Of a DNA stretch of 64,000 bases, positions 1-64,000 are shown one piece after another. Within the stretch, counting starts at the first letter, position 1; every line of letters begins with the position of its first letter. The DNA lies in the IMG/VR virus record IMGVR_UViG_3300036770_006296, positions 142,618 to 206,617 of that record; one strand, 5' to 3'. The notes beneath the pieces are model-generated. The model searched no databases and was not told where the DNA came from. It worked only from the letters and a program-made list of their open reading frames with translations. The position numbers were made by a program, and so were the translations under genes.

Positions 1-15
1 GTAAAAATAAATTAA

Positions 16-213
16 GTGAGAAAAATGAAATTACATCTGATAACCATTCTTGTAGTAGCAACAGTGCTTTCAATTTTGTACTTTTTGTTAATAAGTCCAA
101 CTATAATGTCTTTTATTCTTTTGGTAGGCATAATATCATTAGGCACGTGGGCTTTGATTAAATTTTATAAATTTGTCTACGCGACAGTTAAAAATCTAGT
201 TGGAAATGAATAA
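16..213 (+). CDS. small membrane protein
   Basis: ORF with two hydrophobic segments. Confidence 0.55.
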   Translation: MRKMKLHLITILVVATVLSILYFLLISPTIMSFILLVGIISLGTWALIKFYKFVYATVKNLVGNE

Positions 214-490
214 AGATAAAGCATTCGGCAAACTTATTACCTCAGATGGGATCGTTAAGGATTTGCAATTTTCTAAAAAAATGGTCACACTAAAAGAAAT
301 GCAGGATTGTGTTGGCGGATACATTGAATTCGTTTGGCTTAAGGATAATAAAATTCTCGTAGTTAATGAGGATGGAAAAATAACAGGATTACCAGATAAT
401 CTTACTGCCACTAAGTTAATAAGAGAACAGGGTATAAGCGACCACATAGTAGGCGATGCTCTTTTAATAGATCTTAAATACGTAGATTAA
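200..490 (+). CDS. DUF3846-like phage protein
   Basis: LKEMQDCVGGYIE...VNEDGK...N..AT...IVGDALL pattern. Confidence 0.65.
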   Translation: MEMNKDKAFGKLITSDGIVKDLQFSKKMVTLKEMQDCVGGYIEFVWLKDNKILVVNEDGKITGLPDNLTATKLIREQGISDHIVGDALLIDLKYVD

Positions 491-657
491 TGCACAAGAA
501 GGAAAAAAACAAACAATCTAATTCTTTTTACGCGTACAACAATTTAAAAAGACGAGTGATGGAAAATCCTAATCCAGAAGAAAAAGACTGGATAAGACTA
601 AAATATGAGGATAAAATGGATTGGATTAACAAACACGGAAAGATCCTAGAGTTCTAG
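490..657 (+). CDS. hypothetical protein (55 aa, not in ORF track)
   Basis: ATG overlaps upstream TAA; MHKKEKNKQS...GKILEF*. Confidence 0.5.
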   Translation: MHKKEKNKQSNSFYAYNNLKRRVMENPNPEEKDWIRLKYEDKMDWINKHGKILEF

Positions 658-658
658 A

Positions 659-1054
659 TTATCTTAATTCGTAGTAATCTATTCCATTCGTTATCACCCC
701 ATAGATGTTGTCATCTATTATAAAATTATACGCTCTTCCTATTATAGATTCGGGAAGTCTTGAAAGATCTCTTTTAGAGACAAGAACCGCTATAGGCTTT
801 TCCCTCACGTATCCACTAGGACTCATTACTATCTCTCTATTTAATATTTTAGAAAATTGATTAACTGAAGCCATCGAAACAGATCCTGGATATTTCCATT
901 CCTCTTGGGATATTAAATAGGGATCAATTAAATCATCAATAGCAAAAATAAAAGGAGTTTTACCGGTTTTTGTAATCAGGTATTCTAGCTCACTTCTTGT
1001 TATAGGAGCAGGATCTTTCGTAAAGAAATTTTCAAATAATATTAAATTTTTCAT
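659..1054 (-). CDS. hypothetical protein with shared N-terminal motif (MKNLILFENF)
   Basis: ORF; N-terminal motif shared with many late proteins. Confidence 0.7.
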   Translation of the reverse strand: MKNLILFENFFTKDPAPITRSELEYLITKTGKTPFIFAIDDLIDPYLISQEEWKYPGSVSMASVNQFSKILNREIVMSPSGYVREKPIAVLVSKRDLSRLPESIIGRAYNFIIDDNIYGVITNGIDYYELR

Positions 1055-1058
1055 TTTT

Positions 1059-2654
1059 TCATTTCTTTAATTTCCAGCTTATTGCTCCAGCCCATGAGTC
1101 TTCCAGAGTTCTGAGATCGAAAGGAATAGTAATCTTTCCTGTTGCACTACCAGAAGTTCCCATTACTCTGTACGTCCCCCTTTGTCTATCTAAGTCGTGG
1201 ATTACTCCTTCGGAATTTCCTGAACTTACTCTATCCCCTATTTTTATGTAATCTAAATGTGGGTATTTAGAAGAGATTTCTTTCTCTGGCTCTTCCTCTA
1301 CAACTAGTAAAATTTTATTTATTTTATTTTTTAATATTTTCTCTAGATCTGCTCTTATTTCCACTTCTGGATCCTGGGATATTTTTTTCAATTCATTTGT
1401 AGCATAGTCAAGTACTGAGTTCAATAATATTTTTTTCTCGCCAGCATTAATAATTATTGGGGTTGGTTCTTTTAATAAATAACCTCCTGGTCTCCACATT
1501 CTTCTCTCTATGCTTTCCGCTGATGTTCCCTGCATATCTGCTACTGCATCTAAGAAAGATTTTTTAAGGAGATTAACTTTATATCTTTCGTCCGGCTCGT
1601 ATTTTTTACCGCTTGGTCCAAAATTGTATAGGGCGTAACAAAATATATTTTCATTTATTTTTTTTATTGATTCTTTGGCGATTTTAGAGAAGATGTCAGA
1701 TCCTTTTAATCTTTCCTCAGTTATATTTTTTGTTATGTCTACAATGCCTGATAGAATTTCAACTATTTTATTGGAGATATCTCTTAGGTCTACTCCTTGA
1801 TTTATATTATCGTCTATGATGATCATTTTTCCGAAGTTGCCAGCATTATCCCCTAATCCACAATGGTGTACAGCGCTTATAAATGCTTCTGTTGCTGTGT
1901 TATATTTTGGTCTTAGCGAGCTTCTTATTCCTCCCATTTCCCCGGAGGATCTTATTTCAAAGCTAGGATCTTTCCCTTCTTGTGCTTGTATTGATAGATT
2001 AGCTATCATTCCATCTATCCATGGCTCTACCCTTCGCATAGTGGGTGAATATCTAGGTTTCTCGTCTCCTTTTCTGTGTATTACTTTGCCAGTCCTTTTA
2101 TTGATTACATCTTTCTCGTAGTATCCTCTGGGTATATCAAGCTCTGATTCTATTTTTCTGTTATATGAATCCCAGTCTACAGCCTGCATAACATCTGTAT
2201 ATTTTATTTTTGGTATACTGATTACTGTAGCATTTGGATAGATATTTAAAAAAGATCCCTCCATTTTCTTAACAAGATCCCTGCTACTTCCTATGGTTAC
2301 TATGTAGTCTATATTTCCCTCTATATTATTTGTGAAGGTGTATCTAAAAAAATCCTCCAAGGTTTCACCAGGAGCCATCGAAAAACGGTCATCTTTTAAA
2401 GGATCCATTATAAATTTCTTAGCATTATCACCTTCCTCTGTGTCAGCAACATATGGAGTTCTTGGATAAAGACCAAAATATATTTTTATATTTGCTATAC
2501 CTCTTTCCGAAAAATTAAGATTGTTTGGATTTATTGTTTTTAGTAGCTCATTGGGGTTACTTGGATCGTTTTTTACAGATAAATATGTTTTCCCCTCACT
2601 ATCGTACCAAGCACCCTCGTTTATAAACTGTAGGAAATTTTTAAGATGATTCAT
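1059..2654 (-). CDS. hypothetical protein with N-terminal motif and PRTase-like PRPP loop
   Basis: MNHLKNFLQFINE start; MIIIDDNINQGVDL resembles hhhhDDhhxxG. Confidence 0.6.
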   Translation of the reverse strand: MNHLKNFLQFINEGAWYDSEGKTYLSVKNDPSNPNELLKTINPNNLNFSERGIANIKIYFGLYPRTPYVADTEEGDNAKKFIMDPLKDDRFSMAPGETLEDFFRYTFTNNIEGNIDYIVTIGSSRDLVKKMEGSFLNIYPNATVISIPKIKYTDVMQAVDWDSYNRKIESELDIPRGYYEKDVINKRTGKVIHRKGDEKPRYSPTMRRVEPWIDGMIANLSIQAQEGKDPSFEIRSSGEMGGIRSSLRPKYNTATEAFISAVHHCGLGDNAGNFGKMIIIDDNINQGVDLRDISNKIVEILSGIVDITKNITEERLKGSDIFSKIAKESIKKINENIFCYALYNFGPSGKKYEPDERYKVNLLKKSFLDAVADMQGTSAESIERRMWRPGGYLLKEPTPIIINAGEKKILLNSVLDYATNELKKISQDPEVEIRADLEKILKNKINKILLVVEEEPEKEISSKYPHLDYIKIGDRVSSGNSEGVIHDLDRQRGTYRVMGTSGSATGKITIPFDLRTLEDSWAGAISWKLKK

Positions 2655-2657
2655 CGG

Positions 2658-2694
2658 AATCTTTTTTTTATTTACTTTATAATCTCTACCTTTA
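2658..2694 (+). promoter_or_regulatory. class I (host-type) promoter AATC-T-run-...-TAnnTTT(G/A)
   Basis: AATC at 2658, TACCTTTA at 2687; same 29-nt offset as other copies. Confidence 0.55.
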
Positions 2695-2707
2695 CAAAAA
2701 ATAGAAT

Positions 2708-3184
2708 ATGACTTATATATCCTTTACTAAAGTAGATCTACCTTATGGATGGCTAGGAAACATGTCACCTTATCCAGTAAAATACGATGGTAAGATCTGG
2801 AGGACAACAGAAGCTCTCTTTCAGGCTCTTCGGTTCAACGATGATTCTATAAAAGAAGCTATAAGAAACGAGAAAAGTCCAATGGGGGCTAAATTAAAAG
2901 CTAAGTCTCTTATGAAATTAGATCCATCTAAGGTTTGCGTTTCCCCTCTTTCTGATACTGATTTGGAAAATATGAGAATGTGTATTAGACTTAAATTGGA
3001 ACAGCACCCTCATTTACTTAGCGAGTTATTAAAGACTGGAGGCTCCAAAATATACGAGGATGTTACTTCACGTGGTAAAAGAGGTAGTAATCTATTCTGG
3101 GGAGCTCTAATGGAGAATGGGGCATGGATAGGAGAAAATCATTTGGGAAAAATATGGGAGGATATTAGAGAATCTTACAGATAA
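2708..3184 (+). CDS. NADAR family protein (YbiA/RibX-like)
   Basis: WLGNMSPYPV, TEALFQA, KLEQHP.L...L, FWG...GENHLGKI motifs. Confidence 0.85.
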   Translation: MTYISFTKVDLPYGWLGNMSPYPVKYDGKIWRTTEALFQALRFNDDSIKEAIRNEKSPMGAKLKAKSLMKLDPSKVCVSPLSDTDLENMRMCIRLKLEQHPHLLSELLKTGGSKIYEDVTSRGKRGSNLFWGALMENGAWIGENHLGKIWEDIRESYR

Positions 3185-3254
3185 TTTTCTCCCTCGTATT
3201 TTTATTTTTGTGTTTATTTTTGTATTATAATTAAAATCAATAAAAAGTTCAATT

Positions 3255-3596
3255 ATGGCTGTTAAAATGGAATCAGCAGATTTGCTGAAAGAGTACTTTA
3301 ATGGGGTTCTAAGTAGAGCCGATCATCACGCTCAGGGTGTTCAAGAAATTTCACTAGCTCTATTAGGTGCTGTCATCTGGAAAGCTGATGGCGACATAGA
3401 AGTTAAGTCTGTTAAAAACGAGGGGATGGGTAATATCCTTTGGTTCAACACTAGCGGTAGTAGGTATGCAATGTACTACAATCATGCTAATGTTAAGATA
3501 GAACTTCGTGAGAGAACTATGAATGGTGACACTCTCCATGAGTTCGACAACACTACGCCTATTTCTGAGGTGTTTACTGTTTTTAAGGATCTGTAA
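3255..3596 (+). CDS. VCH_CASS14-like integron-cassette family protein
   Basis: Y.NGV..RADHHA..V..I.LAL.GA.IW pattern (recognised from memory). Confidence 0.55.
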   Translation: MAVKMESADLLKEYFNGVLSRADHHAQGVQEISLALLGAVIWKADGDIEVKSVKNEGMGNILWFNTSGSRYAMYYNHANVKIELRERTMNGDTLHEFDNTTPISEVFTVFKDL

Positions 3597-3605
3597 AAGA
3601 TCTTT

Positions 3606-3731
3606 AGTCAGGTGGCGGAATTGGTAGACGCATAAATAAAGGTTAACAGTAAGGATAACGTAGAGTAACCTTGAAATACCCATAAGTATAGCTCATAAGT
3701 TATCATACAGGTTCGAATCCTGTCCTGACTA
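3606..3731 (+). ncRNA. tRNA-like RNA with Leu-type acceptor/D/T arms and an expanded non-canonical anticodon region
   Basis: AGTCAGG/CCTGACT-A acceptor, GGCGGAATTGGTAGACGC D region, ACAGG-TTCGAAT-CCTGT T arm; ~75 nt insert with no canonical anticodon loop. Confidence 0.65.
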
Positions 3732-3917
3732 CTAAATTAAATATTATGTGGGTAAGAAAAACACCAAACAAATGGCAAAATGTAGTTGAGATAATAATAA
3801 TTTTATTATTAATGATAACCTGGTCATTATTAGTCAAAAGTATAACAAATGAAATACTTCCAATAAAATAAGTATTTAATGAATCAGAAAAAAGTGTGAA
3901 TTTTTAAAACATTTAGT

Positions 3918-4256
3918 ATGAGATCAAGAGTTGAATACATTTTTCATAGGGAATTTAAAAACGATAAATCCTTTATGGATAAGCCATCCTTACTAGGGGC
4001 AATTTTCCCTAGAAAATATTCCGATACTGACATGCGAGAAACATTTCATAGGGGTGCTAGAATTGGCATTGAAATAGGATTAAACGAAGCATCCCCACAG
4101 GGGCAGAGAATACAATTGGACAATAATACTGATCTTAAACATAGAGAGTTTCTCGAAAAAATGTATGCACTTTGCGAAGAATACGAATGCTCCATTGAAT
4201 ATCATCCCGAAGTTGGTATGATCGTTTTAGATAAAATGAATAGTTATGAAAGATAA
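3918..4256 (+). CDS. hypothetical protein
   Basis: ORF in co-oriented run. Confidence 0.6.
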   Translation: MRSRVEYIFHREFKNDKSFMDKPSLLGAIFPRKYSDTDMRETFHRGARIGIEIGLNEASPQGQRIQLDNNTDLKHREFLEKMYALCEEYECSIEYHPEVGMIVLDKMNSYER

Positions 4257-4449
4257 TAAACAAAGTCCAGTAGAAAGAATATTTGAACAATTCAATCTAC
4301 TATCTGATGCTGAATTTAAATCCTGGATGTTAAACCAGCATGATAATTTACACGAAGCGGAAAGAAAAATTCTTGCAGAAGAATATATGAAAGGCAAAAA
4401 GAAGGGTAAAAGATTAACCACAACAAGCACTTTAGTAAGGGGAAAATGA
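4246..4449 (+). CDS. hypothetical protein
   Basis: overlapping start/stop with neighbours. Confidence 0.55.
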   Translation: MKDNKQSPVERIFEQFNLLSDAEFKSWMLNQHDNLHEAERKILAEEYMKGKKKGKRLTTTSTLVRGK

Positions 4450-4685
4450 ATAGATTAATTATAATTTTATTAGTAGCAATTTTTGCCTCTTGCTCAGAAA
4501 GAAGAGGATCTAAAGCTCCTGATTCAAAAAGAATGGAATTAGATTCTACATCCCAATACTACGACCAGAACTACAAAGTTTATACACTTGAAGGGTGTGA
4601 ATATATTGTAGTTGGATATGGAAATACTAGATGGGGATCTCATAAAGGTAATTGTAAAAATCCTATTCATAATGGAAACAAATAG
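4446..4685 (+). CDS. putative lipoprotein
   Basis: signal peptide with lipobox-like FASC. Confidence 0.6.
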   Translation: MNRLIIILLVAIFASCSERRGSKAPDSKRMELDSTSQYYDQNYKVYTLEGCEYIVVGYGNTRWGSHKGNCKNPIHNGNK

Positions 4686-4861
4686 AATAGTAACATTCAG
4701 CTGTAGTAATAAGATACACATCTACGAAAGAGGATGTGGAAAATTACCTAATCCCCCATATAAAAAACACGATAACATAGATTCAGCTGTTTTTTATATG
4801 TCCCAGGTTTTAGGTGTTAATGATATAGAGATAGTAATAGAAAAAAAATTAAAAAGAGAGA

Positions 4862-5074
4862 GTGATGAAATTAACTGATGATCAGAAGGAATTTATAATA
4901 AAAAAGTATGAATCAGCAGATATGGAAGGTTTTCCTTTCGAAGAAAAAGTTGAAATCATAGTAGATTACATGTTGGATGAGGATATTGAAGATATTTCGG
5001 ACGACGAGGACGGAGACGCGCATGAAGATCTATATAACACAGTTTGGGAATATCTAGAATCTCTTCCTGAATAA
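4862..5074 (+). CDS. small acidic hypothetical protein
   Basis: ORF, very D/E-rich. Confidence 0.6.
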   Translation: MMKLTDDQKEFIIKKYESADMEGFPFEEKVEIIVDYMLDEDIEDISDDEDGDAHEDLYNTVWEYLESLPE

Positions 5075-5130
5075 AATTAATAAATCCTTTTTTATAAATA
5101 TCATTTTTCTCTATCTTAGTAGAAAACAGA

Positions 5131-5424
5131 ATGATAGATTATCTAAAATCCCAGGGATACTACGAAATAAGAGAAATTAATTCCAGGGGAATCTGCGGAT
5201 TGATGGATTTTATGTTCACTACAGGACTTGTGATAGGAATGGACAGGATTGGCTATTTCGGAAGGTACTGTTATAAAACTAGGCAAGAGGCTCTAGATGC
5301 CCTTAATAAATGGGATGGATCAGGAGATCCTCCCGGAAATTGGATAAAATACAAAGGATCTGGCGGGGAAAGAGAGAATCCCAATAATACTAATGGATGT
5401 TTAAATTGTTCTAAAAATGGATAA
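5131..5424 (+). CDS. hypothetical protein
   Basis: downstream of class I promoter 5083-5119. Confidence 0.65.
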   Translation: MIDYLKSQGYYEIREINSRGICGLMDFMFTTGLVIGMDRIGYFGRYCYKTRQEALDALNKWDGSGDPPGNWIKYKGSGGERENPNNTNGCLNCSKNG

Positions 5425-6031
5425 GATTTTTTTACCCGAGGATCTAATTGATATGGTTTCTAAACAAAGAGATTCTTTTTCTCATCTTATGGCTTTAAGA
5501 GATAAAGGAATGGAGCTCTACAAAAGATACGATTCTAGAGAAAAATTTAGGAGCGGTGTTTCTTGGCATGTTCCAACTCAATCTCTTGTAGATTTACTTA
5601 AATTACATTCTCCTTTAGTTTCTGTGGGAAGTGGATTTGCATACACAGAAAGTATAGCCAAAGAACAAGGGGCAGATATTATAGCAACGGATTTAAAACC
5701 GAACAAAGAAAATGCGTGGTGTAGAGATGGCGAGTTCTTTTGTGATGTCGAAGAAATAGATGCAGTTTCTGCAGTCAAGAAATATAAAGAACGGAATGTA
5801 TTTATGGCTTGGCCTCCTTATGATACAGACATGGCTTATAATGTAGCTTTAAATATGATGCCCGGATCAGTCTTGATATATGTCGGAGAAGGATGGGGAG
5901 GATGCAACGGAGACGACGAATTTTTCCAATATCTTAGCGATCAATTTGAGGAGATTGATGATCTAGCGATTCCTAAATGGTTCGGATTGAATGATTATTG
6001 TTCAGTTTATCGAAAAAAAGACAAAAAATAA
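5417..6031 (+). CDS. putative SAM-dependent methyltransferase-fold protein
   Basis: VSVGSGFAY motif-I-like, ATD, MAWPPY, YVGE..GGCNGD. Confidence 0.55.
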   Translation: MDKIFLPEDLIDMVSKQRDSFSHLMALRDKGMELYKRYDSREKFRSGVSWHVPTQSLVDLLKLHSPLVSVGSGFAYTESIAKEQGADIIATDLKPNKENAWCRDGEFFCDVEEIDAVSAVKKYKERNVFMAWPPYDTDMAYNVALNMMPGSVLIYVGEGWGGCNGDDEFFQYLSDQFEEIDDLAIPKWFGLNDYCSVYRKKDKK

Positions 6032-6099
6032 AGAAATCCTTTTTTTATAAAGATCCAATATTCTAACTTAGCAGACAATTTAAATTAAAAATATAAAGA

Positions 6100-6960
6100 A
6101 TGAGACAACTTAAGATCACATCGAGTATTACAAGTAGGGAAGATAAAGCTTTAGAAAAATATTTACAAGATATTTCAAAGGAGGAAATGATTACTGCCGA
6201 CGAGGAAACACATTTAACCAGAAGAATAAAAGATGGGGACCAGGAGGCTTTAGATAAAATGGTTAGAGCAAACTTAAGATTCGTTGTGTCAGTTGCCAAG
6301 CAATATCAACATCAAGGTCTTCCCCTGGTTGATCTAATAAACGAGGGAAATGTTGGACTGATAAAAGCTGCTAAAAAATTCGATGAGACAAGGGGATTTA
6401 AGTTTATATCGTATGCTGTTTGGTGGATTAGACAAGCAATAATGGAAGCTCTTTCAGAGAAAGCGAGAGTTATAAGAATACCTTTAAATCAAGTTGGTGT
6501 TTTAAGTAAAATAAACAAGGCATATGCTAGATTAGAGCAGGATCTAGGTAGAGCTCCATCCTCTGAAGAGATAGCAGATGAACTGGATCTCCCAGAACAG
6601 AAAGTCAAAGACACTTTAAGCAGTTCGAGAAATCATGTATCCTACGACGCTCCAATGGGGGGTGACCAAGAAAACTCCTCAATGATAGAAGTACTAAGCA
6701 ACGATTTCCCCTCAACAGATTCTATAATGATAGAGGAATCCTTAAGGGTTGATATTGAAAGAAGTCTCTCCGCCTTAGATCCTAAATGTAGAGAGATAAT
6801 AAAATTAAACTACGGAATAGGATACACACATCCTAAATCATTAGATGAGATTGGTGAAAAATACTCTCTGACTAAGGAAAGAGTAAGACAGATTAGAGAA
6901 AAGGGTCTTAGAAAGCTAAGGGTTGAATCTAGAAGCAAAACACTAAAACAATATCTCTAG
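6100..6960 (+). CDS. rpoD: RNA polymerase sigma70 factor, RpoD/SigA family (short Bacteroidota type)
   Basis: ANLRFVVSVAKQY, DLINEGNVGL, FDETRGFKFISYAVWWIRQ, region 4 LTKERVRQIREK. Confidence 0.95.
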   Translation: MRQLKITSSITSREDKALEKYLQDISKEEMITADEETHLTRRIKDGDQEALDKMVRANLRFVVSVAKQYQHQGLPLVDLINEGNVGLIKAAKKFDETRGFKFISYAVWWIRQAIMEALSEKARVIRIPLNQVGVLSKINKAYARLEQDLGRAPSSEEIADELDLPEQKVKDTLSSSRNHVSYDAPMGGDQENSSMIEVLSNDFPSTDSIMIEESLRVDIERSLSALDPKCREIIKLNYGIGYTHPKSLDEIGEKYSLTKERVRQIREKGLRKLRVESRSKTLKQYL

Positions 6961-6972
6961 GATAAATAATAT

Positions 6973-7173
6973 GTGAAAGATTTTTTAAAATATCTAGTGG
7001 TGTGGATAAGTGAGAACTTATCCATTCCTTTTTGGATAGTTGGACATATACATCTTACCATGAACATTTACGGGGATCTCTATGAGGTCCTTTGTTCTTT
7101 AGGGATGAATATTATTGTTGGTGCTGGTTTTTACCTATCTTATAAAGAATGGAAAAAGAATAAAGATATATAG
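6973..7173 (+). CDS. small membrane protein
   Basis: hydrophobic ORF; GATAAATA upstream. Confidence 0.55.
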   Translation: MKDFLKYLVVWISENLSIPFWIVGHIHLTMNIYGDLYEVLCSLGMNIIVGAGFYLSYKEWKKNKDI

Positions 7174-7193
7174 AAAGAACAAAAAAAATAAAT

Positions 7194-8798
7194 ATGAATT
7201 ACATAGAAACTTTCGAATCCTTCTACAACTTTGCTCCTAATGATGGAGGTGCTAACATTAACGAATTATTCTCTTTAAATCAGAGCTGTATGCCTAAATA
7301 TACATGCGAAGAATTCAAGAATTTATTTTCTTCCTATCTAAACGAGTCAGAAGAATATATGGATGATGATTCTTTAAATGAAGCTCACGCATACTACGAA
7401 ATCGCAATGCTTTCTGAAGCTAGATCTTCGTGGGGAGAAACCGAAGGGGATATTCATTATGTAGACGCAGAAACACACGTTATACTAGTTAAAAATTCAG
7501 AGGCTTTTATTATAGAAAAGAAAACTTTAGACTATGTACAGAATAACAATCTTAATGAGTTTAAAATGTTTTCGTTTAGTGATCTTAAAAAAGCATATCA
7601 CAAATTAAAGGATAAAGCTGTTGATTATGCTAAGAAAAAAATAAGCAACGCTAAGGAATTTGTTGCTAAGTCTTGGGATAAAATGTCAGATGGTGCTAAA
7701 AAAGCATGGGAATGGATGAAAACAGCAGTATCGGCCAGCGCTAAATTTGTAGGAGATAACTTAGAAACAATAACGATTGTTCTTACTGTACTTGGTTCAG
7801 TTTTAGGAATAGCTGGAGGACTTTTAACAGCAGTAGGAATAGGACCTATACTTACAGCAATTGCTGGGGGTATTATGGCTATAAATGGTGGTATACACAT
7901 ATATGAAGGATTCCATAAAATTCATCACGCAACTGAGATATCTAAGGATGTACCGGTAGATCCTATTGCTAAATTTGCGGCAGGTATGATTAAAGCTGGT
8001 CCTGATCTTTTCCTAGGATTATTATTTCTTCCTCTTGGATTTTATGATATAAGCCACGGATTAACAGAAGCACTAGCAAATCCAGCAGCAGGATCTATTG
8101 CCGCAGGGGTTAAAGAAACTGCTAAAGCTGCTTCAAAATCTTGGTTAGGAAATCTGGGCCACACTATAGAAAAAGTATTAGGTGGATTTCTTAAAAATTT
8201 CTTTGCTAATCCTAAAGTTGGCGCAGCAGTTGGCGCGGGTGTAGTCGGGGGAATTACAATCCTTGGTGCTAAATTCTTTACCGATGTTTGTGGGTGGCTT
8301 TATGAATTTATGCTTAAAAGTAGTGATTCGATACTTAAAGGAATAAATTGGCTTCTCGACATACCTAAAAAATTAACGGATGCGATTGATAAATTTTCTA
8401 AAGTTGCAGATGGATTTTTATCGAAGATAATAGCTAAAGGGTTAAGTGCTATAGTTAAGCCTATGACATCTTATTTAGCTAAAATATGTGAAAAATATTT
8501 TAAACCATTAGTTGATAAATCACGAAAATTTATACAAAGACAGATTGCTGCTAAAAAACTCTTAGATGCAGAAATGGAAAAAGCACACGGGGGTCATGGA
8601 AAAGGGGCGGACAATAAAAAACACGGAGAAATTCCAAAATCTAAAGGCAAGCCCTTATTTAAAATGGGAACTGTAGAGATTGAAAAAAAGGATGCCAAAT
8701 ATGCTTCTAAGGTAAATAAAGGAATTAAAAAAGTTAAAGAATCACAAGTCTGGGAAAATAAATATATTGGTTCTTTTGATGATTTAGAATTCATCTAG
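7194..8798 (+). CDS. putative virion-internal/membrane-inserting protein
   Basis: MNYIETFESF motif, GATATATA at 7165, central Gly/Ala-rich hydrophobic helices. Confidence 0.6.
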   Translation: MNYIETFESFYNFAPNDGGANINELFSLNQSCMPKYTCEEFKNLFSSYLNESEEYMDDDSLNEAHAYYEIAMLSEARSSWGETEGDIHYVDAETHVILVKNSEAFIIEKKTLDYVQNNNLNEFKMFSFSDLKKAYHKLKDKAVDYAKKKISNAKEFVAKSWDKMSDGAKKAWEWMKTAVSASAKFVGDNLETITIVLTVLGSVLGIAGGLLTAVGIGPILTAIAGGIMAINGGIHIYEGFHKIHHATEISKDVPVDPIAKFAAGMIKAGPDLFLGLLFLPLGFYDISHGLTEALANPAAGSIAAGVKETAKAASKSWLGNLGHTIEKVLGGFLKNFFANPKVGAAVGAGVVGGITILGAKFFTDVCGWLYEFMLKSSDSILKGINWLLDIPKKLTDAIDKFSKVADGFLSKIIAKGLSAIVKPMTSYLAKICEKYFKPLVDKSRKFIQRQIAAKKLLDAEMEKAHGGHGKGADNKKHGEIPKSKGKPLFKMGTVEIEKKDAKYASKVNKGIKKVKESQVWENKYIGSFDDLEFI

Positions 8799-8870
8799 TC
8801 TAGCTTATCTATTATCCGCATTGTAATAGATAGCGATAACAAGATTATTAATGACCCCGTTTAATTATAT

Positions 8871-9077
8871 ATGATAGCATATACAATTTCTGTCATCTTA
8901 TTTACCCTTATAATAGCATCTGGAATTTTCTTTTGGGTAGTATCGATGTTTACTGGAAAGGTAGAAAAGCCAATTCTATCCCTAATAGGATATGTATTTT
9001 GGCCAATAAGTCTTGTTTTTATATGGATTTATGCCTATTTTTACAATAAATACCAGAAGGGAAGAAAGGATATATAA
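8871..9077 (+). CDS. small membrane protein
   Basis: two hydrophobic segments. Confidence 0.55.
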   Translation: MIAYTISVILFTLIIASGIFFWVVSMFTGKVEKPILSLIGYVFWPISLVFIWIYAYFYNKYQKGRKDI

Positions 9078-9081
9078 ATCT

Positions 9082-9765
9082 ATGAAGAGGATAAAACTTT
9101 TTGAAAATTTTGACAATGAAGGGAAGTACTTATGGCCTGAAGCGGCGCTGTGGATAGAAGAACTTCATCCAGAAGAAATATGTTTTTTAGCTCTTTATGT
9201 TTCAATTGTAGAATACAACAAAAATCTTCCCTATAACAGAAGTACAGAAGATCTGCTTTTTCCTATAAAAACCGATTATAAAAGTTATGAATTAGAACCG
9301 GATTCTTATGACGATGAAGATGGAATTTCTAATTTTGAACTCTATTATGAAATACCATCAAAGAACAAAGAAAATTGTATATTTTCTATTGATGTTACAG
9401 GCAAAGGACATTTCACCCAAATTAGAAGAGGTGGATATATGGAGCCAGACGAAGGGGGTGAACCTATCCTTGATTCAATAGAATTTGATTCTGCTTACTA
9501 TTTAGATTCCAAAGAGGAGACGGAAATAAATTTTTCTGATAACTCTTATATTTTTAAATCTGACATTCTAACAAAAAAAGATCTAACTAACATAATAGAG
9601 TATGCCGCAGCTCAAAGAATAGAAGCTGATGATAATACGGATACTCATAAGCCTTTTATTCCACAAAGATTAATGGACAAGTGTCAAGAAATTAGAAAGA
9701 ATCATCCGGATTCAGTAAAAGGTGGTAATTTGCTGAACAGATTTGGAATTTTGGGAACAAACTAG
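9082..9765 (+). CDS. hypothetical late protein (MKRIKLFENF...KGGNLLNRFGI)
   Basis: start reassigned to ATG 9082 just after GATATATA at 9069. Confidence 0.7.
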   Translation: MKRIKLFENFDNEGKYLWPEAALWIEELHPEEICFLALYVSIVEYNKNLPYNRSTEDLLFPIKTDYKSYELEPDSYDDEDGISNFELYYEIPSKNKENCIFSIDVTGKGHFTQIRRGGYMEPDEGGEPILDSIEFDSAYYLDSKEETEINFSDNSYIFKSDILTKKDLTNIIEYAAAQRIEADDNTDTHKPFIPQRLMDKCQEIRKNHPDSVKGGNLLNRFGILGTN

Positions 9766-9799
9766 AATTTATTAGTATAAGGATAGTTAAATCCTTAAA

Positions 9800-10057
9800 A
9801 TGAAAAATATATTTTTAGCTCTATCTTTATTTGTTTCTTTATTATCTTTTTCGCAAGATTATAAATTCAACAAATTATCTGTTGTTTCCCCTAATAGGGA
9901 TACTCTCTGGCTTCTAAATGACCCGTCGGGAAGGCTAATTGCTTATTCTTGGGAGCTAGAACAAAATCTACCTGAGAAAAAACCAGTAATTATTCTTGTT
10001 GAATCATTACCAACTATCGAGAAAAAAAAGAAAAAAGGATATATAGAAGGTAATTAA
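9800..10057 (+). CDS. secreted hypothetical protein
   Basis: signal peptide ending SFS-Q (Bacteroidota-style). Confidence 0.6.
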   Translation: MKNIFLALSLFVSLLSFSQDYKFNKLSVVSPNRDTLWLLNDPSGRLIAYSWELEQNLPEKKPVIILVESLPTIEKKKKKGYIEGN

Positions 10058-10065
10058 AAACCTTT

Positions 10066-10458
10066 ATGAGACATATACGATTATTTGAAAATTTCGACCA
10101 GGATAAAACAGTAGACTCATCTGGATTATTATTTGATTGGATTCCCTTTGATACGGAAGTTAATAATCCAATTAATTCTTCAGTCCCTACAGAAATAACT
10201 CCACAGAAACTTATAGAGTATTGCAACGCTAATCCGGAGATAGGTAAAGTAGGTTTGTATATTGCGCATAAAAAAAATCCTGCTGGGGGATTTACTAGAT
10301 ATGTAACCACTTCAACAAATCCTTTGTTATTAGAATCGGCAATGTTTGATAGCGAGTTTAACAAGATTAATGATGTGAAAGGAATAAGTGCAGCATCTCT
10401 TGATTCATTTGGGAAGGGAGCTTCAATGATGAACAGATTCGGATTATTCGACAAGTAA
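10066..10458 (+). CDS. hypothetical late protein (MRHIRLFENF...KGASMMNRFGL)
   Basis: GATATATA at 10038; shared N- and C-terminal motifs. Confidence 0.7.
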   Translation: MRHIRLFENFDQDKTVDSSGLLFDWIPFDTEVNNPINSSVPTEITPQKLIEYCNANPEIGKVGLYIAHKKNPAGGFTRYVTTSTNPLLLESAMFDSEFNKINDVKGISAASLDSFGKGASMMNRFGLFDK

Positions 10459-10486
10459 TTATAAGTTATACATATTAAAAAATATT

Positions 10487-10510
10487 AAAACCCGGTAACG
10501 GGTTTTTTTT
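10487..10510 (+). terminator. intrinsic terminator
   Basis: AAAACCCG-GTAA-CGGGTTTT plus T tract. Confidence 0.75.
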
Positions 10511-10608
10511 ATGAATTTTTTTTCCTATTTTTTCAAAAAAATATAAACTTTTTTAAAACCCCTGCATATAATATAAGTATAAAATAAAAACAATTTAAAT
10601 TTTTAATT

Positions 10609-11082
10609 ATGGAAAAAAGAGAAGCAAAAATTGAAGCACTTTTGGCTTTAAAGAATGACAAGTCAGTAAAAGCATGGATTGGTCCTAATCATGTTCTTTT
10701 CAAGGACAGTGACGAAAATAGGGACATGTTCCTTACTACTTATCGAATTAGAAATGCCTATGAGGAACTGCTATTAAAATTAGAAGTTAATGAGGAAGTT
10801 ACAGAAGAAAGAGATCTTCTATTAATCAAAAGGTTTTTTGAAATGATGTTTTATCCACCTAGAAAAATGAGCATCAGCGATTGGAAAAACGGAAGAGATC
10901 CTATTGTTAAAATAGTAAAGGCTTATAAGGATGTTAGATGGAAAGGTAACAGAAGAAGAAAACATGAAATAACTCTTTTATTAGATGACGGAAAAAAGAT
11001 ACAAATTAATCCAGGGGATGTTTTGAATAAGTTTTTCCATATATGGGGAAATTTCGATTCACTTATAAATTCTAAGTTATAA
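10609..11082 (+). CDS. hypothetical protein
   Basis: ORF flanked by promoter-like sequence and terminator. Confidence 0.65.
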   Translation: MEKREAKIEALLALKNDKSVKAWIGPNHVLFKDSDENRDMFLTTYRIRNAYEELLLKLEVNEEVTEERDLLLIKRFFEMMFYPPRKMSISDWKNGRDPIVKIVKAYKDVRWKGNRRRKHEITLLLDDGKKIQINPGDVLNKFFHIWGNFDSLINSKL

Positions 11083-11106
11083 GTATTTTCTTGTTAATAA
11101 AATATT

Positions 11107-11136
11107 AGCCGGCTTCACATTAAGCCGGCTTTTTTT
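11107..11136 (+). terminator. intrinsic terminator
   Basis: AGCCGGCTT-cacatt-AAGCCGGCT plus T tract. Confidence 0.75.
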
Positions 11137-11188
11137 GCGGGTTTTTTTAAGGCGGGGGGATATATAACCAGTAAATAATTACTAATTG

Positions 11189-11560
11189 ATGGAAGAATTT
11201 GGCCCTCACATAACTATTGATCTAAAAGGATGTCCTAAAGAAACATTATCTAACTACGAGTTACATTTTAATTATCTTAAGAATCTTCCGGAATTAATAA
11301 GTATGACACCAATAACACAGCCTTATGTGTTTCCTTATTCTGGATTGGTTCCAGAGGATAAAGGTATAACTGGAATAGTTATAATAGCCGAGAGCCATAT
11401 ATCTGTACATTCATTTGAAGAGAAAGGATATTGCTTTATTGATATTTTCTCTTGTAAAGATATGGATGTAGAAAGAGCTATACAAATAACATTGGATACT
11501 TTTAAACCTACTGACTCAGAAATTAATATAGTTAAAAGGGGAAAAGATTTTCCTAGATAG
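11189..11560 (+). CDS. speD: S-adenosylmethionine decarboxylase proenzyme (SpeD/SpeH class)
   Basis: GITGIVIIAESHISVHSF pyruvoyl self-cleavage motif, IDIFSC, RG. Confidence 0.88.
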   Translation: MEEFGPHITIDLKGCPKETLSNYELHFNYLKNLPELISMTPITQPYVFPYSGLVPEDKGITGIVIIAESHISVHSFEEKGYCFIDIFSCKDMDVERAIQITLDTFKPTDSEINIVKRGKDFPR

Positions 11561-12019
11561 TTATTTTTTAAATTTTCTTTTCATCTCTTCAATCTCGCTT
11601 ATGATATTTTTCATATCATTCTTAACTATCACTGTTGATGTGTTTCTTACCGAAGTGGAGGAGGAGTCAACTTTTTTCAATGTTTCCATATTCATTTGAC
11701 TTAATATCTTGTTATCCTCTTTTTTAGCTTTGTCCTTTAGATAGTCGAGCATTGTCACAAATTCTTTTTCCCTTTCTAATATTTCGTTGGTACAACTTTT
11801 TTGTTCTTCCCTTATCTTAGTATCTTTTTCGTTTAATTCAGTCTCTAATGACTTTATTTTATTTGTTTTTGCCTCTACTTCCTCCTTTAGTTCATCTTTA
11901 CTTTCTATTATAGAAGGACCTATCGTGATTACCACTATGGAGAATAAAATAAGTGAAAGAGCTATCACCTTTTGCGGGGTTGAAAACTGGGCTAAGATCT
12001 CTGCAATATATTTAAACAT
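11561..12019 (-). CDS. membrane-anchored coiled-coil protein
   Basis: N-terminal TM followed by coiled coil. Confidence 0.6.
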   Translation of the reverse strand: MFKYIAEILAQFSTPQKVIALSLILFSIVVITIGPSIIESKDELKEEVEAKTNKIKSLETELNEKDTKIREEQKSCTNEILEREKEFVTMLDYLKDKAKKEDNKILSQMNMETLKKVDSSSTSVRNTSTVIVKNDMKNIISEIEEMKRKFKK

Positions 12020-12059
12020 ATTTTTAGTTGTTATTTGCTGATTCTTAATATATACTCAT

Positions 12060-12368
12060 ATGGCCAATATAATTAAAGGAAATTTAGAAATAATGGGACA
12101 GGATCTTCCTGGTAAGATGTCATGGACCAGTGTTCCTGCTCAATTAGAGTTATTAGGGGGAAATGGATGGAGACTTCCTTATGAAAGTGAATTTTTAGAG
12201 ATCTTCCAGCTATATAAACTTGGTATTGGTGGATTTAAGCCATCACGATATTGGTCATACTCATCGTATCTTAATAAAGCTTGGTATTATGATCTTAGCG
12301 TGGGATATTCTCCACACATCATAGATAAAACTAACCTGTATTACGTTAGACTTGTTAGAGACATCTAG
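12060..12368 (+). CDS. DUF1566/Lcl-like domain protein
   Basis: GWRLP, YWS, AWYYD..G, YVRLVR motifs. Confidence 0.7.
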   Translation: MANIIKGNLEIMGQDLPGKMSWTSVPAQLELLGGNGWRLPYESEFLEIFQLYKLGIGGFKPSRYWSYSSYLNKAWYYDLSVGYSPHIIDKTNLYYVRLVRDI

Positions 12369-12385
12369 AAATAGATAACAGATCC

Positions 12386-12601
12386 TTAACTTGAATTCCT
12401 CATACGGAAAAGATTTTTTCTGACTGACTTATCTAAATCCTCAGAAGTTGTTCTTAATCCTTTATCGTATATGTTAGAAAGGGATCTTGCTACTTTGTTT
12501 TGATCGAGAATTATCTCCCATCTGGGATCTTTTTCCTTGTTGATGATTTCCTCTGCTATTTCTTTGCCTAGCTCTTCAACTTTTTTTTCGTATGCTCTCA
12601 T
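12386..12601 (-). CDS. hypothetical protein
   Basis: ORF in minus-strand run. Confidence 0.55.
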   Translation of the reverse strand: MRAYEKKVEELGKEIAEEIINKEKDPRWEIILDQNKVARSLSNIYDKGLRTTSEDLDKSVRKNLFRMRNSS

Positions 12602-12628
12602 AATATTTTATACCAGATGATTCTGGTT

Positions 12629-12943
12629 TTATTTCATCTGGTTGTATATTTTTTGCAAATCCCCAACAATCCAGTCTTCGGGGTATCCATCATCTTTAGA
12701 ATTTTCTATAGCATCACTTATTATTGAGATGTATTTATACTCCTCGCTTCTACGATTAAATTTAGGAGTGTTTTCTTGACCATTATAGTAGTTTAGTATA
12801 TCTTTGATTGTGGATTTTAAAACATAAAGATCCGCGCCAAGTTCTATAGCTTTATTTATTTTTTTAGAAATAGCTGTGTAAGGATCTTCTGATCCTGGAT
12901 GGAATTCGTATAATTTTAAAAATTCTTTGTATTTAGTTAGCAT
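12629..12943 (-). CDS. hypothetical protein, paralog of 12945-13301
   Basis: MLTKYKEFLKLYEFHPG. Confidence 0.65.
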   Translation of the reverse strand: MLTKYKEFLKLYEFHPGSEDPYTAISKKINKAIELGADLYVLKSTIKDILNYYNGQENTPKFNRRSEEYKYISIISDAIENSKDDGYPEDWIVGDLQKIYNQMK

Positions 12944-12944
12944 T

Positions 12945-13301
12945 TTAAAATGAGTATTCTTTTATAATATTCTCTATCTCCTTCATTATTAGATCCTCGT
13001 CGTACCAATCTTCCTCAGCTAATATAAATTTTTGTCTTAGTGAATTTATGGCGGAGTTTAAGTCCGTTCCTATAGAAATACCTTTTTTTTCTTTAAAATC
13101 CATAATGTCTCTGTCACTATAAGCTGTTGCTTTATTTATTTTATAAAAATCTAAATAGAAAGATAAAGCCTCCATAATAACTGGTATAGTAAATCCTCCA
13201 TCCATCAATTTTTTTATACCTTCTCGTATCATATCTTGGACAGGAATAGCACCGGGGTGATGTTCATTTATTGACAAGAAATCCTTGTATTTTTTTATCA
13301 T
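12945..13301 (-). CDS. hypothetical late protein, paralog of 12629-12943
   Basis: MIKKYKDFLSINEHHPG; GATATATA (-) at 13306-13313. Confidence 0.65.
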   Translation of the reverse strand: MIKKYKDFLSINEHHPGAIPVQDMIREGIKKLMDGGFTIPVIMEALSFYLDFYKINKATAYSDRDIMDFKEKKGISIGTDLNSAINSLRQKFILAEEDWYDEDLIMKEIENIIKEYSF

Positions 13302-13357
13302 AGATTATATATCAAGAAATAAAAACCAATTATTAACTATAATTAAATAAAAATAGA

Positions 13358-14338
13358 ATGGTAAAGAAAAAAGGACCTATCAGTATGTTTATAGAAAGAA
13401 ACTATAAACACTTTAATGCAGCAGCTCTAAAAGATGCTGCTATAGGATATGAAACACACATCGACGGTGGAGGAAAAATGCTGGTCTCTCTTGCTGGTGC
13501 AATGAGCACAGCAGAACTTGGTATTTCTCTTGCTGAAATGATTAGAGCTGGTAAAGTTGATATTATTTCTTGTACTGGTGCCAACCTAGAAGAAGATCTC
13601 ATGAATCTTGTAGCACATTCACATTACAAGAGAATACCTAATTACAGAGATCTTACCCCAAAAGAGGAGCGTGATTTATTAGACAATGGACTTAATAGAG
13701 TTACAGATACTTGCATTCCGGAGGAAGAAGCATTCAGAAGACTACAGAATCACATATATGATATATGGAAAAAAGCAGAAAGCAGAGGAGAAAGACACTT
13801 TCCACACAAATACATGTACGAATTAATAAATAGCGGAGTGTTAGAGCAGTACTATGAAATTGATCCTAAGGATTCATGGATGGTTGCAGCAGCAGAGGTG
13901 AATTTACCTATGGTTGTTCCAGGGTGGGAAGATTCCACCTTAGGAAACATCTTTGCTTCGTATGTAATAAAAGGTGACTTGAAGCACGACACTGTAAAAA
14001 ACGGGATAGAGTATATGGTTTCTTTAAGCCATTGGTACAGGGAAAATTGTCAAGAGCCAGGAATAGGATTCTTCCAGATAGGTGGGGGAATTGCCGGGGA
14101 TTTTCCTATCTGTGTTGTACCTATGATGTACCAAGATCTTGAATGGGAGGATGTACCATTTTGGTCTTATTTCTGTCAAATTTCGGATTCAACAACATCT
14201 TATGGTTCTTATTCAGGAGCAGTACCAAATGAAAAGATTACTTGGGGCAAATTGGACGCAGACACCCCTAAATTTATTGTAGAATCGGATGCCACAATAG
14301 TTGCTCCCCTGATTTTTTCATGGATATTAAATAAATAG
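13358..14338 (+). CDS. deoxyhypusine synthase-like protein (homospermidine-forming DHS family)
   Basis: LAGAMSTAELG, TGANLEED, GGGIAGDF, YSGAVPNEKITWGK, SDATIVAPL. Confidence 0.92.
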   Translation: MVKKKGPISMFIERNYKHFNAAALKDAAIGYETHIDGGGKMLVSLAGAMSTAELGISLAEMIRAGKVDIISCTGANLEEDLMNLVAHSHYKRIPNYRDLTPKEERDLLDNGLNRVTDTCIPEEEAFRRLQNHIYDIWKKAESRGERHFPHKYMYELINSGVLEQYYEIDPKDSWMVAAAEVNLPMVVPGWEDSTLGNIFASYVIKGDLKHDTVKNGIEYMVSLSHWYRENCQEPGIGFFQIGGGIAGDFPICVVPMMYQDLEWEDVPFWSYFCQISDSTTSYGSYSGAVPNEKITWGKLDADTPKFIVESDATIVAPLIFSWILNK

Positions 14339-14356
14339 AGTTTGAATATATATTAG

Positions 14357-15166
14357 ATGAAAGAGATATACGGCCTATTGATATTCTCTATAGTTATTTT
14401 ATTAGCAGGCTATATCAACATAAAAAAAGAAAAAATGAAGCATCTTAAAAGTATAGATGAATTTAAAATAGCAAATGAACAGCTTTTTTCTGACGCTAAT
14501 AAATTTTCTAAGCTCTTCGGATTAGATTCACCATCTAAAGACTCAAGTGATAATAAAGATTCATCTTCAGGAGGGACAGATTCTTCTGGAGCATCCTCAT
14601 CAATTTCTGCCAAAACAGAACTTGGTAATTATGGTAAATTTAGTGAAGCATCTAAGAAAAATGCTCCTCTAATTATGGTTTATGGAGGTATAGATGTAGG
14701 AGGCAAAAAGAGTGGAGAATATATGTATGACTATTTAGGAAAAATAGGAAGCTCCGCTAATATTTTTGTGGCAAAGGATCACAAAGTAGATGGCAAAGGA
14801 TCATACAAAGCAGTCAAAGATAAATTGTCTGAAAAATCGATATCGCCTTCTAAAAAAATATTATATCTTTTTTCTGGAGGATATAAACCAGGAATGGAAT
14901 TATTAAATAGTGTTTCGGCTTCAGAGTTCGACTTAATATATCTAGTTGATATTTGGATGGGTAATTCAAAAGTTGCTTCCTTTTATAAAAATTTAGCAGA
15001 GAATAATAGAGGTAAGGTTAGGTATTTTTATAGCGGAGACGGAGCTCAAAATGCAGATGCAAAAAACAGTTTAATTAAAACTCTGAACTTCTACAAGTCA
15101 AATGATCAAAACAATCATATGGCAACAAACACAGATGCCGTCTCTGATCTATCAAATAAATTATAA
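14357..15166 (+). CDS. putative hydrolase with NEQLF leader (alternative start 14435)
   Basis: MKHLKSIDEFKIANEQLF at 14435; LYLFSGG nucleophile-elbow-like motif. Confidence 0.55.
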   Translation: MKEIYGLLIFSIVILLAGYINIKKEKMKHLKSIDEFKIANEQLFSDANKFSKLFGLDSPSKDSSDNKDSSSGGTDSSGASSSISAKTELGNYGKFSEASKKNAPLIMVYGGIDVGGKKSGEYMYDYLGKIGSSANIFVAKDHKVDGKGSYKAVKDKLSEKSISPSKKILYLFSGGYKPGMELLNSVSASEFDLIYLVDIWMGNSKVASFYKNLAENNRGKVRYFYSGDGAQNADAKNSLIKTLNFYKSNDQNNHMATNTDAVSDLSNKL

Positions 15167-15167
15167 A

Positions 15168-15944
15168 ATGAAACACATAAAGAACATACAAGAATTTAAT
15201 CACCTTTATGAACAGTTATTTGCTGCTGATATTGCAAAATTTAACAAATTGATGGGTATATCAGTGGAAGAAACCGGTATGGAGGAACCAAATATATCTC
15301 CTGCTGAAAATCCTTCTGGTTCAGGGTCAGCCTTTGCTTCTGTTGTTAAACTTAACACCAGTCAGTTAGATGAATATGGATCAACTGTTGGGATTAGTGA
15401 AAAAGGAGATAATGCTCCATTACAGCAGCCAGCAAGAGGGCCTTTAGGAAATATAGTAAATTCAGCTTATGCTAACTTAAATGTTTCAACTAGAAAAATA
15501 CCAGGGACTCTCGGAGGTAATTTAGGTTGTGCAGCAGCAGTTTCCATTATATTTTATAGAGCTACTGGATACGCAATAGCTGGTTCTGGAGCTATCACAC
15601 TAGGCACCGCTCACATGTGGAACCATTTTGAAAAAGAAAGCAGAAATCCCAGCGGAGTTTGGCAGAAAATAACTAATTGGAAGACTGACTCACAGCCTGG
15701 AGATATAATATTAACATCTAGAGGGTCTAAAGCAGGACACGTGGGTGTTGTTGTAGAGGGAGGTAACATTATATCAAATTCTTCTGGAGGATTCCAAGGA
15801 GATAAAAAAGGACAGATCGAGCTAAACTATAATCTAAACACATGGCAAAGTGTTGCTAATAGAAATCCACAGCAAACTGCTTCTTTTAGATATAAAGGAC
15901 CCTATAAAAACACCTGGGGTAAAACGGAAAAACCAGTAGCATAG
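15168..15944 (+). CDS. NlpC/P60-CHAP-like peptidoglycan amidase
   Basis: LGCAAAVS catalytic Cys, QPGDII, GHVGVV His; MKHIKNIQEF leader. Confidence 0.7.
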   Translation: MKHIKNIQEFNHLYEQLFAADIAKFNKLMGISVEETGMEEPNISPAENPSGSGSAFASVVKLNTSQLDEYGSTVGISEKGDNAPLQQPARGPLGNIVNSAYANLNVSTRKIPGTLGGNLGCAAAVSIIFYRATGYAIAGSGAITLGTAHMWNHFEKESRNPSGVWQKITNWKTDSQPGDIILTSRGSKAGHVGVVVEGGNIISNSSGGFQGDKKGQIELNYNLNTWQSVANRNPQQTASFRYKGPYKNTWGKTEKPVA

Positions 15945-15995
15945 AATCATTTTTTTATTGGTGCTTTAATCTCTATATTTGGACAAAAATCATTT

Positions 15996-16220
15996 ATGGG
16001 AGAAAAAGTAATCAAGGTAAAAGACAATTACCGAACGAATCCGGAAAGCCACATTCCTGGCGGATCCGTAGTGGAAACCTTTAACGATAAAGGTATAAGA
16101 TTAGTTTACGATAAGATTAAAAATCCGGGCGCATATATCAGGAGAATTACTAAGGATGAATCTATAATCAGGGTATATGTAGACGGGGAACTTAAATTCG
16201 ATAGGAATGGAGAACAGTAA
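15996..16220 (+). CDS. hypothetical protein
   Basis: after class I promoter 15945-15981. Confidence 0.65.
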   Translation: MGEKVIKVKDNYRTNPESHIPGGSVVETFNDKGIRLVYDKIKNPGAYIRRITKDESIIRVYVDGELKFDRNGEQ

Positions 16221-16554
16221 ATTTACGGATCTGGTCTACTTTGGACATGATCACTATGGGGAAAAAGCAAACAATGCACAGAAGGAGGAAAAAGAATTTA
16301 TAGAAACCCTTAGAGAAAGATTTCCTTCCGTTCAATTTAAGGATGCTTACGATGAGATCAAAGGATTTAGGCAAGAAGTCATTTTAGAGAAGTCTTTTCA
16401 GGACGAATATTATTCGTGGGTATTTGCATTCGGATGGATGGACTACTCACTTAGTACTTGTTTAATGGTTGCAAATATAGACGGGAAAGATGATGCGAAA
16501 AAATACATCAATTTAGCAAAGGCCGAATATCCAGAAAATTTTAAAACCCAATAA
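16207..16554 (+). CDS. hypothetical protein
   Basis: ORF in operon. Confidence 0.6.
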   Translation: MENSKFTDLVYFGHDHYGEKANNAQKEEKEFIETLRERFPSVQFKDAYDEIKGFRQEVILEKSFQDEYYSWVFAFGWMDYSLSTCLMVANIDGKDDAKKYINLAKAEYPENFKTQ

Positions 16555-16561
16555 AATTAAA

Positions 16562-17068
16562 ATGAAATATCTAGATTATAAAGTAACAGAGCTACCAGAT
16601 AGCATAGAGAATCTTTTTTGTAAGCCTCTGGATGAAAGAGGAGAAAGAGTTGGATTAGATGATATACAAATCCAGATTATAACTCTAGCAATGGTTTCGT
16701 CTAAAGAGAAAACCGACTACATGTACGAGAAGCTAAAGAGCGATAACTATCTCTCACTTATACTGGAGGACCGTCTAAAATCTATTAACTGCAAAACTGA
16801 TAATGGGGTTAAGATATTAATTACATACTCATGTAAATCCCCAGGAGAAGTTGTGATGTACACTTACTACTTAGCATACAAAATGAAGGAATTAGGAATA
16901 GAATTTTTAGATATGGAGGCACTGTGCTTAGAAGTTTTTCCTAAGGGATTTTTTTCTAGTGAGACATTAGAAAAATATTGGTACACACAAAAAGTGGATA
17001 CAGGGGGTAAAAAGGGCGGAGACAATTTGTTGGACTATAATAAAGCAGCCGAAAGTCTCGTGAAATAA
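16562..17068 (+). CDS. hypothetical protein
   Basis: ORF in operon. Confidence 0.65.
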   Translation: MKYLDYKVTELPDSIENLFCKPLDERGERVGLDDIQIQIITLAMVSSKEKTDYMYEKLKSDNYLSLILEDRLKSINCKTDNGVKILITYSCKSPGEVVMYTYYLAYKMKELGIEFLDMEALCLEVFPKGFFSSETLEKYWYTQKVDTGGKKGGDNLLDYNKAAESLVK

Positions 17069-17103
17069 ATTCTAACTCCTACTCTATAATAAGTAAAGTC
17101 TAT

Positions 17104-17244
17104 ATGGAAAAAGATAAAGACGTTATTAAAGATATTACCAATCTTATTAAGAAGTATCCAAACGATTACGAGCTTGGTAAGAAAATAAGGGAGATGTTTA
17201 GTTCTGTAGTAAAAGACGGGGAAAATAATGAACATCGTAAATGA
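17104..17244 (+). CDS. small hypothetical protein (YPNDYELGKKIR), not in ORF track
   Basis: 46 aa ORF after GAAAT-N18-TATAA promoter; stop overlaps next ATG. Confidence 0.55.
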   Translation: MEKDKDVIKDITNLIKKYPNDYELGKKIREMFSSVVKDGENNEHRK

Positions 17245-17753
17245 TTAAATATTATGCTGGGATAGGCTCAAGAGAAACCCCTCCGGGTATTGAACCTATG
17301 ATAGAGGAAATAGTTAAGATCCTTACTAAATTTGGATATGTTCTCCGCTCTGGTGGAGCAGATGGATCTGATTTTATGTTCGAAAAATATTGTGAGGGTG
17401 AAAAAGAAATATATCTTCCCTGGAAAGGATTTAATAAAAACACCTCAGATCTTTATTTAGATAATATGGATCCTGGAATTATAGAGAGATCCAAAGAGAT
17501 CGCAAAGAAATTTCATCCCTCTTGGAACTTTTTATCCGATGGAGGAAGAAAACTTATGATCAGGAACACTTTTCAGATTCTAGGTAAAGATCTAGAAAGT
17601 CCAGCTTCTTTTGTTGTGTGTTGGACACCAGGAGGAAAGATATCAGGGGGCACAGGACAAGCTTTAAGGATCGCAAAAAGCTTATCCATACCTATATTTA
17701 ACTTATATGAAAAAGACTGCTTATACAAGCTAAAAATACAAATAAATAAATAA
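17241..17753 (+). CDS. SLOG/DprA-Smf-like protein
   Basis: YAGIGSRETP, LRSGGADGSD, IYLPW, GGTGQALRIA...IPIFNL. Confidence 0.8.
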   Translation: MIKYYAGIGSRETPPGIEPMIEEIVKILTKFGYVLRSGGADGSDFMFEKYCEGEKEIYLPWKGFNKNTSDLYLDNMDPGIIERSKEIAKKFHPSWNFLSDGGRKLMIRNTFQILGKDLESPASFVVCWTPGGKISGGTGQALRIAKSLSIPIFNLYEKDCLYKLKIQINK

Positions 17754-18326
17754 ATGGCAGACACAATTAACTTACCAAACCCTAAAGAAAGAAACCTTTT
17801 CTTTGACAAACAGGTCTCACAAAGTTCTGTAAATACCCTTTCGAAAGATATCATAGAAATTAACGAGCATGACGAATACATTAAAAAAATCTATGATGCT
17901 CACGACTTAAACTATACTCCTAAACCAATTAAGATCTATATCGATTCTTATGGAGGATATGTTTACCAGTGTCTAGGTTTAGTTGGTATAATGAGATCCT
18001 CTAAAACTCCTATTCATACAATAGTTACTGGGTGTGCAATGTCTTCGGGATTTTTGATAGCTATATCGGGACACAAAAGATTTGGACATCTTAGATCTAC
18101 ATATTTATATCACCAAGTTGCAGGAGGTGCTTTTGGAAAGGTGAAGGACATGGAAGAAGAACTTGCTGAGATTTTAAGATTACAGCAAGCAGTGGAGGAG
18201 ATAACACTAGAAAGTACTGCTATAACAAAAAAGATGCTAGAGAAAGCATATAGAGGGAAAAAAGACTGGTATATTACATCAGAACAAGCAATTAAATTAA
18301 AAATAATAGATGAAATAATATCTTAA
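17754..18326 (+). CDS. clpP: ClpP-like protease subunit
   Basis: IYIDSYGG, GCAMSSG (Ser), LYHQ (His), DWY...A...IIDEI. Confidence 0.85.
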   Translation: MADTINLPNPKERNLFFDKQVSQSSVNTLSKDIIEINEHDEYIKKIYDAHDLNYTPKPIKIYIDSYGGYVYQCLGLVGIMRSSKTPIHTIVTGCAMSSGFLIAISGHKRFGHLRSTYLYHQVAGGAFGKVKDMEEELAEILRLQQAVEEITLESTAITKKMLEKAYRGKKDWYITSEQAIKLKIIDEIIS

Positions 18327-19753
18327 TGGAAGAACCTAAAATAATTCCTAAGCCTATTATAGATCTTTCGTCTTTAAATAAAGATCAGAAAGAAGCTTTT
18401 GATAAGCTTAAGAATTTTATATACAATAGAAAAGATGATGATATTTATGTCCTAAAAGGTTGGGCAGGAACGGGAAAGACCTATTGTGTTAGTGTACTTG
18501 TTAGATATGTTCTTGATGTTATTTATCCCGATAAAAATTGGTATAAGATAGCAGTTACTGGGCCAACTAATAAGTCTGTTAGGGTAATTAAGAAAACAAC
18601 TGGGATAAAAAATCCTAGAGTTATTTTCCAGACTGTTCATAAAATGCTCGGTCTAACAGAAAGAATAACACAGGACGGGCAACAGGAATTTGTTAATCAA
18701 GGGGATTTTGTTCCTCAAATAGAAAAAGTCAAACTTCTTATTATAGATGAAGTGTCTATGCTTAATGATGACTTGTTTCATGAAATATTAAGATATAGAG
18801 ACAGAGTCAAGATTATATGTATGGGTGATCCCGCACAAATCCCTCCAGTCGGAAAACCTGATTGTATTCCCTTTAGAGACGAATTTGCTGAAATGTATGG
18901 AATAAAAACTATAGAGCTTAAAACAATAATGAGGCAAAAAGGAGATAATCCTATTATAGACACTTCAGTTAATATAAGAAATGATTTAGAAAATCCCTAT
19001 GTTGACACAGGTAACACATCTAAATTAAATGATAGGGGGGAAGGAATAGAGATAATAAATATAAACTCTAGCGATCGAAGGGTTACTTTCTCGGATATAC
19101 TTTCTAGCTATTTTAAAACTGAAGAGTTTAAGGAGGATTCCGAATACTCTAAAATAATAGCTTGGAGGAATAAAACAGTAGAAACTATGAATAATCTTGT
19201 TAGGAAGGTTATTTACGGAGAAGAAAATATCGGATCTAAAATATTAATAGGAGAAAAGCTTATAGCCAATAATCCTATTATGGATATGAATCAGATACTT
19301 TTTAATACCAATGACGAGTTTAGTGTGGAGAACTTCGAAATAAAAAAAGAAAAAGTTAAGGTAGATGGCGAGGAAGGCACTTTGAAGTATTATGAAACTA
19401 GAGTTACCTATTTAAATGATGACGACAAGAAAGTTTGTTATTATATAGACATACTACACGAAGACAGCGAATCATATTTTAATGTTTTAGCGAGTAAGCT
19501 TAAAAAGATAGCTATAGAAAAAAGAGGCAAAGAAAAATCGTGGATAAAATATTATGATTTTCTTAGAAGGTTCGCAGATGTTAGTTATGCCTATGCTATA
19601 ACTGCCCATAAATCTCAAGGGAGTACGTATAACACTGCTTTCGTTCTCGAAGATGATATAGATGTCAACACTAATATCGTGGAGAGAAATAGAATAAAAT
19701 ACACAGCATACACAAGATCAAGTAAAAAATTATATGTACTTAAACGATTCTAA
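18326..19753 (+). CDS. SF1B DNA helicase (Dda/RecD2-like)
   Basis: GWAGTGKT, IIDEVSM, GDPAQIPPV, YAITAHKSQGSTY, YTAYTR. Confidence 0.9.
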   Translation: MEEPKIIPKPIIDLSSLNKDQKEAFDKLKNFIYNRKDDDIYVLKGWAGTGKTYCVSVLVRYVLDVIYPDKNWYKIAVTGPTNKSVRVIKKTTGIKNPRVIFQTVHKMLGLTERITQDGQQEFVNQGDFVPQIEKVKLLIIDEVSMLNDDLFHEILRYRDRVKIICMGDPAQIPPVGKPDCIPFRDEFAEMYGIKTIELKTIMRQKGDNPIIDTSVNIRNDLENPYVDTGNTSKLNDRGEGIEIININSSDRRVTFSDILSSYFKTEEFKEDSEYSKIIAWRNKTVETMNNLVRKVIYGEENIGSKILIGEKLIANNPIMDMNQILFNTNDEFSVENFEIKKEKVKVDGEEGTLKYYETRVTYLNDDDKKVCYYIDILHEDSESYFNVLASKLKKIAIEKRGKEKSWIKYYDFLRRFADVSYAYAITAHKSQGSTYNTAFVLEDDIDVNTNIVERNRIKYTAYTRSSKKLYVLKRF

Positions 19754-20078
19754 AATAAAACACCTATTAGCAATATTTTTTGCGATAGGCATATCTCACG
19801 AACTGGTTGTTTTATTGAGATTTTCTATACCTGAATTATCCTTAATTTATACGGTGGGTTTATTGATATTAATATTTAATTTTTCCGCAGTAAAAAGATA
19901 TGTCTGGCCTCCTGGATTGGGCATCATAGGTATTTTTTCTTTACTCTATTTTGTATTTCTTTTGATAGGATATGGAGCTGAATTTTTTAGAGATTTATCA
20001 TCTGTCATATCTATAGCAGTCTGGCTTAAATGTATATCATGTCTAAATAATGAAATAGATATGGATGATTATGAATAA
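19734..20078 (+). CDS. membrane protein
   Basis: multiple TM segments. Confidence 0.55.
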   Translation: MYLNDSKIKHLLAIFFAIGISHELVVLLRFSIPELSLIYTVGLLILIFNFSAVKRYVWPPGLGIIGIFSLLYFVFLLIGYGAEFFRDLSSVISIAVWLKCISCLNNEIDMDDYE

Positions 20079-20532
20079 TGTAAAAATAAAAAAGAGGATG
20101 AAGACATCGGAAAAATATAGACATATAGGGTATTCGTATCCTGGAGTACCTAGCGGATGGAAGCCTATAGTTGAGAAGACAATAGTAGAGATAGAAAGAA
20201 AAATGTGGCCTAGATGGATTCCATTGTTTGTTAAAAGATGGATACACTATCTAGCTACAGGAAACAGTGTGGTTAGGGTTAGAAGTAGATTTTGGTATAA
20301 GATAAGAACTAAGCTAACAAGGGGTCAAATGGTAACTGATATTAAAGACAAGTTTGCTACTCTTAGAATATATGGACATTTTCATGAGGAGATAGAAAAG
20401 ATAATAGAGAAAGCAGAGGATAACTGTTACCGCACTTGTGAAAAATGTGGGGGAAAAGAAAAAGTTAGAAGCGTAGGGAAAGGATGGATATACAATCTTT
20501 GTAAACCTTGTAGATTTTCTAAATCTAAATAA
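20065..20532 (+). CDS. hypothetical protein with C-terminal CxxC...CxxC
   Basis: IKDKFATLRIY, TCEKCG, LCKPC. Confidence 0.65.
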   Translation: MIMNNVKIKKRMKTSEKYRHIGYSYPGVPSGWKPIVEKTIVEIERKMWPRWIPLFVKRWIHYLATGNSVVRVRSRFWYKIRTKLTRGQMVTDIKDKFATLRIYGHFHEEIEKIIEKAEDNCYRTCEKCGGKEKVRSVGKGWIYNLCKPCRFSKSK

Positions 20533-20572
20533 ATCCTTTTTTATTCTTTAGTAGAATTTCTATTTTTATATC

Positions 20573-21391
20573 ATGAAAGTATTGACGTTGGGAGATGTGC
20601 ACGGAAGAGATAGATGGATGTTTCACACCCATGGAAGCCCTTATGAGTTTAATAATTGGATGACTATGATTGGAAAAGGGGTCCCCGCGGATGATGTAGA
20701 ATTCTGGAAAGAAATGCCATATTTACAATATGACAAAATTGTTTTTATTGGAGACTATGTTGACAGCTTTGATATTAGCAATGTTACAATCCTAGACAAT
20801 CTTAAAAAGATATTGTTTTTTAAAAAAGCATTACCAGATAAAGTAGTTCTTTTATTGGGAAATCATGATATTCAATATTTTGTTCCTAATGAAATATGCA
20901 GCGGATATAGAGCAGAAATGAAACCGGATCTTTATCAGTTATTTACAGAGAATAAAGAATGTTTTAAAGTTGCTCATTTAGAAAAAGATAATACCGGTAT
21001 TAAGTATCTTTGGACACATGCAGGTGTTACTAATGGATGGCTAAAAGATGTTTGTAAGGATATTAATAATCCAAGATATAGGCACTATGAAATAGCTAAA
21101 GACTTTGATCCTAATGATCTGGAGAAATTTATAAACGATCTATTTGAACTCAGAGTTGATAATATATTTAATGTAGATGCACATAGTGGTGGTTATAGCT
21201 TGTGGGCTGGTCCTTTTTGGGTTAGACCAACAATTCTAAATAATTATCCTCTAGAAGGTATTAATCAGATAGTTGGACACACACCGCAAAAAACTGTCGA
21301 GCATATTAAGTGTGGAGATGTTACTCATTATTTAGTAGACTGCCTTTTTGACGATTGTGATGATGTTTTAGTTCTAGATATAGAAAAATGA
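20573..21391 (+). CDS. calcineurin-like metallophosphoesterase
   Basis: GDVHG, GDYVD, GNHD, THAG, GHT. Confidence 0.88.
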   Translation: MKVLTLGDVHGRDRWMFHTHGSPYEFNNWMTMIGKGVPADDVEFWKEMPYLQYDKIVFIGDYVDSFDISNVTILDNLKKILFFKKALPDKVVLLLGNHDIQYFVPNEICSGYRAEMKPDLYQLFTENKECFKVAHLEKDNTGIKYLWTHAGVTNGWLKDVCKDINNPRYRHYEIAKDFDPNDLEKFINDLFELRVDNIFNVDAHSGGYSLWAGPFWVRPTILNNYPLEGINQIVGHTPQKTVEHIKCGDVTHYLVDCLFDDCDDVLVLDIEK

Positions 21392-21708
21392 CAAGAAAGT
21401 TTAAGTTCGATAAGGAAGACAATAGATGGTTTGTAGAATTACCCGAGTGGGAGGGGGAAAAAGAAGATCTTGAAATGGTAATGGGTGCAGACATTCTATT
21501 AGACATTCTTTCTGGAGGTTCTGACTATTGCTATGTTACTTTTAGTGACGAGCCATTTGACGAAGCTAAGATTCTTTCTTATGACTATAACGAATCTACT
21601 GCGGGCTATTACAACAATGACGCTTGGCACGGGCCATCAACGGTTTGGCTTTGTTATGTTACTGAATTTGTTTTTGGTAAATATCCAGAAAAAATATATT
21701 ACAAATGA
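21388..21708 (+). CDS. DUF6717-like phage protein
   Basis: WFVELPEW...LEMVMGAD.LLD.L, WLC.V...FG.YP. Confidence 0.55.
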   Translation: MTRKFKFDKEDNRWFVELPEWEGEKEDLEMVMGADILLDILSGGSDYCYVTFSDEPFDEAKILSYDYNESTAGYYNNDAWHGPSTVWLCYVTEFVFGKYPEKIYYK

Positions 21709-21776
21709 AAGCCGGGGTGGTTGCGATTTCCCCGGCTTTCGATGATACTTGCGTAACATCACGGTCCTAAGCCGTG
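21707..21776 (-). ncRNA. candidate small structured RNA (three adjacent hairpins)
   Basis: on minus strand CACGG-cttagga-CCGTG, GATGTTAC-GCAA-GTATCATC, 11-bp GAAAGCCGGGG/CCCCGGCTTTC. Confidence 0.4.
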
Positions 21777-21828
21777 TAATATTTTTGAAATTTTTGTTTT
21801 TAGTTAGCCTATAATATATTTATTCGCT

Positions 21829-22035
21829 ATGAAAAAAAAACAAGAAATCATCAGGGAAAAAGAGATAGATATTCCTACCTTAGCTGGTAAAAGAAAACAG
21901 CTTTTCGATAATATGAGAATTCTATATCCTAAAGGAAAAAAAGAGGCACAAATGGATCTTTGTCAAGAATTACATGAAAGTAGGATCGATTATTATCTTG
22001 AAAGTATCTTTAGCTTAAAAATTAAAAACAAATGA
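21829..22035 (+). CDS. hypothetical protein
   Basis: after GAAAT-N18-TATAA (21787/21810). Confidence 0.55.
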   Translation: MKKKQEIIREKEIDIPTLAGKRKQLFDNMRILYPKGKKEAQMDLCQELHESRIDYYLESIFSLKIKNK

Positions 22036-22274
22036 GAAAAACATTATTTATTCCTGCTATCGTATCTGTTCTTTGTTCGTGTGCTATTAAAAACGGAACT
22101 AAGGAGATAGATTGCGTTGTCACTAAATCTGAGGCGATACCAAAGAAATCTATTCATGACGAGATGAATCCTACTAAATATATGATCGAAACAGATTGTG
22201 GAAAATTTTTTAGCTCTAGAGAAAATTATCAAGTTGGTGACACAGTTAAAATGACTATAGTCTATTACAAGTAA
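22032..22274 (+). CDS. putative lipoprotein
   Basis: signal peptide with LCSC lipobox. Confidence 0.55.
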   Translation: MRKTLFIPAIVSVLCSCAIKNGTKEIDCVVTKSEAIPKKSIHDEMNPTKYMIETDCGKFFSSRENYQVGDTVKMTIVYYK

Positions 22275-22320
22275 AATTTAGGTTTTTATTTTGGGATATA
22301 TAATGTAAAAATTATATCCC

Positions 22321-23133
22321 ATGATACTTAAATTAGGCTCCAAAGGTACAGCGGTAGAAAAACTACAGAATTTTTTAGGTGTACCGATCAATGGAAATTT
22401 CGACGAAAGCGTAGATAAAGCTTTAAAAACTTGGCAAAAATCAAACGGATTAAAAGATGATGGTATAGCAGGACCAATCACTCTTAAAAAAATGGGTATA
22501 ATCCTAGAATCCGATATCCCTGTTCCTACTTCTTCTTTTAAACTTGATAAGTTAAAAGGACATATTCCCGATTCTGTTATAGCTCAAATACCAGATACCG
22601 CAGCTAAATTTGGAATAACAAACGTGCTTAGACTTTCGCATTTTCTTGCACAGTGTGGGCACGAGTCTGGAGGTTTTAAGGCAGTATCAGAAAATCTTAA
22701 CTATTCAGCCGATGGTTTAAAAAAGATATTTGGAAAATATTTCCCTGGTAATCTTAATGAGTCATATGCTAGACAACCAGAAAAAATTGCTGCTAGAGTT
22801 TACGGAAGTAGAATGGGAAATGGCGATGAAGCTTCCAAAGACGGATGGAAATTTAGAGGAAGAGGATACATCCAATTAACAGGAAAATCTAATTACGAAG
22901 CATTCGACAAATTTGTAGATGATGACATATTAGGTAATCCAGATTTAGTTGCAACCAAATACCCTCTAATGTCAGCAGCTTGGTTTTTCAATAAAAATGG
23001 TCTATGGACTATTTGTGATAAGGGCGCGGATGATGCAACGGTTACTGCTGTTACAAAAAGAGTAAACGGAGGAACTATAGGATTATCTGATAGGATTAAA
23101 CATTTTAAAGAGTATTATTCTTTGCTTAAATAA
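22321..23133 (+). CDS. endolysin, PG-binding domain + glycoside hydrolase family 19
   Basis: DGIAGPIT PG-binding repeat; FLAQCGHESGG, FRGRGYIQLTG, VNGG..GL.DR. Confidence 0.9.
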   Translation: MILKLGSKGTAVEKLQNFLGVPINGNFDESVDKALKTWQKSNGLKDDGIAGPITLKKMGIILESDIPVPTSSFKLDKLKGHIPDSVIAQIPDTAAKFGITNVLRLSHFLAQCGHESGGFKAVSENLNYSADGLKKIFGKYFPGNLNESYARQPEKIAARVYGSRMGNGDEASKDGWKFRGRGYIQLTGKSNYEAFDKFVDDDILGNPDLVATKYPLMSAAWFFNKNGLWTICDKGADDATVTAVTKRVNGGTIGLSDRIKHFKEYYSLLK

Positions 23134-23158
23134 TATATACAGTAAAATAATTTATAAT

Positions 23159-23767
23159 ATGTGTTATACTAGAGAACAAATAGAAAAGGCTGTTAAAGCA
23201 AAAGGATATGTTTGGTTCGCGGATGATGCAAACAAAACATACGACGTAAACATAGTTGGTGTTAGAAATAATGCACCAAGTGTTGCTGATAAGGTAACTA
23301 ATGTTTTTGATGACTGTTTAACAATCTCTTATAAAGACGAAGCTGCTGCATGGCAATTCTTCTGCTGGATGGGAACTTGTGACCCGGGTAAAAAAGGGGT
23401 TATGGAGTTTCATAACAATAAAGGAGTTGCTAGATTAGTACCCGGTCAATATAGAGGGGTTTGGAAAATAGACAAACACCAGGGCAAATACGATGCTCTT
23501 TGTCAAAGAAACGGAAACGTAACTGTTTGGAGAGATGCTAATAGAGATTTGCTTTTTGAAGAAAAAGTAACAGACACTGGTATGTTTGGTATTAACATAC
23601 ACAAAGCAGGACAAGATTCTACATGGGTAGAAAATTGGTCAGAGGGGTGTCAAGTATTTAAAAGAGTTAAGGATTTTGATGCTTTTATGGCTATTTGTAG
23701 AAAAGCTTCTAAAATTCACGGGAATAAGTTCTCTTATACTCTATTAGAATCTACGGATATAGTTTAA
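23159..23767 (+). CDS. L,D-transpeptidase/carboxypeptidase-like protein
   Basis: GINIH...WSEGCQV resembles YkuD H-x(n)-S-x-G-C motif. Confidence 0.55.
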   Translation: MCYTREQIEKAVKAKGYVWFADDANKTYDVNIVGVRNNAPSVADKVTNVFDDCLTISYKDEAAAWQFFCWMGTCDPGKKGVMEFHNNKGVARLVPGQYRGVWKIDKHQGKYDALCQRNGNVTVWRDANRDLLFEEKVTDTGMFGINIHKAGQDSTWVENWSEGCQVFKRVKDFDAFMAICRKASKIHGNKFSYTLLESTDIV

Positions 23768-23768
23768 T

Positions 23769-24035
23769 CTATATTCTTTTTATCAATATTTTAAGATCTT
23801 TAGATCCTTTTATGAGGCGATGATATTCGCCTCTTTTTATTTGTATAGGCCCTTTTAGTTCGATCGGGAGAAGATTATCAAATTGAAATTTCCAATCAGT
23901 TTCTCCTATAGCTTCTATTATCCTGTCCTCTTCATCGAAGTGCCATTTAAGCTCCTCGTCAAATAAAGATTCTTTAAATATCCTGATGGATTCTTTCTCT
24001 GAAATCCATTCCTCTCCGAAGGGTAAATCTTCCAT
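23769..24035 (-). CDS. small cupin-like late protein
   Basis: WHFDEEDR...YHRLIKG; GATATATA (-) at 24040. Confidence 0.5.
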   Translation of the reverse strand: MEDLPFGEEWISEKESIRIFKESLFDEELKWHFDEEDRIIEAIGETDWKFQFDNLLPIELKGPIQIKRGEYHRLIKGSKDLKILIKRI

Positions 24036-24088
24036 AATTTATATATCTTTTTTAAGGCCACGAAGGAATATATAATACAACTAACACT

Positions 24089-25855
24089 ATGTCTACTCTA
24101 TCTAAAATCTCTCTGGTATTATCTGCTTTAATAATGTCTATTTATTTTAGTATACAATCTCTATTAGTTTTCAATTATATCGATTATACGGAATCTTTGG
24201 GTAGATTTGAATATGGATGTTTCGTTTTATTTGTCCCACTTTTTTCGATAGTTGTTAGAGAGTTTATAATAAAAAATAAGAGGAGTATTAAATTAAATAT
24301 CTATGGTAAAAAATTAAATGACGTTCTTGTGAAGCAGTCGCATAATAGATTATTCTATAATGGAAATCTATCAGAGGCTGCTAAAGAATTAACTAAAGAG
24401 GTCACACAATCCATTAATGTTGAGAGATGCTCAGTTTGGCTATACAATAGGGATAAAACATCAATAGTTTGCCAACAGCTTTATATTAAGTCAGAGTACA
24501 CTTGGTATCAGGGATCTGAATTACTCGAGAAAGACTTTAGGCCCTATTTTGATGCTTTGAAAAATAATCCTGTCATTGTAGCAAATAATGCAGAGAAACA
24601 TCCCTCTACATCTTGCTTTAGTGAAGTTTATTTAAAACCATTGGGCATAAAATCGATGTTAGATGTACCTATCCTGTTTAAAGGTGATGTAATAGGAGTA
24701 ATATGTATAGAGAGCTTAGTAAAAAAAGAATGGTGTGAATTCGAGATTAATTTTTCCAAGTTGCTCTCTTCCTTATATACTTTTTCTTATTCAGTAAAAG
24801 AAAACAAAAAACAAGATCAAAAAATAGATGACATTAATAATTTTATAGATGAAGCTGCCCTTGTTTCTAAAACAGACGCAAAGGGAAAAATTGTATATGT
24901 GAATAAAAAATTCGAGGAGGTATCAGGATGGAGTCTGAAAGAAGTAATAGGTAAGGACCACAATATAGTTAATTCAGGTGAACATCCCAAGGAAATGTGG
25001 GCAGAAATGTATAAGAGTGTTTTAGTAGATAAAAATATTTGGAATAGGGTTATTACAAACAAAGCAAAAGATGGACATTTATACCATGTGGACACTTATA
25101 TAAAAGCGGAATTCGACACGGAGACTGGAGATCTAATAGGATTTATTTCTATCAGGCAGGATGTAAGTAAAATAGTATATACATTACAAGAGATAGACAA
25201 GAAAAATACTTATTTAGAACATGCTGCTAAAATAATTAGACATGACATGCACTCGGGAATAAACACCTATATTCCAAGGGGGATTAGCTCACTAGAAAGA
25301 AGACTTTCCGACGAAGATATAAAAAATCTTAAAATAGAAGCTCCATTAAAAATGATTAAAGAAGGGCTTAGACATACTCAAAAGGTATATAAAGGAGTTT
25401 ATGAGTTTACTAATCTTGTTAAAAAGGACGCAGCCCTTAACAAGGATGAAATAGATCTAAAGTATATCCTCGACGATTATCTTTCTTCGACTGCTTATAA
25501 AAGCCAGGTTGATATATCAAACTTAGGAAAGTTTAGTGTCAATGAGGCTCTTTTTTGCACTGCAATTGATAATTTAATAAGGAACGGACTTAAATATAAT
25601 GATAGTAACAACAAATCTGTAAAAATATCAAGAATAGGAAATATTATTTATGTTGAAGACAATGGTAGAGGCTTAACATCTGAAGAATTTAAGACTCTTT
25701 CTAAACCATATACTAGGAAGGAGGGTCAAAAAGAAACCGGTACTGGCTTAGGATTAAATATATGTATATCAATACTCAAAGAACACGGATTTTCAGTCGA
25801 TTGTGAAAAAAAGGTTGAAGGCGGATCTAGAATAAAAATAAAGTTAGATAAATGA
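24089..25855 (+). CDS. sensor histidine kinase (2TM-GAF-PAS-HisKA-HATPase)
   Basis: GAF (SMLDVPI..G.VIGVICIE), PAS (YVNKKFEEVSGW), H-box RHDMHSGIN, N-box NLIRNGLKYN, EDNGRG, GTGLGL. Confidence 0.92.
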   Translation: MSTLSKISLVLSALIMSIYFSIQSLLVFNYIDYTESLGRFEYGCFVLFVPLFSIVVREFIIKNKRSIKLNIYGKKLNDVLVKQSHNRLFYNGNLSEAAKELTKEVTQSINVERCSVWLYNRDKTSIVCQQLYIKSEYTWYQGSELLEKDFRPYFDALKNNPVIVANNAEKHPSTSCFSEVYLKPLGIKSMLDVPILFKGDVIGVICIESLVKKEWCEFEINFSKLLSSLYTFSYSVKENKKQDQKIDDINNFIDEAALVSKTDAKGKIVYVNKKFEEVSGWSLKEVIGKDHNIVNSGEHPKEMWAEMYKSVLVDKNIWNRVITNKAKDGHLYHVDTYIKAEFDTETGDLIGFISIRQDVSKIVYTLQEIDKKNTYLEHAAKIIRHDMHSGINTYIPRGISSLERRLSDEDIKNLKIEAPLKMIKEGLRHTQKVYKGVYEFTNLVKKDAALNKDEIDLKYILDDYLSSTAYKSQVDISNLGKFSVNEALFCTAIDNLIRNGLKYNDSNNKSVKISRIGNIIYVEDNGRGLTSEEFKTLSKPYTRKEGQKETGTGLGLNICISILKEHGFSVDCEKKVEGGSRIKIKLDK

Positions 25856-26457
25856 AAAAAATATTTTTAATTATTATCCTATTGGGGATAAGGGGATTTT
25901 GCTTTTCTCAAAACTTTTATCCGATACAAACAATTTTAAAAGGAGATTCTGTTGTTATATACACGCTAGAACAGTCTCAAGATATAAATCTAATGATACA
26001 GAATCAAAAATCATTAAATGTAAGCTATAAGAGCAAATATGAGCACTATCTAGGAAAAACAGACAGTTTAGAAAAAATAGTAGCTGCGCAACTGTACTTG
26101 ATTGATAGCTTAAGATTAGTTCAAAAAAATCAAGATAGCTTGGAAAAAAAATTACACACAATAGAAAGTTGGTTAGTAAAAGCATCAATCGATAACTCTT
26201 ACCTCTATATGTCATGGCAGGATTCTAAAATTAAATCGGTGGACCTAACATTATATACTGTTCATTGCAGTATGCAAACAGGAACGATAAGAATGGTTAG
26301 GAGAGGTCCTAATGATGAATTTTATACCTGGAAAGGAATAAACCACACAAGAAGAGAAAGCCCCTCCATTAACTGGGAATTAAAATATCCAGAGGAAGAT
26401 AGGCCGATAGTTAATAATTTACCAGTAGATATCAAAATAAGTCAATATGTAAGATGA
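25852..26457 (+). CDS. secreted coiled-coil protein in two-component operon
   Basis: signal peptide, coupled start/stop with both kinases. Confidence 0.65.
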   Translation: MKKIFLIIILLGIRGFCFSQNFYPIQTILKGDSVVIYTLEQSQDINLMIQNQKSLNVSYKSKYEHYLGKTDSLEKIVAAQLYLIDSLRLVQKNQDSLEKKLHTIESWLVKASIDNSYLYMSWQDSKIKSVDLTLYTVHCSMQTGTIRMVRRGPNDEFYTWKGINHTRRESPSINWELKYPEEDRPIVNNLPVDIKISQYVR

Positions 26458-27893
26458 AAAAAATAGTGCTTTTAGTAGTAATACTATTCTCTTTCCAGAG
26501 CTTTTCTACCGCTCAAGGAATAACCCCGAATAAAAAATCTATAGTTGAAGCTGTTTGGGATCAAGGAATACCAGTTTGTCCTGATGACAAATACATATCT
26601 TCACTTATCGACAAAGTTGGATTTGATAATCTAAGAAATAATAAAAAACCTATTGATAAGAATGAAGCTAAATTGTGTAGGGAGATAGGGATTGCTTTTT
26701 ACAATAGGGGAATGTATGAAGCTGCTGACTGGTATTTAGAAAGAGTCAGAGGATACGTTGAGGTTGTAGAACTCGAGCCGGAGGTGGTTTTTGAAACACC
26801 CAAGCAGGAAGAGGAAGAGGAGGATGTTTCTATAGATGATATAAAAAGTCTAGAAGCGGACAAGGAATTTTTACAAAATCTTCCTAAAAGTTACGACAAC
26901 GTTTCTCCCGGTGACATGAAAAAGTTAGCGGACCAAATTGAAGACCAAATAAAAAAGCTCATTGCAGAAAAAGAAGCTTTATTAAAAAGAAATGCTCCTA
27001 AATCTGTTATAGATGCTAAGGATGCTGCTATAGGATCTTTAGGAAAAGAAAAAGAAATCATAGACCTATCTATAGAAAAAGAAGATTTAGAGGTAGAAGT
27101 AGTTGACTTAGAAGACGATAAAAAAGTATTAAGGAAATATTTAATAGGATCCGTTATAGGAATTATTATAGCTATTTTAGCAATAATAGCTCTACTACAA
27201 AGGAAAACAATAAGAGTAAAAGACGTAGAGCTAGAAAAGCAGTTAGATGATATCAATAAGAAAAATACTTATCTTGAATATGCTGCTAGAATTATTAGAC
27301 ATGATATGCACAGTGGTATTAATACTTATATGCCTAGAGGCCTTTCCTCTCTACAGAAAAGAATGGATCAGGAAAAAATCGATGAACTAAAGATCGGTCC
27401 TTCTTTAAAGATGATTTCAGAGGGATTAGCACACACCCAAAAGGTATATAAAAATGTATATGAATTTACAAATCTCGTAAAAGTTAAGGCAGATTTTAGT
27501 ACTAAAGAAATAGATCTAAAGGAGGCTTTGGAGAAATATCTAGCTAACACCTCATACAGAAATCAAGTTGTAATAGATGATCTTGGTTTGGTAAATGCTA
27601 ATGAGCAATTGTTTTGTAATGCAATAGATAATCTGATTAAAAATGGCCTCAAATACAACGAGAAAAACGACAAATGTGTTAAGATATATAAGGAAGTAGA
27701 TGTAATAGTTGTTGAAGATAATGGTATAGGATTAACGTCTAAAAAATTCGAAGAATTAATCAAAAAAGGCATTGATACAGAATCTGATACCGGTATTGGA
27801 TTAAGTATTACAAAAGCAATTATTGAAGAACATGGCTATTCCATCTTTTGTGAGAAAGTTGAGAATGGCACAAAAATGAAAATAAAAATATAA
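26454..27893 (+). CDS. sensor histidine kinase (signal peptide, TPR-like extracytoplasmic region, TM, HisKA-HATPase)
   Basis: IGIAFYNRGMYEAADWYL TPR-like; RHDMHSGIN, NLIKNGLKYN, EDNGIG, TGIGL. Confidence 0.9.
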   Translation: MKKIVLLVVILFSFQSFSTAQGITPNKKSIVEAVWDQGIPVCPDDKYISSLIDKVGFDNLRNNKKPIDKNEAKLCREIGIAFYNRGMYEAADWYLERVRGYVEVVELEPEVVFETPKQEEEEEDVSIDDIKSLEADKEFLQNLPKSYDNVSPGDMKKLADQIEDQIKKLIAEKEALLKRNAPKSVIDAKDAAIGSLGKEKEIIDLSIEKEDLEVEVVDLEDDKKVLRKYLIGSVIGIIIAILAIIALLQRKTIRVKDVELEKQLDDINKKNTYLEYAARIIRHDMHSGINTYMPRGLSSLQKRMDQEKIDELKIGPSLKMISEGLAHTQKVYKNVYEFTNLVKVKADFSTKEIDLKEALEKYLANTSYRNQVVIDDLGLVNANEQLFCNAIDNLIKNGLKYNEKNDKCVKIYKEVDVIVVEDNGIGLTSKKFEELIKKGIDTESDTGIGLSITKAIIEEHGYSIFCEKVENGTKMKIKI

Positions 27894-27894
27894 A

Positions 27895-28326
27895 ATGATT
27901 AATTCTATACTATTAGTTGATGATGAGGATTTATTCCACTTAGTTTTTGAAGATGCCTGCAGTCTTTTGGATATAACACTTTCTCTTGAAAGTCTAACTT
28001 CTGCTGATGAAGCAGAGAAACTGTTTAAAGCATGGCACAAAGAAGCCGATGGAAAACCTGAGTGTGTGTTTGTAGATCTTAATATAATAGGTTCTTCTTT
28101 CGATGGCATAGAGCTAATAAGAAAAATAAATTTTGAATACGGTAATCATGTTGTTATCGGTATTATCTCCTCATCAAACGAACCAGAGGAACAATCAAAA
28201 GCTTTACAGGCCGGAGCTCAGTTTTGGATAATAAAATCCGACGACATAGAACCTAGGTTAGAGGATTTTAAAAAAGATTATGAGGGATATAAAAACAGAA
28301 CAAATTCGTTCAAGGTTTATAAATAG
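27895..28326 (+). CDS. single-domain response regulator (receiver only)
   Basis: ILLVDDED, VFVDLNI phospho-Asp, IISSS, IIK. Confidence 0.9.
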   Translation: MINSILLVDDEDLFHLVFEDACSLLDITLSLESLTSADEAEKLFKAWHKEADGKPECVFVDLNIIGSSFDGIELIRKINFEYGNHVVIGIISSSNEPEEQSKALQAGAQFWIIKSDDIEPRLEDFKKDYEGYKNRTNSFKVYK

Positions 28327-28331
28327 AATAT

Positions 28332-29009
28332 ATGAAGCTAAACAAAGAAACTAGGGGACAGCTTCTAGATTTATGGAAGAAAAGAAAAATAAGTCTAAGT
28401 GGTAATATCCTAAAGGTTATAGATGCTGATGGTGACGAGGAGCTGAAAAAATATTTAGACGAATCTATCCAAAGAGACAACGAAGTTAGAAGAAAAAGAC
28501 TGGATGTTACTAAGAAGGTGCAATCACAAAATGATGAGCTAATAGTTTGGAAAGAAGAGAATGAAAAGATACAAAAAGAACTTCTAGATTCTCTTAAAAA
28601 AACTGAGGAGTCAATGCAGGAGTCAGAAAGACTCAGAGAAGAAGCAGAAAAAGCCAAAGAAGAAGCAGAAGCTTCAATGTTAGAAGCTCAATCTGCTAAA
28701 GAAGAAGCTGAAATAGCTAGAGAAGAAGCAGAAAATGCTAAAAACGCTGCAGAAAATGATCTAGATCTGATACAGAAAAAAACGCAGTTTGAATTAATAG
28801 GAACTATTATTAGAGTTGCTCTTTGGGTAATTCTTGGAGTAGGTGTTGTAACAACTATGGTTTATCTTATAGCTCTTTTTACTGGAGTTGATACTGCAGT
28901 TATTGGATCAACTTGGTCAAATATAGTTGGTATACTATTGACCAACTCATTTAGCATAGTTGGTACTATAATGGGTGTAAAATACGCATCTGAAAAGGAA
29001 AGTAAATAG
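28332..29009 (+). CDS. coiled-coil protein with two C-terminal TM helices
   Basis: EEA/EKA heptad run then two hydrophobic segments; last gene of the operon. Confidence 0.7.
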   Translation: MKLNKETRGQLLDLWKKRKISLSGNILKVIDADGDEELKKYLDESIQRDNEVRRKRLDVTKKVQSQNDELIVWKEENEKIQKELLDSLKKTEESMQESERLREEAEKAKEEAEASMLEAQSAKEEAEIAREEAENAKNAAENDLDLIQKKTQFELIGTIIRVALWVILGVGVVTTMVYLIALFTGVDTAVIGSTWSNIVGILLTNSFSIVGTIMGVKYASEKESK

Positions 29010-29579
29010 TTATTCAAATCTTTTTTCTTCCGCTATAGAATTTAAATATTCGTTCAGTTCTAGTTCTTTTCCTCCTTTACTTACAAACAGAGTATATTTA
29101 TTATTATCCGCTTCCTCATCGGTCGTTCTATCTATGACATCGTCAGCTCCTAGTTTGAATTTTATTCTATTTGCTAAATCTGATCTTGTTTTTTCGTCAT
29201 TGAATTCCCATTGATATTCAGAAATAATGTTTGTTATTTCCTCTCTAATTATATCCGATTCAACACTAGAGGGAAGCAAATTATTAAGATATACTACATT
29301 TGATAAATGCGATGCAATAGTAGGAACTAGATACATTTTCATCATAAGAACCGGGGTCATAGAAACTTCATCTATCCAAGACTCAAATTCAAAATCCATG
29401 ATCTTGTCTTTGTGTGTATGTATGTAATCCTCGATAACTTCGATACATCCCTCATAGTCCTCTATAAGATCCTCTATAGTAAAAGGAAAAAACTTTTTAA
29501 TTGTTTTTGGTCCTCTCTGAAGAGATTCTATTTTTTCAAATATTGAATCTCTAATATCAACTTTTATATTTTTTTCCAT
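29010..29579 (-). CDS. hypothetical protein (weak tail-sheath C-terminal-like motif)
   Basis: YQWEFNDEKTR. Confidence 0.5.
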   Translation of the reverse strand: MEKNIKVDIRDSIFEKIESLQRGPKTIKKFFPFTIEDLIEDYEGCIEVIEDYIHTHKDKIMDFEFESWIDEVSMTPVLMMKMYLVPTIASHLSNVVYLNNLLPSSVESDIIREEITNIISEYQWEFNDEKTRSDLANRIKFKLGADDVIDRTTDEEADNNKYTLFVSKGGKELELNEYLNSIAEEKRFE

Positions 29580-29641
29580 ATTATTTCTAGATATTTATTG
29601 TAAAAAAATTTCGTTCTCAATAGGATAAATAAAGATAAAAT

Positions 29642-29842
29642 ATGGACTATAGAGAATACCTTGAAAACATAAAAAAGAAACTAGACTCTTTAAATAAAGT
29701 TGCTGGAGTTAACCCAGAAGCAGACAGGGAGCTTAAAAAACAAATGCAACAATCTCAGATGCCATCCGATGAGATATTCGATATGTTAGGGCACGGTGCT
29801 AAAATGTGGATGGATAAGAATAAAAATCAAAATCCTTTGTAA
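29642..29842 (+). CDS. hypothetical protein
   Basis: GATAAATA upstream. Confidence 0.55.
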   Translation: MDYREYLENIKKKLDSLNKVAGVNPEADRELKKQMQQSQMPSDEIFDMLGHGAKMWMDKNKNQNPL

Positions 29843-29893
29843 CTAATCTGGCTTTAGACCGTAAGAAGTTTATAATCCATTAAAAATGTATTA

Positions 29894-30775
29894 ATGCGGG
29901 ATTTTAAAATAATTAACCGGATAACAAATACCTCTGATAATCTAAACCGATACTTCAATGAAATATCAAAATATGAATTATTAAGTGCTGAGAAAGAGGC
30001 TGAACTTGCTTTTAAAGCTAAGGCTGGTGACGAAAAAGCTAAAGAAGCAATATTAAAATCTAATCTAAGATTTGTTATTTCTGTTGCAAAATCGTATGTT
30101 TCTGGCAACTCCCCACTGGAAGATCTTATATCTGAAGGAAACAAAGGATTAGTAGAAGCAGTCGAAAATTTCGATCCGACTACCGGATTCAAATTTATTA
30201 GTTATGCTGTTTGGCATATTAGGAAAAACATACTTGTATATCTTAATAATCACACAAGATCCATAAGAATCCCTTCTAACGTAAATAATGAGATGCGAAA
30301 ATATCATGCTATAGAGGAATCTTTTATCTCTTATAATGGTAGGGAACCTTCAATAGATGAGATGCTAGAGATAATAGAAAATCCTGAATATGGGATCCAG
30401 ATTTCTAACGCCACAATAGATACAATTAAAAACACCCCGTTATCTATTCCTCTCGAAAATTACGGAAAAGAAAATGACGAGATTGGCTCTCCTCTAAGTT
30501 GGTTGCAATCATCTGAAAATAGTGATGGTATAACATTGAGTGACGATATCAGGAATATTATCTTGCGAGTTCTTTCAGAGTTAAAGCCTATGGAAAGGGA
30601 AGTTACTATTTTAAAATACGGACTTGGAGACTCAAAAGAACCTATGAGCTATAAAGCTATAGGGGAGAAGCTAGAAAAAACAACAGAATGGGCTAGGATT
30701 ATTTCTAAGAAAGCTGAAATGAGGATGAAGGCTATTATTAGGAGAAGAAAAATAAAAGAATTATTCTTCGATTAA
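29894..30775 (+). CDS. second sigma70-family RNA polymerase sigma factor (divergent RpoD-like)
   Basis: SNLRFVISVAKSY, DLISEGNKGL, FDPTTGFKFISYAVWHIRK; diverged region 4 (KTTEWARII). Confidence 0.92.
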   Translation: MRDFKIINRITNTSDNLNRYFNEISKYELLSAEKEAELAFKAKAGDEKAKEAILKSNLRFVISVAKSYVSGNSPLEDLISEGNKGLVEAVENFDPTTGFKFISYAVWHIRKNILVYLNNHTRSIRIPSNVNNEMRKYHAIEESFISYNGREPSIDEMLEIIENPEYGIQISNATIDTIKNTPLSIPLENYGKENDEIGSPLSWLQSSENSDGITLSDDIRNIILRVLSELKPMEREVTILKYGLGDSKEPMSYKAIGEKLEKTTEWARIISKKAEMRMKAIIRRRKIKELFFD

Positions 30776-31089
30776 GCTAGTTCCATTTCCTCTATTCTAA
30801 AAGGCAATTTAGTTCCGTATCTGTACATACAAAAATGATCAAATTCTTCTTCGTTCATTTTGTCAGTGTGGAACTCCATTTCATCCCACAGAACTTTATT
30901 ATTCTTGTCTTTTAAATAGAGATCGAAAACATCTTTGCCTTTCTCTATCTTTTTTACGAGAGAGTTATTTAGATCTTTTTTTATTTTTTCCGCTCTTTCT
31001 TTAGAGATTGTTATTTTTTCAATCCACTCTTTTCTAGACCCTTCTTCAATTACAGATCCTCTTATTATGTAAGCTTTCTTATTATTCAT
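30772..31089 (-). CDS. hypothetical protein
   Basis: start reassigned to MNNKK. Confidence 0.55.
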   Translation of the reverse strand: MNNKKAYIIRGSVIEEGSRKEWIEKITISKERAEKIKKDLNNSLVKKIEKGKDVFDLYLKDKNNKVLWDEMEFHTDKMNEEEFDHFCMYRYGTKLPFRIEEMELA

Positions 31090-31151
31090 ATCTGCTAATT
31101 TAATAAATAAATTAAAAAGCAAAAGGATATATAAAGATAATAGAGACAAAA

Positions 31152-31979
31152 ATGAGACATCTTAAATCATTAGAAGAGTTTAGAATAGTTAATGAGCAGC
31201 TATTTAAAGATGGCGAAGCATTAATGAAACTCTTAAGCGGAGGTAAACTTCAGGATTCTCCTGTAGAAGGATCAGTAACAATAAAAGGAGGAGCTATATC
31301 AGGGGATAAAGCCAAAAATGCACAAGCAGTGATAAATTCTATGAATAAGCATGGAATAACAAACCCTTACACACAAAAAGCAATACTAGGTGTAATTGGT
31401 AAAGAGTGCGGGTTCATACCTCAAAATGAGACATCATACTCTACCACTTCTTCTGCTAGAATAAGAAGTATATTTGGTGAAAGAGTTAGTAAAATGACTG
31501 ATGCACAGATTGATCAGTTAAAAAAGAACGATGAAGCTTTCTATAATTACCTGTACGGCGGAAGATACGGAAATGCTCCTAATGAGGGATACAAATATAG
31601 AGGTAGAGGATTTAATGGTATAACATTCAAAGGGGTTTACCAAAAAATGAATGATCTCATGAATCGGATTGGAAAGCTGGATAGAAAGGTTGATCTAGTG
31701 GCTAATCCAGATGTCATTAATGATATAGATGTTGCTGCAGAATCTGCAGTGCTTTATTTTATAGACAGGGCTTCTTCCCCAGAAATGAACAAGAAATATG
31801 GTGTTAAGGATCTAAACGGATTCAAAGACGAGGAAACAGCAGTTAAAGCTATGGTTCATGCAAATGCTGGATGGGGATCTAATATGAATTCTCCGTTTCT
31901 AGCAACTAGCTTAAATAAGGCTAAGGATATGGCTAAGCAATTTAGTATTGCAGATTTAGGTCAAAATAATTTAGCTTAA
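31152..31979 (+). CDS. GH19/lysozyme-like muralytic enzyme with NEQLF leader (putative virion-associated lysin)
   Basis: ILGVIGKECGF, GYKYRGRGFNGIT, DLVANPD; GATATATA at 31126. Confidence 0.75.
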   Translation: MRHLKSLEEFRIVNEQLFKDGEALMKLLSGGKLQDSPVEGSVTIKGGAISGDKAKNAQAVINSMNKHGITNPYTQKAILGVIGKECGFIPQNETSYSTTSSARIRSIFGERVSKMTDAQIDQLKKNDEAFYNYLYGGRYGNAPNEGYKYRGRGFNGITFKGVYQKMNDLMNRIGKLDRKVDLVANPDVINDIDVAAESAVLYFIDRASSPEMNKKYGVKDLNGFKDEETAVKAMVHANAGWGSNMNSPFLATSLNKAKDMAKQFSIADLGQNNLA

Positions 31980-31980
31980 A

Positions 31981-32322
31981 TTATCTTCTAAATTTATTAG
32001 GAAACATTCTTCTCCACTCGTGACCTTGTGGAATGTCCTTTGCTCTTACACCGAATATCTTTTCTTCTGGGCATGGATCCATTTCTCTAACCATTCGATT
32101 GTTCATCCAGGTCTCTATTTTAACAAAGTTATTATTACAAGCCCAAGATTCTATTGATCTGTTCCATGATGAACCTGTCATAAACGGAAAATTTGTATTT
32201 GAGTTATTAACGACATCCGTTATTTGACTTCCTTGAAGTTCAACTTTTATCTCACCAAAATTCCTATGCTTAAGAATCATAGTCCTTTGGTTGAAATTTT
32301 CGTATAGTTCTATATAATTCAT
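31981..32322 (-). CDS. hypothetical protein (MNYIELYENF)
   Basis: start reassigned to motif Met. Confidence 0.65.
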   Translation of the reverse strand: MNYIELYENFNQRTMILKHRNFGEIKVELQGSQITDVVNNSNTNFPFMTGSSWNRSIESWACNNNFVKIETWMNNRMVREMDPCPEEKIFGVRAKDIPQGHEWRRMFPNKFRR

Positions 32323-32323
32323 T

Positions 32324-32998
32324 TTATTTTTTACATCTTCCTGTTTTAAAACCATCTGGTATTTTTTCCCCCTCGGGTATTCTTTTGTTTTCTAGCAATA
32401 CAGGATTGTAATACCATTTATAATTCTTTTTTCTCATTGGATTATTATCGCCTGAAAATCTTTCCCTATATCCATTTATTATACTTTCGTAATTTTCACC
32501 GAATCTTTGTCTTTCGTTTTTATATTTGGATCTTGATTTTTTTAAATTTATTTTTATATTTTCTGCTTTTTCTAAACCGTATATTTCTTCTAAAGATTTT
32601 CCTTTTTTCCTTTTTGTGCTGTCGTGATTCTTTGATAATTTTTCCTTGTGGTCTAAAGAGAATTCCCTATTTTTAAGTGCTTTACTAATTTTATTTTTTA
32701 TTTCATCCAATTTAGGATTATTGCTCATTGTATCTCCTCCGTCGCCGCCTTTAGATATATTATATCCTATATTCCTATCATTAGATTTATAAAATTCTAT
32801 CCAATATTTTTCAGAATTAGATAGATCCTCGTAATTATCTGTTTCGTATATTATTTCTTTTTGAAAATATTCTATTCCATATTTTTTTATAGCTCTTTTA
32901 ATTAATACACCCGAACCCATATAATTTTTATTAGAAAGTGTATCTTTACCTATGTATATTTTGCCGTCTAATATATTAGTTATTATATAAACCTGCAT
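32324..32998 (-). mobile_element. free-standing GIY-YIG homing endonuclease (Seg-like, NUMOD3)
   Basis: VYIITN...IYIG, YMGSG, E.YWI, GYNI..GGDGG, HKEKLS. Confidence 0.88.
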
Positions 32999-33009
32999 AT
33001 TTTATATTT

Positions 33010-33582
33010 TTACCAAGGATTGCTAGATTTAATACCTATCAATTTACGATAACGTGAGATATTGCACGACCAGTATTTAGCTTTCCATTTAGGCCCAGGT
33101 TGATCACAGCGCATTCTTTTTTGAAACGATCTTGCTTTTTTAGGATCTGCATTATTAACTCTCATTCCTGGTTCACCGAATCCAACCTTAACAATGTTAC
33201 CGCTTTGATTTTTTGTGTATACACCAAATTTCCTAGGACCTGAAGGTGTTCTGAAAGGTCTATTGAGGTTTACTTTTCTACCCCTATATTCTGCCTCATG
33301 TAGCTCTTCTACATCTTCAAAAGGTATGTCGAGAAAAACCTCTCTTCCCTCATATATTCCCCTTTTGCCAGCATCAGTACCAACCAACCAGATTTCATCT
33401 TCAGTTAGTCCAATATTTCCTTCATTAAATAATATTCTAGCTTCGTTAACAAGATCTAACCACGCTTCTGATTCCACCCTAAAAACGCTTTCTAGTAAGC
33501 CTATACCGTTGTTAAAGTGATAAGATAAGTTCTCAGATAAGGAATTATTATTAAATGCGTTAAAATCGCTTATATGCTTCAT
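33010..33582 (-). CDS. conserved myophage late protein (DUF6321-like C-terminus)
   Basis: KFGVY.K...KVGFG...RSF..R..C...KYWSC; GATATATA (-) at 33589. Confidence 0.6.
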   Translation of the reverse strand: MKHISDFNAFNNNSLSENLSYHFNNGIGLLESVFRVESEAWLDLVNEARILFNEGNIGLTEDEIWLVGTDAGKRGIYEGREVFLDIPFEDVEELHEAEYRGRKVNLNRPFRTPSGPRKFGVYTKNQSGNIVKVGFGEPGMRVNNADPKKARSFQKRMRCDQPGPKWKAKYWSCNISRYRKLIGIKSSNPW

Positions 33583-33597
33583 ATAAATTATATATCC

Positions 33598-34320
33598 TTA
33601 TTTGATTAGATCATTCTGAAACATAATATCACATATGTATCTTGAGATTTTTGTATCCGATGGATAGTGGATGCCAACCACCTCCCTGCTTCTTGCAATT
33701 TTTTCTCCTACTTCTCTAACCTCGGACGCAATTTCAGGATGTTTTCTTGCATAATGCTCTGCCATTGTAAATGCAGTGAGTGCGTGCCCGCTCGGGTAAG
33801 CTGCGGTCATGGCATCAGTTCTTATTAATGGATACAATGGAATGTCATAAGCTTTAGCTAACTGATATGGCCTAGGCCTATTAATGACGTCCTTCAAATA
33901 ATTAAGAATCGCGTCCGTTTGGTTGTCTATCCTAAAATATCCATCCATAGTCTCTTCGTATCCTTTTGAATTTAAAAAATCTATAAAAATGTTTGGTAGA
34001 TTGCTCTGGTCATCAGCGTATCTAGCAAATGTAACATCATCTCCCGTTGCATTTGATGTTAATTCTAGTAATTCTTCTAGGTCTTTTCTTGTAGTTTCGC
34101 TGTCGTTCAAAGGAGCTTCTTTTATGATCTTTTCTATTAGCCCCTCTTTTTCGAACCATTTTCTTATGGGATCATTCTTATCTTCTATGATCTCCTTGAA
34201 TTCAATCGGTGCATTTCCATAAACTATTTGATTAATATCAACGGTTTTTTCTGACTTATTTAAAGATTGCTCAAGAATTATAGAATTATTTAATTCTTTA
34301 AAATAGCTTATATACTTCAT
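33598..34320 (-). CDS. PAP2-family phosphatase
   Basis: K...NRPRP, YPSGH, SR...GIHYPSD; GATATATA (-) at 34326. Confidence 0.85.
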   Translation of the reverse strand: MKYISYFKELNNSIILEQSLNKSEKTVDINQIVYGNAPIEFKEIIEDKNDPIRKWFEKEGLIEKIIKEAPLNDSETTRKDLEELLELTSNATGDDVTFARYADDQSNLPNIFIDFLNSKGYEETMDGYFRIDNQTDAILNYLKDVINRPRPYQLAKAYDIPLYPLIRTDAMTAAYPSGHALTAFTMAEHYARKHPEIASEVREVGEKIARSREVVGIHYPSDTKISRYICDIMFQNDLIK

Positions 34321-34347
34321 ATAGCTATATATCGATCCTAGATATTC

Positions 34348-35124
34348 TTAATCTCTAAACCACCAAATCATTCCGTCCCAAAGAGCATCCCCGTGATTGA
34401 TCCAAGGAGCACGTTCTTCTTCGAAATATTCTTTATCTAATATATCATCCTCGTCTTTTCTATAATCGCTAGGAGTTATTCTTTCTTTTTTCTTTTTTAA
34501 TTCTTTCCACCAATCTTTTTTATCAATATAAGAGTAATCAGGAACTATTCCTATTTCTCCAGGATATGAATCATTGAGTCTAACTGTTGCAGGTAGTCCA
34601 TAATACCAGATCTTTCTACCGTTTTCCTTTTCTTGGTTTAAGAAATCGAATGGGTGTTCTAATAGTATAGTTTCTAAAGATTGAGCGCGGGAGAGAGCAT
34701 ATCCGATTTCTCTAGAAAAGAATGAGTATACCAATTTTCCGTTTGCATACATCTCACATTTTCCACCATTTCTCATATCCCACTCATCCCATTTATATTT
34801 CATGGTGTTGTATTGACGATATCTGATTTCCCAGCATATTCTATGAGCTCCTTTATCTATATAAGGAATTAGCTCTCTTATACAAGGCTCGTGAATATCT
34901 CCATCCTCGTCAGAAATAGCTTCGTAGTCTGACCAATCTAACCACCATGTATCTGGACATCCATTGGATTTACCAAGTTCGTGTTCGTATCCAGGGATGG
35001 AATATACTGGATATAGTTTTCCGTCTATCGCTACATCAAATATTTTGTGTAGTCTTTGAAATGGTGCTCCTTCGGATTTTCCGTATTTCTCCTGAGCTTG
35101 AGCTAATGTTAATGTTTCTTTCAT
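34348..35124 (-). CDS. hypothetical protein
   Basis: long ORF. Confidence 0.7.
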   Translation of the reverse strand: MKETLTLAQAQEKYGKSEGAPFQRLHKIFDVAIDGKLYPVYSIPGYEHELGKSNGCPDTWWLDWSDYEAISDEDGDIHEPCIRELIPYIDKGAHRICWEIRYRQYNTMKYKWDEWDMRNGGKCEMYANGKLVYSFFSREIGYALSRAQSLETILLEHPFDFLNQEKENGRKIWYYGLPATVRLNDSYPGEIGIVPDYSYIDKKDWWKELKKKKERITPSDYRKDEDDILDKEYFEEERAPWINHGDALWDGMIWWFRD

Positions 35125-35356
35125 TTATTTTTATTTTTATAAATCCCAAATACTTTTTCTCTTCTTTTTTGGAAATTTAAAAGAAATCCAGAGTAAAAAT
35201 TTTTGGATTATTCTTCCCATGTTTCTTCTTTGTCCATCTCTTTTAATTCAGATTGAATTTTCTTATCATTGATAAATTTAGCATCTTCCCATGCTTCTTT
35301 TCTGTCTCTCCATTTAATCCAGAGTCTAAAGAAATCGTATATTAATTTTATCTTGC

Positions 35357-35605
35357 TCATTTTTTAAATACGATATCCCAGTTTTTATCAAACATTTTAT
35401 CAATAGTTTCCTTATGATTTGGATCATCTTCTAACAATCCCATTAGATCCTTATACATAAGATAAGCAAATTTTAGATCCTTTAGATATCCCTCGCAATA
35501 ATCCCCATTTGGACTTTGCTTACAAGAAATTGCTGAACAGCATCCGTCTTCTCCACAAGCATCACAAACTGAACAATATGGAGATTTATATTTCTCTGGA
35601 TTCAT
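35357..35605 (-). CDS. Cys-rich hypothetical protein
   Basis: CSVCDACGEDGCC...C...C. Confidence 0.6.
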   Translation of the reverse strand: MNPEKYKSPYCSVCDACGEDGCCSAISCKQSPNGDYCEGYLKDLKFAYLMYKDLMGLLEDDPNHKETIDKMFDKNWDIVFKK

Positions 35606-35611
35606 AATTTA

Positions 35612-35968
35612 TTAATAAAGATCCTCACTATATAAAGTTCTACTTCCACCTCTTGATCTGTCATTCAGTTGACCCGCGGATTCAGCAATATTATATCCTT
35701 CTTCTCTATCAACAAAACGATTTTTATTAGTTAGAAATCCTTGGATTGATTCTCCAACTTCACCTGGTATGTCTCTTAACCCTGTAATTGCAACCATTTG
35801 ATATATGCAATTGCCGTGTCTCCACCCGGATACAACAACACCCCTATCGACATTGTATGGTCTAAAACCTCTATGTTCTAAAATATCTGGTTTCTTTAAG
35901 GGAAGATCCTTGTACCAAACAGCAGCACATAAAATATACTCGTCCATTATTTTATCTTTAAAAGCCAA
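35612..35968 (-). CDS. conserved phage protein
   Basis: ILCAA, G.RH, QGFLT...FVDREE...A...Q, LYSEDLY. Confidence 0.65.
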   Translation of the reverse strand: MAFKDKIMDEYILCAAVWYKDLPLKKPDILEHRGFRPYNVDRGVVVSGWRHGNCIYQMVAITGLRDIPGEVGESIQGFLTNKNRFVDREEGYNIAESAGQLNDRSRGGSRTLYSEDLY

Positions 35969-36222
35969 TTAGCTAAATGTTCATCAATAGTTAATTCGTC
36001 CCACTCATAATCAGTGAAACCTTTCCTGCAATATTCACCAAAGTTTATAAGATCTACTGCAGTAAAACCCGGAGTTCTTTTTAAAACATCCTCGACAACT
36101 TCGGGAGATGCCTCCTCACCTTTTGCCTCTATATCTTTCCATTCTTTTTCTATAGATTCAGAATCCATAGAGTTAAATTTCTCTGCTAACATAGCAGTTA
36201 GCTTCATTTCATTTAGGTTCAT
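35947..36222 (-). CDS. hypothetical protein
   Basis: ORF in operon. Confidence 0.55.
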   Translation of the reverse strand: MNLNEMKLTAMLAEKFNSMDSESIEKEWKDIEAKGEEASPEVVEDVLKRTPGFTAVDLINFGEYCRKGFTDYEWDELTIDEHLANWLLKIK

Positions 36223-36688
36223 ATTCTTTTATTTGTTTTATGTATGCTTCGTATACTGTTGTTCTAGTTGATCCGGTGTTTTCGTATTTGTCTACAGGAA
36301 TCCATCTTGTCTCCATAGTGTCTCCTTCTTTTCTTTCACATGGAAATGCTACTATATTCGTGTCTTCTATGTCAGGTCCTTGACAAAAAAGCTCTTTCCA
36401 AGTTGATTTCTCTAGATAATTTCTTAGAGCGCTCCATGCTTCCATATCGTGTGAGAGCCACATGTTGTCGTCGTGATTCATCGCATAATCAATCTGTCTT
36501 TGTATCTCCTCTGCTAGAGATTTCCCTTGTTGTTCTGAAAGTCTTTTACCAAAGTTTCTAACTAGATCCGACGGGTACATTGCAGATGCTATTGTGTATC
36601 TTCCGCAGAAGTATCTCAGAGAAGACCAAGTAAGATCCCATTCCCAGTCGCTCAATGGTTTAATCTTTTGCTTTTCCTTTGTTTTCAT
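36209..36688 (-). CDS. hypothetical protein
   Basis: GAAAC-N18-TATAA promoter (-) 36694-36721. Confidence 0.65.
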   Translation of the reverse strand: MKTKEKQKIKPLSDWEWDLTWSSLRYFCGRYTIASAMYPSDLVRNFGKRLSEQQGKSLAEEIQRQIDYAMNHDDNMWLSHDMEAWSALRNYLEKSTWKELFCQGPDIEDTNIVAFPCERKEGDTMETRWIPVDKYENTGSTRTTVYEAYIKQIKEYEPK

Positions 36689-36749
36689 AAAATTTATACT
36701 AAAAATGAAGGTTTAAGTTTCTTCTGTAAAAATAAGAGATAAATATAAG

Positions 36750-37076
36750 ATGGAAGGATATGTTTATCTGATTGTTGAGGGTGATCATAATGGGGAAGAG
36801 AAGTACAAGATAGGAGTAACTAAGAACGACCCCCAGAAAAGACTTAAGAAATTAAAAACGGGTAATTCAAATCAGCTAGATATCCTTAAACTTTATAAGA
36901 GCAAGCACTATAAAAAGGTGGAAAAAATTCTACACCGAAAATTTATAAGTCAAAGGACATTATCAGGGAACGAGTTTTTTTATCTAAGTGACGAACAGGT
37001 GTTTGGATTTATAAAGTATTGTGAAGAAGCAGAACACATTATAGAGTCGCTTCAGGATAATCCATTTTTTAAGTAG
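36750..37076 (+). CDS. GIY-YIG (T5orf172-like) nuclease domain protein
   Basis: GYVYLI, YKIGVT, RLKKLKTGN, EKILH, NEFF. Confidence 0.8.
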   Translation: MEGYVYLIVEGDHNGEEKYKIGVTKNDPQKRLKKLKTGNSNQLDILKLYKSKHYKKVEKILHRKFISQRTLSGNEFFYLSDEQVFGFIKYCEEAEHIIESLQDNPFFK

Positions 37077-37536
37077 AGCTAAGTCCAAAACGGTTAAGTA
37101 AAGCCGCACCTTTACATCTTAGTGCTTCTAATATTTTTTCGTCTAGCACTTTATCTAGTTCTTCCCTCGGATTTTCCCTATATAGCCTAGCCATTTCTAA
37201 AGGATATTCATTAAACGATTTTATAAGATCACATAGGCGATCATATATTTCTGTGCTTCTGCCATCATTTCTATCTGCTATGATTTCTCTCCAATTTTCT
37301 AGGCAGTCTAGTAATTCTGCCCTTTCATATAGATTAGAGTTTTCCTCCTCTAGGTCTTCAAATTTTGATTTTAGATTATCGAGGTCTCGCTCTAAATACT
37401 CAATCCTCTCCTTTGCTTCCAAAAGTTCAGATAGGTAGTCTTCTTTTGTTTGATTTAATTCTTGATTCTCGTCTTCGAGGCCCTCTATATAAAGAATAAG
37501 CTCCTCAACCTTTTTTTCTTCTAATTTATTAGTCAT
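37069..37536 (-). CDS. coiled-coil protein ending KGAALLNRFGL
   Basis: class I promoter (-) 37550-37586. Confidence 0.65.
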   Translation of the reverse strand: MTNKLEEKKVEELILYIEGLEDENQELNQTKEDYLSELLEAKERIEYLERDLDNLKSKFEDLEEENSNLYERAELLDCLENWREIIADRNDGRSTEIYDRLCDLIKSFNEYPLEMARLYRENPREELDKVLDEKILEALRCKGAALLNRFGLSST

Positions 37537-37585
37537 AAAGAATTTTATGCAAATTTAGAAAAAATTTAGAGGAATAAAAAAAGAT

Positions 37586-38170
37586 TTATTTTCTTTTCTT
37601 TCTATTAGCTTTAGCTTGTTGGTAGAGTTTTTTGTCGTGCATTTTTGTAGTCTTTCCTCCAGTTACGAAAGAGTTTACTCTAGCCATTGCCCATTGCTGT
37701 GGATTTGTTCCTGGAATGTGACCAGTTTTCCAAGCAGCATATCCTCTCTTCCAAACTTGTGTGAGTATTCCCTGTGGGAATCCTGTTTTATCTGACTTCT
37801 TTTTAAGTGCTTTTCTGACAGGACTAGTTGGAGAAGATACCCCTTCATTTAAAAAGCCCTCGAATTCTAATAGTTCTGATTCTGTTAAATGATCGAGGAA
37901 CTCTATAAATTCATTTTCTAGATCCTCTAATATACTCATGAATTCGTAAGGATCTGTAATTAGGTTTTCTCCAAACATTTGTTTGTATTTTTTTGTGTAT
38001 TTGCTGGTTTTAGTCCCCACCTTCTTACCCACGCCCGCTTTGCGCGATTTATAATCTGCATCCCATGGGCCATAAGCGGAAGAATCATCGTCTCTTTTAT
38101 GAGCGTGTTTTTTTATTTCCCTCCGCATCACGTTAGGATTTTTAGTAAGATACTTCTTGGGTAATTTCAT
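37586..38170 (-). CDS. basic late protein (DUF5824-like C-terminus)
   Basis: RGYAAW.TGH.PG..PQQWAMARVNSF; GATAAATA (-) at 38175. Confidence 0.6.
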   Translation of the reverse strand: MKLPKKYLTKNPNVMRREIKKHAHKRDDDSSAYGPWDADYKSRKAGVGKKVGTKTSKYTKKYKQMFGENLITDPYEFMSILEDLENEFIEFLDHLTESELLEFEGFLNEGVSSPTSPVRKALKKKSDKTGFPQGILTQVWKRGYAAWKTGHIPGTNPQQWAMARVNSFVTGGKTTKMHDKKLYQQAKANRKKRK

Positions 38171-38231
38171 AATGTATTTATCCAACTCTATAAAAACATT
38201 TTTTTTAAACAAATGAATTTTCTAGGTTTGC

Positions 38232-38789
38232 ATGACTATAAAAAATATGAAAAGAAAAAAAGATTATCCAACTCTAATTCATGGCTCTATCTTTAGCCCT
38301 TGCTTTATGACAGAGGAAGAATTCGAGAATGGATATAAGTCTTCAATATTTTATATAGAAAAAGATTTCCGCGAGGAATACGAAAAACACATAGCAGCAA
38401 TGTCTCACATTTCAAATATAGCAAAGAGCTACATTTTTAATAACTGGGAAAAGGTTAAGGATTGGAGTGATTTAGAAGTGGTTGTTAAACATGGGCCAAC
38501 TGGAGAAAAAACATACTATTACTCTTACAAAGAAAAAATAAGAAAGAAAGAATACGGCAGAGGTATGATTTCGGAGCTACTTATGAAGTCCGATAAAAAA
38601 AAGAAAAGAAACCAAAACCCTGTTTTAACTATAAATAATGTGGTACTAGATCCAACCGATGGCGATTTTTCAATCACTATAAACGGAAAAGAACATTGGT
38701 GGATACAAGACGAGGCTGTTATAATTATAGCAGACTATATAGAAAAAAGATTAAAAAAAGAAAATAGCCCTGATGAAAAGGAGATATAA
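38232..38789 (+). CDS. hypothetical protein
   Basis: ORF in operon. Confidence 0.6.
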   Translation: MTIKNMKRKKDYPTLIHGSIFSPCFMTEEEFENGYKSSIFYIEKDFREEYEKHIAAMSHISNIAKSYIFNNWEKVKDWSDLEVVVKHGPTGEKTYYYSYKEKIRKKEYGRGMISELLMKSDKKKKRNQNPVLTINNVVLDPTDGDFSITINGKEHWWIQDEAVIIIADYIEKRLKKENSPDEKEI

Positions 38790-39270
38790 AATGTATGGAA
38801 TTGTTTGTAACAATATAAGTTCTTTACAGAAGGGTATCCAATTTGGTAAATCTATTGTTGAATATGCAACTAAGTATGGCAGCAATGACCAGTATAAAAA
38901 ATGGGCTAGCGGGGATAAACAAGTAATGCTCTATGATGGTGGAAGTACTAATTCAAGAAGATTCGATGGAAAATATATTGGATCAATGAACAGATACTTA
39001 GATGAGTTAGATAAACATAAAATAGAATTGGTTTCTTTTTATGAGAAAGATTTAGGAGACCAACTAACTTGTATTTGTTTATTACTAGATGAAAGGATAT
39101 GGGACACCGAAAAATTTAATGACTACGACGGGCCATTTATAGACAAGCATGGAAAAGAGCCTTCTCAGATTCCCTATAATTACTGGAGATCAAAATTTGG
39201 TAACAGTGAAGAAGAAATAAATAAAATATTTTTTCTTAGAAAATTTTTTAAAGAATTAAAAATCTTATAG
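38773..39270 (+). CDS. peptidyl-tRNA hydrolase 2-like protein
   Basis: MY..V...IS.LQKGIQ.G, W...K..MLY.GG, FYE.DL.DQLT.IC. Confidence 0.55.
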   Translation: MKRRYKMYGIVCNNISSLQKGIQFGKSIVEYATKYGSNDQYKKWASGDKQVMLYDGGSTNSRRFDGKYIGSMNRYLDELDKHKIELVSFYEKDLGDQLTCICLLLDERIWDTEKFNDYDGPFIDKHGKEPSQIPYNYWRSKFGNSEEEINKIFFLRKFFKELKIL

Positions 39271-39273
39271 TTT

Positions 39274-40293
39274 ATGTCAGAAAAATCCAATTCGGATGTT
39301 AGGAAAAGAATAAAAAATTTAATTAATATATCAAATAGAATGATGAAAAGAAACGAGAACAGATACGTTGACATGACAGATGACGATGATGATTTAGGAT
39401 TAGTTGATACGCATAAACATACCCAATGGTCAGTTCTTCAAAACGATCAATTTGCGCCATCATATGTTTCAGTTTCTAGAGTTCCTAGTGGTTTATATGA
39501 GATGAAATGGAACTCTCCTATGCAAACTTGGGTTTTAGCAAAGCAAGCTCTAAATATAGACGAGCTATATGAACTACCATCCCCTGAAATAGAAAGTATA
39601 CTTAACGATATTAGGCTTTTTTGGAAAAAGAGAGGAGTTTATAGGGATTACAATTTTGTTCATAAGAGGGGTATACTTCTTTACGGAGATCCAGGATGTG
39701 GAAAATCCGGAATCATACAGCTTTGTGTTAAAAGCTTAATAGAGGAAGAATCCGGAATCGTAATAAACATAAAAGAGGATGAGGATTTTAAAGCCTTCTT
39801 AGAATTTGTTCCTACTATAAGAACAATAGAGCCAGAAAGACCTCTTATTGTTATATTAGAGGATATCGACTCCCTAGCTGGAGAGGACCGGTACTCAACA
39901 ACTAAACTCTTAAACATACTAGACGGTGTTAAACAGATAGAGAATGTTGTTTATATAGCAACAACAAATTACCCTGAAAAATTACAGGAAAGAATTACCA
40001 ACAGACCTTCCAGATTTGATAGAAGGTATGAGGTTCAAATGCCATCGAGAGAAATTAGAGAAGCATACATCAAAAACAAGCTAACTGATGATGACTTAAA
40101 GACAATTAACATGGAGGAATGGCTAGACGCATCAGAGAACATGTCATTATCACATTTAAAAGAGATGGTGATTTCTGTTATTGTGATGGGAAAAGACTTT
40201 GATGAATCACTATCTGCTTTAGATGCACTCTCGGAGAGACCTAAAATTAAAGGAGGGAAAAGAAAATCTGGAATAGGTTTCGGAAAATCATAA
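39274..40293 (+). CDS. AAA+ ATPase
   Basis: GDPGCGKS, ILEDID, ATTNY, NRPSRFD. Confidence 0.9.
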   Translation: MSEKSNSDVRKRIKNLINISNRMMKRNENRYVDMTDDDDDLGLVDTHKHTQWSVLQNDQFAPSYVSVSRVPSGLYEMKWNSPMQTWVLAKQALNIDELYELPSPEIESILNDIRLFWKKRGVYRDYNFVHKRGILLYGDPGCGKSGIIQLCVKSLIEEESGIVINIKEDEDFKAFLEFVPTIRTIEPERPLIVILEDIDSLAGEDRYSTTKLLNILDGVKQIENVVYIATTNYPEKLQERITNRPSRFDRRYEVQMPSREIREAYIKNKLTDDDLKTINMEEWLDASENMSLSHLKEMVISVIVMGKDFDESLSALDALSERPKIKGGKRKSGIGFGKS

Positions 40294-40321
40294 TGCGGGA
40301 TATATAATCTAAGACTAACAA

Positions 40322-41386
40322 ATGAAGAGTTTTAGAGATAAATTTCCAGGGCTTACTGAAGAACAGATAAGAATCAAGTATAAAATCTGGGAGAAAGAGA
40401 AAGAGAGAGAAAAACAACTCAGGGAGTCTATCGAGAGAAGAAGACGAAATCCTTTTAAAGAGGATGATGAGGGAGACGAGGGGGCATCTTATTCGGGTAG
40501 CTTAGATATAGATGGAACGCATGGGATAGTTTCCGACGCCGCTTTAATTGGCTCCAATGTCACATTTTTTTACCAAAACGGAAATAAAACATTTACTAAA
40601 ACTGATTCGAAGGGAGCATTTAATGTTCCGAGAAGTTTCGGAGATGGTTATATTATTGTTGACGGAGGTATAGATTCGGTCAACGGTCTTCCTTATATGG
40701 GACAATACAGAATAGACTCCGCATTTTTTCATAAGTATAGAGCAATAACCCCAATCACACACATTGCCAGTCATATTTGGGACTGCACACCTACCAGAAC
40801 TCCAGAAGAAGCGATGGATCTAGTTATCGATAATATATCGCACCTTACAAATATAAGTATACCTAATATAGACAAGGGATTTTTATTTAATAGCGATCAT
40901 GTTAGGATCACATTGGACGACGTAGAAGGAGCTAAGGAGGTCCAAGCAATAAATACCATTATAGAAATATATTCTGATCTTATAGGGGCTTTAAAATCAA
41001 ATATGGAGGGGGAAATAATACCTAATAAAACCCAAACATATAAGGAAATAGCAAATTATCTTCTCACTAAAGTGAATGGGCAGGAATCAATAAATTACAC
41101 AGATGATTTCTTTAAATTTCACGTGACTAATCAGCAAAAAAACCATGAGACTTGCTGTTCTTATTTAATAAACAAAGCCATAAAAAGTATAAACAAAGCT
41201 TTAGTAAAAGATTCAATACAAGCAACTAAAGAAATACAGGCTTTAAATTTTATAGTTAAGAGCGAATGGTGTGATAAATCTCTATATATGACTAATGATT
41301 CTAGCGCAAGCCCACAAAAAATATGGGATAGCATTGAAAGAAAAAATCCAGTTAACCTGATAGATTCTATAAACCTAGAGATTTAA
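40322..41386 (+). CDS. hypothetical late protein
   Basis: GATATATA at 40299. Confidence 0.65.
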   Translation: MKSFRDKFPGLTEEQIRIKYKIWEKEKEREKQLRESIERRRRNPFKEDDEGDEGASYSGSLDIDGTHGIVSDAALIGSNVTFFYQNGNKTFTKTDSKGAFNVPRSFGDGYIIVDGGIDSVNGLPYMGQYRIDSAFFHKYRAITPITHIASHIWDCTPTRTPEEAMDLVIDNISHLTNISIPNIDKGFLFNSDHVRITLDDVEGAKEVQAINTIIEIYSDLIGALKSNMEGEIIPNKTQTYKEIANYLLTKVNGQESINYTDDFFKFHVTNQQKNHETCCSYLINKAIKSINKALVKDSIQATKEIQALNFIVKSEWCDKSLYMTNDSSASPQKIWDSIERKNPVNLIDSINLEI

Positions 41387-41980
41387 TTATTTGTGGTGAT
41401 CAAGGTCAGTCGGATAGTCTTTTAGCTTTTCCATTATTCTCTTAAGATCTTCATAAGAATATGGCTTATAATTATTGGTGTCTACACCTACATCCATAGT
41501 TCTTCTTCTTTTTGATTTAGTCCACCATTCATCATCTTTAAGATTGTTGTGACAGTGTCCGTGCAATTGCCAGGTTCCTTTATGGTAGTTGTTCCATATT
41601 TTCATTGGCCAATGACTAAGTACAATATGGTCGTCATCTATTTTTATTTCTAAATAAGAGCTCACGCTCTCAAAAACCTCGTGGCATCCGTCCCTATTTT
41701 TATAGATATTCTCGTCGTGATTTCCCAGTATAATATGAACATTCTGACATATGATTCTCTCCCTGAATCTAAAAATGTTTTCAGCCCCCCCAAAACTCCA
41801 ATCTCCTAAATGGTATAAAGTGTCCTCTTGTCCAACTACTGAGTTTATTGAATCAACAATTTTATTATTGTGATCTTCTAGATTTTTAAAATCTCTACAT
41901 CTGGATTTATCATCCCATTTGCTTATTCCCGAAACTATGTTTTTATGCCCATAGTGGGTATCTGAAGTAAAATATATCAT
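41387..41980 (-). CDS. metallophosphoesterase
   Basis: FTSDTHYGH, HLGD, GNHD, LSHWP, LHGHCH, DVGVD; start reassigned. Confidence 0.88.
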   Translation of the reverse strand: MIYFTSDTHYGHKNIVSGISKWDDKSRCRDFKNLEDHNNKIVDSINSVVGQEDTLYHLGDWSFGGAENIFRFRERIICQNVHIILGNHDENIYKNRDGCHEVFESVSSYLEIKIDDDHIVLSHWPMKIWNNYHKGTWQLHGHCHNNLKDDEWWTKSKRRRTMDVGVDTNNYKPYSYEDLKRIMEKLKDYPTDLDHHK

Positions 41981-42026
41981 AATGCTTATATTACGGAACT
42001 TTTGTAAGATTTCATGTAAAATTAAT

Positions 42027-42347
42027 ATGGTTTTCCACAAATTTAAAGAGTGCATAGATATTTTAATATCAATACACAATAAAAATATGGAAGCATATAA
42101 GTTGGGTATAGACATATTAGACTATCATGATTCTTACGATAAAGCTATTAATATTTTATTTGAAGAGATATTGACTGAAGAGGGAATGGATTGGTTAGGC
42201 TGGTATCTTTATGAAAAAGATGGCATATCGGGAAACCCAAAAAAAGATATGAAAGCGTGGGACAATAAAAAAGAGATTTGTAAAAATTTAAAGGATCTTC
42301 ATGTTTATCTCACTAAAAATAACTATTTTAAGCGGAATGAAAGATAA
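42027..42347 (+). CDS. hypothetical protein
   Basis: ORF, start reassigned. Confidence 0.55.
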   Translation: MVFHKFKECIDILISIHNKNMEAYKLGIDILDYHDSYDKAINILFEEILTEEGMDWLGWYLYEKDGISGNPKKDMKAWDNKKEICKNLKDLHVYLTKNNYFKRNER

Positions 42348-42514
42348 AACAAATTCTATAATTAATTGGGAACTGCACCAAAAGCTTTCTCCTAAAAGAA
42401 AAATAGATACCGAATACAAATATAAAAAGCCTAATGGAAAAAAACCAGGATGGTTCAAAAGATTTGTGTCCTACATAAAGAAGACTCTACAAGGATTAAA
42501 TGAAATGTTAAGAA

Positions 42515-42718
42515 ATGGGTACTCATCTAGAAGCTAAACCTAGCCCTAAAATAGTTATCGATGGCGAAATCTATAGGGTTGAAAAATTTTATATATCGGA
42601 GCTTGGCTATCTTATGATGAGATTATACTCAGAAGATAGAAAAGTCTACACCACACATAATCTGGGAACCCACAACCCCGAAGAAAATATATTTAAAGAT
42701 GCAATCGAAAAAAGATAA
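42515..42718 (+). CDS. hypothetical protein
   Basis: ORF in operon. Confidence 0.55.
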   Translation: MGTHLEAKPSPKIVIDGEIYRVEKFYISELGYLMMRLYSEDRKVYTTHNLGTHNPEENIFKDAIEKR

Positions 42719-43208
42719 AGATCTGGTTCTCATAAATGTAGAAGGCCCAATACTGAAGGTTAAAAGAGCTGATGAGGGTGACTATGTTTTATATGACAAC
42801 GAAGATTCAATAGTAGATATACTGAATCCCAAAAAATTTGTAGACTTCATATTTAATGATTATCCCCTGGTCTATACAGATGGAAAGGAAATTAAATATA
42901 AAAACTATGCTCCTAAAGACAGGGCAAACAGAGGGGAGTTAGCTAGGTTTATGTTTGGTGGAGGGGTAAGTAAAGGATTTTTAGAATTTAGTAAAATTGA
43001 TGGACAATGGCTATCACCAATTCCAGAGGAAAGGGAATGGCAGGAGGATGTTTTAAAAGAGATATTTCCGAGCTATCCAGAAGCCGCTCCCAAATGGCAG
43101 TATATGAATGGTCTATTACAGATAGCATTGAGATATAAAGAACAAATGGAGGTAGATCATGGCATTAGCTCTGGTGAAGAAGAACTAGAAGACGATGAAA
43201 ATGGGTAA
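42699..43208 (+). CDS. hypothetical protein
   Basis: ORF in operon. Confidence 0.6.
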   Translation: MQSKKDKDLVLINVEGPILKVKRADEGDYVLYDNEDSIVDILNPKKFVDFIFNDYPLVYTDGKEIKYKNYAPKDRANRGELARFMFGGGVSKGFLEFSKIDGQWLSPIPEEREWQEDVLKEIFPSYPEAAPKWQYMNGLLQIALRYKEQMEVDHGISSGEEELEDDENG

Positions 43209-43545
43209 AAAATTAATTTATATTGCATCCCCCTATACCAATCCGGATGAGAGGGTGAGACACGAGAACTATTTAATAGTTACTAAAATTGCAGGAGATC
43301 TAGTATCCAGAGGAGCTGTTGCAATATCGCCTATAACTTATGGACACATATTAGCTGAGCACACTAAAATGTCAACAGATTGGGATTTCTGGATGGATTT
43401 CTGTCTTGTGCTTCTAGCTAAATGCGACGAGATTCTGGTCTGTAATACTATGGTTGGTTGGGAAGAATCTAAAGGAGTTACTGCAGAAATTGAATTTGCT
43501 AAGAAGAATGGAATAGAGATAAAATATTTAAATCCCATAAAATAA
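43195..43545 (+). CDS. DUF1937 / nucleoside deoxyribosyltransferase-like protein
   Basis: IYIASPY, SPI..H, W...C...L.KCD, GWEESKGV.AEI.FA. Confidence 0.75.
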   Translation: MKMGKKLIYIASPYTNPDERVRHENYLIVTKIAGDLVSRGAVAISPITYGHILAEHTKMSTDWDFWMDFCLVLLAKCDEILVCNTMVGWEESKGVTAEIEFAKKNGIEIKYLNPIK

Positions 43546-43553
43546 AGGGAAAT

Positions 43554-43910
43554 ATGACAAATACAATTGCTTTAATAATCGGTATTTTATTTGGATTCAT
43601 TGCACAGGTTATGACTTTTTTTCAACTACAGGGACCGATTAAATATGATTGGTTTAAAAATCACTACTGGTTAACTGTTTTAATGGGAATTCCGATATCA
43701 ATGTTATTCATGTATTCAGTAAAGAATATGATTATAGCATTTGATGGACAGATGTGGCCATCCAGATTAATAGGATTTAGCATAGGAGCAATGGTTTTTA
43801 CTTGGCTTAGCTGGAAGGTATTTAATGAACCAATAACTTTAAAAACTCTAGTGTGTCTTTTGTTATCTGCTGGTATATTAATAATACAACTTGTATGGAA
43901 AACACCTTAG
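43554..43910 (+). CDS. 4-TM small membrane protein (SMR/DMT-like)
   Basis: four TM segments, FNEPIT.K motif. Confidence 0.6.
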   Translation: MTNTIALIIGILFGFIAQVMTFFQLQGPIKYDWFKNHYWLTVLMGIPISMLFMYSVKNMIIAFDGQMWPSRLIGFSIGAMVFTWLSWKVFNEPITLKTLVCLLLSAGILIIQLVWKTP

Positions 43911-44202
43911 ATATCATAATAGAAAGCATGACTGATGCTGAATGGGAGAAAGTAAAGCATAAAGCTGAAACTAACAGAGCTCATAGAGCAGCAAAAACAT
44001 TTAGGGATAAGAGAGAATCCGCTATTAAGTTTGGTGATTGGATACTAAAAAAGAATCTAGTAAATGGATATGACACGGATGGATCTTCTTGTTGGGTAGT
44101 TCCTGACGGAAAGGGAAATACCTATACAACGGTTGAGATTTATAATATTTATTTAAGAGGAGATTGGGAAGAAATAGAGGATGACGATATAGAAGATGAA
44201 AT

Positions 44203-44466
44203 ATGACGGAAAGAGAACTACAACTTTTAGGATTTGAGCAAAAAGTCCAAAATGACCCAGATTGGGGAATTTATCACTATTACACCTATGAAGTAACTAA
44301 AGGATTAGATTTTATATCTAATGCTAGTGATGAAATTAAGGAAGGTGAAGAATGGTACGTAGAATTTTTTGAATCCACACCAGCTATCAGATTTTATGGC
44401 TTTGGTGAGGTTCAAGCATTAATAAATCTTTTAGAAAAACATAAAATAAATGAACAACCTGGATAA
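44203..44466 (+). CDS. hypothetical protein
   Basis: ORF in operon. Confidence 0.55.
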   Translation: MTERELQLLGFEQKVQNDPDWGIYHYYTYEVTKGLDFISNASDEIKEGEEWYVEFFESTPAIRFYGFGEVQALINLLEKHKINEQPG

Positions 44467-45664
44467 AGATTATCAGGATCTACTAAGAGACATAATTAGT
44501 AGTGGAGTTGTAAAACAGGATCGTACCGGCACTGGAACATTATCTGTTTTTGGTAGACAAATAAGACATAAAATGTCAGACGGATTTCCGTTACTCACCA
44601 CAAAGAAAATGTATTGGAAGGGAATTGTAACCGAACTACTATGGTTCTTACGGGGAGATACGAACATTAAGTTTCTAGTTGACAATGACTGTCATATTTG
44701 GAATGGTGATGCGTATAAAAGATTTACGTACTATACGGACGAGGAAACCTCAATGGAAAGATTTATAGAACTTATTAAAACAGATGATGAGTTTGCTAAG
44801 AAGTGGGGTGATTTAGGCCCCGTGTATGGTAAGCAATGGAGAGATTGGGGTGGTAAAGAAATAAAGGTAATAGATGGAAAAGTAATGACAGTAATAAACG
44901 ATCAAATCCAAAACCTAATCAATGACCTTAAAACAAACCCAGACTCAAGACGATTAATGGTTTCAGCTTGGAATGTAGGTGAATTAGACCAAATGGTTCT
45001 TCCACCTTGTCATTATGGATTTCAAGTTTACACAAGAGATTTAACTTTAGAAGAAAGAAGAAAACTCGTTAGCCCTGATATGTTTAATCAGATTTATAAC
45101 GGAGGCGGACCTGAATCGTTATCTAATTCTGAAATAAATCAATGGAATGTTCCAACTAAAGCGATATCTCTGATGTGGAACCAGCGTTCTGTTGACGTTT
45201 TTTTAGGACTTCCTTTTAATATAGCTTCCTATGGATTACTTCTGGAAATCATTGCTAAGGAGGTTAATATGATTCCTGATGAGTTGATTGGTAACTTAGG
45301 TGATACGCATTTGTATTTTAATCACATTGATCAGGCGAAAGAGCAGATCGGTAAAAAATACACACCACAGGAAAGAGAATCAATGCTCAAGGATGCAATG
45401 AGCTGGCGTAAATATAATAAAGCATTAAATGAGTTAGCTCCTTTTGGTGGAGGTATGAGCGAATATTACGAGACACATAAGATTCCAAAAACTACAAGGG
45501 ATCCTTATCCTCTCCCTAAGTTAAATTTCAATATGGAATGGTGGGATGAGCCTTTTATGCAAGCAGTTATGTCTGAAGCTTTCTGTAAGTGTTTGATAGA
45601 AGAAGATATACAGCTTGCTGGGTATCAATCACATCCAACTATTAAAGCACCACTAAATAATTAA
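44450..45664 (+). CDS. thyA: thymidylate synthase
   Basis: DRTGTGT, FPLLTTKK, ELLWFL.G, LGPVYG.QWR, LPPCH, QRSVD.FLGLPFNIASY, GDTHLY. Confidence 0.96.
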   Translation: MNNLDKDYQDLLRDIISSGVVKQDRTGTGTLSVFGRQIRHKMSDGFPLLTTKKMYWKGIVTELLWFLRGDTNIKFLVDNDCHIWNGDAYKRFTYYTDEETSMERFIELIKTDDEFAKKWGDLGPVYGKQWRDWGGKEIKVIDGKVMTVINDQIQNLINDLKTNPDSRRLMVSAWNVGELDQMVLPPCHYGFQVYTRDLTLEERRKLVSPDMFNQIYNGGGPESLSNSEINQWNVPTKAISLMWNQRSVDVFLGLPFNIASYGLLLEIIAKEVNMIPDELIGNLGDTHLYFNHIDQAKEQIGKKYTPQERESMLKDAMSWRKYNKALNELAPFGGGMSEYYETHKIPKTTRDPYPLPKLNFNMEWWDEPFMQAVMSEAFCKCLIEEDIQLAGYQSHPTIKAPLNN

Positions 45665-45912
45665 TGAAGAAGTACATTATAATATCTCTATCCGCATTCA
45701 TATTAGAAACTGCTTCTACGATGTATATAGCTACTGTGGCAAGTAGAAGTATGTATATGATATTTTGGGCTTTTATAGGGCCATTTTTAGGGCTTCCTTT
45801 TGTTGGTTATATGGTTGAATCTAAAACTTGGGGCGAGAGATTAAAAATGGCTCTTGCTTCCTCCGTTGGTTATAGTGTGGGAGCACTTTTAATTTATATA
45901 ATAGACATTTAA
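45664..45912 (+). CDS. small membrane protein
   Basis: hydrophobic ORF. Confidence 0.55.
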   Translation: MKKYIIISLSAFILETASTMYIATVASRSMYMIFWAFIGPFLGLPFVGYMVESKTWGERLKMALASSVGYSVGALLIYIIDI

Positions 45913-45977
45913 TTAATAGAATCTTTAAGTTTCGAAAAAATAGCAAAAGCAATAATACATAAAAAGAGATCAATATT

Positions 45978-46361
45978 TTGAGCAAAAAAAAACCAGATAA
46001 CGTTTCAGATAATCCTGGGATATTACCCTACGGGAGTAATGTTGGCGCACCGGCGATAACTCCTACAGATGTTCAACATTGGAAAGGACCTAGAGTAATT
46101 TCAGTTAATCAGCAATTTGAGGATAAGTTTTTAGAGCTTAAAAAAGAATATGAAAAGCTTATTGAAGAATATAGATGGAACGATCTTGTCTATAAAGCAA
46201 AATTTAATTTTGAGCCAGTGATAGGAAAAACATACCACCTTTATTACAATAAGGAGGGTAAAGTATTTTTATCACTAGTTTCACCTAATGAATGGACTTA
46301 TGAATTCATTGGTTCTTTTAAATATAATCACGATAATAAGTGGATAAAAGTCGATCAATAA
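45978..46361 (+). CDS. DUF2452-like protein
   Basis: LPYGSNVGAPAI, AKFNFEPVIGKTYHLY, LSL.SP.EW. Confidence 0.7.
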   Translation: MSKKKPDNVSDNPGILPYGSNVGAPAITPTDVQHWKGPRVISVNQQFEDKFLELKKEYEKLIEEYRWNDLVYKAKFNFEPVIGKTYHLYYNKEGKVFLSLVSPNEWTYEFIGSFKYNHDNKWIKVDQ

Positions 46362-46373
46362 AATTTATTAAAT

Positions 46374-46622
46374 ATGAAAAGTGGAAGATTAATTATTTGT
46401 GGTTTACTTTTAATAATAACTGGAGCTTTACTATTTTTTACCTCCTATAGGAAAATTAGTAACGAAAAAGAAAAAGAAATTCTAACCAACGAACTGGAAG
46501 AAAAACAGCTAAGAATAGATGAACTTGAATCGGAGGTAGAAACACTAGAAGATGAAATTTCAAATCGTGAAATAGAAATAAAGTTCTGGGGAATGAAATA
46601 TGATTCAATAAAACAAAAATAA
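46374..46622 (+). CDS. membrane-anchored coiled-coil protein
   Basis: TM then coiled coil. Confidence 0.55.
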   Translation: MKSGRLIICGLLLIITGALLFFTSYRKISNEKEKEILTNELEEKQLRIDELESEVETLEDEISNREIEIKFWGMKYDSIKQK

Positions 46623-46623
46623 A

Positions 46624-46935
46624 ATGGAAAAACCAAAAATTTCTCCAGTTATTAGATCTGGAATTAAAATTATTGAAAACATAATCGAAGGGGTTACTAT
46701 TAAAATCTTAGATGATGAAATGTCTAGAACAGACCCCACAGAATTTTTACCACTTGGCGCACTGGGTGTTAAAGTTAATGTAAATTGGGAAGATGTAGGA
46801 TCTAAAGATATTTTTCTTACTGCAGATCTTTGTGAACAAATGCACAGTCCATACGGTGATAAGATAGCGGAAGAATTTATTTTTCCTATGTTTAGAGATG
46901 AAATGGAAAAATTAAAGGAAGAAACTTATGAATAA
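46624..46935 (+). CDS. hypothetical protein
   Basis: ORF in operon. Confidence 0.55.
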   Translation: MEKPKISPVIRSGIKIIENIIEGVTIKILDDEMSRTDPTEFLPLGALGVKVNVNWEDVGSKDIFLTADLCEQMHSPYGDKIAEEFIFPMFRDEMEKLKEETYE

Positions 46936-47321
46936 AATATCATTTAAGATAAGCAGGGAAATGCTTATGGAAATGTCATCTTTAAAAACACCAGAGGACG
47001 GGTTTGAATATATTGAAGATTGCTTTGCTATAGATAAGAATAGAATTGAAAAAATAACAACTATATTCGAGCCCTCTATGGAGCCTCAATTAACTATAAC
47101 TATCAAACCAAAATTATAATGGATCATAAAAAATATCCTCCTATTACTCCAGAGAAAAGCACTTCAAAACCTATGGGTGCTCTTGCGAGAAGAGCAGAGG
47201 ACGAAAGAATAAGGAAAGAGGAGGAGATTAAAAAATCAATGAAAGTCGATATTCCACTAGATCCAAATATAGATTGGGTTATAAAAAATATAAACGGAAA
47301 AAATTATCTATCAGTAAAATA

Positions 47322-47741
47322 ATGGAACTATTAAACACACATCCAATTAAAAAATCCGATCTTGGGTTCCACGGAAATCTTTTCGGAGGAAAACTTCTCG
47401 CATGGATAGATGCTGCCGCGGCTGGGTATTGCATGCAACTTTGTGATAGTCCCAGAGTAGTTACAGTTTCTATAGATAAGTGTAATTTTGAAAAACCTGC
47501 TAGGGAGAGCCAGCTTCTAAAAATATATGGAAATCCAACTAAAGTTGGGAATTGCTCTGTTACACTTTATATGGAAGCTAGAGCTCATAACGTTTATACT
47601 GGTAAACAAGTTTTAGTTTTAAAAACACATATAACTTTCGTTCATATAGATGAGGAGGGTAATCCTATTCCGATAGGTGAAAAGGGTAGAAATAGAATAA
47701 ATAGGATCATAGGCGAACAACCTGATCCGAATGATAAATAA
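47322..47741 (+). CDS. acyl-CoA thioesterase (hotdog fold, YciA-like)
   Basis: HGNLFGGKLLAWIDAAA, VVTVSID, FVHIDEEG.P. Confidence 0.85.
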   Translation: MELLNTHPIKKSDLGFHGNLFGGKLLAWIDAAAAGYCMQLCDSPRVVTVSIDKCNFEKPARESQLLKIYGNPTKVGNCSVTLYMEARAHNVYTGKQVLVLKTHITFVHIDEEGNPIPIGEKGRNRINRIIGEQPDPNDK

Positions 47742-47747
47742 AATATT

Positions 47748-48161
47748 ATGGAAAAAGTAAGAGTGTATTTAGACGACGTTAGAACCCCTATAGAAGAGGA
47801 TTGGATCGTTTGTAGGGATTACGATGAATTTGTTGATAAAGTCAATGAAATAGGCTTAAATAACATCTATATGATATCACTAGATCATGACCTAGGAGAA
47901 ACTGCCATAAGGGAATATTTTAAGAATGTAAAAACAAATTACATTTTAGATTATGATAATATTCACGAAAAAACTGGATATGACTGTGCAAAATGGATAG
48001 TAGAAGAAAGTATGAATAAAGGGATAGATCTACCTTTGATAATGGTACACAGTGCAAATCCTATAGGATCGTCTAATATAATGGGTTATATAAACAACTA
48101 CCTTAAAAACAAGAGGCTCCCACAAAATTGCACAAGACATAAAATACCCCACACGGTTTAA
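47748..48161 (+). CDS. cyclic-phosphate-processing receiver-like domain protein
   Basis: YLDDVRTP, ISLDHDLG, TGYD, VHSANP.G. Confidence 0.75.
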   Translation: MEKVRVYLDDVRTPIEEDWIVCRDYDEFVDKVNEIGLNNIYMISLDHDLGETAIREYFKNVKTNYILDYDNIHEKTGYDCAKWIVEESMNKGIDLPLIMVHSANPIGSSNIMGYINNYLKNKRLPQNCTRHKIPHTV

Positions 48162-48171
48162 TATATAGTAT

Positions 48172-48501
48172 ATGGAATTTATAAAAAAATTATTTTCAGC
48201 AATTGCTCTTTCACTGATAGTATCTCTTCCATTATCGATGTTAGAAGCTTTGACTGTATATTCTATTATAAATCTTTACGAAATACCATATCTAATAAAA
48301 TTTCAATACTATCAGATTTTAGGTATAAGCTTTATTATAATGATAACAAGAAATCGTATTAGAATAGGATCTGAAGACGAAAAAGATAAAGAAAAAGATC
48401 TTGTTTCATCTATAATATCCCTAAGTGTTAATAGGTTATTTAGAATAGTATTTGTTTGGTCTGTTTCTTTTGCAGTTCATTATATTTTCTTTAATAGCTA
48501 A
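48172..48501 (+). CDS. membrane protein
   Basis: three hydrophobic segments. Confidence 0.55.
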   Translation: MEFIKKLFSAIALSLIVSLPLSMLEALTVYSIINLYEIPYLIKFQYYQILGISFIIMITRNRIRIGSEDEKDKEKDLVSSIISLSVNRLFRIVFVWSVSFAVHYIFFNS

Positions 48502-48513
48502 TAAAATAGATAA

Positions 48514-49056
48514 ATGATAAGCACTCTTTTAACAATAATTATACCCTGTAAAAACTCAGTAATCGAACTTAAAAAAACGATTAACGATATAGCCAAAAAA
48601 ACAAAAATAAAGGACACGAGAGTTTTAGTCCTAGATTTTGGTTCTATAGACGGGTCATATCAATATGCTGCACAAGCATCAAATGAAATGATAAGAATTA
48701 TCAGAATAGAGTCTATAAAAATGGAGGAGGGAGAAACGGTAAAAGATGCCTATAATCTAGTACACACTCCTTATGTATTAGTTATGGTACCCGGATCAAC
48801 TTTTAGTGATCCTGATCTATTTTTTACCTCACTAAACGAGATGTCTAAAATAAATTATCCAGTAGCTTATCTAAAAAAAGAGGACTTTATAAACGACTTA
48901 ATGTCTAGATTCTTAAAAAATAAAAGGAAGATAAACGCTATATTTGCTGATAAAGAATCCTTAAATATTTTAGTCCACAACCCCGAAGGTCCAGATTCTG
49001 ATATATCCTTAGAAAATATGTCTAAGGGAATAAAAGTTGGGGGTTTTACTAACTAG
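48514..49056 (+). CDS. degenerate glycosyltransferase family 2-like protein
   Basis: LTIIIPCKN, VLDFGSIDGS; lacks DxD. Confidence 0.55.
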   Translation: MISTLLTIIIPCKNSVIELKKTINDIAKKTKIKDTRVLVLDFGSIDGSYQYAAQASNEMIRIIRIESIKMEEGETVKDAYNLVHTPYVLVMVPGSTFSDPDLFFTSLNEMSKINYPVAYLKKEDFINDLMSRFLKNKRKINAIFADKESLNILVHNPEGPDSDISLENMSKGIKVGGFTN

Positions 49057-49379
49057 CTATGATTGATACATTTTTCTCTTTCTACTAGATCTTTCATCTA
49101 GCAAATCAAATTCTTCTTTTACGCTATTCCAAAGAATCTCCAGTGGCTTACTAATATTCCCGCCATCTTTCTGGATAGATGCTATGAATTTAACCCAAAG
49201 TTTAAATTCTTTTTCGTCTCTTACGTTAATCCCCTCTTTTCTAGAGGAACCTTTTGATAACATCTTTTTAAAATTTTAGTTAAACTTAATAACTTTTAAT
49301 ACTGCTAAATTAACATCTTATTGTTAATAAAAAAAATATAAACAGTGTTTTTTATACTATTTCATTAAAAAAAAGCGAG

Positions 49380-49691
49380 TTATGGGTGGTTTTGGAAGTG
49401 TTCTTTTGCTTCTTTAGCCATCTGAGCATACTCATATAGCTCCATATTGACAAAATATTCTATAGCTTTCTCCATTGCTTTAGGAATATCACTTCTTTTC
49501 ATATATATTTTAGAGTAAACCTCATCTTCCCACGAGAACTCCATAAAAGATTCTTCTATAAGATCTTTATTTTTAGCTAAATAAAGAGCAGTTTCAACGG
49601 ATCTTTTATAAACTTTACCAGGATTTCTTGTTAACCATTCTTCCAAATGATCCGGATCAACTTCATTTATCATTTCTATTTCTTCAATCAT
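49380..49691 (-). CDS. hypothetical protein
   Basis: ORF. Confidence 0.55.
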   Translation of the reverse strand: MIEEIEMINEVDPDHLEEWLTRNPGKVYKRSVETALYLAKNKDLIEESFMEFSWEDEVYSKIYMKRSDIPKAMEKAIEYFVNMELYEYAQMAKEAKEHFQNHP

Positions 49692-49935
49692 ATAAAGTTC
49701 ATACCATACAAAAGAGATTTTGTTCCGAAACTAAATTTAATACCTACAATAAAAATAGTATAAATAAGACTATGGAAAATTCAATAATTTTACCTTCATG
49801 TATTTCCCACTTAAATGAGATCAAAATAGAAACATTAGAAGAAGCAATGAAGTTTGAGCTTCTAATGGAAGTCTACAAGAAAAAAACGTATCTTGAAATA
49901 TCTAATATATTAGAGCAAGAAGATAAAAAATAATT

Positions 49936-50598
49936 ATGAAGTTAGTATTTATATCCGATACTCATACCCTACATGACCGGTTTAATATACCAGATGGTGA
50001 TTTTATCATACACTGTGGTGACGTTTCAAGCAGAGGATATAGAAGTGAGGTCGAAAAATTTTTAGATTGGTATTGTGCTTTACCACATAAGCACAAGATT
50101 ATGATACCAGGAAATCATGATTTTTTCTTTGAAGAATACTACGAAGCTTCATCAAATTACTGCGAATCCAGAAACATACATTTACTGGTAGACAGTGGAA
50201 TAGAGTTAGAAGGCATTAAATTCTGGGGATCTCCTATAACACCATATTTTCATAATTGGGCTTTTAATAGATTCCGTGGATCATCCATTCAGCCACATTG
50301 GGATAAAATACCAGAGGGAGTTGATGTTCTTATTACACATGGTCCTCCTGCATATATGGAAAACGGATTATCTATGGTTCTTGAGGGTGAAGATGTTGGA
50401 TGTGAGGACCTTTATAAAGCAATTAAGAGGGTAAATCCTAAGATTAATGCTTTTGGACACATACATGAGGGATATGGTACGTACGATGATGGACAAACAA
50501 TTTTTATGAATTGTAGTTTACTAAACAGGAGATATTCGCCAGTTAATAAACCGATAGAAGTTTTATACGAGGATGGAAAATTTTCTCTCTATAAATAA
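49936..50598 (+). CDS. metallophosphoesterase (MPPED-like)
   Basis: ISDTH, HCGD, PGNHD, LITHGPP, FGHIHEG. Confidence 0.9.
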   Translation: MKLVFISDTHTLHDRFNIPDGDFIIHCGDVSSRGYRSEVEKFLDWYCALPHKHKIMIPGNHDFFFEEYYEASSNYCESRNIHLLVDSGIELEGIKFWGSPITPYFHNWAFNRFRGSSIQPHWDKIPEGVDVLITHGPPAYMENGLSMVLEGEDVGCEDLYKAIKRVNPKINAFGHIHEGYGTYDDGQTIFMNCSLLNRRYSPVNKPIEVLYEDGKFSLYK

Positions 50599-50971
50599 TA
50601 TGCAGAAAGGGACACCAGTCTCAGATTCTTTTAGAAAAAAACTAGTAGAATTGGGATACCATAAATTCGATGGTAAGCCTATTAAGGGTCAGATTTGCTA
50701 TGATGCCTACTTTAAAGATTTTGAATCAGAGGGTTCTTCTAATTATACAATATATTGCTATTGCTATGACCTAAATGATATAGTTCCGAATCCGGAGATG
50801 TTTGAATTCTCTTTCGAAGTTCAGATAAATGCAGGATTAGGTATTATAGGATTAGAAGCTATCCAATGGGATTTCAAAACTGAAGAGAGCGCAGAATTTA
50901 ATATAGGTTTCTTTGAGAAAAAAGTTGAGGTAGTATGGAAAGCTTTAGGAGGATTAAAATTTCCTTCTTAG
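50573..50971 (+). CDS. hypothetical protein
   Basis: ORF in operon. Confidence 0.55.
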   Translation: MENFLSINNMQKGTPVSDSFRKKLVELGYHKFDGKPIKGQICYDAYFKDFESEGSSNYTIYCYCYDLNDIVPNPEMFEFSFEVQINAGLGIIGLEAIQWDFKTEESAEFNIGFFEKKVEVVWKALGGLKFPS

Positions 50972-51726
50972 AAATCCATTAATCTCTTTAGATTTTTAAA
51001 TCTCCTATTCAAGGATTCTTTAAGCTTCGTTATAGATATTTCAAATTCTCTACCAAAAACTTTAGGAGCTTCTTTATACGATTCTTGTGTTTCGTCATTT
51101 GAATCCTGAGTGAACTGCCAATATAATGACATTTCATCTGGTACATTAAACCCATAGAATTCGTATACTTGTTTTTGAGTTTCTAATACCTGCTCACCGT
51201 TCCAGTTTTGTCCTATTATAACACATCCTGCATCGATACCAGATACTATATTATCCTCACCTAGAGTTGTGTGTCTGTTTTCTATCCAATTTAGTCTTTC
51301 TATAAGTTTTTGATAGAAAGCATTTGCTTGACCCCATCTTACGCTTATAAAGAAAACAACTGCATCTGATTCGAAAAGCTCTTTGGTTACTTTCCATAAT
51401 TCATCGTCCTCATTGTTTAATGAAGCCCAGCATCTATGATTTCCTGAGGGATCTTTTTCTGTGTCTTTTAGAAGAGAATCTTTTATTCCACAATTGTTTC
51501 CTTCTACTCCGGATACGTTTCCTTCACATGGGTATATTTTTAATTTTGGTATTTCTAAAAGATTAACCTCTGTTGTCTCTTCAAGCCTAGATTTAATATC
51601 CATAGCCAATAGTGTGGACTTGGGGATTTCTTTGCTACCTTCCCATCTATTAGATGTGGTTAAAAAAAGGACCTTGTTTTTATTAGAAAGATATTCTACT
51701 AATTCTTGTATTTGCTCAGAAACCAT
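50968..51726 (-). CDS. flavodoxin-fold NAD(P)H-dependent FMN reductase-like protein
   Basis: VLFLTTSNR, IYPCEG..C...C, SDAVVF...VRWG, KLIERL; GATATATA (-) at 51731. Confidence 0.7.
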   Translation of the reverse strand: MVSEQIQELVEYLSNKNKVLFLTTSNRWEGSKEIPKSTLLAMDIKSRLEETTEVNLLEIPKLKIYPCEGNVSGVEGNNCGIKDSLLKDTEKDPSGNHRCWASLNNEDDELWKVTKELFESDAVVFFISVRWGQANAFYQKLIERLNWIENRHTTLGEDNIVSGIDAGCVIIGQNWNGEQVLETQKQVYEFYGFNVPDEMSLYWQFTQDSNDETQESYKEAPKVFGREFEISITKLKESLNRRFKNLKRLMDF

Positions 51727-51762
51727 AATTTATATATCTACGGATTTGGAATATATACTTTA

Positions 51763-52020
51763 ATGAAACACATTAAGATCTACGAAAATTTTAGTTCATC
51801 TGCGGATAGAAAATATTTTACTGACGCAGAAATCCAATACTACCAAAAATTATGGGATTGGCTTCCGGAGAGATACAGATACAATCAGTTTTTCTTAAAG
51901 CTTTGGACACAAGCAACAACTAAGAAGTATCTTTCTAATAAACAGTGGATCCAACTGGAGTATTTACTAAAAAATGGTAAATCCCAATATGAGGCGGGAA
52001 TTCTTCCTAGTAATTATTGA
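51763..52020 (+). CDS. hypothetical late protein (MKHIKIYENF)
   Basis: GAATATATA at 51749; start reassigned. Confidence 0.65.
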   Translation: MKHIKIYENFSSSADRKYFTDAEIQYYQKLWDWLPERYRYNQFFLKLWTQATTKKYLSNKQWIQLEYLLKNGKSQYEAGILPSNY

Positions 52021-52066
52021 AACAATCATTAATTTTACTTGTATTATCTATACAATAAAAATTTAG

Positions 52067-52672
52067 ATGTCTAAAAAAAGAAAATGGGGAATATCTAATC
52101 CCTTCTCCGAAGGCCATAGAGAATATCTACCATCAAATTATTGTCTTTTTGATGTTGACGGGATATTGTTAGATCTCAGCGGTGATCCTGAATTTTTATA
52201 TGAGAGTAAATACAAAATGTCTTATGATGGCTCAGATTTTATAGAAAGTTTCTATAATCCTAAAAACACGCAAGCTTTCTTCTTAAGACATGTATCTCAA
52301 AAAATAGGAGTATACATTCACGAAGAAAAGACTGATCGATGGTGGTTTTTAAAAGACAGGGATCTAAATATTTCATTAAATCCTAGGCTGGATCTAATAA
52401 AGACAGAGAACAGAATTTATGTGGAAGATATAATTTCAAATTACTCCCATAATCTTTCCGGTGTATTTGTTAGAACTGAAGGTGAGAAGCCTTCGTATAT
52501 GGAGAGATATGGAGCCTTTATAGCACAAAAAATGGGTATACCTAATATATTGGTTAACGACGTGTTTGAAAGTGCTTATATACACTTCAAAAAAGAAAAT
52601 AACACATATAAATGTGATTCAAAATCCAATTGGGAATTGGTGTGGGATGATCTAGATATAGTTGGAAATTAA
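52067..52672 (+). CDS. hypothetical protein
   Basis: after GAAAC-N18-TATTA. Confidence 0.6.
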   Translation: MSKKRKWGISNPFSEGHREYLPSNYCLFDVDGILLDLSGDPEFLYESKYKMSYDGSDFIESFYNPKNTQAFFLRHVSQKIGVYIHEEKTDRWWFLKDRDLNISLNPRLDLIKTENRIYVEDIISNYSHNLSGVFVRTEGEKPSYMERYGAFIAQKMGIPNILVNDVFESAYIHFKKENNTYKCDSKSNWELVWDDLDIVGN

Positions 52673-52713
52673 GAAACTATATTTGGAGATTTCTCTATAA
52701 ATAAATAAAAAAT

Positions 52714-53064
52714 ATGCCTACTAAAAGTCGCGTAAGAAAAAAGAATGGTAAACCAGTAAAGTACAAACCGAAACCAAAAGGTTTATCAAAAACTCAGATG
52801 AAAAAGCTTTTAAAGATGATTGAGGATCAGCAGAAAGCTTCACAAGAAAATTCTGGGGAAGTATCAGAAACTAGAGAGGGAGGTGAATTATTAATTTCTC
52901 CGGAGTTTATAAAAAAACTAAATGTCAATCCCTCTGATAGTATAGAAGAGGGTCCATCTTTATACGAAGAAGATAAAACGGAGGAACCTGTTAATGAATC
53001 TGAGACTCTTGAAGAAAAAGAGGATGAAAACTTAAATCCTGGTCCTATTTCTTCCGAGATTTAA
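52714..53064 (+). CDS. protein with basic N-terminus and acidic C-terminus
   Basis: after GAAAC-N18-TATAA (52673/52696). Confidence 0.6.
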   Translation: MPTKSRVRKKNGKPVKYKPKPKGLSKTQMKKLLKMIEDQQKASQENSGEVSETREGGELLISPEFIKKLNVNPSDSIEEGPSLYEEDKTEEPVNESETLEEKEDENLNPGPISSEI

Positions 53065-53083
53065 TATAAATAAATATAAAAAC

Positions 53084-53111
53084 AAAGTCCCGTCTTAAGG
53101 CGGGATTCTTT
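53084..53111 (+). terminator. putative intrinsic terminator
   Basis: AGTCCCGTC-TTAA-GGCGGGATT hairpin. Confidence 0.55.
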
Positions 53112-53154
53112 GTGCCTTGGTGGTTATATACCATACAAAAAATAATTAAATCAT

Positions 53155-53475
53155 ATGAAAATTATTAATGATGAACAGCTAAACGAATCAATCAAAAGCG
53201 GAGAAAAAACTCTAGTTCTCTTTTCTGCAGACTGGTGTGGGCCATGTAAGATAATTAAACCAGCACTTGAAAAAGTAGAGGAGGAATTATCTAATTCTAT
53301 AAAAATAGTAAAAGCTGATGTGGGGGAGGCGGGAGAATCCGCAAAGAAATTTAACATAAAAAATATTCCTACTTGTGTACTTATAGAAGGCGAAACGGAG
53401 ATCGCTAGATTTTCTGGTGTAAAAAATGGGGATCAGATTAAAAAATTTCTAGAGGAACATCAGGTTTTAAATTGA
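53155..53475 (+). CDS. trxA: thioredoxin
   Basis: WCGPC active site, IPT. Confidence 0.93.
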   Translation: MKIINDEQLNESIKSGEKTLVLFSADWCGPCKIIKPALEKVEEELSNSIKIVKADVGEAGESAKKFNIKNIPTCVLIEGETEIARFSGVKNGDQIKKFLEEHQVLN

Positions 53476-53484
53476 AACTTTACC

Positions 53485-53524
53485 TATATTTGCGATATAT
53501 TTTAATAAAACGTTCTTTAACATA
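53485..53524 (+). promoter_or_regulatory. TATATTTG -7 box and boxA-like site upstream of ncRNA array
   Basis: TATATTTG 53485-53492; GTTCTTTAACATA 53512-53524. Confidence 0.6.
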
Positions 53525-53528
53525 CATA

Positions 53529-53745
53529 TTTTTCTTGAAGCGGTTTAAAGGGTTACTTCAAAATTTATAAACAGCGATCGATAAACAGCTCCGGCTGTTT
53601 ATTTCTAAAGACTTAGTACTTCTACAGAAGAGCGCTTCCTTAGGGGAGAAAATTACAGTAGATTGGTTTAATTCACTGACTAGAAATAAGGGAACGATTA
53701 CCTCACGTAATGAGGGACCACTCTTTAAAGATTTCTCAAGAAAAA
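53529..53745 (+). ncRNA. Y-RNA-like element 1 (long)
   Basis: ends pair (TTCTTGA/TCAAGAA; TTTAAAGGGT/ACTCTTTAAA); shared GAAGCGG...TACTTCA...TTCTC; upstream of Ro60. Confidence 0.6.
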
Positions 53746-53763
53746 AATTATATAAAAATAAAC

Positions 53764-53833
53764 TCCGAAGCGGTGAGAAGAGATACTTCAATAAGAAATC
53801 AAAAGAAAAAACCTCTTCCCTAATATTCTCGGA
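53764..53833 (+). ncRNA. Y-RNA-like element 2
   Basis: TCCGA/TCGGA closing stem, GAAGCGG, GAAGAG/CTCTTC, GATACTTCA. Confidence 0.6.
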
Positions 53834-53843
53834 TTTTTAGAAA

Positions 53844-53918
53844 TGTTCTGAAGCGGGATTTTGAGATACTTCATATATTGTTAGACTCGAAACCCTCGAA
53901 ATCAATTTTCTCAGAACA
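53844..53918 (+). ncRNA. Y-RNA-like element 3
   Basis: TGTTCTGA/TCAGAACA, GAAGCGG, GATTTTGAG/CTCGAAATC, GATACTTCA. Confidence 0.6.
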
Positions 53919-53924
53919 ACCACT

Positions 53925-53960
53925 AAGGGGTTTGGACGCTAAGCGACTGAACCCTTTTTT
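53925..53960 (+). terminator. terminator-like hairpin between ncRNA array and Ro60
   Basis: AAGGGGTTTGG...CTGAACCCTTT plus T tract. Confidence 0.5.
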
Positions 53961-53987
53961 ATTTTAGTAACTTTTTAAAACAACTAT

Positions 53988-55613
53988 ATGTCAAAGTTGA
54001 GTAATTACGCAGATAAAAAAGTAGCAATGCAAATTGCACATAATTCACTCTATGGAGCTTTTGCAGTGGAGAACTTTATGGGAGGAACATCCTATGAGAT
54101 CAATCCATTAGACACATTAAGGATTGTAGCGGCTTCCTCTATATTCGGAGAACCCCAATATTACCGTGACGGTTTAAAAGCACCTAGTAATCTTAGCACT
54201 CTTTCTAGATACTCTATATTTTCCTCGATGTATAAATCGGATTTAACATCGGTTGAAATTTTCGAAAATGCGATAGACTCTGCCCTTGACTATGACTTTA
54301 AAGGTACCCTAGATCTTGCTTTAGAATTAAGAAATAAATTCTTCATGAGACTTAATCCTGCGGTTATCTTCATAAGAGCATCGCAGCACAGTAACAGAAC
54401 AGAGTTTAATGAAGCTAACCCTGGATACATGAAAAATGTGGGTAAGTCTATCTCACTTAGACCTGATGATTTAACAAATCAATTTGAGTACTATATGTAC
54501 AAGAATGGGGGTAAAAAAGGCCTTTCGTCTTTAGTTAAAAGAACATGGGCAGAAAAACTTGGTGAATTTAGCAGATATCAATTAAATAAGTACAAAGGAA
54601 AAAGACTAATAGATCTTGTACGTATATCTCACGCAAAAGGAGAGGACATTAATGAGTTAATGTCCACCGGTACATTAAAAGTAAAAGAGACCGAAAAAAC
54701 CTGGGAAACTCTAAGATCTGAAGGAAAAACATGGAAGGAAATAGCGGATACAATTCTTATCCCTCATATGGCTTTATTAAGAAACCTTAGAGGTATATTT
54801 ACTGAGGTAGAAGATCGTACAATCACAGCGAGAATCTTAACTCAATTAAAATCTGGGGTTGAAAGTGGAAAACAATTTCCGTTTAGATATTGGTCAGCTT
54901 TTAAGGCGGTACAAAATTCAGATATACATCACAAGCAACTCGTTCTTGATACTCTAGAGGAGTGCTTAGATATTTCGGTAGCTAATATGCCTAAATTAAA
55001 GGGGAAAACTGCCTGTCTATCCGATAACTCAGGATCAGCATGGGGTTCTTTCAATAGCGAATATGGATCGGTAACTGTTGCAGAAATAGCTAACCTTTCA
55101 TCATTGACAACTGCTTTACAATCCGATGAAGGTATTGTAGGAGTATTTGGCGATAATCTTTCATTAAAAGAAGTCTCTAAAAGAAACGGTATACTCACTC
55201 AATTAGAAGAGACCTCTGAAAGAGGAAGATCTCAAGGAGGTGGAACGGAAAATGGGATATGGGTATTCTGGGACGAAGCTATAAAAAATAAAGTCCATTA
55301 CGATAACGTTTTTATCTACTCGGATATGCAGGCTGGACACGGCGGACTATATGGCCACAGCAATACAGTAGGAAGTTCTCCTTATGGACATAGCGGTAAA
55401 GGTGATGTCCATGTAGATGTACTGGCAATGGTACAAGAATACAGAAGAACTGTTAATCCCAAGGTTAATGTTTTTACTGTTCAAGTTGCAGGATACAACA
55501 ACACGGTTTTACCCGAAAATCTTTATAGAGGTGCTATATTAGCCGGATGGACAGGAAAAGAGCCACTATTTGCTAAAGCCATAATCGAAGCTTGGGATTC
55601 TATAGAATCTTAA
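53988..55613 (+). CDS. TROVE/Ro60 ribonucleoprotein (TROVE + vWA)
   Basis: NFMGG.SY, YQLNKYK, DLVRISH, TWE, MALLRNLR, QFPFRY..A, vWA DNSGS...YSDMQ. Confidence 0.92.
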   Translation: MSKLSNYADKKVAMQIAHNSLYGAFAVENFMGGTSYEINPLDTLRIVAASSIFGEPQYYRDGLKAPSNLSTLSRYSIFSSMYKSDLTSVEIFENAIDSALDYDFKGTLDLALELRNKFFMRLNPAVIFIRASQHSNRTEFNEANPGYMKNVGKSISLRPDDLTNQFEYYMYKNGGKKGLSSLVKRTWAEKLGEFSRYQLNKYKGKRLIDLVRISHAKGEDINELMSTGTLKVKETEKTWETLRSEGKTWKEIADTILIPHMALLRNLRGIFTEVEDRTITARILTQLKSGVESGKQFPFRYWSAFKAVQNSDIHHKQLVLDTLEECLDISVANMPKLKGKTACLSDNSGSAWGSFNSEYGSVTVAEIANLSSLTTALQSDEGIVGVFGDNLSLKEVSKRNGILTQLEETSERGRSQGGGTENGIWVFWDEAIKNKVHYDNVFIYSDMQAGHGGLYGHSNTVGSSPYGHSGKGDVHVDVLAMVQEYRRTVNPKVNVFTVQVAGYNNTVLPENLYRGAILAGWTGKEPLFAKAIIEAWDSIES

Positions 55614-55632
55614 TTTTTTTGCTATCTTTTTT

Positions 55633-55659
55633 AAAATCCCTAGCGATAGGGATTTTTTT
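55633..55659 (+). terminator. intrinsic terminator
   Basis: AAAATCCCTA-GCGA-TAGGGATTTT plus T tract. Confidence 0.8.
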
Positions 55660-55693
55660 GTGGTTTTTTTCTACAAATAGGATAAATACTTAT

Positions 55694-55945
55694 ATGAAAA
55701 TAATAAAAACATACGAGAACTATAATGTTATAGACATGGGAAGGAACGAACCAGTAAAAAAATACGGCGAGCCTTATCCACTAACTAATCTTAAGAAGGG
55801 TGATAAAGTAACATACTTAGGTACTCCTTTTATCGTAGACAAAGTAGACGAGTATACATTATTATTAAAATCTGCGGAAGATGGATCTGCTTTAAGAGTA
55901 AATCAAAACATGTTTAATCAGAGAGGATTTATTGGACCTATTTAA
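55694..55945 (+). CDS. hypothetical late protein (MKIIKTYENY)
   Basis: GATAAATA at 55681; start reassigned. Confidence 0.65.
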   Translation: MKIIKTYENYNVIDMGRNEPVKKYGEPYPLTNLKKGDKVTYLGTPFIVDKVDEYTLLLKSAEDGSALRVNQNMFNQRGFIGPI

Positions 55946-55956
55946 TATTTAAAATC

Positions 55957-56139
55957 ATGGAAGAAGAAATTAAGATATTAAATATTCTATCAGAAAAAAC
56001 AAAAAACGATATAAAGATGTTTGTTACCAATTGCTCTATATCAGAAGATCCTGAAAGAAAAAAGAAATTTTACGATATTATCCAAAGGGTAATAGTTGAA
56101 TCCTCATTGGGGACAAAAGATAAAATAAACTTTCAATAA
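55957..56139 (+). CDS. hypothetical protein
   Basis: ORF in operon. Confidence 0.5.
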   Translation: MEEEIKILNILSEKTKNDIKMFVTNCSISEDPERKKKFYDIIQRVIVESSLGTKDKINFQ

Positions 56140-56285
56140 TGGCAAAAATTAAATCTCTAGACTCTTCAAAAAATCACATAAGAAAACCTAGAAAAAAAAG
56201 ACCGGGCATACATTCTAAATGTAAAACAAGTGTTAGTAAGAATGCTAAACACTATAAAAAGCCTTATAGATCTCAAGGTAGATAG
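56139..56285 (+). CDS. small very basic protein ending YKKPYRSQGR (48 aa, not in ORF track)
   Basis: TAATG coupling; K/R-rich. Confidence 0.6.
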   Translation: MAKIKSLDSSKNHIRKPRKKRPGIHSKCKTSVSKNAKHYKKPYRSQGR

Positions 56286-56308
56286 AAAGGATATATAAAA
56301 TAAAAAAA

Positions 56309-56701
56309 ATGAAACACCTTAGAATATACGAAAGCTTCGCTAGAGAAGTAGAAATGGATCAGGTCATGCCAGACACTGATATGGATCCAATGTCAAGTGA
56401 TATGGGAATGGAAATGGAAAATGGTAGCTTCGAAGCAGAATCTACAGATTTCGTTTCAACTCCAGAAGGACAAGAAGGTGATTATATAGTAAAATTTATT
56501 AATCCAGAGGGAGAGGAAGTAACAGTTACAGTAGGGCACGCAATAGACCCTGAGTACATGGGGAAGAAAATGATTAGTGCTATAGAAATGATACCAGATT
56601 CAAGCTCAGACGGTAGACAATATTCATTTATAGGATACTATGACGAAATCCCTGGATCCGCTGGAGCTTATGAACTTAAGAGGGTTTTAATTGAGGGATA
56701 A
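56309..56701 (+). CDS. acidic late protein (MKHLRIYESF)
   Basis: GATATATA at 56290. Confidence 0.65.
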   Translation: MKHLRIYESFAREVEMDQVMPDTDMDPMSSDMGMEMENGSFEAESTDFVSTPEGQEGDYIVKFINPEGEEVTVTVGHAIDPEYMGKKMISAIEMIPDSSSDGRQYSFIGYYDEIPGSAGAYELKRVLIEG

Positions 56702-56703
56702 TA

Positions 56704-56994
56704 ATGTCTATAAAAATATATTCAGGCTATGATGAATTTAAATATGAAGAGCCTGAATTGTGTGATTGTATAGATATAGAAGAACGTGATTCTTACGAAG
56801 ATGAACAGGAGGAAGAATCAAATGATGTTTTTTTCTATGCTACTAAAACCTCCGATTTTATAGATTCCTCAACTTTTTATGTTGTATCAGATCTAGAGGA
56901 CGAAGAAAATGCAGAAGACATATCTGGATATTTAGGAAAATTTAAAAAAATGTACATACCAGATTTCCACAAGGTTCTGTTTTGTGTAAATTAA
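56704..56994 (+). CDS. acidic hypothetical protein
   Basis: ORF in operon. Confidence 0.55.
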   Translation: MSIKIYSGYDEFKYEEPELCDCIDIEERDSYEDEQEEESNDVFFYATKTSDFIDSSTFYVVSDLEDEENAEDISGYLGKFKKMYIPDFHKVLFCVN

Positions 56995-57000
56995 CATAAA

Positions 57001-57930
57001 ATGAAAAAAATACTAGATTTCAAAGAATTTTCTTTATTCGAAAATGAAATTTCGGATGGTAAATCAAACATCTTTGATTTCAATAATAAATTAATTTATA
57101 GGACACTAAAAGATATAAAGACAACAACCATAGGGGGAAGAGAATATAACTTTCTATGCGTTGGTAGCGGAATGAAAACCTATGCAGATTCTGTTGCCAA
57201 GTCCAATAAAAAAATAGGAGACGTTCTACTAAAAATCGCTGAAAAGAAAGATAAATCTTTAGTTTTTACCCCTGATGGAATATACGTAGTTTCTGAGGCA
57301 GTTTCAGACGGATTAATGTCTTTAACATCATCTATTTTTTCGTATGTAAAAGAGGGTGAGATAACAGCGGGATTAAGTGTTATTTATACTTTTAAAAGAA
57401 TCAATACATATTATACAGATAAGGGAGAAGAGGCTTTTAGTAATATGAAAGAAGACCCTGCTGCTTTGTTTAAAATGATCATCAAAGATCTTTATAAACT
57501 AGCAGATAAATCACCAAATGCTTCAGAAGCAGTATCTATATTAACTGTTGGCGCATATAAAGCATCAACATCATCCTTTAAAACAATCCCGGAATTTTTA
57601 AATTCGTGTCTATATGAAACAGCTAAAGAATTAGGAATAAAATCTGTAAACATAGGACAAAACATAGAAGATTTCTATAAGGTTTGCCAAAACACGCTAG
57701 ACAATTTAAAAGTACCAGTTAACAAAACTATAGAGGAGGGAGTAGAGAAAATGTCTCAGATGATAGATAAGGGTATAAGAAAAGGAAGAATATTCGGAGC
57801 TAGATTAGAAAAAGAAACACAGGATGCTCTCAAAGCAGTACAAGATAGAATAGCACCAACAGGAAAAGCGATAGCTACAAAAAGCAAAAATATCTGGAAT
57901 TCAATTTCCGGAAAAAAAGTAACTAATTAA
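57001..57930 (+). CDS. hypothetical protein (MKKILDFKEFSLFENE)
   Basis: N-terminal motif. Confidence 0.65.
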   Translation: MKKILDFKEFSLFENEISDGKSNIFDFNNKLIYRTLKDIKTTTIGGREYNFLCVGSGMKTYADSVAKSNKKIGDVLLKIAEKKDKSLVFTPDGIYVVSEAVSDGLMSLTSSIFSYVKEGEITAGLSVIYTFKRINTYYTDKGEEAFSNMKEDPAALFKMIIKDLYKLADKSPNASEAVSILTVGAYKASTSSFKTIPEFLNSCLYETAKELGIKSVNIGQNIEDFYKVCQNTLDNLKVPVNKTIEEGVEKMSQMIDKGIRKGRIFGARLEKETQDALKAVQDRIAPTGKAIATKSKNIWNSISGKKVTN

Positions 57931-57935
57931 TACTA

Positions 57936-58001
57936 AATCATTTTTTTTATTAATAGAAATAGTCTATATTTGTGAAACAAAACAAAGGAAACAATATATA
58001 A
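57936..58001 (+). promoter_or_regulatory. stacked promoters of tRNA cluster 1
   Basis: AATCA-T8 (57936) + TATATTTG (57965); GAAAC (57974) + TATAA (57997); AATATATA. Confidence 0.65.
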
Positions 58002-58008
58002 TACTTAA

Positions 58009-58083
58009 ATGAACAAATTAATTAACATATTACCTTCCATATTAAGACCGTCGATAAGACGATCTCGAAAGGTCCTGTGTTAG
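58009..58083 (+). CDS. attenuator leader peptide 1 MNKLINILPSILRPSIRRSRKVLC
   Basis: 24 codons; codons 7-20 only Ile/Leu/Pro/Ser/Arg; 3' end complementary to terminator arm. Confidence 0.75.
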   Translation: MNKLINILPSILRPSIRRSRKVLC

Positions 58084-58104
58084 TTTTAACTATAACTATA
58101 AACT

Positions 58105-58138
58105 AAAAACCGGGACCTTTAAAAGTCCCGGTTTTTTT
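58105..58138 (+). terminator. attenuator terminator 1
   Basis: AAAAACCGGGAC-ctttaaaa-GTCCCGGTTTTTTT; 5' arm alternatively pairs with 58068-58077. Confidence 0.85.
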
Positions 58139-58140
58139 AT

Positions 58141-58153
58141 GTTCTTTGAAATA
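58141..58153 (+). promoter_or_regulatory. boxA-like antitermination site
   Basis: GTTCTTTGAAATA. Confidence 0.6.
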
Positions 58154-58156
58154 ATT

Positions 58157-58246
58157 GGAGAGGTGGCAGAGCCCGGTTTAATGCACCAGTCTTGAAAACT
58201 GACGTAGTGAAAGCTACCGGGGGTTCGAATCCCTCCCTCTCCGCCA
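58157..58246 (+). tRNA. tRNA-Ser(TGA)
   Basis: cloverleaf, long variable arm, CT-TGA-AA loop, encoded CCA. Confidence 0.95.
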
Positions 58247-58249
58247 TTT

Positions 58250-58323
58250 GGTCCGATAGCTCAGCTGGATAGAGCAACTGCCTTCTAAGCAGTAGGTCGC
58301 AGGTTCGAATCCTGCTCGGATCA
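58250..58323 (+). tRNA. tRNA-Arg(TCT)
   Basis: cloverleaf, CT-TCT-AA. Confidence 0.95.
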
Positions 58324-58329
58324 CTATAT

Positions 58330-58402
58330 CGGGATGTAGATCAGTTGGTAGATCGCCTGGTTTGGGACCGGGAGGTCCCAGGTTCGAGTCCTGATATCCC
58401 GA
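58330..58402 (+). tRNA. tRNA-Pro(TGG)
   Basis: cloverleaf, TT-TGG-GA. Confidence 0.93.
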
Positions 58403-58410
58403 CAGCTCTT

Positions 58411-58484
58411 AGAGGCGTAGCTCAATTGGTTAGAGCACATGCCTTATACGCATGCGGTCATGGGTTCGACTCCCATCGTCTCTA
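58411..58484 (+). tRNA. tRNA-Ile(TAT)
   Basis: CATGC-CT-TAT-AC-GCATG anticodon arm. Confidence 0.88.
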
Positions 58485-58488
58485 CTTA

Positions 58489-58562
58489 GGTCCCTTAGCT
58501 CAGTAGGTTAGAGCAACTGACTCATAATCAGTAGGTCCACGGTTCGAGCCCGTGAGGGACCA
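58489..58562 (+). tRNA. tRNA-Ile2(CAT) (lysidine type; elongator Met not excluded)
   Basis: GGTCCCTTAGCTCAG...CTCATAA; resembles ileX-type tRNAs. Confidence 0.85.
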
Positions 58563-58653
58563 CAAAGATACGGATGAGATTTCTAAATCTCCTACTTACT
58601 TATGAAAAGAAGGATTCCGTAACTAATACCATATAGTAGTGATGGTATTGCCT

Positions 58654-58737
58654 GCCCGGGTGATGGAATGGTAGACATGAGGGACTTAAAATCCCTTGGC
58701 CCTAAAGGCCGTGCGGGTTCGACTCCCGCCTCGGGTA
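58654..58737 (+). tRNA. tRNA-Leu(TAA)
   Basis: AGGGA-CT-TAA-AA-TCCCT, long variable arm. Confidence 0.95.
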
Positions 58738-58751
58738 CTGAATTAAAATAT

Positions 58752-59444
58752 ATGATAAAAGAATTAGAAGGATTTCAATGGGGCTGGATGGATCGGGGAA
58801 CAGATTCAGGAAACTACCACAAAGAAACCATGATAGGAGAAATATTCCTACAAAGAGCTTACGAAAGAATATTCGAAGTGGAACAAGGAGATATAGTTTT
58901 GGATGTCGGAGCTAGTGTAGGACCTTTTACAAGATCAATCTTAAGTAAAAACCCCAAACATGTTTTTTGTTTAGAGCCAAGTGTTTCTGAATTCAAATGC
59001 CTAGTTAAAAACACAATTGGATATCCAGTAACTCAAATAAACAAGGGAATTTGGGATTTTAATGGATCGGTAAATAGCGACCAACTATTCGGAGGGGAAG
59101 CACAAATGGAAACAATGACCTTTAGGACTTTCTTAGATCTTTTTGGTATTGATAGAATAGATTTTCTAAAAACTGATTGTGAAGGAGGTGAATATGAGAT
59201 ATTTAACTCAGAAAATCTGGATTTTATAAAATCAAATGTTCGTAAGGTGGTAGGTGAATGGCACTTGAGATCGCCAGGGAATAAAGATAAATTTAGAAAT
59301 TTCAGAGATACAGTTCTTCCATTATTTCAAAAGTACGAGGTTTATTCAATAGACGGGATTGATATAAAATGGGATCTATGGAATGAGCACTTCTTAGAAT
59401 ATTACGACGAGGTGATTCTTTATATAGATAACAGGAATATGTGA
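58752..59444 (+). CDS. FkbM family methyltransferase
   Basis: VLDVGASVG, LEP, IDFLKTDCEGGE; start moved out of tRNA-Leu. Confidence 0.85.
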   Translation: MIKELEGFQWGWMDRGTDSGNYHKETMIGEIFLQRAYERIFEVEQGDIVLDVGASVGPFTRSILSKNPKHVFCLEPSVSEFKCLVKNTIGYPVTQINKGIWDFNGSVNSDQLFGGEAQMETMTFRTFLDLFGIDRIDFLKTDCEGGEYEIFNSENLDFIKSNVRKVVGEWHLRSPGNKDKFRNFRDTVLPLFQKYEVYSIDGIDIKWDLWNEHFLEYYDEVILYIDNRNM

Positions 59445-59560
59445 CCTATAAAGGTGTAGAAACTATAACATGGACGGAAGAAAATGCAGATACTATTTGT
59501 AATTTTCTAAAACATAATAGACTTGTATCATTTTATGGATATATAGAATAAAGTCAAAAA

Positions 59561-60946
59561 ATGAGACCAAGCAGAGTACTAAACTTTGATAGTTATACCA
59601 AATTATTTGAGCAGGAGTCTTCTACACCAGTTAAAACAATCAGCGAGATAATATCTCTCTTTTTTAAATGTTACATGTTTGTAGCTACTAAAGCAGTAGA
59701 TTATAAAGATGTACTTGCCGATTTGATATCTGTATCAGAAGAAAAAGATCCAGCTAAAAGATCCGAAACAATGGAATCTGTTATTAAAAAAGTAGCAGAG
59801 AAAATAGATCCAAAATATGCTACAATAAAAGAAGATGCTATTAAAGCAGCAACTTCTATCAAAGAAATCTATGCTCAAGTTGCTTCAGCAGAAGATGCTA
59901 AAAAGAACGCAGATGCAATTAATAAAATGGTTACTAGTAAAATAGTAAACTATCAAGATATTCTTAAAAATGAGCCTTTAAAAGAGCACGCAAATGTATA
60001 TGGGTTTGATCAATATTCATTCCCTTTACTTTACGAGAAAAATACATTCGATGACGAAAGAGCAGCTCTTACAGATAAAATGAAATCTTTGTATTCTGAA
60101 ATGATTTCACAGAAAAAAAATCCTAGCAGTGCAACATTAAAAGCTAAAGCCGATGAGGTTGTATCTAAGTTTGATGAGTATCAAAAATTACTCTCTGATA
60201 AAGGGGCTTGGGAAAAAATGAAGAGGAAGGAAAGGAAGGAAAAATTAGAGACGATGAATGCTGAGATTGATGATATGATTCAAAAAGCCAATCAGCTTCA
60301 AAAATCTGAATTAGCCAAGATCGGGGTAGACAAGAAAATAGCAGATACTATGTCAAATATTATCACTAGTATAAATTCTATGTCTGATAAAGCTAAAGCT
60401 ATTGACGATAAAGCAATTGCTGACGCTAAGGATGCCGAAGAAAAAAAGAATCAAGAAAAGGTAGAGTATAAAGCTGGTGACATTGTTAAATATAAGAAGG
60501 ATAACGGTGAAGAAGCACAGAGCGAGATAGTTAAAATAGAGGGGGACAAAGTTTACTTTAAAGATAAGGACGGAAAAGAATTTTCTAAGGACAAAAAAGA
60601 CCTTACGGGAAAAGTAGAAGGGAAAGAAGAAGATAAAGACAAAGGTAAGGATATTAGCAGTGGTAATGTAGACAAGAAAAATCTAAAAAAAGATGGTCCT
60701 AATGTTGAAGCAATTAAGAAATTCCAAGAAGACTATAACAATTTAGGAATAGGAAAAAAATTAACGGCTGACGGATTATACGGAAAAAATACAGAAATCG
60801 CTGTTGATAAAGTTGCTAAGATGATTAAAAACATATCTGGAAAAGATATTAATACCGACGGAGGTAAAAAACTTACTGGAGATCTTCAGGATAATCTTAA
60901 AAAATTACTAGCTAATAAGGATAAGATTAAAGAAATCCTCGGATAA
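59561..60946 (+). CDS. late helical protein with C-terminal PG-binding-like motif
   Basis: GATATATA at 59538; FDSYTKLFEQE motif; LTADGLYGKNT. Confidence 0.6.
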   Translation: MRPSRVLNFDSYTKLFEQESSTPVKTISEIISLFFKCYMFVATKAVDYKDVLADLISVSEEKDPAKRSETMESVIKKVAEKIDPKYATIKEDAIKAATSIKEIYAQVASAEDAKKNADAINKMVTSKIVNYQDILKNEPLKEHANVYGFDQYSFPLLYEKNTFDDERAALTDKMKSLYSEMISQKKNPSSATLKAKADEVVSKFDEYQKLLSDKGAWEKMKRKERKEKLETMNAEIDDMIQKANQLQKSELAKIGVDKKIADTMSNIITSINSMSDKAKAIDDKAIADAKDAEEKKNQEKVEYKAGDIVKYKKDNGEEAQSEIVKIEGDKVYFKDKDGKEFSKDKKDLTGKVEGKEEDKDKGKDISSGNVDKKNLKKDGPNVEAIKKFQEDYNNLGIGKKLTADGLYGKNTEIAVDKVAKMIKNISGKDINTDGGKKLTGDLQDNLKKLLANKDKIKEILG

Positions 60947-60999
60947 AAAAATTAACAGTTCTAATACAATAGGAGCTGGAATTTTAAAAAAATGAAAAA

Positions 61000-61284
61000 A
61001 TGAAACATATATTCGAATTTGAATCATTCTCAGAAAAAGTAAATGAGGGATTCTGGAATTCTCTTTTTGGTGGACCAACAGTTGATGACGCAGCTCATGA
61101 TTCTATGAGAGGACAAGGATTTAGCCACAGAGGTAAAGATAAGGATGAACAAAACTACATCGTGTTCCAAGGACAAAAATTCTATCCTGATCAAATTCAA
61201 TATGATGATGTTTATTCAACTAAACCTATCCCAAGAATAGAAAATGGAATTCTTATAGTTGCTAATCCGGCTTGGAATTTATAA
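61000..61284 (+). CDS. hypothetical protein (MKHIFEFESFSEKVNE)
   Basis: N-terminal motif. Confidence 0.65.
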   Translation: MKHIFEFESFSEKVNEGFWNSLFGGPTVDDAAHDSMRGQGFSHRGKDKDEQNYIVFQGQKFYPDQIQYDDVYSTKPIPRIENGILIVANPAWNL

Positions 61285-61295
61285 AAAAAATCAAA

Positions 61296-61345
61296 AATCA
61301 TTTTTTTTATTGGAAACTTTTAGCTACTTTTGAGGTATATAAATA
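61296..61345 (+). promoter_or_regulatory. stacked promoters of tRNA cluster 2
   Basis: AATCA-T8 (61296) + TACTTTTG (61325); GAAAC (61313); GTATATAAATA. Confidence 0.6.
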
Positions 61346-61362
61346 AAAGAACAAAAAATTCA

Positions 61363-61437
61363 ATGCAACAATTTCTAAATATCGTACAAGTTCAGCTCGA
61401 TCTTCTTGAGGATATTGGAAAGTGTCAGAGGAATTAA
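61363..61437 (+). CDS. attenuator leader peptide 2 MQQFLNIVQVQLDLLEDIGKCQRN
   Basis: 24 codons; CTC GAT CTT CTT GAG GAT run; 3' end complementary to terminator arm. Confidence 0.7.
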   Translation: MQQFLNIVQVQLDLLEDIGKCQRN

Positions 61438-61457
61438 TTGATATAACGATACAATTT

Positions 61458-61486
61458 AAACCTCTGATAACCTCAGAGGTTTTTTT
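61458..61486 (+). terminator. attenuator terminator 2
   Basis: AAACCTCTGA-taacc-TCAGAGGTTTTTTT; 5' arm alternatively pairs with 61423-61431. Confidence 0.85.
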
Positions 61487-61495
61487 GTTTTATAT

Positions 61496-61508
61496 GGTCT
61501 TTGAAATA
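61496..61508 (+). promoter_or_regulatory. boxA-like site
   Basis: GGTCTTTGAAATA. Confidence 0.55.
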
Positions 61509-61516
61509 TTGAAATT

Positions 61517-61601
61517 AGGAATAAGGTAACCACAAACCCACTGGTATTAGGCAGCTCTTGAGATGGAATGCAAGACAGAGCGTAGGTCCTGCCTTATTCC
61601 T
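61517..61601 (+). ncRNA. unclassified structured RNA heading tRNA cluster 2
   Basis: 12-bp terminal stem AGGAATAAGGTA/TGCCTTATTCCT enclosing two hairpins. Confidence 0.5.
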
Positions 61602-61608
61602 TTTTTAT

Positions 61609-61680
61609 GGTCGGTTCATCTAGGGGTCAGGATACAAGGTTTTCATCCTTGTCACACGGGTTCGAATCCCGTACCGACTA
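61609..61680 (+). tRNA. tRNA-Glu(TTC)
   Basis: CAAGG-TT-TTC-AT-CCTTG. Confidence 0.93.
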
Positions 61681-61766
61681 CTACAGCCTGTACCCTTGAG
61701 AAACTCGTATTTAAAGATAAGCAGGTTGGTTACGAAATAAAAGGGTAAGAGAATAAGTAACAAATT

Positions 61767-61840
61767 GGTCCTACAGTCCAGTTGGAGTGGACGCCGCCCT
61801 GTCACGGCGGAGATCGCGGGTTCGAGTCCCGCTAGGACCG
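61767..61840 (+). tRNA. tRNA-Asp(GTC)
   Basis: CCGCC-CT-GTC-AC-GGCGG. Confidence 0.93.
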
Positions 61841-61846
61841 CAATAT

Positions 61847-61919
<73 letters not shown>

Positions 61920-61990
61920 CTAAGCCCCCATTTCGTACCGTTACTGGATAATATAAATCTAAGTAACGTACGAAATGGAAATAATTTAAA

Positions 61991-62003
61991 GTTCTTTGAT
62001 ATA
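61991..62003 (+). promoter_or_regulatory. boxA-like site within cluster 2
   Basis: GTTCTTTGATATA after long hairpin 61928-61978. Confidence 0.5.
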
Positions 62004-62067
62004 CTTTATTACATCAATTTCAGATTTGGTAGTCTTTCTTGGATATATATACTAAAACGATTGTTTT

Positions 62068-62523
62068 ATGTATAGCAAAAATAAAATATCAGATATAATG
62101 ATAATAGAGGAGATAAAAACAGGAAATACGATGAATACCTGCGCTATTAATCTAGGTATTAAATTTTCGACGTTTAAAAGAAGAGCAATTTTACTTGGTG
62201 TTTATACTCCAAATCAAGGAAGAAAAGGAATTAAAAGAAATCCTAGTGAATTTAATAAAATTACAATATCTTTAGACGATATAATATCGGGGAAACATGA
62301 AGGACATTATACATCTTCAAGATTAAGAAAAAGATTAATTAAAGAAGGATATAAGAAAAATCAATGTGAAGAATGTAATATAAAAGAATGGAACGGGAAA
62401 GAGATAACATGTGAGCTACATCACATTGACGGAAATAGGGGTAATAACAGGTTGGAAAATTTATTAATACTCTGCCCTAATTGTCACTCTCAAACCCCTA
62501 ACCACTCAAAAAGAAATACCTAG
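62068..62523 (+). mobile_element. HNH endonuclease inserted in tRNA cluster
   Basis: CEEC...ELHHIDGNRGNNRLENLLILCPNCH; GATATATA at 62042. Confidence 0.88.
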
Positions 62524-62591
62524 GTACCCCAATTGGCAGAGGGAATAGATTTAGGATCTATAAAGTGAGGGTTCGAGTCCCTCCCTGGGTA
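62518..62591 (+). tRNA. tRNA-Leu(TAG) with short variable loop
   Basis: ACCTAGG/CCTGGGT-A, ATAGA-TT-TAG-GA-TCTAT, 5-nt variable loop. Confidence 0.85.
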
Positions 62592-62599
62592 CACCAAAA

Positions 62600-62673
62600 G
62601 GTCCCTTAGCTCAGTAGGTTAGAGCAACTGACTCATAATCAGTAGGTCCACGGTTCGAGCCCGTGAGGGACCA
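62600..62673 (+). tRNA. tRNA-Ile2(CAT), identical copy of 58489-58562
   Basis: exact duplicate sequence. Confidence 0.85.
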
Positions 62674-62674
62674 C

Positions 62675-63193
62675 ATGAAAGTTTTATTTTTAGATCATGA
62701 TGGAGTAATTTGTCTTTCTTCACAATGGGGAGGGAGATACAAGAAGAAAGGATACGATAGTAATCCCGAAACTCCGCTGGATCTTAGAATGGACAGCTTT
62801 GATAAAAAGGCGGTTAAGGTTCTAAACGAGATTATAGAATTAACTGGATGCGAAATCGTTGTTTCTTCAGATTGGAAAAACTGGGGAGATTTAGAACAGA
62901 TGCAAAAAATGTATATTACTCGGGGGATCAAACCTCCTATCGATCTTACTCCTAACATGAAAGATTTCGACGAGAATGGATTTGCTCTTTTTGAATGGAA
63001 AGAGTTATATGGAGCTATACGTGTTACAGAAATTAGGGAATGGCTTAAAAATCACCCAGAAGTAACACATTGGGTTGCTGTTGATGATATGGATCTTTCT
63101 AAGTTAGATAACTTTGTAATGACTACTAAACCTTACAATGAGGGGATAAAACAATCAGGAATTAAGGATAAAATCGTTAAATTTTTGATTTAA
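62675..63193 (+). CDS. HAD-superfamily protein (Swiss-army-knife RNA-repair HAD-like)
   Basis: VLFLDHDGV, IVVSSDW, EI.EWL..HP, WVAVDD; start moved out of tRNA. Confidence 0.75.
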   Translation: MKVLFLDHDGVICLSSQWGGRYKKKGYDSNPETPLDLRMDSFDKKAVKVLNEIIELTGCEIVVSSDWKNWGDLEQMQKMYITRGIKPPIDLTPNMKDFDENGFALFEWKELYGAIRVTEIREWLKNHPEVTHWVAVDDMDLSKLDNFVMTTKPYNEGIKQSGIKDKIVKFLI

Positions 63194-63278
63194 TTAATAA
63201 AATCTTTTTTTAGGGCCGTTATATTTCGCTAATTTTGTGATATAATGTATGTATAAGTTTAACATTAAAAATTTTATT

Positions 63279-63671
63279 ATGGAAAAACAAATTTTAAAAA
63301 GATTTACTATGAATGTGGATCACACAAACCCAGATGCTAAGATGTCATTCACTACTGTTGGTACTGGTAAAACAGAAAGGGAAGCAGCAGTATTTGCTCT
63401 TGGTATGTTTTATAAAATCATGGATGGTGACGAGGGTGACCAAGGAATTCAAAGATATGAGGATGCTTTGGAAATTGTTAATGAGAAATTGGAGGAAGTG
63501 GAAATTGATCAGGTGATAGACTCTTTAATAATGGGAGAGGTAGAAAAAGATTCAGATATTTTCTATAATGCTTATGAGTCCACTAAAGTTGAATATAGCT
63601 GGAGCGAGGTTAAAGAAGTGTCGGAGTGTGGATATACGGCCAGTATGGAAGTAATCGAAACTTATTACTAA
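63279..63671 (+). CDS. hypothetical acidic protein
   Basis: class I promoter 63201-63237. Confidence 0.6.
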   Translation: MEKQILKRFTMNVDHTNPDAKMSFTTVGTGKTEREAAVFALGMFYKIMDGDEGDQGIQRYEDALEIVNEKLEEVEIDQVIDSLIMGEVEKDSDIFYNAYESTKVEYSWSEVKEVSECGYTASMEVIETYY

Positions 63672-63689
63672 TTAATCCAAAAATATCAG

Positions 63690-63755
63690 AAACCATTTTT
63701 TATTCAAAATAATTGTTATACTTTTGTGAAACAGTATCGGAATAAAGATATATAA
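63690..63755 (+). promoter_or_regulatory. stacked promoters of tRNA cluster 3
   Basis: AAACCA-T6 + TACTTTTG (63719); GAAAC (63728) + TATAA (63751); GATATATA (63747). Confidence 0.65.
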
Positions 63756-63765
63756 GAAAGAAACA

Positions 63766-63873
63766 ATGAAAAACTGTAGTAAACATAACATCATTCGCAT
63801 GAACAGTCAGATTAATGGCTGCTATCAAACGGTGGCGTTTTGGGCTAAGGGGAAAGAACCCGATCGGAGCTAG
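63766..63873 (+). CDS. attenuator leader peptide 3 MKNCSKHNIIRMNSQINGCYQTVAFWAKGKEPDRS
   Basis: 35 codons, 19 amino acids, no Leu; 3' end complementary to terminator arm. Confidence 0.72.
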   Translation: MKNCSKHNIIRMNSQINGCYQTVAFWAKGKEPDRS

Positions 63874-63902
63874 ATACAGGAAATCATAAATAGATATTTT
63901 GG

Positions 63903-63932
63903 AAAAGGCTTCGATTATTCGAAGCCTTTTTT
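63903..63932 (+). terminator. attenuator terminator 3
   Basis: AAAAGGCTTCGA-ttat-TCGAAGCCTTTTTT; 5' arm alternatively pairs with 63862-63871. Confidence 0.85.
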
Positions 63933-63936
63933 ATTT

Positions 63937-63949
63937 GTTCTTTGACATA
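63937..63949 (+). promoter_or_regulatory. boxA-like site
   Basis: GTTCTTTGACATA. Confidence 0.6.
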
Positions 63950-63959
63950 CTGGAAAATT

Positions 63960-64000
63960 GGGTTGGTAGCAAAGTTGGTCAATGCACTAGACTGAAAATC
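63960..64000 (+). tRNA. tRNA-Phe(GAA), truncated by window end
   Basis: GGGTTGG TA GCAAAGTTGGTCAATGC A CTAGA-CT-GAA-AA-TC. Confidence 0.75.

Follow-up and report, generated by a model that had tools for sequence, protein, structure and literature searches.

A 13-residue N-terminal tag resembling the T4 capsid-targeting sequence on about 60 proteins of an uncultivated phage

Introduction

Four residues of the T4 capsid-targeting sequence (CTS), MKTYQEFIAE, have been mapped: residues 4 and 7 serve targeting and residues 8 and 10 serve processing, and in T4 the gp21 protease cleaves after L/I-x-E (PMC9026906, PMC8442874). In phages phiKZ, 201phi2-1 and SPN3US, the propeptides of head and ejection proteins are cut by gp175/gp245, which are homologues of gp21, and the phiKZ-type cleavage motif is S/A-x-E (PMC9026906). 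The phage described here would resemble this group as a jumbo phage that packs many proteins in its head, and maturation in those phages likewise involves a cut after Glu; unlike them, it has I/V/L at P3 and one short tag common to all of the proteins concerned. Propeptides of the phiKZ group are long and heterogeneous, and we are not aware of any report that these phages have a universal N-terminal address peptide. Encapsulin cargo-loading peptides are also short and terminal, and direct cargo of many kinds into an HK97-fold shell; they usually lie at the C-terminus, make direct contact with the shell protein and stay on. The tag described below would work like these peptides, and we do not claim that it is one of them. 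In phage P1, the defence-countering Dar antirestriction proteins are carried in the capsid and injected, and their packaging needs specific partner proteins, with no common short motif. Phage-injected proteins are known for only a handful of cultured phages, usually through virion mass spectrometry.

Results and Discussion

A common N-terminus on otherwise unrelated proteins

We analyzed a 64,000-nucleotide stretch (the window) of a 206,617-bp contig from an uncultivated freshwater jumbo phage. A sequence-only reading of the window had described a shared N-terminal motif, M-K/R/N-H/Y-h-x-x-F/Y-E-x-F, on about 19 unrelated proteins, and our own count likewise gives 19 tagged coding sequences. 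All 16 of the N-termini that it quoted were exact in translation, position and strand. Four of them (at 9082, 14435, 15168 and, on the minus strand, 32322) start downstream of the first ATG of the open frame; paralogues and orthologues of these four begin at the tag. The tagged genes of the window are as follows.

g196, 659..1054, minus strand: 131 aa; N-terminus MKNLILFENF; in an operon, behind g197; no h-x-E found within 30 residues
g197, 1059..2654, minus strand: 531 aa; MNHLKNFLQFINE followed by G; full Ar-x-x-F-I-N-E form; weak NttE match in Pfam and nothing else
g208, 7194..8798, plus strand: 534 aa; MNYIETFESF; TM-like segment; paralogue of g066/g067; promoter GATATATA at 7165-7172
g210, 9082..9765, plus strand: 227 aa; MKRIKLFENF; promoter GGATATATA at 9069-9076, with the ATG 13 nt on
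g212, 10066..10458, plus strand: 130 aa; MRHIRLFENF; promoter at 10038-10045
g218, 12629..12943, minus strand: 104 aa; MLTKYKEFLKLYE followed by F; short T4-like form
g219, 12945..13301, minus strand: 118 aa; MIKKYKDFLSINE followed by H; promoter at 13313-13306
g221, 14435..15166, plus strand: 243 aa; MKHLKSIDEF...NEQLF
g222, 15168..15944, plus strand: 258 aa; MKHIKNIQEFNHLYE followed by Q; CHAP peptidoglycan peptidase domain
g248, 31152..31979, plus strand: 275 aa; MRHLKSLEEFRIVNE followed by Q; GH19-type wall hydrolase; promoter at 31126-31133
g249, 31981..32322, minus strand: 113 aa; MNYIELYENF
g251, 33010..33582, minus strand: 190 aa; MKHISDFNAF; promoter at 33596-33589
g252, 33598..34320, minus strand: 240 aa; MKYISYFKEL, a degenerate form; promoter at 34333-34326
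g290, 51763..52020, plus strand: 85 aa; MKHIKIYENF; variant GAATATATA upstream
g295, 55694..55945, plus strand: 83 aa; MKIIKTYENY; GGATAAATA at 55681-55688
g298, 56309..56701, plus strand: 130 aa; MKHLRIYESF, then an acidic, Met-rich linker; promoter at 56290-56297
g300, 57001..57930, plus strand: 309 aa; MKKILDFKEFSLFE followed by N
g302, 59561..60946, plus strand: 461 aa; MRPSRVLNFDSYTKLFE followed by Q; offset form; promoter at 59538-59545
g303, 61000..61284, plus strand: 94 aa; MKHIFEFESFSE followed by K

Three of these genes, g221, g222 and g248, have a 30-residue leader in common with g183. The tag proved both more frequent and longer than first described. Manual curation of the whole contig gives about 60 tagged genes among the 306 called, approximately a fifth of the proteins, and the motif, correct as quoted in its N-terminal part, runs on to [ILV]-N-E and then A/S. 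The full consensus therefore spans 13 residues, MK[HY]IK[LT][FY]E.F[IVL]NE, followed by A/S, and its most informative columns are F/Y at position 7 (3.05 bits) and F at position 10 (3.35 bits). A strict regular expression matches 22 times in the 206,617-bp contig, always at or near an ORF start. A position matrix, trained on these same contig data, matches 46 proteins at the N-terminus and 6 internally at a threshold of at least 10 bits, internal positions being about five times as many; 29 of the matrix matches in the contig are at offset 1, and in LR756500, 21 of 23 tag matches lie at the same offset. When residues 2-30 are shuffled, the matrix matches a mean of 0.74 proteins (maximum 4) instead of the 46 found in the real sequences. 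The pattern first derived from the window also finds new cases in the other 142 kb of the contig and in other genomes. Finally, the bearers deserve the description 'unrelated', since the 60 tagged proteins, compared without their first 25 residues, fall into 56 BLAST families.

Correspondence to the T4 signal

The sequences of IPI, IPII and IPIII, internal proteins of T4, were read for comparison with the tag. Its spacing (aromatic at 7, F10, [ILV]11 and E13) is that of the T4 CTS, and it carries counterparts of all four mapped T4 residues, namely an aromatic pair three apart and then [ILV]-x-E. Using a pattern that leaves positions 11-13 free, we found 147 unique N-termini in IMG/VR, of which 84 (57%) have [ILVMF]-x-E at positions 11-13, against a background of 2.3% per position. 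Position 11 in this set is I in 42, V in 36 and L in 19, and the residue after the triplet is A in 27, S in 16, K in 14 and G in 7. Within the contig, h-x-E with its E at residues 11-24 occurs in 47 of 60 tagged proteins versus 78 of 246 others (p = 6e-11); the remaining 13 tagged proteins, with no such h-x-E at those residues, count against head-targeting. The tag is thus like the T4 CTS in being a putative propeptide of about 10-13 residues right after Met, on otherwise unrelated proteins, and with [IL]-x-E plus a small residue behind two aromatics three apart. Unlike the CTS, it has three extra N-terminal residues (K-H/Y-I) and prefers N at the middle of the cleavage triplet.

We consider it likely that this common N-terminus is a propeptide for capsid targeting, of the kind that T4 internal proteins carry. 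Judging by its close resemblance to the T4 signal for capsid targeting and cleavage, the tag probably identifies a large group of proteins as head contents that are injected into the host. Every sequence-level prediction that we tested for a T4-like capsid-targeting and processing signal, as the sequence-only reading had proposed, was borne out. They concerned the arrangement of targeting and cleavage residues, the occurrence in the clade of a gp21-family protease and of head genes of T4 type, a tagged gene immediately upstream of the one for the head protease, late expression in common with virion genes, tail and replication proteins that are free of the tag, and a virus-specific distribution. 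Comparative evidence of this kind supports the head-targeting reading, under which the tag is a novel and much enlarged version of the T4 capsid-targeting system.

We propose that the tagged proteins would be made late from a phage-specific GATATATA promoter, alongside head and tail proteins. The tag, as a short amphipathic N-terminal helix with aromatics three apart, would dock the proteins onto the scaffolding core while the prohead assembles, and a gp21-family (S77) prohead protease would cut after [ILV]-x-E behind the second aromatic. This cut would free the mature protein within the head, from which it would be ejected with the DNA into the host. Here, scaffold binding, cleavage, packaging and ejection are the steps that we infer. 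About 60 tagged genes lie in 206 kb, versus three in T4; as a separate observation, 60 cargo species far exceeds any known case, and this counts against the head-targeting reading.

Promoter and timing

Most tagged genes had been said to follow a GATA(T/A)ATA promoter. In the window this is only marginally so (11 of 19), and it is over the whole contig that the association is strong: the octamer lies 8-70 nt upstream of 52 genes, and 33 of these are tagged (odds ratio 14.6, p = 4.5e-15). The GATATATA promoter also stands before a portal paralogue and before baseplate and fibre genes. The tagged genes are accordingly predicted from promoter sequence to be late and to be made together with head proteins.

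Head genes of the phage and its relatives

Pfam searches of the 206.6-kb contig for S77 and Gp23 found none, and tblastn with the head proteins of relatives gave no match in it, from which we conclude that the contig is without a head module. Exact-protein look-ups off both contig ends extended the sequence. On the 3′ side, overlapping contigs supply 51.6 kb of the same phage, with recombination genes, terminase, sheath, tubes, sigma factors and two portals; the portals are of T4 type, and gp2-like and gp55-like proteins are also encoded there. On the 5′ side, a relative of 81% identity contributes about 27 kb, which encode neck, baseplate and giant fibres. Neither the contig nor the 51.6-kb extension nor the approximately 27 kb of the relative yielded a protease or major capsid gene, which counts against head-targeting.

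Among 16 large tag-bearing contigs, many of them fragments, 11 encode the gp21 family (PF03420, Peptidase_S77), always in an ORF of 500-730 aa, and the family is present in four of the five that are complete or nearly complete. LR756500 and the complete 256-kb genome G015 both have a T4-type portal, a protease-scaffold and a gp23-like major capsid protein. In tag-bearing relatives the protease has a conserved LLI-x-E near its N-terminus, as does T4 gp21, and, unlike the T4 enzyme, it is joined to about 400 aa of scaffold-like sequence. An acidic tagged protein of 110-130 aa is encoded directly upstream of the protease in 61 of 79 loci; in G015, the only one of these loci to be mapped completely, the tagged gene has the portal gene on its other side. 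A small, very acidic protein in this position recalls the T4 prohead core proteins gp67/gp68, although no sequence similarity to these is detectable and T4 gp67/gp68 do not begin with an IP-type CTS. Counting against head-targeting, in one subclade (13 protease loci) the portal adjoins the protease with no tagged gene between, and the same is true of LR756500. The likeness to T4 thus takes in putatively late tagged genes and, in the relatives, a gp21-family protease and T4-type portal and capsid genes.

Cargo and alternative explanations

Tagged proteins have a median length of 216 aa and a maximum of 718 aa, some being 500-718 aa long, and they include two MoxR ATPases and two DUF2201 metallopeptidases, enzymes expected in the cytoplasm. 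Their median pI of 5.7 equals that of the rest of the proteome, so that the basic character of the T4 internal proteins, though expected, is not found here; these properties count against head-targeting. Unlike T4 cargo, then, this putative cargo includes enzymes and proteins of up to 718 aa and is not basic. The tag was not found on portal, sheath, tube, fibres, baseplate, terminase, polymerase, helicases, RNR or ThyA. Instead of a head-packaging signal, the tag might be a docking peptide, perhaps uncleaved, for some other late assembly or hub, for which a scaffold of the tail or baseplate, an assembly factory in the cytoplasm and the MoxR AAA+ chaperones of the phage itself are candidates. 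The tagged MoxR ATPases with their DUF2201 partners, the late promoter common to tail genes, and the non-basic and sometimes very large cargo would all fit. We nevertheless judge docking of this sort unlikely, since it leaves unexplained the conserved [ILV]-x-E then A/S behind the aromatic pair, the match to the T4 determinants and the tagged gene directly upstream of the protease at those 61 loci, and since tail, baseplate and fibre proteins are themselves untagged.

Tagged genes are clustered (19 adjacent pairs versus 11.6 expected), G015 has an array of 15 tagged genes, and the C-terminal end of g066, just ahead of g067, bears a relic copy of the tag. These features could reflect an ancestral N-terminal module that was spread by duplication and domain shuffling and kept for folding or oligomerisation, with no common address function. 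This account we find very improbable, given that a single 13-residue peptide stands before 56 unrelated families. Moreover, the AF2 model of g248 has residues 1-52 flexible, followed by a confident domain, and depicts the tag as a loose helix on a disordered linker, which would place it as a detached element outside the fold. Among g248 orthologues (n = 120, reaching down to 47% identity) the tag is kept, its residues being 88-95% conserved and those of the adjoining linker 23-65%, so that constraint on the tag exceeds that on the linker.

Wall-related domains are represented in the cargo by a GH19 hydrolase (g248, with a phrog_181 match at 5e-19 and Foldseek matches to GH19 endolysins), a CHAP peptidase (g222, with Pfam CHAP at 3.4e-6, above the cut-off, and PHROG matches to endolysins and tail lysins) and an OmpA-like wall-binding protein; none of these three has a signal peptide. 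An export or membrane-targeting signal, for instance one that takes wall-active enzymes through a host or phage secretion route, might account for the three or four tagged proteins with peptidoglycan-related domains and for the amphipathic helix. It is a highly improbable explanation, however, because the tag has no hydrophobic core and has charged residues throughout, only 4 of 60 tagged proteins contain a TM-like segment, and most of the cargo is without an envelope-related domain. With its alternating charged and aromatic residues, the consensus does not fit Sec, Tat or lipoprotein signal peptides, in which a basic N-region is followed by a hydrophobic core at least about 10 residues long. 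The tag is also nearly absent from cellular genomes (40 matches in all, mostly spurious, in 596 Gb of bacterial and archaeal sequence), which makes it unlike any common host sorting signal.

Synonymous codons in the tag follow genome usage, and its replacements are conservative (K/R, H/Y, I/L and F/Y); because the synonymous codons vary freely, selection acts on the peptide and not on the RNA. The same observations largely refute, and leave a next to negligible chance for, conservation at the nucleic-acid level as a translation-initiation enhancer or promoter-proximal cassette in a genome that is AT-rich and has no Shine-Dalgarno sequences, an idea to which the uniformly AT-rich consensus codons and the many tags directly following the promoter would lend themselves, but which also conflicts with composition-keeping shuffles of residues 2-13 (0.125 matches versus 30 observed) and with highly expressed late structural genes that have the same promoter and are untagged.

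Distribution and implications

In IMG/VR there are more than 119 tag matches among those listed, and the tag is present in the LR756504 sample. It was absent from a 50-kb sample of Prevotella phage Lak-A2, a small sample for which another genetic code is possible. No cultured phage was found with the tagged families tried, full-text searches of the literature for the tag peptides, and for capsid targeting in huge phages, were without result, and the term 'N-terminal' is absent from a 2025 paper on large aquatic Bacteroidota phages. Of the genes in common with LR756500, 4 are from the 60 tagged and 41 from the 246 others, a depletion of tagged genes that amounts only to a trend (p = 0.065).

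If the tag works as in T4, the internal or injected head proteins of a widespread group of uncultivated jumbo phages could be listed from sequence alone, which would point to candidate anti-defence and host-takeover effectors. A broader proposal is that hundreds of lineages of uncultivated aquatic phages with T4-type heads (about 100-640 kb) use the tag as a universal address label, and that approximately a fifth of the genes of the present phage encode head cargo; this we regard as quite possible, while leaning slightly against it. Were it true, the injected arsenal would be legible from sequence, and cargo delivered at the first moment of infection would comprise wall hydrolases, AAA+ chaperone/metallopeptidase pairs, 700-aa proteins that span the membrane and dozens of unknowns that evolve fast, a repertoire several-fold more diverse than that of any studied phage. 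With a tag that works as in T4, the T4 capsid-targeting principle would extend far beyond enterobacterial T-even phages and be able to scale to dozens of cargo species, and the tag would offer a natural 13-residue packaging signal for engineering phages with predicted Bacteroidota hosts. Near-identical sequence of this phage occurs in at least 18 runs from 11 studies, covering freshwater, subsurface, drinking-water, river and estuary sites, and RNA runs contain only 6-9% of the sampled words; the phage is cosmopolitan, and existing samples are therefore usable for a proteomic test.

An N-terminal peptide conserved at the amino-acid level

The sequence-only reading had proposed that about 19 unrelated proteins of the window share an N-terminal motif acting in capsid targeting and processing. 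Its 16 quoted N-termini were all recovered where it had placed them, and we count 19 genes with this motif (the tag, a 13-residue N-terminal peptide) in the window and about 60 among the 306 called genes of the contig, that is, the whole record. The proteins are indeed largely unrelated; with the first 25 residues cut off, the 60 tagged proteins form 56 BLAST families. A position matrix gave 46 N-terminal and 6 internal matches, and shuffling of residues 2-30 left a mean of 0.74 matches as against the 46 real N-terminal ones. Selection preserves the tag as a peptide, with conservation at the amino-acid level: codons at the conserved K, H, I, F and E show synonymous usage in roughly genome-wide proportions, and the replacements within the tag are K/R, H/Y, I/L and F/Y. 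A hydrophobic-x-Glu triplet (h-x-E), a candidate protease cut site, occurs with its Glu at residues 11-24 in 47 of the 60 tagged proteins of the contig compared with 78 of its 246 other proteins. In the tagged proteins the Glu of the triplet peaks at residues 12-15; no nearby triplet was found in 13 of the 60.

Similarity to the T4 capsid-targeting sequence

IMG/VR was scanned with a degenerate DNA pattern in which residues 1-5, 7, 8 and 10 were fixed and positions 11-13 left free. Among the matches listed, more than 119 stretches fitted the pattern, on contigs of 5-482 kb, several of which had tagged genes in arrays (up to 12 within 9 kb); among the 147 unique N-termini of these listed matches, [ILVMF]-x-E stood at positions 11-13 in 57%, against a background of 2.3% per position over the rest of these proteins, and the residue after the triplet was mainly A, S, K or G. 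The tag consensus is MK[HY]IK[LT][FY]E.F[IVL]NE, followed by A or S. The capsid-targeting sequence of T4 is MKTYQEFIAE (PMC8442874); in the T4 record IPII and IPIII begin with it and continue with A, and IPI begins MKTFKEF, with I-T-E and then A later on. Mutational work in T4 assigned targeting to residues 4 and 7 and processing to residues 8 and 10 (summarised in PMC9026906), and gp21 cleaves after L/I-x-E (PMC9026906). The tag has the same four-residue skeleton as the T4 sequence (an aromatic residue, an aromatic three on, an aliphatic next to it and Glu two further), and one contig protein begins MIQHYEEFIAE. However, the internal-protein cargo of T4 is basic, whereas the tagged proteins here are not and some are very large, and the number of putative cargo species would be without precedent. 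Judged on sequence comparison, a capsid-targeting and processing signal is the best-supported explanation of the tag, and a likely one. The tag would probably represent a greatly expanded new variant of the T4 system, present in a widespread group of uncultivated large phages; no earlier description of it was found in the searchable literature.

A tagged gene beside the prohead protease gene

Of 16 large tag-bearing contigs, most of them fragments, 10 gave a Peptidase_S77 (Pfam; T4 gp21) match above cut-off and one more a match below it, invariably within a frame of 500-730 aa. The roughly 400 residues behind the protease domain are dense in h-x-E triplets (27 in 632 residues), which fits a scaffold that undergoes degradation, and LLI-x-E is kept at the protease N-termini, as in T4 gp21. 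Genes for the portal, this protease-scaffold protein and a gp23-like capsid protein are consecutive in the uncultured huge phage LR756500 and in G015, a complete 256-kb relative. The portal and protease genes of G015 flank a gene for a 130-aa tagged protein, at the position where T4 has its prohead core genes 67 and 68.

Searching IMG/VR by means of the protease-scaffold alignment confirmed 559 relatives; 80 loci were kept and 79 were usable. Directly upstream of the protease gene lies an ORF of 90-150 aa in 61 of the 79 loci, a larger tagged gene in 3 further loci and the portal gene in 13. The upstream ORFs encode 51 unique, very acidic proteins (median pI 4.1), and at least 45 of these begin with the tag, typically MKIIKTFE[DE]FI[SA]E and then [DE]A. 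Given the recurrence of a tagged gene at this site, the tag belongs to the conserved head-morphogenesis module and is not confined to accessory genes.

Contigs that overlap the 3′ end of the record carry, for the window's own phage, two T4-type portals (PF07230), gp2-like and gp55-like proteins, terminase, sheath and tubes; neither a protease nor a capsid gene was reached on them. Three features lie on one such piece, L173.

Features on L173
5714-6337, sigma-70-type factor, full length, with regions 2 and 4
13117-13473, gp55-like factor, 118 aa
14554-17814, pair of T4-type portal paralogues in tandem, of 537 and 546 aa, each 43-45% identical to the portal of LR756500

Separately, the gp23-like capsid proteins of LR756500 (w310) and G015 (v069, on L205) start M..LINE, then AEI; this L-I-N-E followed by A, at residues 4-7, is tag-like and may be a very short propeptide.

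A putative late promoter and the selectivity of the tag

The contig holds 73 copies of the element GATA[TA]ATA, and 53 of these stand 8-70 nt ahead of a start on the same strand, with a preference for 12-13 and 25-30 nt. They serve 52 genes, 33 of which are tagged (odds ratio 14.6). The element also precedes a portal paralogue (on L173, the first of the tandem pair), genes of the baseplate and fibres, and further genes of the virion modules, and because these carry it too it behaves as a late promoter, which the gp55-like factor would plausibly read. The T4 late promoter is TATAAATA; the sigma-70-type and gp55-like factors are both candidates to read the GATATATA promoter. The tag is absent from the structural proteins under this promoter (portal, sheath, tube and fibres), from terminase and from every recognisable enzyme of replication or nucleotide metabolism, which counts against a general expression signal.

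Putative cargo

Most tagged proteins lack a recognisable family. The assignable ones are as follows.

Tagged proteins with assignable features
31152-31979 (window), g248, GH19-type wall hydrolase (phrog_181, 5e-19; Foldseek to SPN1S, KTN6 and other GH19 endolysins)
g222, CHAP peptidase
OmpA-like wall-binding protein
Protein with a weak PG_binding_1 match
Two AAA ATPases of MoxR type, each with a DUF2201 metallopeptidase-like protein nearby (all four carry the tag)
Family of 530-720 aa with membrane-like segments

Tagged wall-active enzymes without export signals would fit a route to the envelope through the tail. AlphaFold models residues 1-52 of g248 at low confidence, as a pair of short helices with a disordered linker; in the catalytic domain (residues 53-270), blocks of 10 residues have mean pLDDT values of 85-96. 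K5, F10, N14, E15 and Q16 of the tag are 88-95% conserved among 120 orthologues, which reach down to 47% identity, and linker conservation is 23-65%.

Distribution, relatives and host

LR756500 has about 45 tagged genes and G015 about 30, of which 15 small ones are consecutive. T-even phages have variable internal-protein loci, which this run resembles. The tag is present in a 50-kb sample of LR756504 and was not found in one of Lak-A2. In bacterial and archaeal genomes totalling 596 Gb, the degenerate pattern hit only 40 stretches. Cellular matches were mainly spurious frames of short length or members of an unrelated Methanobrevibacter family (52 aa), with h-x-E at positions 11-13 in only 2 of 41; the genuine-looking ones sit on large contigs inside Bacteroidetes-type MAGs and look like mis-binned phage. 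The tag is thus nearly absent from cellular genomes and is therefore a viral signal rather than a copied host sorting signal. Short ORFs (21-80 aa) in Bacteroidales and Flavisolibacter MAGs (L219, L220, L226 and L242) start MKHIK.FE.F, then ..INI.SN[IV]P, and may form a conserved family of small peptides without kinship to the phage tag.

The window is the final 64 kb of the 206,617-bp IMG/VR virus contig (G+C 35%). The CheckV completeness of 81% is an overestimate, because contigs of the same phage (overlaps 99.96-100% identical) extend at least 51.6 kb past the 3′ end, still unclosed; on the 5′ side a close relative supplies a further 27 kb at least, and the full genome probably measures some 290 kb or more. 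Judged by DNA polymerase, the public records closest to it come from uncultured 'huge phages', LR756500 (462 kb) at 41% identity and LR7565xx/LR745206 at 33-35%, with Prevotella Lak phages next (about 30%). At least 18 metagenome runs, drawn from 11 studies of freshwater, subsurface, drinking-water, river and estuary samples, contain near-identical sequence. Bacteroidota-style signal peptides and the binning of large tag-bearing contigs with Bacteroidetes and Cytophagales MAGs suggest that the host is probably in Bacteroidota. A study of large aquatic phages predicted such hosts for the lineage that it describes and noted them for Lak phages (PMC12619734).

Other leaders and genes

The paralogues g018 and g019 (genome 21257-23251; L002:3257-5251) start MKAKIT.V.IQ, followed by six glycines, and have no tag; this start could be a second type of leader. 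Their LR756500 homologue, w289, has the canonical tag and 240 additional residues. The C-terminal end of g066 is tag-like (NYIRTFESFSFS), right before its tagged paralogue g067 (genome 58505-60712, L004), and resembles the remnant of a tandem duplication. Eight tandem paralogues, each starting MTREEFI..L, lie upstream of tagged g097 (genome 77253-81444, L005).

At window 24089-28326 lie genes for two sensor histidine kinases, of which one has GAF and PAS domains, and after them a gene for a small protein that resembles a response-regulator receiver domain at its N-terminus; together these would be a phage-borne two-component system. A deoxyhypusine synthase homologue lies at 13358-14338 (Pfam DS, 5.7e-40), and a 541-aa protein at 53988-55613 has a TROVE (Ro-like) domain, which suggests a role in RNA binding or RNA quality control. 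Thymidylate synthase (404 aa, 44450-45664) matches Pfam in two stretches, suggesting a large insertion.

What the first reader, a model, noticed from the sequence alone, without database searches (positions are those of the whole stretch)
53485..55659. Phage Ro60 (TROVE) preceded by three tandem Y-RNA-like elements
Three elements (53529-53745, 53764-53833, 53844-53918) share one fold: terminal stem, internal loop with AGCGG opposite AT(T/A)TTC-like sequence, second stem, then TACTTCA. Stem sequences differ between copies but still pair. Element 1 carries a ~160 nt insert domain. The array has its own promoter and boxA, and a terminator-like hairpin precedes the Ro60 gene. Established: bacterial Ro60 binds Y RNAs encoded nearby and is linked to RNA decay and repair. 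These copies lack an obvious tRNA-like T-arm, so they may be a distinct Y-RNA class or Ro-binding autoregulatory sites.
Basis: partly seen in the sequence, partly recalled or inferred. Interest (0 to 1): 0.7.

Follow-up and report, generated by a model that had tools for sequence, protein, structure and literature searches.

The report
Phage Y RNA array beside Ro60
Three small structured RNAs encoded just upstream of a phage Ro60 gene belong to a conserved, previously uncatalogued phage branch of the bacterial YrlA-type Y RNAs (the RNA partners of Ro60), most of whose members lack the usual tRNA-like part.

Summary
Window 53529-53745, 53760-53837 and 53844-53918 (+) share one fold: closing stem P1, 5' loop AGCGG, stem P2, UACUUCA box, variable apex, 3' loop (A/G)AUUUC-like.

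The downstream ORF (53988-55613) is a Ro60: Pfam TROVE, intact MIDAS motif, and an AlphaFold model whose 13 best PDB matches are all Ro60.

The motif is a real RNA family. I found 81 distinct copies in 77 fetched stretches from large phages, including five upstream of Bacillus phage G gp540. All 14 modelled base pairs covary. Copies nearly always sit within a few kb of Ro60, on its strand.

The stem matches the Rfam YrlA stem in layout (P1, 5-nt loop, P2, 8-nt 3' loop) and in its CGAA-G sequence. Sibling copies in other phages carry a YrlA-type permuted tRNA-like core, or a whole tRNA-like domain, at the apex. Copies 2 and 3 here are therefore minimal, YrlB-like Y RNAs. Copy 1 carries a conserved, unclassified domain of about 160 nt.

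A boxA-like leader and an intrinsic terminator flank the array and are both conserved. Metatranscriptome contigs from five studies cover the array but not the flanking genes.

Ro60 binding itself is inferred, not shown. I rate this a new variant of a known kind, of moderate interest.

The parts
53472..53501 (+). Promoter-like site (TTGAAA, 18 nt, TATATT). An overlapping, better-conserved TATATTTG at 53485-53492 could instead be a Bacteroidota-type -7 box.
   Evidence: Consensus scan. TTGAAAC and TAtATTTGC are conserved in 9 of 11 related loci. Which box is actually used is not settled.
53511..53522 (+). boxA-like leader CGUUCUUUAACA. It resembles the rrn boxA UGCUCUUUAACA (consensus recalled from my own knowledge).
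   Evidence: CGTTCTTTAA is invariant in 11 loci even where the flanks have diverged. It is the only exact match in the window.
53529..53745 (+). Y RNA copy 1 (217 nt): P1 53529-53538/53736-53745; AGCGG 53539-53543; P2 53544-53553/53720-53729; UACUUCA 53554-53560; conserved apical domain 53561-53719; 3' loop 53730-53735.
   Evidence: Fold energy -50.5 kcal/mol, z = -2.2. The apical domain is shared with 16 other loci. RNA-library contigs from 4 studies cover only 53545-53726.
53760..53837 (+). Y RNA copy 2, minimal form (core 53764-53833): AGCGG 53769-53773, UACUUCA 53784-53790, A-rich apex.
   Evidence: Covariance model R1 scores it 75.9 bits, E = 1e-15. The RNA-library contig X17 spans 53756-53928.
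53844..53918 (+). Y RNA copy 3, minimal form: AGCGG 53852-53856, UACUUCA 53867-53873.
   Evidence: R1 scores it 69 bits, E = 5e-14. Fold z = -3.0. Covered by the X17 contig.
53925..53966 (+). Intrinsic-terminator-like hairpin (53925-53957) followed by a U run, lying between the array and the Ro60 start codon.
   Evidence: Energy -16 kcal/mol, z = -3.3. The hairpin plus U run is kept with compensatory changes in 12 of 13 related loci.
53988..55613 (+). Ro60 (TROVE plus von Willebrand A domain) gene, 541 aa.
   Evidence: Pfam TROVE 32.3 bits against a cut-off of 23. PHROG 850 RNA-binding protein, E = 1.8e-43. AlphaFold2 model with pLDDT 78.5. The top 13 Foldseek PDB matches are all Ro60, led by 9KOP at E = 1.9e-15. 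The MIDAS residues D346, S348, S350, T420 and D446 are invariant.
55633..55656 (+). Terminator-like hairpin after the Ro60 gene.
   Evidence: Consensus scan: 10-bp stem followed by a U run.

Best explanation
The three elements are phage-encoded Y RNAs, the noncoding partners of Ro60. They belong to a phage-specific branch of the YrlA/YrlB family.

Proposed mechanism:
1. They are transcribed as one untranslated operon from a conserved promoter with a boxA-like leader. That leader is inferred to protect the untranslated transcript from premature termination, as in rRNA operons.
2. Transcription mostly ends at the conserved terminator about 30 nt before the Ro60 start codon. The RNAs would then outnumber the Ro60 mRNA, which would be made by read-through.
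3. Each RNA folds into P1, an asymmetric internal loop (5' AGCGG opposite 3' WAUAUUC), and a 10-nt P2 strand followed by the UACUUCA box.
4. Ro60 is inferred to bind this module through the 5' strand (Y-G-A-A-G-C-G-G). This is the counterpart of the GNCGAA(N)G motif of bacterial Y RNAs and of GGUCCGA in animal Y RNAs.
5. The UACUUC box, fixed one helical turn away, is inferred to be a second contact on the same face of the helix.
6. The apex is the exchangeable effector module. It is almost absent in copies 2 and 3 (YrlB-like). In copy 1 it is a conserved domain of about 160 nt. In sibling copies of other phages it is tRNA-like.
7. By analogy with Deinococcus, Salmonella and Thermus phage phiLo, the particles would gate Ro60 and tether it to host enzymes such as PNPase. 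The target would be structured RNA, probably tRNA, because the locus sits in the phage's tRNA-gene region.

Shown here: the fold, covariation, linkage to Ro60, architectural match to YrlA, the Ro60 fold of the protein, and presence of the RNAs in RNA libraries.

Inferred: Ro60 binding, processing, antitermination, the partner enzymes and the biological role.
For: Family and structure:
- The motif occurs 3 times in the window against 0.06 expected.
- Five copies lie in the 1-kb gap upstream of phage G gp540, whose Ro60 is 52% identical.
- Model R1 found 116 hits at E<=1 in 418 kb from 50 sources, all on the Ro60 strand, just upstream or downstream of the gene.
- On 55 copies, 14 of 14 pairs covary and 88.9% of cells are paired against 34-48% in slid controls; 0 of 500 shuffles reach the covariation score. 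An independent MAFFT/RNAalifold alignment gives 13 of 14 pairs with compensatory changes.

Linkage to Ro60:
- Whole-genome scans of six phage records (155-497 kb) gave hits only within about 5 kb of Ro60.
- In the reverse test, starting from the RNA pattern, 30 of 65 viral stretches hold Ro60 in the stretch, always on the same strand. Eight more lie on contigs known to hold Ro60.

Relation to YrlA:
- The Rfam YrlA consensus has P1 (6 bp), a 5-nt loop, P2 (7 bp) and an 8-nt 3' loop, with 5' sequence cggCgaAUGCu.
- A YrlA-type permuted tRNA-like core sits inside the AGCGG/UACUUC stem in phage G (36 bits; sequence) and in three copies of L133.
- tRNA-like domains are nested in the stems in L031, L033 and L035.
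- Copies in L031, L033 and L035 read GGCGAAG, a full match to the published GNCGAA(N0-1)G motif (PMC4201824).

Other support:
- The spacing from AGCGG to UACUUC is 10 nt in 57 of 64 copies.
- The protein is a Ro60.
- The leader and the terminator are conserved.
- RNA-library contigs cover 53545-53726 in four studies at depth 3.6-29, with zero depth on 5.7 kb of flanks and adapter letters directly at the ends. A fifth study covers 53756-53928.
- Precedent: Thermus phage phiLo Ro60 binds two upstream Y-like RNAs and assembles with host PNPase (PMC12135203).
Against: - No binding data exist, and the complex-prediction tool does not fold RNA-protein pairs.
- Rfam YrlA and Y_RNA do not match the window copies even at E<=10. 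The best sibling match is 36 bits against a gathering score of 69.
- Two of the three window copies read UGAAG rather than the canonical CGAAG.
- Fifteen further stretches with model-confirmed copies show no Ro60 in the stretch held. Four of those contigs were checked in full (39-54 kb, 13-19% complete): they lack Ro60 and carry the motif inside tRNA arrays.
- One copy, in L063, lies on the strand opposite to Ro60.
- The RNA-library contigs over copy 1 lack P1 and AGCGG. The abundant species may therefore be a processed apex that could not bind Ro60 through the stem.
- Contigs from RNA libraries are not proof of transcription.
Confidence: 0.75

Rival explanations
1. The elements are a cis-acting leader. 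Ro60 would bind them in its own 5' UTR to control read-through of the terminator or translation, as autoregulation, and they would not act as free RNAs.
For: In the window clade the array lies between the only evident promoter and the Ro60 ATG. The terminator sits 30 nt before the ATG, with no room for a separate promoter. A boxA-like leader could make read-through adjustable.
Against: In the clade with 49-57% identical Ro60, the arrays lie downstream of the gene (L031, L033, L035, L036, L037, L047). In phage G, further copies lie 2 kb upstream behind another gene and 3.7 kb downstream. In other phages the copies sit inside tRNA arrays. RNA-library contigs cover the elements but not the Ro60 coding region in four runs. 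Sibling copies carry tRNA-like effector domains typical of trans-acting Y RNAs. The two roles are not mutually exclusive.
Confidence: 0.1
2. The elements are an RNA of phage tRNA arrays that works without Ro60. Examples would be a processing scaffold, or a decoy for host tRNA-directed nucleases or tRNA enzymes. Under this view the linkage to Ro60 only reflects that Ro60 also sits in the tRNA region.
For: Copies are embedded between tRNA genes with 0-5 nt spacers on contigs with no Ro60 (L073, L120, L133). Ro60 loci are usually flanked by tRNA genes. Some apices are whole tRNA-like domains. The abundant RNA species over copy 1 lacks the presumed Ro60-binding stem.
Against: The two tRNA arrays in the window (58157-58738 and 61609-62674) and the rest of the 206-kb record carry no copy; all three copies abut Ro60. 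In six phage records every hit is within about 5 kb of Ro60. The Ro60-less contigs are 13-19% complete fragments. The stem matches the Ro60-binding module of YrlA in layout and sequence.
Confidence: 0.1
3. The similarity is chance or has a trivial cause, such as repeated terminator-like hairpins or recently duplicated spacer DNA. No functional RNA would be involved.
For: The genome is AT-rich, and copy 2 alone folds no better than shuffles of itself (z = -0.17).
Against: Only 0.06 matches are expected by chance against 3 found. There are 81 distinct copies in 77 fetched stretches, with invariant loops and freely covarying stems. The copies are conserved down to 24-39% Ro60 identity.
Confidence: 0.01

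Closest known systems
YrlA (Rfam RF02553), the tRNA-like Y RNA of bacteria and some phages (Chen et al. 2014, PMC4201824)
   Same: - Encoded within a few kb of Ro60 on the same strand.
- The 5' and 3' ends form P1, then a 5-nt 5' loop, P2, and a longer A/U-rich 3' loop.
- The 5' strand carries CGAA-G.
- The apex is an exchangeable module.
- Sibling copies in phage G and L133 carry the YrlA-type permuted T-arm / acceptor-like / D-arm core.
   Different: - The loop reads AGCGG rather than AUGCu.
- There is an invariant UACUUC box 10 nt downstream.
- Most copies (49 of 81), including window copies 2 and 3, have no tRNA-like domain.
- The Rfam model does not reach its threshold: no hit in the window, and 36 bits against 69 in phage G.
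- The copies occur as tandem arrays of up to five or six.
YrlB (Salmonella, M. smegmatis) and Yrn2 (D. radiodurans): second, shorter Y RNAs bound by Rsr
   Same: They are short hairpin Y RNAs encoded beside YrlA and Ro60. They carry the GNCGAA(N)G motif and a small pyrimidine-rich loop, and lack a full tRNA-like domain (PMC4201824). Window copies 2 and 3 are 75-78 nt with the pyrimidine-rich UACUUCA box at the apex.
   Different: YrlB has no detectable sequence family outside Salmonella enterica serovars (PMC4201824). Here the minimal form is a conserved family across dozens of phages, and it shares its stem with the tRNA-like form.
Thermus phage phiLo Ro60 with Yrl1 and Yrl2 (PMC12135203; PDB 9KOP, 9L5Y)
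   Same: A phage Ro60 is preceded by tandem Y-like RNAs with a CGAA motif in a stem / bulge / stem fold. The protein is the best structural match to the window's Ro60 (TM 0.65/0.75). Binding and assembly with host PNPase were shown there.
   Different: The proteins are only 22% identical. I did not compare the phiLo RNA sequences. Here there are three copies, a boxA-like leader, a terminator, and a large novel apex on copy 1.
Animal Y RNAs (Rfam RF00019)
   Same: They are Ro60-bound stem / loop RNAs. Ro60 reads mainly the 5' strand of the terminal stem (GGUCCGA), and the distal loop binds other proteins.
   Different: There is no detectable sequence similarity. Animal Y RNAs are made by RNA polymerase III as single genes and have a bulged-C helix.
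boxA antitermination leader of rRNA operons (bound by NusB and NusE)
   Same: A 12-nt element matches UGCUCUUUAACA at 10 of 12 positions. It lies just after the promoter of an untranslated structured-RNA operon and is strictly conserved.
   Different: It is found on a phage small-RNA operon. Binding of Nus factors is untested. It is absent upstream of the phage G array.

Membership tests
Y RNA (bacterial YrlA/YrlB type) | Encoded near a Ro60 gene (within about 4 kb), on the same strand | tested here: met
   The copies end 70-460 nt before the Ro60 ATG on the + strand. The same holds for 116 of 116 hits in 50 sources and for six whole phage records. Exceptions are one opposite-strand copy and four contig fragments without Ro60.
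Y RNA (bacterial YrlA/YrlB type) | Long stem formed by pairing of the 5' and 3' ends, interrupted by an internal loop, with a variable distal module | tested here: met
   P1 and P2 covary in 14 of 14 pairs. The layout matches the Rfam YrlA consensus structure.
Y RNA (bacterial YrlA/YrlB type) | 5'-strand motif GNCGAA(N0-1)G, the presumed Ro60 contact | tested here: inconclusive
   Copy 2 reads CCGAAG, while copies 1 and 3 read UGAAG. Family-wide, the stem closes with CGA in 23 of 64 copies and UGA in 34 of 64. A full GGCGAAG occurs in copies of L031, L033 and L035.
YrlA (RF02553) | tRNA-like domain (T arm, acceptor-like stem, D arm) at the apex | tested here: not met
   There is no tRNA or YrlA match in 53400-54050 at E<=10 and no ARAGORN call. 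The feature is met only in sibling copies of other phages. The window copies are therefore not YrlA proper.
YrlA (RF02553) | Score at or above the Rfam gathering threshold (69 bits) | tested here: not met
   No hit in the finding's region. In the phage's own record the only weak hits fall on tRNA genes. The phage G sibling scores 36.2 bits.
Y RNA (any) | Physically bound by Ro60 | not testable with these tools
   The complex-prediction tool does not fold RNA-protein jobs. This needs EMSA or RIP.
Y RNA (any) | Accumulates as a discrete small RNA | tested here: inconclusive
   Contigs from RNA libraries of five studies cover only the copies, not the flanks. Adapter-defined ends lie at 53545 or 53551/2 and at 53687-53690. 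These are assembled contigs, strand is not resolved, and the species seen lacks P1.
Ro60 / TROVE protein | TROVE (HEAT-repeat ring) domain followed by a von Willebrand A domain with a MIDAS motif | tested here: met
   Pfam TROVE scores above its cut-off. The model is helical over residues 88-332 and alpha/beta over 337-540. All 13 top PDB matches are Ro60, and the next matches are vWA domains. DxSxS, T and D of the MIDAS motif are invariant. A plain sequence search of the PDB found nothing.
boxA antitermination element | Match to the boxA consensus, placed in the leader of an untranslated RNA operon and conserved | tested here: met
   CGTTCTTTAACA lies at 53511-53522, and its core is invariant in 11 loci.
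boxA antitermination element | Binding of NusB/NusE and read-through of terminators | not testable with these tools
   No computation is available. The host is unknown.

The most novel reading that the evidence does not exclude
The AGCGG loop and the UACUUC box, fixed one helical turn apart, may form a bipartite recognition code that differs from the code of known Y RNAs.

The conserved apex of copy 1, about 150 nt, may be a new structured RNA class. It appears to be cut out of its Y-RNA stem, and it is the species that accumulates in freshwater metatranscriptomes. It could therefore act on its own.

Together with the motif copies embedded in tRNA arrays of contigs that lack Ro60, this would make the family a phage tRNA-array RNA system that uses Ro60 only in part. 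One possible role is to protect or renew the tRNA pool against host tRNA-directed defences.
Probability: 0.15. Interest if true: 0.75.

Novelty: new variant of a known kind. Interest (0 to 1): 0.55.

Why it matters
Ro60 with its Y RNAs is a conserved RNA-surveillance particle, and the human version is a lupus autoantigen. What Ro60 recognises in bacterial Y RNAs is known only as one short 5'-strand motif.

This family supplies more than 80 natural variants of a compact binding module of about 70 nt. It has two invariant single-stranded elements at a fixed spacing and freely covarying stems. That makes it a ready substrate for binding, mutational and structural work.

It also shows that one Ro60-binding stem can carry interchangeable heads: none, tRNA-like, a permuted tRNA-like core, or a new 160-nt domain. 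This is direct comparative support for the modular tether model of Y RNAs.

One member, Bacillus phage G, is cultivable, so the predictions can be tested.

For annotation, the family is missing from Rfam. Some of its nested tRNA-like domains are called as tRNAs, including apparent suppressor tRNAs, by standard tools.

Tried and rejected
- **Rfam:** gathering thresholds on the whole window gave only tRNAs. A lax scan of 53400-54050 gave no Y_RNA, YrlA or tRNA hit.
- **blastn against phage genomes:** no match for the locus.
- **Sequence search of the PDB with the protein:** nothing at E<=0.01. The Ro60 identity needed a fold search instead.
- **Complex prediction with Ro60 plus copy 3 RNA:** the tool did not fold it and gives no verdict for RNA. 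This is no evidence either way.
- **First structure job:** I repeated it without them.
- **Alternative pairing of UGAAG (end of P1 plus loop) with CUUCA (box):** rejected. The base before GAAG and the base after CUUC do not covary.
- **tRNA-like reading of the copy 1 apex:** GGUUUAAUUCAC looks like a T loop, but no stem or covariation supports it and no model matches.
- **Full consensus structure of the copy 1 apex:** only a few hairpins are supported.
- **RtcB in the phage's own record:** absent, in a record that is 81% complete. No link to an RtcB repair operon could be made.
- **Neighbouring ORFs:** a metallophosphoesterase, a thioredoxin and an FkbM-type methyltransferase, otherwise no family matches. 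None is informative for the mechanism.
- **Literature:** no paper found describes this motif. A 2023 catalogue of 10,006 unnamed viral RNA candidates (PMC10690425) mentions neither Ro60 nor TROVE. Whether it lists this motif under a number could not be checked. The supplementary tables of Chen et al. 2014, which may list the phage G YrlA-type copy, are not held.
Full report
**1. What is in the sequence.**
Each element has:
- a closing stem P1;
- a 5-nt 5' loop, AGCGG;
- a second stem P2;
- the heptamer UACUUCA;
- a variable apex;
- the return strand of P2;
- a 6-nt 3' loop (GAUUUC, AUAUUC or AUUUUC);
- the return strand of P1.

The P1 and P2 sequences differ between copies but still pair. Copy 1 (53529-53745) has a 159-nt apex. 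Copies 2 (53760-53837) and 3 (53844-53918) have short A-rich apices.

The pattern AGCGG-N(5-14)-TACTTCA occurs three times in the window, against 0.06 expected from shuffles. It occurs nowhere else in the 206.6-kb virus record to which the window belongs.

**2. The protein.**
- Pfam finds a TROVE domain above its cut-off, but only over residues 236-316. PHROGs gives 'RNA-binding protein' at E = 1.8e-43. A sequence search of the PDB finds nothing.
- An AlphaFold2 model built on 31 homologues has pLDDT 78.5 and pTM 0.74.
- Its 13 best PDB matches are all Ro60: Thermus phage phiLo 9KOP at E = 1.9e-15 and TM 0.65/0.75, D. radiodurans Rsr, and Xenopus and human Ro60. The next matches are von Willebrand A domains.
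- The MIDAS residues (D346-x-S348-x-S350, T420, D446) are invariant across the family.

The gene is therefore a divergent but complete Ro60.

**3. The motif is a family linked to this Ro60 clade.**
- The closest cultured relative is Bacillus phage G gp540, at 52% identity. The 1-kb gap upstream of gp540 holds five copies of the same motif.
- IMG/VR supplied 48 loci with Ro60 relatives. A covariance model (R1) built from 28 short copies found 116 hits at E<=1 in 418 kb. All are on the Ro60 strand. They lie either within about 500 nt upstream of the gene (relatives with at least 62% identity) or just downstream of it (the clade with 49-57% identity).
- On 55 high-scoring copies, both helices covary at every one of the 14 modelled pairs. 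88.9% of cells are paired, against 34-48% when the partners are slid. There are 248 compensatory cells, and no shuffle out of 500 reaches the covariation score.
- Because that alignment was fitted to the model, I also note the independent MAFFT/RNAalifold result: 13 of 14 pairs show compensatory changes.
- Whole-record scans of phage G (497 kb), four IMG/VR records (155-386 kb) and the window's own record gave hits only within about 5 kb of Ro60.
- Contigs binned with bacterial MAGs that carry this Ro60 also carry the motif.

**4. The reverse test.**
I started from the RNA rather than the protein. A fixed 16-base pattern of the motif matched 65 viral stretches.
- 30 stretches hold a Ro60 within the stretch, always on the motif's strand, including Ro60s only 24-39% identical to the window's.
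- 8 more lie on contigs already known, or shown, to hold Ro60.
- 15 more have model-confirmed copies but no Ro60 in the stretch held.
- The remaining 12 have no model hit at E<=0.01. I take most of them for chance pattern matches, but I did not inspect them one by one.

Four of the Ro60-less contigs were checked in full. They are 39-54 kb, only 13-19% complete, and have no Ro60. In them the copies sit inside tRNA gene arrays, between tRNA genes. The linkage to Ro60 is therefore strong but not absolute in the data available. The tRNA-array context is a second constant feature.

**5. Why these are Y RNAs.**
- *Architecture.* The Rfam YrlA consensus, seen on Caulobacter phage CcrColossus, is P1 (6 bp), a 5-nt 5' loop, P2 (7 bp), a junction to a tRNA-like core, the return of P2, an 8-nt A/U-rich 3' loop, and the return of P1. 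Its 5' sequence is cggCgaAUGCu. The present motif has the same order and the same asymmetry. It reads Y-G-A-AGCGG on the 5' strand and WAUAUUC-UCR on the 3' strand.
- *The published motif.* Chen et al. (PMC4201824) defined GNCGAA(N0-1)G near the 5' end as the likely Ro60 contact of bacterial Y RNAs. Copies in L031, L033 and L035 read GGCGAAG. Window copy 2 reads CCGAAG, and copies 1 and 3 read UGAAG.
- *Nested tRNA-like cores.* In phage G a further copy lies 2 kb upstream of gp540 (L001:723-878). It has the same AGCGG/UACUUCG stem and carries at its apex a T arm, an acceptor-like stem and a D arm in the permuted order typical of YrlA. It gives the only YrlA hit, at 36 bits, below the gathering score of 69. 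Three copies in L133 have the same build.
- *Whole tRNA-like domains.* In L031, L033 and L035 the apex is a tRNA-like domain in normal order. ARAGORN calls these tRNA-Lys(UUU), a 73-nt tRNA-Ser(GCU) or a 'stop' (UUA) tRNA.

Among 81 distinct validated copies in 77 fetched stretches (some stretches overlap on the same contig):
- 49 are minimal (100 nt or less);
- 13 carry a T loop;
- 11 carry the copy-1-type domain;
- 8 carry other inserts.

The family is thus one Ro60-type stem with exchangeable heads. Window copies 2 and 3 correspond to the short, pyrimidine-loop Y RNAs (YrlB, Yrn2) that accompany YrlA in bacteria (PMC4201824).

**6. Features specific to this family.**
- AGCGG is nearly invariant: 58 of 64 copies, with UGCGG in the other 6.
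- UACUUC is followed by A (50), G (9) or U (5).
- The distance between the two is 10 nt in 57 of 64 copies. That is about one helical turn, so the two single-stranded elements face the same side of P2. This suggests, by inference only, a single protein reading both.
- A possible alternative pairing of UGAAG with CUUCA is not supported by covariation.

**7. The operon frame.**
- A promoter-like site lies at 53472-53501.
- It is followed by CGUUCUUUAACA at 53511-53522. Its core is invariant in 11 loci whose surroundings have diverged, and it is unique in the window. By my own recollection of the consensus, it matches the rrn boxA at 10 of 12 positions.
- After copy 3 comes a hairpin (53925-53957) with a U run, z = -3.3. 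It is kept with compensatory changes in 12 of 13 relatives and ends only about 30 nt before the Ro60 ATG.
- No Shine-Dalgarno sequence is visible before that ATG.

The simplest reading is an untranslated RNA operon with an antitermination-type leader. Ro60 would be expressed by read-through of the terminator. This part is inference.

**8. Expression.**
The phage occurs in freshwater, estuarine, drinking-water and subsurface metagenomes. About twenty metatranscriptome runs hold a fifth to a third of the array's words.
- In four runs from four studies, contigs cover only 53545-53726, inside copy 1. Depths are 3.6-29, with zero depth on 5.7 kb of flanking genes including Ro60.
- Adapter letters abut position 53545 or 53552, and positions 53687-53690. 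Three studies share the start at 53551/53552.
- A fifth study has a contig over 53756-53928, which is copies 2 and 3.
- Loose ends in these runs show diverged versions of the copy 1 apex, presumably from relatives.

This argues for abundant, short RNA species and against DNA carry-over. However, these are assembled contigs without strand information. The species seen over copy 1 lacks P1 and AGCGG, and I cannot explain that.

**9. The apex of copy 1.**
It is shared by 17 loci, with strongly conserved blocks and a covarying hairpin with a CGUAA loop. It matches no Rfam family and no tRNA model. I could not derive a full structure for it.

**10. Verdict.**
The elements are best described as a phage-specific variant of the YrlA/YrlB family. 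They form a tandem array, are mostly without a tRNA-like domain, and have their own invariant loop and box.

Phage Ro60 genes with adjacent Y-like RNAs are already known (PMC4201824, PMC12135203), so the kind is not new. The family, its bipartite motif, its modular heads and the copy 1 domain appear undescribed: they are absent from Rfam 15 and from the papers I could search.

Binding to Ro60, processing and biological role remain to be shown.

Noticed in passing
window 3606-3731 (+): The tRNA model hits at 40.6 bits, with 64 nt where the top of the anticodon arm (11 nt) should be. ARAGORN does not call it. It could be an intron-bearing tRNA or a tRNA-like RNA with a long arm.
   Followed up: partly
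window 58157-58738 and 61609-62674 (+): Two tRNA arrays with 11 genes in all lie downstream of Ro60. The tRNA-Met(CAU) genes at 58489-58563 and 62600-62674 are identical. None of these tRNAs is flanked by the Y-RNA stem.
   Followed up: partly
L031 4647-4719 and 4788-4856; L033 4745-4817 and 4992-5063; L035 1826-1898 and 1954-2029: ARAGORN calls tRNAs here (Lys-UUU, Thr-GGU, a 73-nt Ser-GCU, 'Stop'-UUA), but they lie nested inside Y-RNA stems directly after the UACUUC box. Standard annotation would list them as tRNAs, including apparent suppressor tRNAs.
   Followed up: partly
L073 5537-5616 (-), L120 7172-7250 (-), L133 3230-4085 (-), L100: Copies of the motif are embedded in tRNA gene arrays, with spacers of only 0-5 nt to the neighbouring tRNAs. 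These contig fragments (39-54 kb, 13-19% complete) hold no Ro60.
   Followed up: partly
L063 4689-4790 (-): One copy has the box variant UACAUCG and a T arm at its apex. It lies on the strand opposite to Ro60, convergent with the gene. It is the only strand exception seen.
   Followed up: partly
window 53545-53726: RNA-library contigs from three studies begin at 53551/53552, inside the 5' strand of P2. They end near 53687-53690 with adapter letters attached. One contig has four extra letters, GCGG, before the adapter. This could be a processed apex, a reverse-transcription stop or an artefact.
   Followed up: no
Phage G record NC_023719: 405193-405348 and 412774-412840: Besides the five copies upstream of gp540, phage G has a YrlA-type copy between gp538 and gp539 and one more copy 3.7 kb downstream, in the tRNA region. 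None of these is annotated in the stretch of the record I fetched (404471-412030), which covers the first six copies; the copy at 412774-412840 lies outside it and its annotation was not checked.
   Followed up: partly
window 53485-53492 and 53975-53990; L060: There are three weak hints of a Bacteroidota host. TATATTTG fits the -7 box TAnnTTTG. No Shine-Dalgarno sequence precedes the Ro60 ATG. A Ro60 77% identical lies on a 27.9-kb contig binned with a Crocinitomicaceae MAG.
   Followed up: no
window 53558-53791 (-): A 77-codon ORF with a TTG start overlaps copies 1 and 2 on the opposite strand. The conservation pattern there is that of RNA stems, so the ORF is most likely spurious.
   Followed up: no
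window 49936-50598, 53155-53475, 58668-59444: The neighbouring genes are a calcineurin-like metallophosphoesterase, a thioredoxin and an FkbM-type methyltransferase. The methyltransferase ORF overlaps the end of tRNA-Leu, so its true start is probably later. No RtcB was found in the 206-kb record.
   Followed up: partly

What the first reader, a model, noticed from the sequence alone, without database searches (positions are those of the whole stretch)
58009..58737. Leader 1 codons match tRNA cluster 1 (Ser-TGA, Arg-TCT, Pro-TGG, Ile-TAT, Ile2-CAT, Leu-TAA)
Codons 7-20 read ATA TTA CCT TCC ATA TTA AGA CCG TCG ATA AGA CGA TCT CGA. These 14 consecutive codons encode only Ile, Leu, Pro, Ser and Arg, exactly the five amino acids of the six downstream tRNAs. 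The match is largely isoacceptor-specific: ATA x3, TTA x3 in the leader, AGA x2, Ser as TCN not AGY. The antiterminator extends further (TTAGTTT 58080-86 with AAACTAA 58100-06). Caveat: the two CGA codons are not read by tRNA-Arg(TCT).
Basis: seen in the sequence. Interest (0 to 1): 0.88.

Follow-up and report, generated by a model that had tools for sequence, protein, structure and literature searches.

The report
Leader-peptide attenuators controlling phage tRNA clusters
A large phage puts a tiny translated "test" gene and a transcription stop signal in front of each tRNA gene cluster. The test gene is written in the codons those tRNAs read, so the phage probably makes its tRNAs only when ribosomes run short of them, a control circuit I could not find described for tRNA genes.

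Summary
Leader 1 (58009-58083) has 14 consecutive codons for Ile/Leu/Pro/Ser/Arg only. These are the five amino acids of the six tRNAs downstream. No other such run occurs in the window.

It sits in a textbook attenuator: promoter, short ORF, 1:2 hairpin, antiterminator over the ORF end and stop codon, strong intrinsic terminator, boxA-like motif, tRNAs. Two more units of the same build precede tRNA clusters 2 and 3. Leader 3 contains all 15 amino acids of its 15-tRNA cluster.

The same unit recurs in many unrelated IMG/VR phage contigs (26 leader families). Leader composition tracks the downstream tRNA set (permutation z about 7, 0 of 20,000). It does so at isoacceptor level for Ile and Leu, only in the ORF's own frame, and only 9-28 codons upstream of the stop.

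Best explanation: ribosome-mediated attenuation that senses decoding capacity for the codons the downstream tRNAs serve, giving feedback control of phage tRNA supply. The mechanism class is known (trp, his, pheST). A tRNA-gene target and multi-amino-acid "barcode" leaders appear undescribed: Rfam had no match and nine literature searches found nothing. No experiment supports it yet.

The parts
57937..57972 (+). Promoter-like region of unit 1: ATCATTTTTTTTATT (57937-51) and TATATTTG (57965-72, fits the Bacteroidota -7 consensus TAnnTTTG)
   Evidence: Read. The T-rich motif recurs exactly at 61297. It is invariant in 6 relatives. TAnnTTTG lies 18-45 nt upstream of the leader ATG in 11 of 26 leader families (one further family has it at 76 nt), against 0.075 expected per 90 nt. 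The consensus itself is from memory.
58009..58083 (+). Leader ORF 1 (24 codons plus TAG), peptide MNKLINILPSILRPSIRRSRKVLC
   Evidence: It is conserved in L002, L003, L004, L090 and L091. Core substitutions stay inside the set Ile/Leu/Ser (codon 8 L/S, codon 10 S/I/L, codon 12 L/S).
58027..58059 (+). Run of 11 codons all readable by cluster-1 tRNAs (proposed stall sites).
58020..58085 (+). 1:2 hairpin (anti-antiterminator), -19.3 kcal/mol; its 3' strand is the antiterminator 5' strand
   Evidence: The whole-leader fold has z = -6.1 against shuffles.
58068..58120 (+). Antiterminator (2:3): 58068-77 plus 58080-86 pairs with 58100-06 plus 58111-20, -18.5 kcal/mol; its 5' strand covers the last 5 codons and the stop
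58105..58139 (+). Intrinsic terminator (12-bp stem with 6 G-C pairs, followed by a T run)
58141..58153 (+). boxA-like motif GTTCTTTGAAATA
   Evidence: exact or near-exact copies occur only at 58143, 61498, 61993 and 63939, all in the tRNA region. The same motif precedes tRNA arrays in many viral contigs and a cellular Bacteroidales tRNA operon.
58157..58738 (+). tRNA cluster 1: Ser-tga, Arg-tct, Pro-tgg, Ile-tat, CAT (Ile2-like), Leu-taa
61297..61332 (+). Promoter-like region of unit 2 (ATCATTTTTTTTATT ... TACTTTTG)
61363..61437 (+). Leader ORF 2, MQQFLNIVQVQLDLLEDIGKCQRN, with the run CTC GAT CTT CTT GAG GAT (Leu-CTN, Asp, Glu)
   Evidence: Relatives keep the frame through a 15-nt indel and keep an L/D/E-rich core.
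61423..61489 (+). Unit 2 antiterminator (61423-31 with 61461-69, -15.4 kcal/mol) and terminator (61458-82 plus T run, -14.8)
61496..61508 (+). boxA-like motif GGTCTTTGAAATA
61609..62674 (+). tRNA cluster 2: Glu-ttc, Asp-gtc, initiator-like CAT, then an HNH ORF, then Leu-tag and a second copy of the Ile2-like CAT tRNA
63709..63716 (+). -7-like box TACTTTTG of unit 3
63766..63873 (+). Leader ORF 3 (35 codons), MKNCSKHNIIRMNSQINGCYQTVAFWAKGKEPDRS; it contains all 15 amino acids of cluster 3 as seen in relatives
63862..63949 (+). Unit 3 antiterminator 5' strand (63862-71, overlapping stop 63871-73), terminator 63900-33, boxA-like GTTCTTTGACATA 63937-49
63960..64000 (+). Start of tRNA cluster 3 (Phe-gaa), cut by the end of the contig

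Best explanation
Each of the three tRNA clusters is controlled by a ribosome-mediated (leader-peptide) transcription attenuator.

A host-type promoter starts a transcript whose first element is a short, efficiently initiated ORF. If the ribosome runs to the stop codon, it covers the last codons. These form the 5' strand of an antiterminator, so the strong intrinsic terminator folds and RNA polymerase stops before the tRNAs. With no ribosome at all, at least in unit 1, the 1:2 hairpin sequesters the same strand and the outcome is again termination.

If the ribosome stalls in the middle of the ORF, the antiterminator strand is free and pairs with the terminator's 5' arm. Polymerase then reads through, passes a boxA-like element and transcribes the tRNA array.

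The mid-ORF codons are the codons decoded by the tRNAs downstream. For unit 1 these are ATA, TTA, AGA, CCN and TCN. The circuit therefore measures decoding capacity for those codons and switches the matching tRNA genes on when capacity is short and off when it is restored. That is product feedback on tRNA supply during infection.

Shown: the anatomy, its conservation, and the statistical leader-to-tRNA correspondence. Inferred: translation of the ORF, stalling, the direction of regulation, and the boxA function.
For: 1. Anatomy in the window. There are three sequence-unrelated units with the same order of parts. Antiterminators of -18.5, -15.4 and -21.3 kcal/mol compete with terminators of -18.2, -14.8 and -21.4, and their 5' strands lie over the last codons and the stop. 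Leader 1 also has a 1:2 hairpin of -19.3.

2. Codon match in the window. L1 has 13/23 codons in cluster-1 boxes (P = 1.9e-4) and a run of 11, with no equal in 15,444 windows of the window's real genes. L3 has 27/34 in cluster-3 boxes (P = 0.008) and holds all 15 cluster-3 amino acids (P = 1.4e-3). L3 has no Leu codon and uses ATY and CGC rather than the phage's favoured ATA and AGA. L2 has the run LDLLED with Leu as CTN four times out of four.

3. Signs of translation. Leader 3 differs between relatives mostly by synonymous changes, and its stop changes TAG to TAA in place. Leader 2 keeps its frame through a 15-nt indel. In L090 and L091 a 1-nt deletion in leader 1 creates a stop directly before the antiterminator strand. 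Sixteen of 26 leader families start with MK. The leaders are about 88% identical in DNA, while the flanking protein is 58-80% identical.

4. Independent replication. The unit occurs in many other IMG/VR contigs with other tRNA sets. Examples: L073 MLNKTGHIKGFNGCDWQQE.. precedes Gly Trp Cys Gln Glu Asp; L194 ..LPETYHNDQPEDNKPL.. precedes Thr Tyr Glu His Asp Asn Gln Pro Leu; L138 is N/Y/E-rich and precedes Tyr Glu Asn.

5. Permutation of leaders against arrays over 26 families. Matched codons are 324/767 against 227.6 +/- 14 (z = 6.8, 0 of 20,000). Leaders contain 149 of the 158 amino acids served by their own arrays, against 116.5 in the permutations (z = 6.2). The result is robust to how arrays are delimited. 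Fourteen of 26 units are individually P < 0.05.

6. Frame control: 42% matched in frame 0 against 29% and 24% in the other two frames.

7. Isoacceptor level. Ile-GAT arrays have 12 ATY and 0 ATA; Ile-TAT arrays 3 ATA and 1 ATY. Leu-TAA arrays have 7 TTR and 0 CTN; Leu-TAG arrays 9 CTN and 3 TTR.

8. Geometry. In 19 of 24 families the last ~24 nt of the ORF are complementary to the terminator 5' arm (z < -2), and the stop lies 23-40 nt before the terminator. Matched codons are enriched only 9-28 codons upstream of the stop (0.41-0.57 against about 0.3). They are not enriched in the last 8 or first 4 codons. That is where a stalled ribosome would leave the antiterminator strand free.
Against: No expression or ribosome data exist; everything is comparative.

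Leader 2 of the window matches its cluster only through one 6-codon run (7/24 overall, P = 0.36). It is rich in Gln, for which cluster 2 has no tRNA.

L004 keeps leader 3 unchanged although only 6 of the 15 tRNAs lie downstream.

Ser and Arg show no clear codon-level partition.

Several units match poorly (for example L193, L191, L120). Some of these may be mis-delimited arrays or false units.

Leader families are not fully independent, because homologous leader-plus-array units are inherited together.

The boxA reading of the motif after the terminator is unproven. If it were a promoter, the tRNAs would not depend on readthrough.

The host, and transcription-translation coupling in it, are unknown.
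Confidence: 0.8

Rival explanations
1. The small ORF with its promoter and terminator is a separate small gene or an insulator. The tRNA array is transcribed from its own promoter, with the conserved GTTCTTTGA(A/C)ATA motif acting as a phage-specific promoter element.
For: The motif lies 3-25 nt (sometimes about 100 nt) upstream of the first tRNA and directly after a strong terminator. Single-element phage promoters exist (T4 late promoters, from memory). The motif also precedes the HNH ORF at 61991.
Against: This does not explain why leader amino-acid and codon content tracks the downstream tRNA set, in frame and in a position-specific way. It does not explain why the ORF end is complementary to the terminator arm in 19 of 24 families. 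The motif is confined to the tRNA region of the 64-kb window, which is unlike a general phage promoter class. In a cellular Bacteroidales genome the same motif lies downstream of a host-type promoter and hairpin in a tRNA operon leader. It resembles the rrn boxA core GCUCUUUA (from memory).
Confidence: 0.08
2. It is a leader-peptide attenuator, but the signal is general: amino-acid starvation or a global slowdown of translation (uncharged tRNA), not the abundance of particular tRNAs. The phage adjusts all tRNA synthesis to the cell's translational state.
For: A stalled ribosome cannot tell a missing tRNA from an uncharged one. Classic attenuators respond to charging. Leader 3 samples 15 amino acids, so it behaves like a broad sensor.
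Against: A general sensor has no need for each leader to mirror its own array, or for the Ile ATA/ATY and Leu TTR/CTN choice to follow the isoacceptor encoded downstream. Making more tRNA does not relieve amino-acid starvation.
Confidence: 0.1
3. Chance or by-product: the codon run reflects AT-rich codon usage, low-complexity repeats, or bases imposed by the RNA hairpins, and the ORF is not meaningful.
For: ATA, AGA and TTA are the phage's commonest Ile, Arg and Leu codons. The rare codons CCG, TCG and CGA lie in stem regions. Leader 1 contains internal repeats.
Against: No comparable run occurs in 15,444 windows of the window's real genes. The five amino acids of the run are exactly the five of the array. 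The same correspondence holds for unrelated leaders with other tRNA sets, only in the ORF's frame.
Confidence: 0.02

Closest known systems
Ribosome-mediated (leader-peptide) transcription attenuators of amino-acid biosynthesis operons: trpL, hisL, leuL, thrL, ilvL, pheL
   Same: A short leader ORF with a run of regulatory codons. Alternative 1:2, 2:3 and 3:4 hairpins with an intrinsic terminator. A ribosome at the stop masks segment 2, and a ribosome stalled upstream frees it. thrL and ilvL also combine several amino acids.
   Different: The output here is a tRNA gene array, not enzymes, so the sensed quantity can be the product itself (tRNA supply). The leaders carry 'barcodes' of 3 to 15 different amino acids that mirror the array. 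The system is phage-borne and occurs several times per genome. A boxA-like element follows the terminator. There is no sequence similarity: the Rfam Thr_leader and Phe_leader hits score 24.8 and 26 bits against gathering scores of 55.
pheST (pheM leader) attenuator of phenylalanyl-tRNA synthetase in E. coli
   Same: Leader-peptide attenuation applied to the translation apparatus rather than to a biosynthetic pathway.
   Different: It controls a synthetase protein gene with a single amino acid. It does not control tRNA genes, and it is not in phages.
T-box riboswitches
   Same: Terminator/antiterminator decision governed by the state of a specific tRNA, with codon-like specificity.
   Different: T-boxes bind uncharged tRNA directly through a specifier loop and the T-box sequence, without translation, and are mostly found in Firmicutes. 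Here there is an ORF, no T-box motif and no Rfam T-box hit.
rrn / lambda nut boxA antitermination sites (NusB-NusE binding)
   Same: The motif G(T/G/C)TCTTTGA(A/C)ATA shares the U-rich core with E. coli rrn boxA (TGCTCTTTAACAA, from memory). It lies at the start of untranslated stable-RNA transcription units, and it follows a hairpin in a cellular Bacteroidales tRNA operon.
   Different: It is placed after an attenuator terminator. Binding of Nus factors is untested, and I could not retrieve a Bacteroidota boxA consensus from the literature.

Membership tests
Leader-peptide (ribosome-mediated) transcription attenuators | Short translatable ORF in the 5' leader of the regulated transcript | tested here: met
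   ORFs of 24, 24 and 35 codons lie 30-40 nt after promoter-like boxes. Substitutions are biased to synonymous changes, the stop is preserved (TAG to TAA), a 15-nt indel stays in frame, and 16 of 26 families start with MK. Translation itself was not observed.
Leader-peptide (ribosome-mediated) transcription attenuators | Cluster of regulatory codons for the sensed amino acid(s) or tRNA(s) | tested here: met
Leader-peptide (ribosome-mediated) transcription attenuators | Intrinsic terminator between the leader ORF and the regulated genes | tested here: met
   Terminators at 58105-36, 61458-82 and 63900-33. A terminator was found in 24 of 26 family representatives.
Leader-peptide (ribosome-mediated) transcription attenuators | Mutually exclusive antiterminator whose 5' strand is masked by a ribosome at the leader stop codon | tested here: met
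   for the window; 19 of 24 families.
Leader-peptide (ribosome-mediated) transcription attenuators | Anti-antiterminator (1:2) hairpin that gives termination when the leader is not translated | tested here: inconclusive
   Clear in leader 1 (-19.3 kcal/mol). In leader 2 the untranslated RNA prefers the antiterminator. Leader 3 has a large 5' structure that does not clearly hold segment 2.
Leader-peptide (ribosome-mediated) transcription attenuators | Readthrough rises when the cognate charged tRNA is limiting | not testable with these tools
   Needs reporter assays, in vitro coupled assays or Term-seq.
Leader-peptide (ribosome-mediated) transcription attenuators | Regulated genes are amino-acid biosynthesis or aminoacyl-tRNA synthetase genes (all described members known to me) | tested here: not met
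   The genes downstream are tRNA genes only. I therefore file this as a new variant, not a member of any described leader family.
T-box riboswitch | Specifier loop plus conserved T-box sequence and stem I architecture (Rfam T-box model) | tested here: not met
   No T-box hit even at E <= 1 over 52000-64000.
Rfam Thr_leader / Phe_leader / L20_leader | Score at or above the family gathering threshold | tested here: not met
   24.8, 26 and 25.8 bits against thresholds of 55, 55 and 58.7. These are matches to the terminator shape only.
boxA (NusB-NusE) antitermination element | Conserved boxA sequence at the start of stable-RNA operons, bound by NusB-NusE | tested here: inconclusive
   The motif is restricted to the tRNA region, recurs before tRNA arrays in many phage contigs, and occurs in one cellular Bacteroidales tRNA operon leader. 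Similarity to E. coli boxA is from memory, and binding is untested.

The most novel reading that the evidence does not exclude
Phages with large tRNA repertoires run a modular tRNA-homeostasis circuit. Each tRNA array carries its own leader 'barcode' that measures ribosome speed on exactly the codons that array decodes. The phage can thus detect loss of particular host tRNAs (codon-usage mismatch, host shut-off, or anticodon-nuclease defence) and answer by transcribing only the matching replacement tRNAs. This would be the first attenuator whose sensed molecule is the product of the regulated gene, and the first known regulation of viral tRNA genes by translation.
Probability: 0.6. Interest if true: 0.92.

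Novelty: new variant of a known kind. Interest (0 to 1): 0.9.

Why it matters
Why phages carry tRNAs is still debated: codon-usage compensation, host tRNA degradation, or escape from anticodon nucleases. How they regulate them is essentially unknown.

A translation-coupled sensor in front of each array would show that phages measure decoding capacity codon by codon and supply tRNAs on demand. It turns the debate into direct tests: deplete one tRNA and read one attenuator.

It would extend leader-peptide attenuation, a 50-year-old paradigm, to non-coding RNA genes and to product feedback.

It would give annotation a simple rule. The leader peptide predicts the tRNA set of the transcription unit, including ambiguous CAT tRNAs and arrays interrupted by homing endonucleases.

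It would also provide compact, programmable multi-codon sensors for synthetic biology.

Tried and rejected
- Rfam at E <= 1 over 52-64 kb gave only tRNAs and sub-threshold terminator-shaped hits.
- DNA similarity of leaders 1 and 3 to 50,697 GenBank phage records found no homologue. The region as a whole matches cultured phages only through tRNAs.
- A cultured Flavobacterium phage (elemoA) that shares the CAT tRNA has a single tRNA, and its annotation shows no such unit; I did not read the upstream sequence.
- A scan of cellular genomes with the T-run-plus-motif pattern gave 120 mostly random hits. Only one lies next to tRNAs, a Bacteroidales thrU-type operon with no leader ORF.
- Literature searches for the boxA consensus outside E. 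coli failed. One search was wasted on 'carboxamide' matches.
- Five literature searches for leader-peptide control of tRNA genes or phage tRNA regulation found nothing relevant. The 2025 review 'Phage tRNAs: decoding the enigma' is not held.
- Host assignment is only suggestive: TAnnTTTG boxes, and the best helicase hits are in Flavobacterium and crAss-like phages at about 30% identity. Many other units have TTGACA...TATATTT-type promoters, so the hosts may be diverse.
- The sigma-70 promoter scan was uninformative: 35 sites found against 40.8 expected.
- I did not use the large protein searches or structure prediction, because no protein question arose.
Full report
**Source and context**

The window is the last 64 kb of IMG/VR contig IMGVR_UViG_3300036770_006296 (206,617 bp). 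It is 33% G+C. It encodes phage-type and RNA-related proteins:
- a Dda-like helicase and a thymidylate synthase;
- a Ro60/TROVE RNA-binding protein;
- a HAD domain of 'Swiss army knife' RNA-repair proteins;
- an FkbM-type methyltransferase;
- two sensor histidine kinases.

No cultured phage is close. Megablast finds only tRNA matches. The helicase is about 30% identical to proteins of Flavobacterium and crAss-like phages.

**The observation**

The ORF at 58009-58083 reads ATG AAC AAA TTA ATT AAC, then ATA TTA CCT TCC ATA TTA AGA CCG TCG ATA AGA CGA TCT CGA, then AAG GTC CTG TGT TAG. Downstream lie tRNA-Ser(tga), Arg(tct), Pro(tgg), Ile(tat), a CAT tRNA and Leu(taa). The best E. coli matches of the CAT tRNA are annotated tRNA-Ile, so it is an Ile2 (lysidine-type) candidate.

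I derived codon usage from 78 long ORFs of the window.
- The five amino acids make up 30.8% of codons, and the codon boxes of the six tRNAs 20.8%.
- Thirteen of the 23 leader codons fall in those boxes (4.8 expected, P = 1.9e-4), including 11 in a row.
- No 14-codon ILPSR window and no 11-codon cognate run occurs in 15,444 windows of real genes. Only 2 and 1 occur in all six frames of the window; I presume these are the leader itself but did not check their positions.
- Analytic per-ORF probabilities are about 8e-7 and 4e-7.

One qualification applies. ATA (57% of Ile), AGA (71% of Arg) and TTA (40% of Leu) are this phage's preferred codons. Codon choice in leader 1 alone therefore does not show isoacceptor specificity.

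**Anatomy of unit 1**

| Part | Coordinates | Evidence |
|---|---|---|
| T-rich block and TATATTTG box | 57937-57972 | fits the Bacteroidota -7 consensus TAnnTTTG (consensus from memory) |
| A-rich 5' leader without Shine-Dalgarno | up to 58008 | |
| Leader ORF | 58009-58083 | |
| Terminator (12-bp stem, 6 G-C, T run) | 58105-58139 | |
| GTTCTTTGAAATA motif | 58141-58153 | |
| tRNA-Ser start | 58157 | |

Folding gives three mutually exclusive helices:
- 1:2 hairpin, 58020-58085, -19.3 kcal/mol;
- 3:4 terminator, -18.2 kcal/mol.

Segment 2 covers the last five codons and the stop. A ribosome that reaches TAG masks it, while a ribosome held at codons 7-16 leaves it free. This is the geometry of the trp and his attenuators.

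**Two more units in the window**

Two further units with unrelated sequence have the same order of parts.

*Unit 2* has a TACTTTTG box, ORF 61363-61437, an antiterminator (61423-31 with 61461-69, -15.4 kcal/mol), terminator 61458-82 and GGTCTTTGAAATA at 61496. It precedes Glu, Asp, an initiator-like CAT tRNA, then (after an HNH ORF) Leu(tag) and a second Ile2-like tRNA.

*Unit 3* has a TACTTTTG box, ORF 63766-63873, an antiterminator strand 63862-71 overlapping the stop, terminator 63900-33 and GTTCTTTGACATA at 63937. It precedes tRNA-Phe, where the contig ends.

In relatives, cluster 3 holds 15 tRNAs: Phe Lys Trp Arg(acg) Cys Ile(gat) Val Asn Tyr Gly Ala Met His Thr Gln.
- Leader 3 (MKNCSKHNIIRMNSQINGCYQTVAFWAKGK...) contains all 15 of these amino acids. 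The probability for a random 34-codon ORF is 1.4e-3.
- It has 27 of 34 codons in cluster-3 boxes (P = 0.008).
- It has no Leu codon, and uses ATC/ATT and CGC rather than the phage's favoured ATA and AGA.

Leader 2 has the run CTC GAT CTT CTT GAG GAT (Leu-CTN, Asp, Glu; about 4e-3). It is otherwise not enriched (7/24) and is Gln-rich. This is its weak point.

**Close relatives**

I fetched nine further contigs of the same phage group, among them L002-L004, L085, L090, L091, L094 and L097. The flanking 309-aa protein is only 58-80% identical, yet the leader regions are 85-89% identical in DNA.

The changes that do occur fit a translated, structure-constrained ORF.
- Leader 3: AGT to AGC, CAG to CAA, AAT to AAC, GGG to GGA and CGG to CGA are synonymous. 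The stop changes TAG to TAA in place. The non-synonymous changes within the mid-ORF run are Ile/Asn swaps, and both residues are cluster-3 amino acids.
- Leader 1: the variable core positions read S/I/L (codon 10), L/S (codon 12) and L/S (codon 8). All stay within the cluster-1 set, with Ile as ATA and Leu as TTA.
- In L090 and L091 a 1-nt deletion ends the ORF at TAA directly before the AGGTCC antiterminator strand.
- Leader 2 tolerates a 15-nt in-frame insertion and keeps an L/D/E-rich core.

There is one counter-example. L004 keeps leader 3 but has only Phe, Arg, Cys, Ile, Thr and Gln downstream.

**Independent replication**

A more distant contig, fetched by chance through the methyltransferase (L073), carries the same unit before Gly, Trp, Cys, Gln, Glu and Asp. 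Its leader reads MLNKTGHIKGFNGCDWQQEPSCPFVRV, and the run G-C-D-W-Q-Q-E consists of exactly those six amino acids. Its last codons (GTTCGGGTA) repeat the 3' arm of its terminator.

- Together with the earlier loci, this gave 57 non-identical places where the motif lies less than 200 nt upstream of a tRNA.
- Forty-eight of these have an ATG ORF ending 45-115 nt before the motif.
- These ORFs fall into 26 leader families.

Examples:

| Locus | Leader (part) | Downstream tRNAs |
|---|---|---|
| L194 | ..LPETYHNDQPEDNKPL.. | Thr Tyr Glu His Asp Asn Gln Pro Leu |
| L170 | ..NKHMNVVIWKQQFSNCSYP.. | Pro Ile Lys Cys Trp Asn Tyr Gln Met Val |
| L138 | N/Y/E-rich | Tyr Glu Asn |
| L143 | K/F/S/W/H-rich | Lys, Phe Trp Ser His |

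**Tests across the 26 families**

One representative was used per family.

1. *Permutation.* Permuting leaders against arrays gives 324 of 767 matched codons against 227.6 +/- 14 (z = 6.8; 0 of 20,000 permutations reach it). Leaders contain 149 of the 158 amino acids of their own arrays against 116.5 in the permutations (z = 6.2). The result holds for array gap limits of 400, 700 and 1100 nt, and improves when the last five codons are dropped (z up to 8.8).
2. *Per-unit tests.* Fourteen of 26 units are individually significant at P < 0.05 against a pooled-leader background, and four at P < 0.001. The window's leader 1 core scores 11/12, P = 3.7e-5.
3. *Frame control.* Translating the same nucleotides in the other two frames gives 29% and 24% matches against 42% in frame.
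4. *Isoacceptor level.* Arrays with only Ile(gat) have 12 ATY and 0 ATA leader codons; arrays with Ile(tat) have 3 ATA and 1 ATY. Arrays with only Leu(taa) have 7 TTR and 0 CTN; arrays with only Leu(tag) have 9 CTN and 3 TTR. Arg trends the same way (4:1 against 1:3). Ser shows nothing.
5. *Structure.* In 19 of 24 representatives the last ~24 nt of the ORF are complementary to the terminator's 5' arm (z < -2 against shuffles). The stop lies 23-40 nt before the terminator.
6. *Position.* Matches are enriched only 9-28 codons upstream of the stop (0.41-0.57 against about 0.30 for non-self pairings). They are absent in the last eight codons, which are the antiterminator strand, and in the first four. 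The model requires exactly this.

Caveats:
- Families share ancestry, so they are not fully independent.
- The motif-based sampling is not a census.
- Array boundaries are uncertain. Several poor matches improve when a gap of about 1 kb, probably a homing endonuclease as in the window's cluster 2, is bridged. L126 is an example.

**The motif after the terminator**

In the window, G(T/G)TCTTTGA(A/C/T)ATA occurs only in the tRNA region: at 58141, 61496 and 63937, and at 61991 before the HNH ORF. It is not placed like a -33/-7 promoter pair. It resembles the rrn/nut boxA core (E. coli TGCTCTTTAACAA, from memory; general role).

In the cellular-genome scan, one of 120 hits lay next to tRNAs. This was a Bacteroidales MAG in which a TAATTTTG promoter box, a hairpin with a T run and GTTCTTTGAAATA precede a Thr-Thr-Tyr-Gly-Thr-Trp tRNA operon. 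It has no leader ORF.

I therefore read the motif as a boxA-like anti-termination or processing signal for untranslated stable-RNA transcription. This implies that the tRNA transcripts come from upstream, through the attenuator. The reading is an inference. The alternative, a promoter, is my main rival explanation.

**Mechanism proposed**

Shown: the parts, their conservation, and the leader-to-array correspondence.

Inferred:
1. The ORF is translated.
2. Shortage of the cognate aminoacyl-tRNAs stalls the ribosome in mid-ORF.
3. The antiterminator then forms, and polymerase reads into the boxA-like element and the tRNAs.
4. The new tRNAs speed the ribosome to the stop codon and restore termination.

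With three units, the phage would control three tRNA subsets separately. Cluster 1 serves ATA, TTA, AGA, CCN and TCN, among them the phage's most used Ile, Leu and Arg codons. The trigger could be codon-usage mismatch with the host, host tRNA decay, or anticodon-nuclease defence. I cannot distinguish these.

**Comparison with what is known**

The mechanism is that of the classical leader-peptide attenuators (trp, his, leu, thr, ilv, pheA, pheST). All structural membership features are met, except that the 1:2 helix is clear only in unit 1.

The regulated genes are tRNAs, which no described member has, and the leaders are multi-amino-acid mirrors of the array. It is not a T-box, and no Rfam family reaches its threshold. 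Nine searches of the 8.4-million-paper library found no description of leader-peptide or attenuation control of tRNA genes or of phage tRNA regulation. The jumbo-phage review mentions tRNAs only as a repertoire.

Absence from this library is not proof of novelty. I rate the finding a new variant of a known kind, of high interest.

Noticed in passing
window 53988-55613 (+): A Ro60/TROVE-like RNA-binding protein (Pfam TROVE 8e-8; PHROG 850 1.8e-43) lies 2.5 kb upstream of the tRNA region and has its own terminator at 55633-56. No Y-RNA/YrlA partner reached threshold; the only weak YrlA hits overlap tRNAs at 58295-58544.
   Followed up: partly
window 62068-62523 (+): An HNH endonuclease ORF is inserted in tRNA cluster 2 between the initiator-like tRNA and Leu-tag. 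Its stop overlaps the first bases of tRNA-Leu (62518), and it is preceded by its own copy of the boxA-like motif (61991-62003). L002 lacks the insertion. Similar gaps of about 1 kb split arrays in other phages.
   Followed up: partly
window 61509-61608 (+): A 100-nt element lies between the boxA-like motif and tRNA-Glu. A long stem (AGGAATAAGG...CCTTATTCC) closes it and TTTTTT follows. It is present in the window and L002 and absent in L003. It could be a second terminator-like structure or a small inserted RNA. Its fold is not better than shuffles (z = -1.6).
   Followed up: partly
window 58564-58653 (+); L002 11873-12038: Spacers in cluster 1 differ between relatives. The window has a 90-nt spacer with two hairpins between the CAT tRNA and Leu-taa, absent in L002-L004. 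Those contigs instead have a 167-nt spacer between Arg-tct and Pro-tgg.
   Followed up: no
window 58489-58563 and 62600-62674 (+): There are two identical copies of the Ile2-like CAT tRNA plus a tRNA-Ile(tat), so three genes serve ATA, which is 57% of the phage's Ile codons. A separate CAT tRNA at 61847-61920 has a C1:A72 mismatch and a GGG/CCC anticodon stem, which makes it initiator-like.
   Followed up: partly
window 24089-25855 and 26454-27893 (+): Two sensor histidine-kinase-like proteins (GAF + PAS + HATPase_c, and HATPase_c) are encoded by the phage.
   Followed up: no
window 62675-63193 (+) and 58752-59444 (+): A HAD domain of 'Swiss army knife' RNA-repair proteins (2.4e-23) follows cluster 2 directly, and an FkbM-type methyltransferase follows cluster 1. 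The tRNA region therefore sits among RNA repair and modification genes.
   Followed up: no
L143 2894-3002 (+): Between the boxA-like motif and tRNA-Lys lies a tRNA-like sequence (acceptor and T-arm recognisable) that ARAGORN did not call. It may be an intron-containing or degenerate tRNA.
   Followed up: no
L234 5930-6010 (- strand): A cellular Bacteroidales MAG has a thrU-type tRNA operon with a TAATTTTG promoter box, a hairpin plus T6 right after the likely start site, then GTTCTTTGAAATA four bases before tRNA-Thr. It may be a boxB-boxA-like leader or an attenuator without an ORF.
   Followed up: partly
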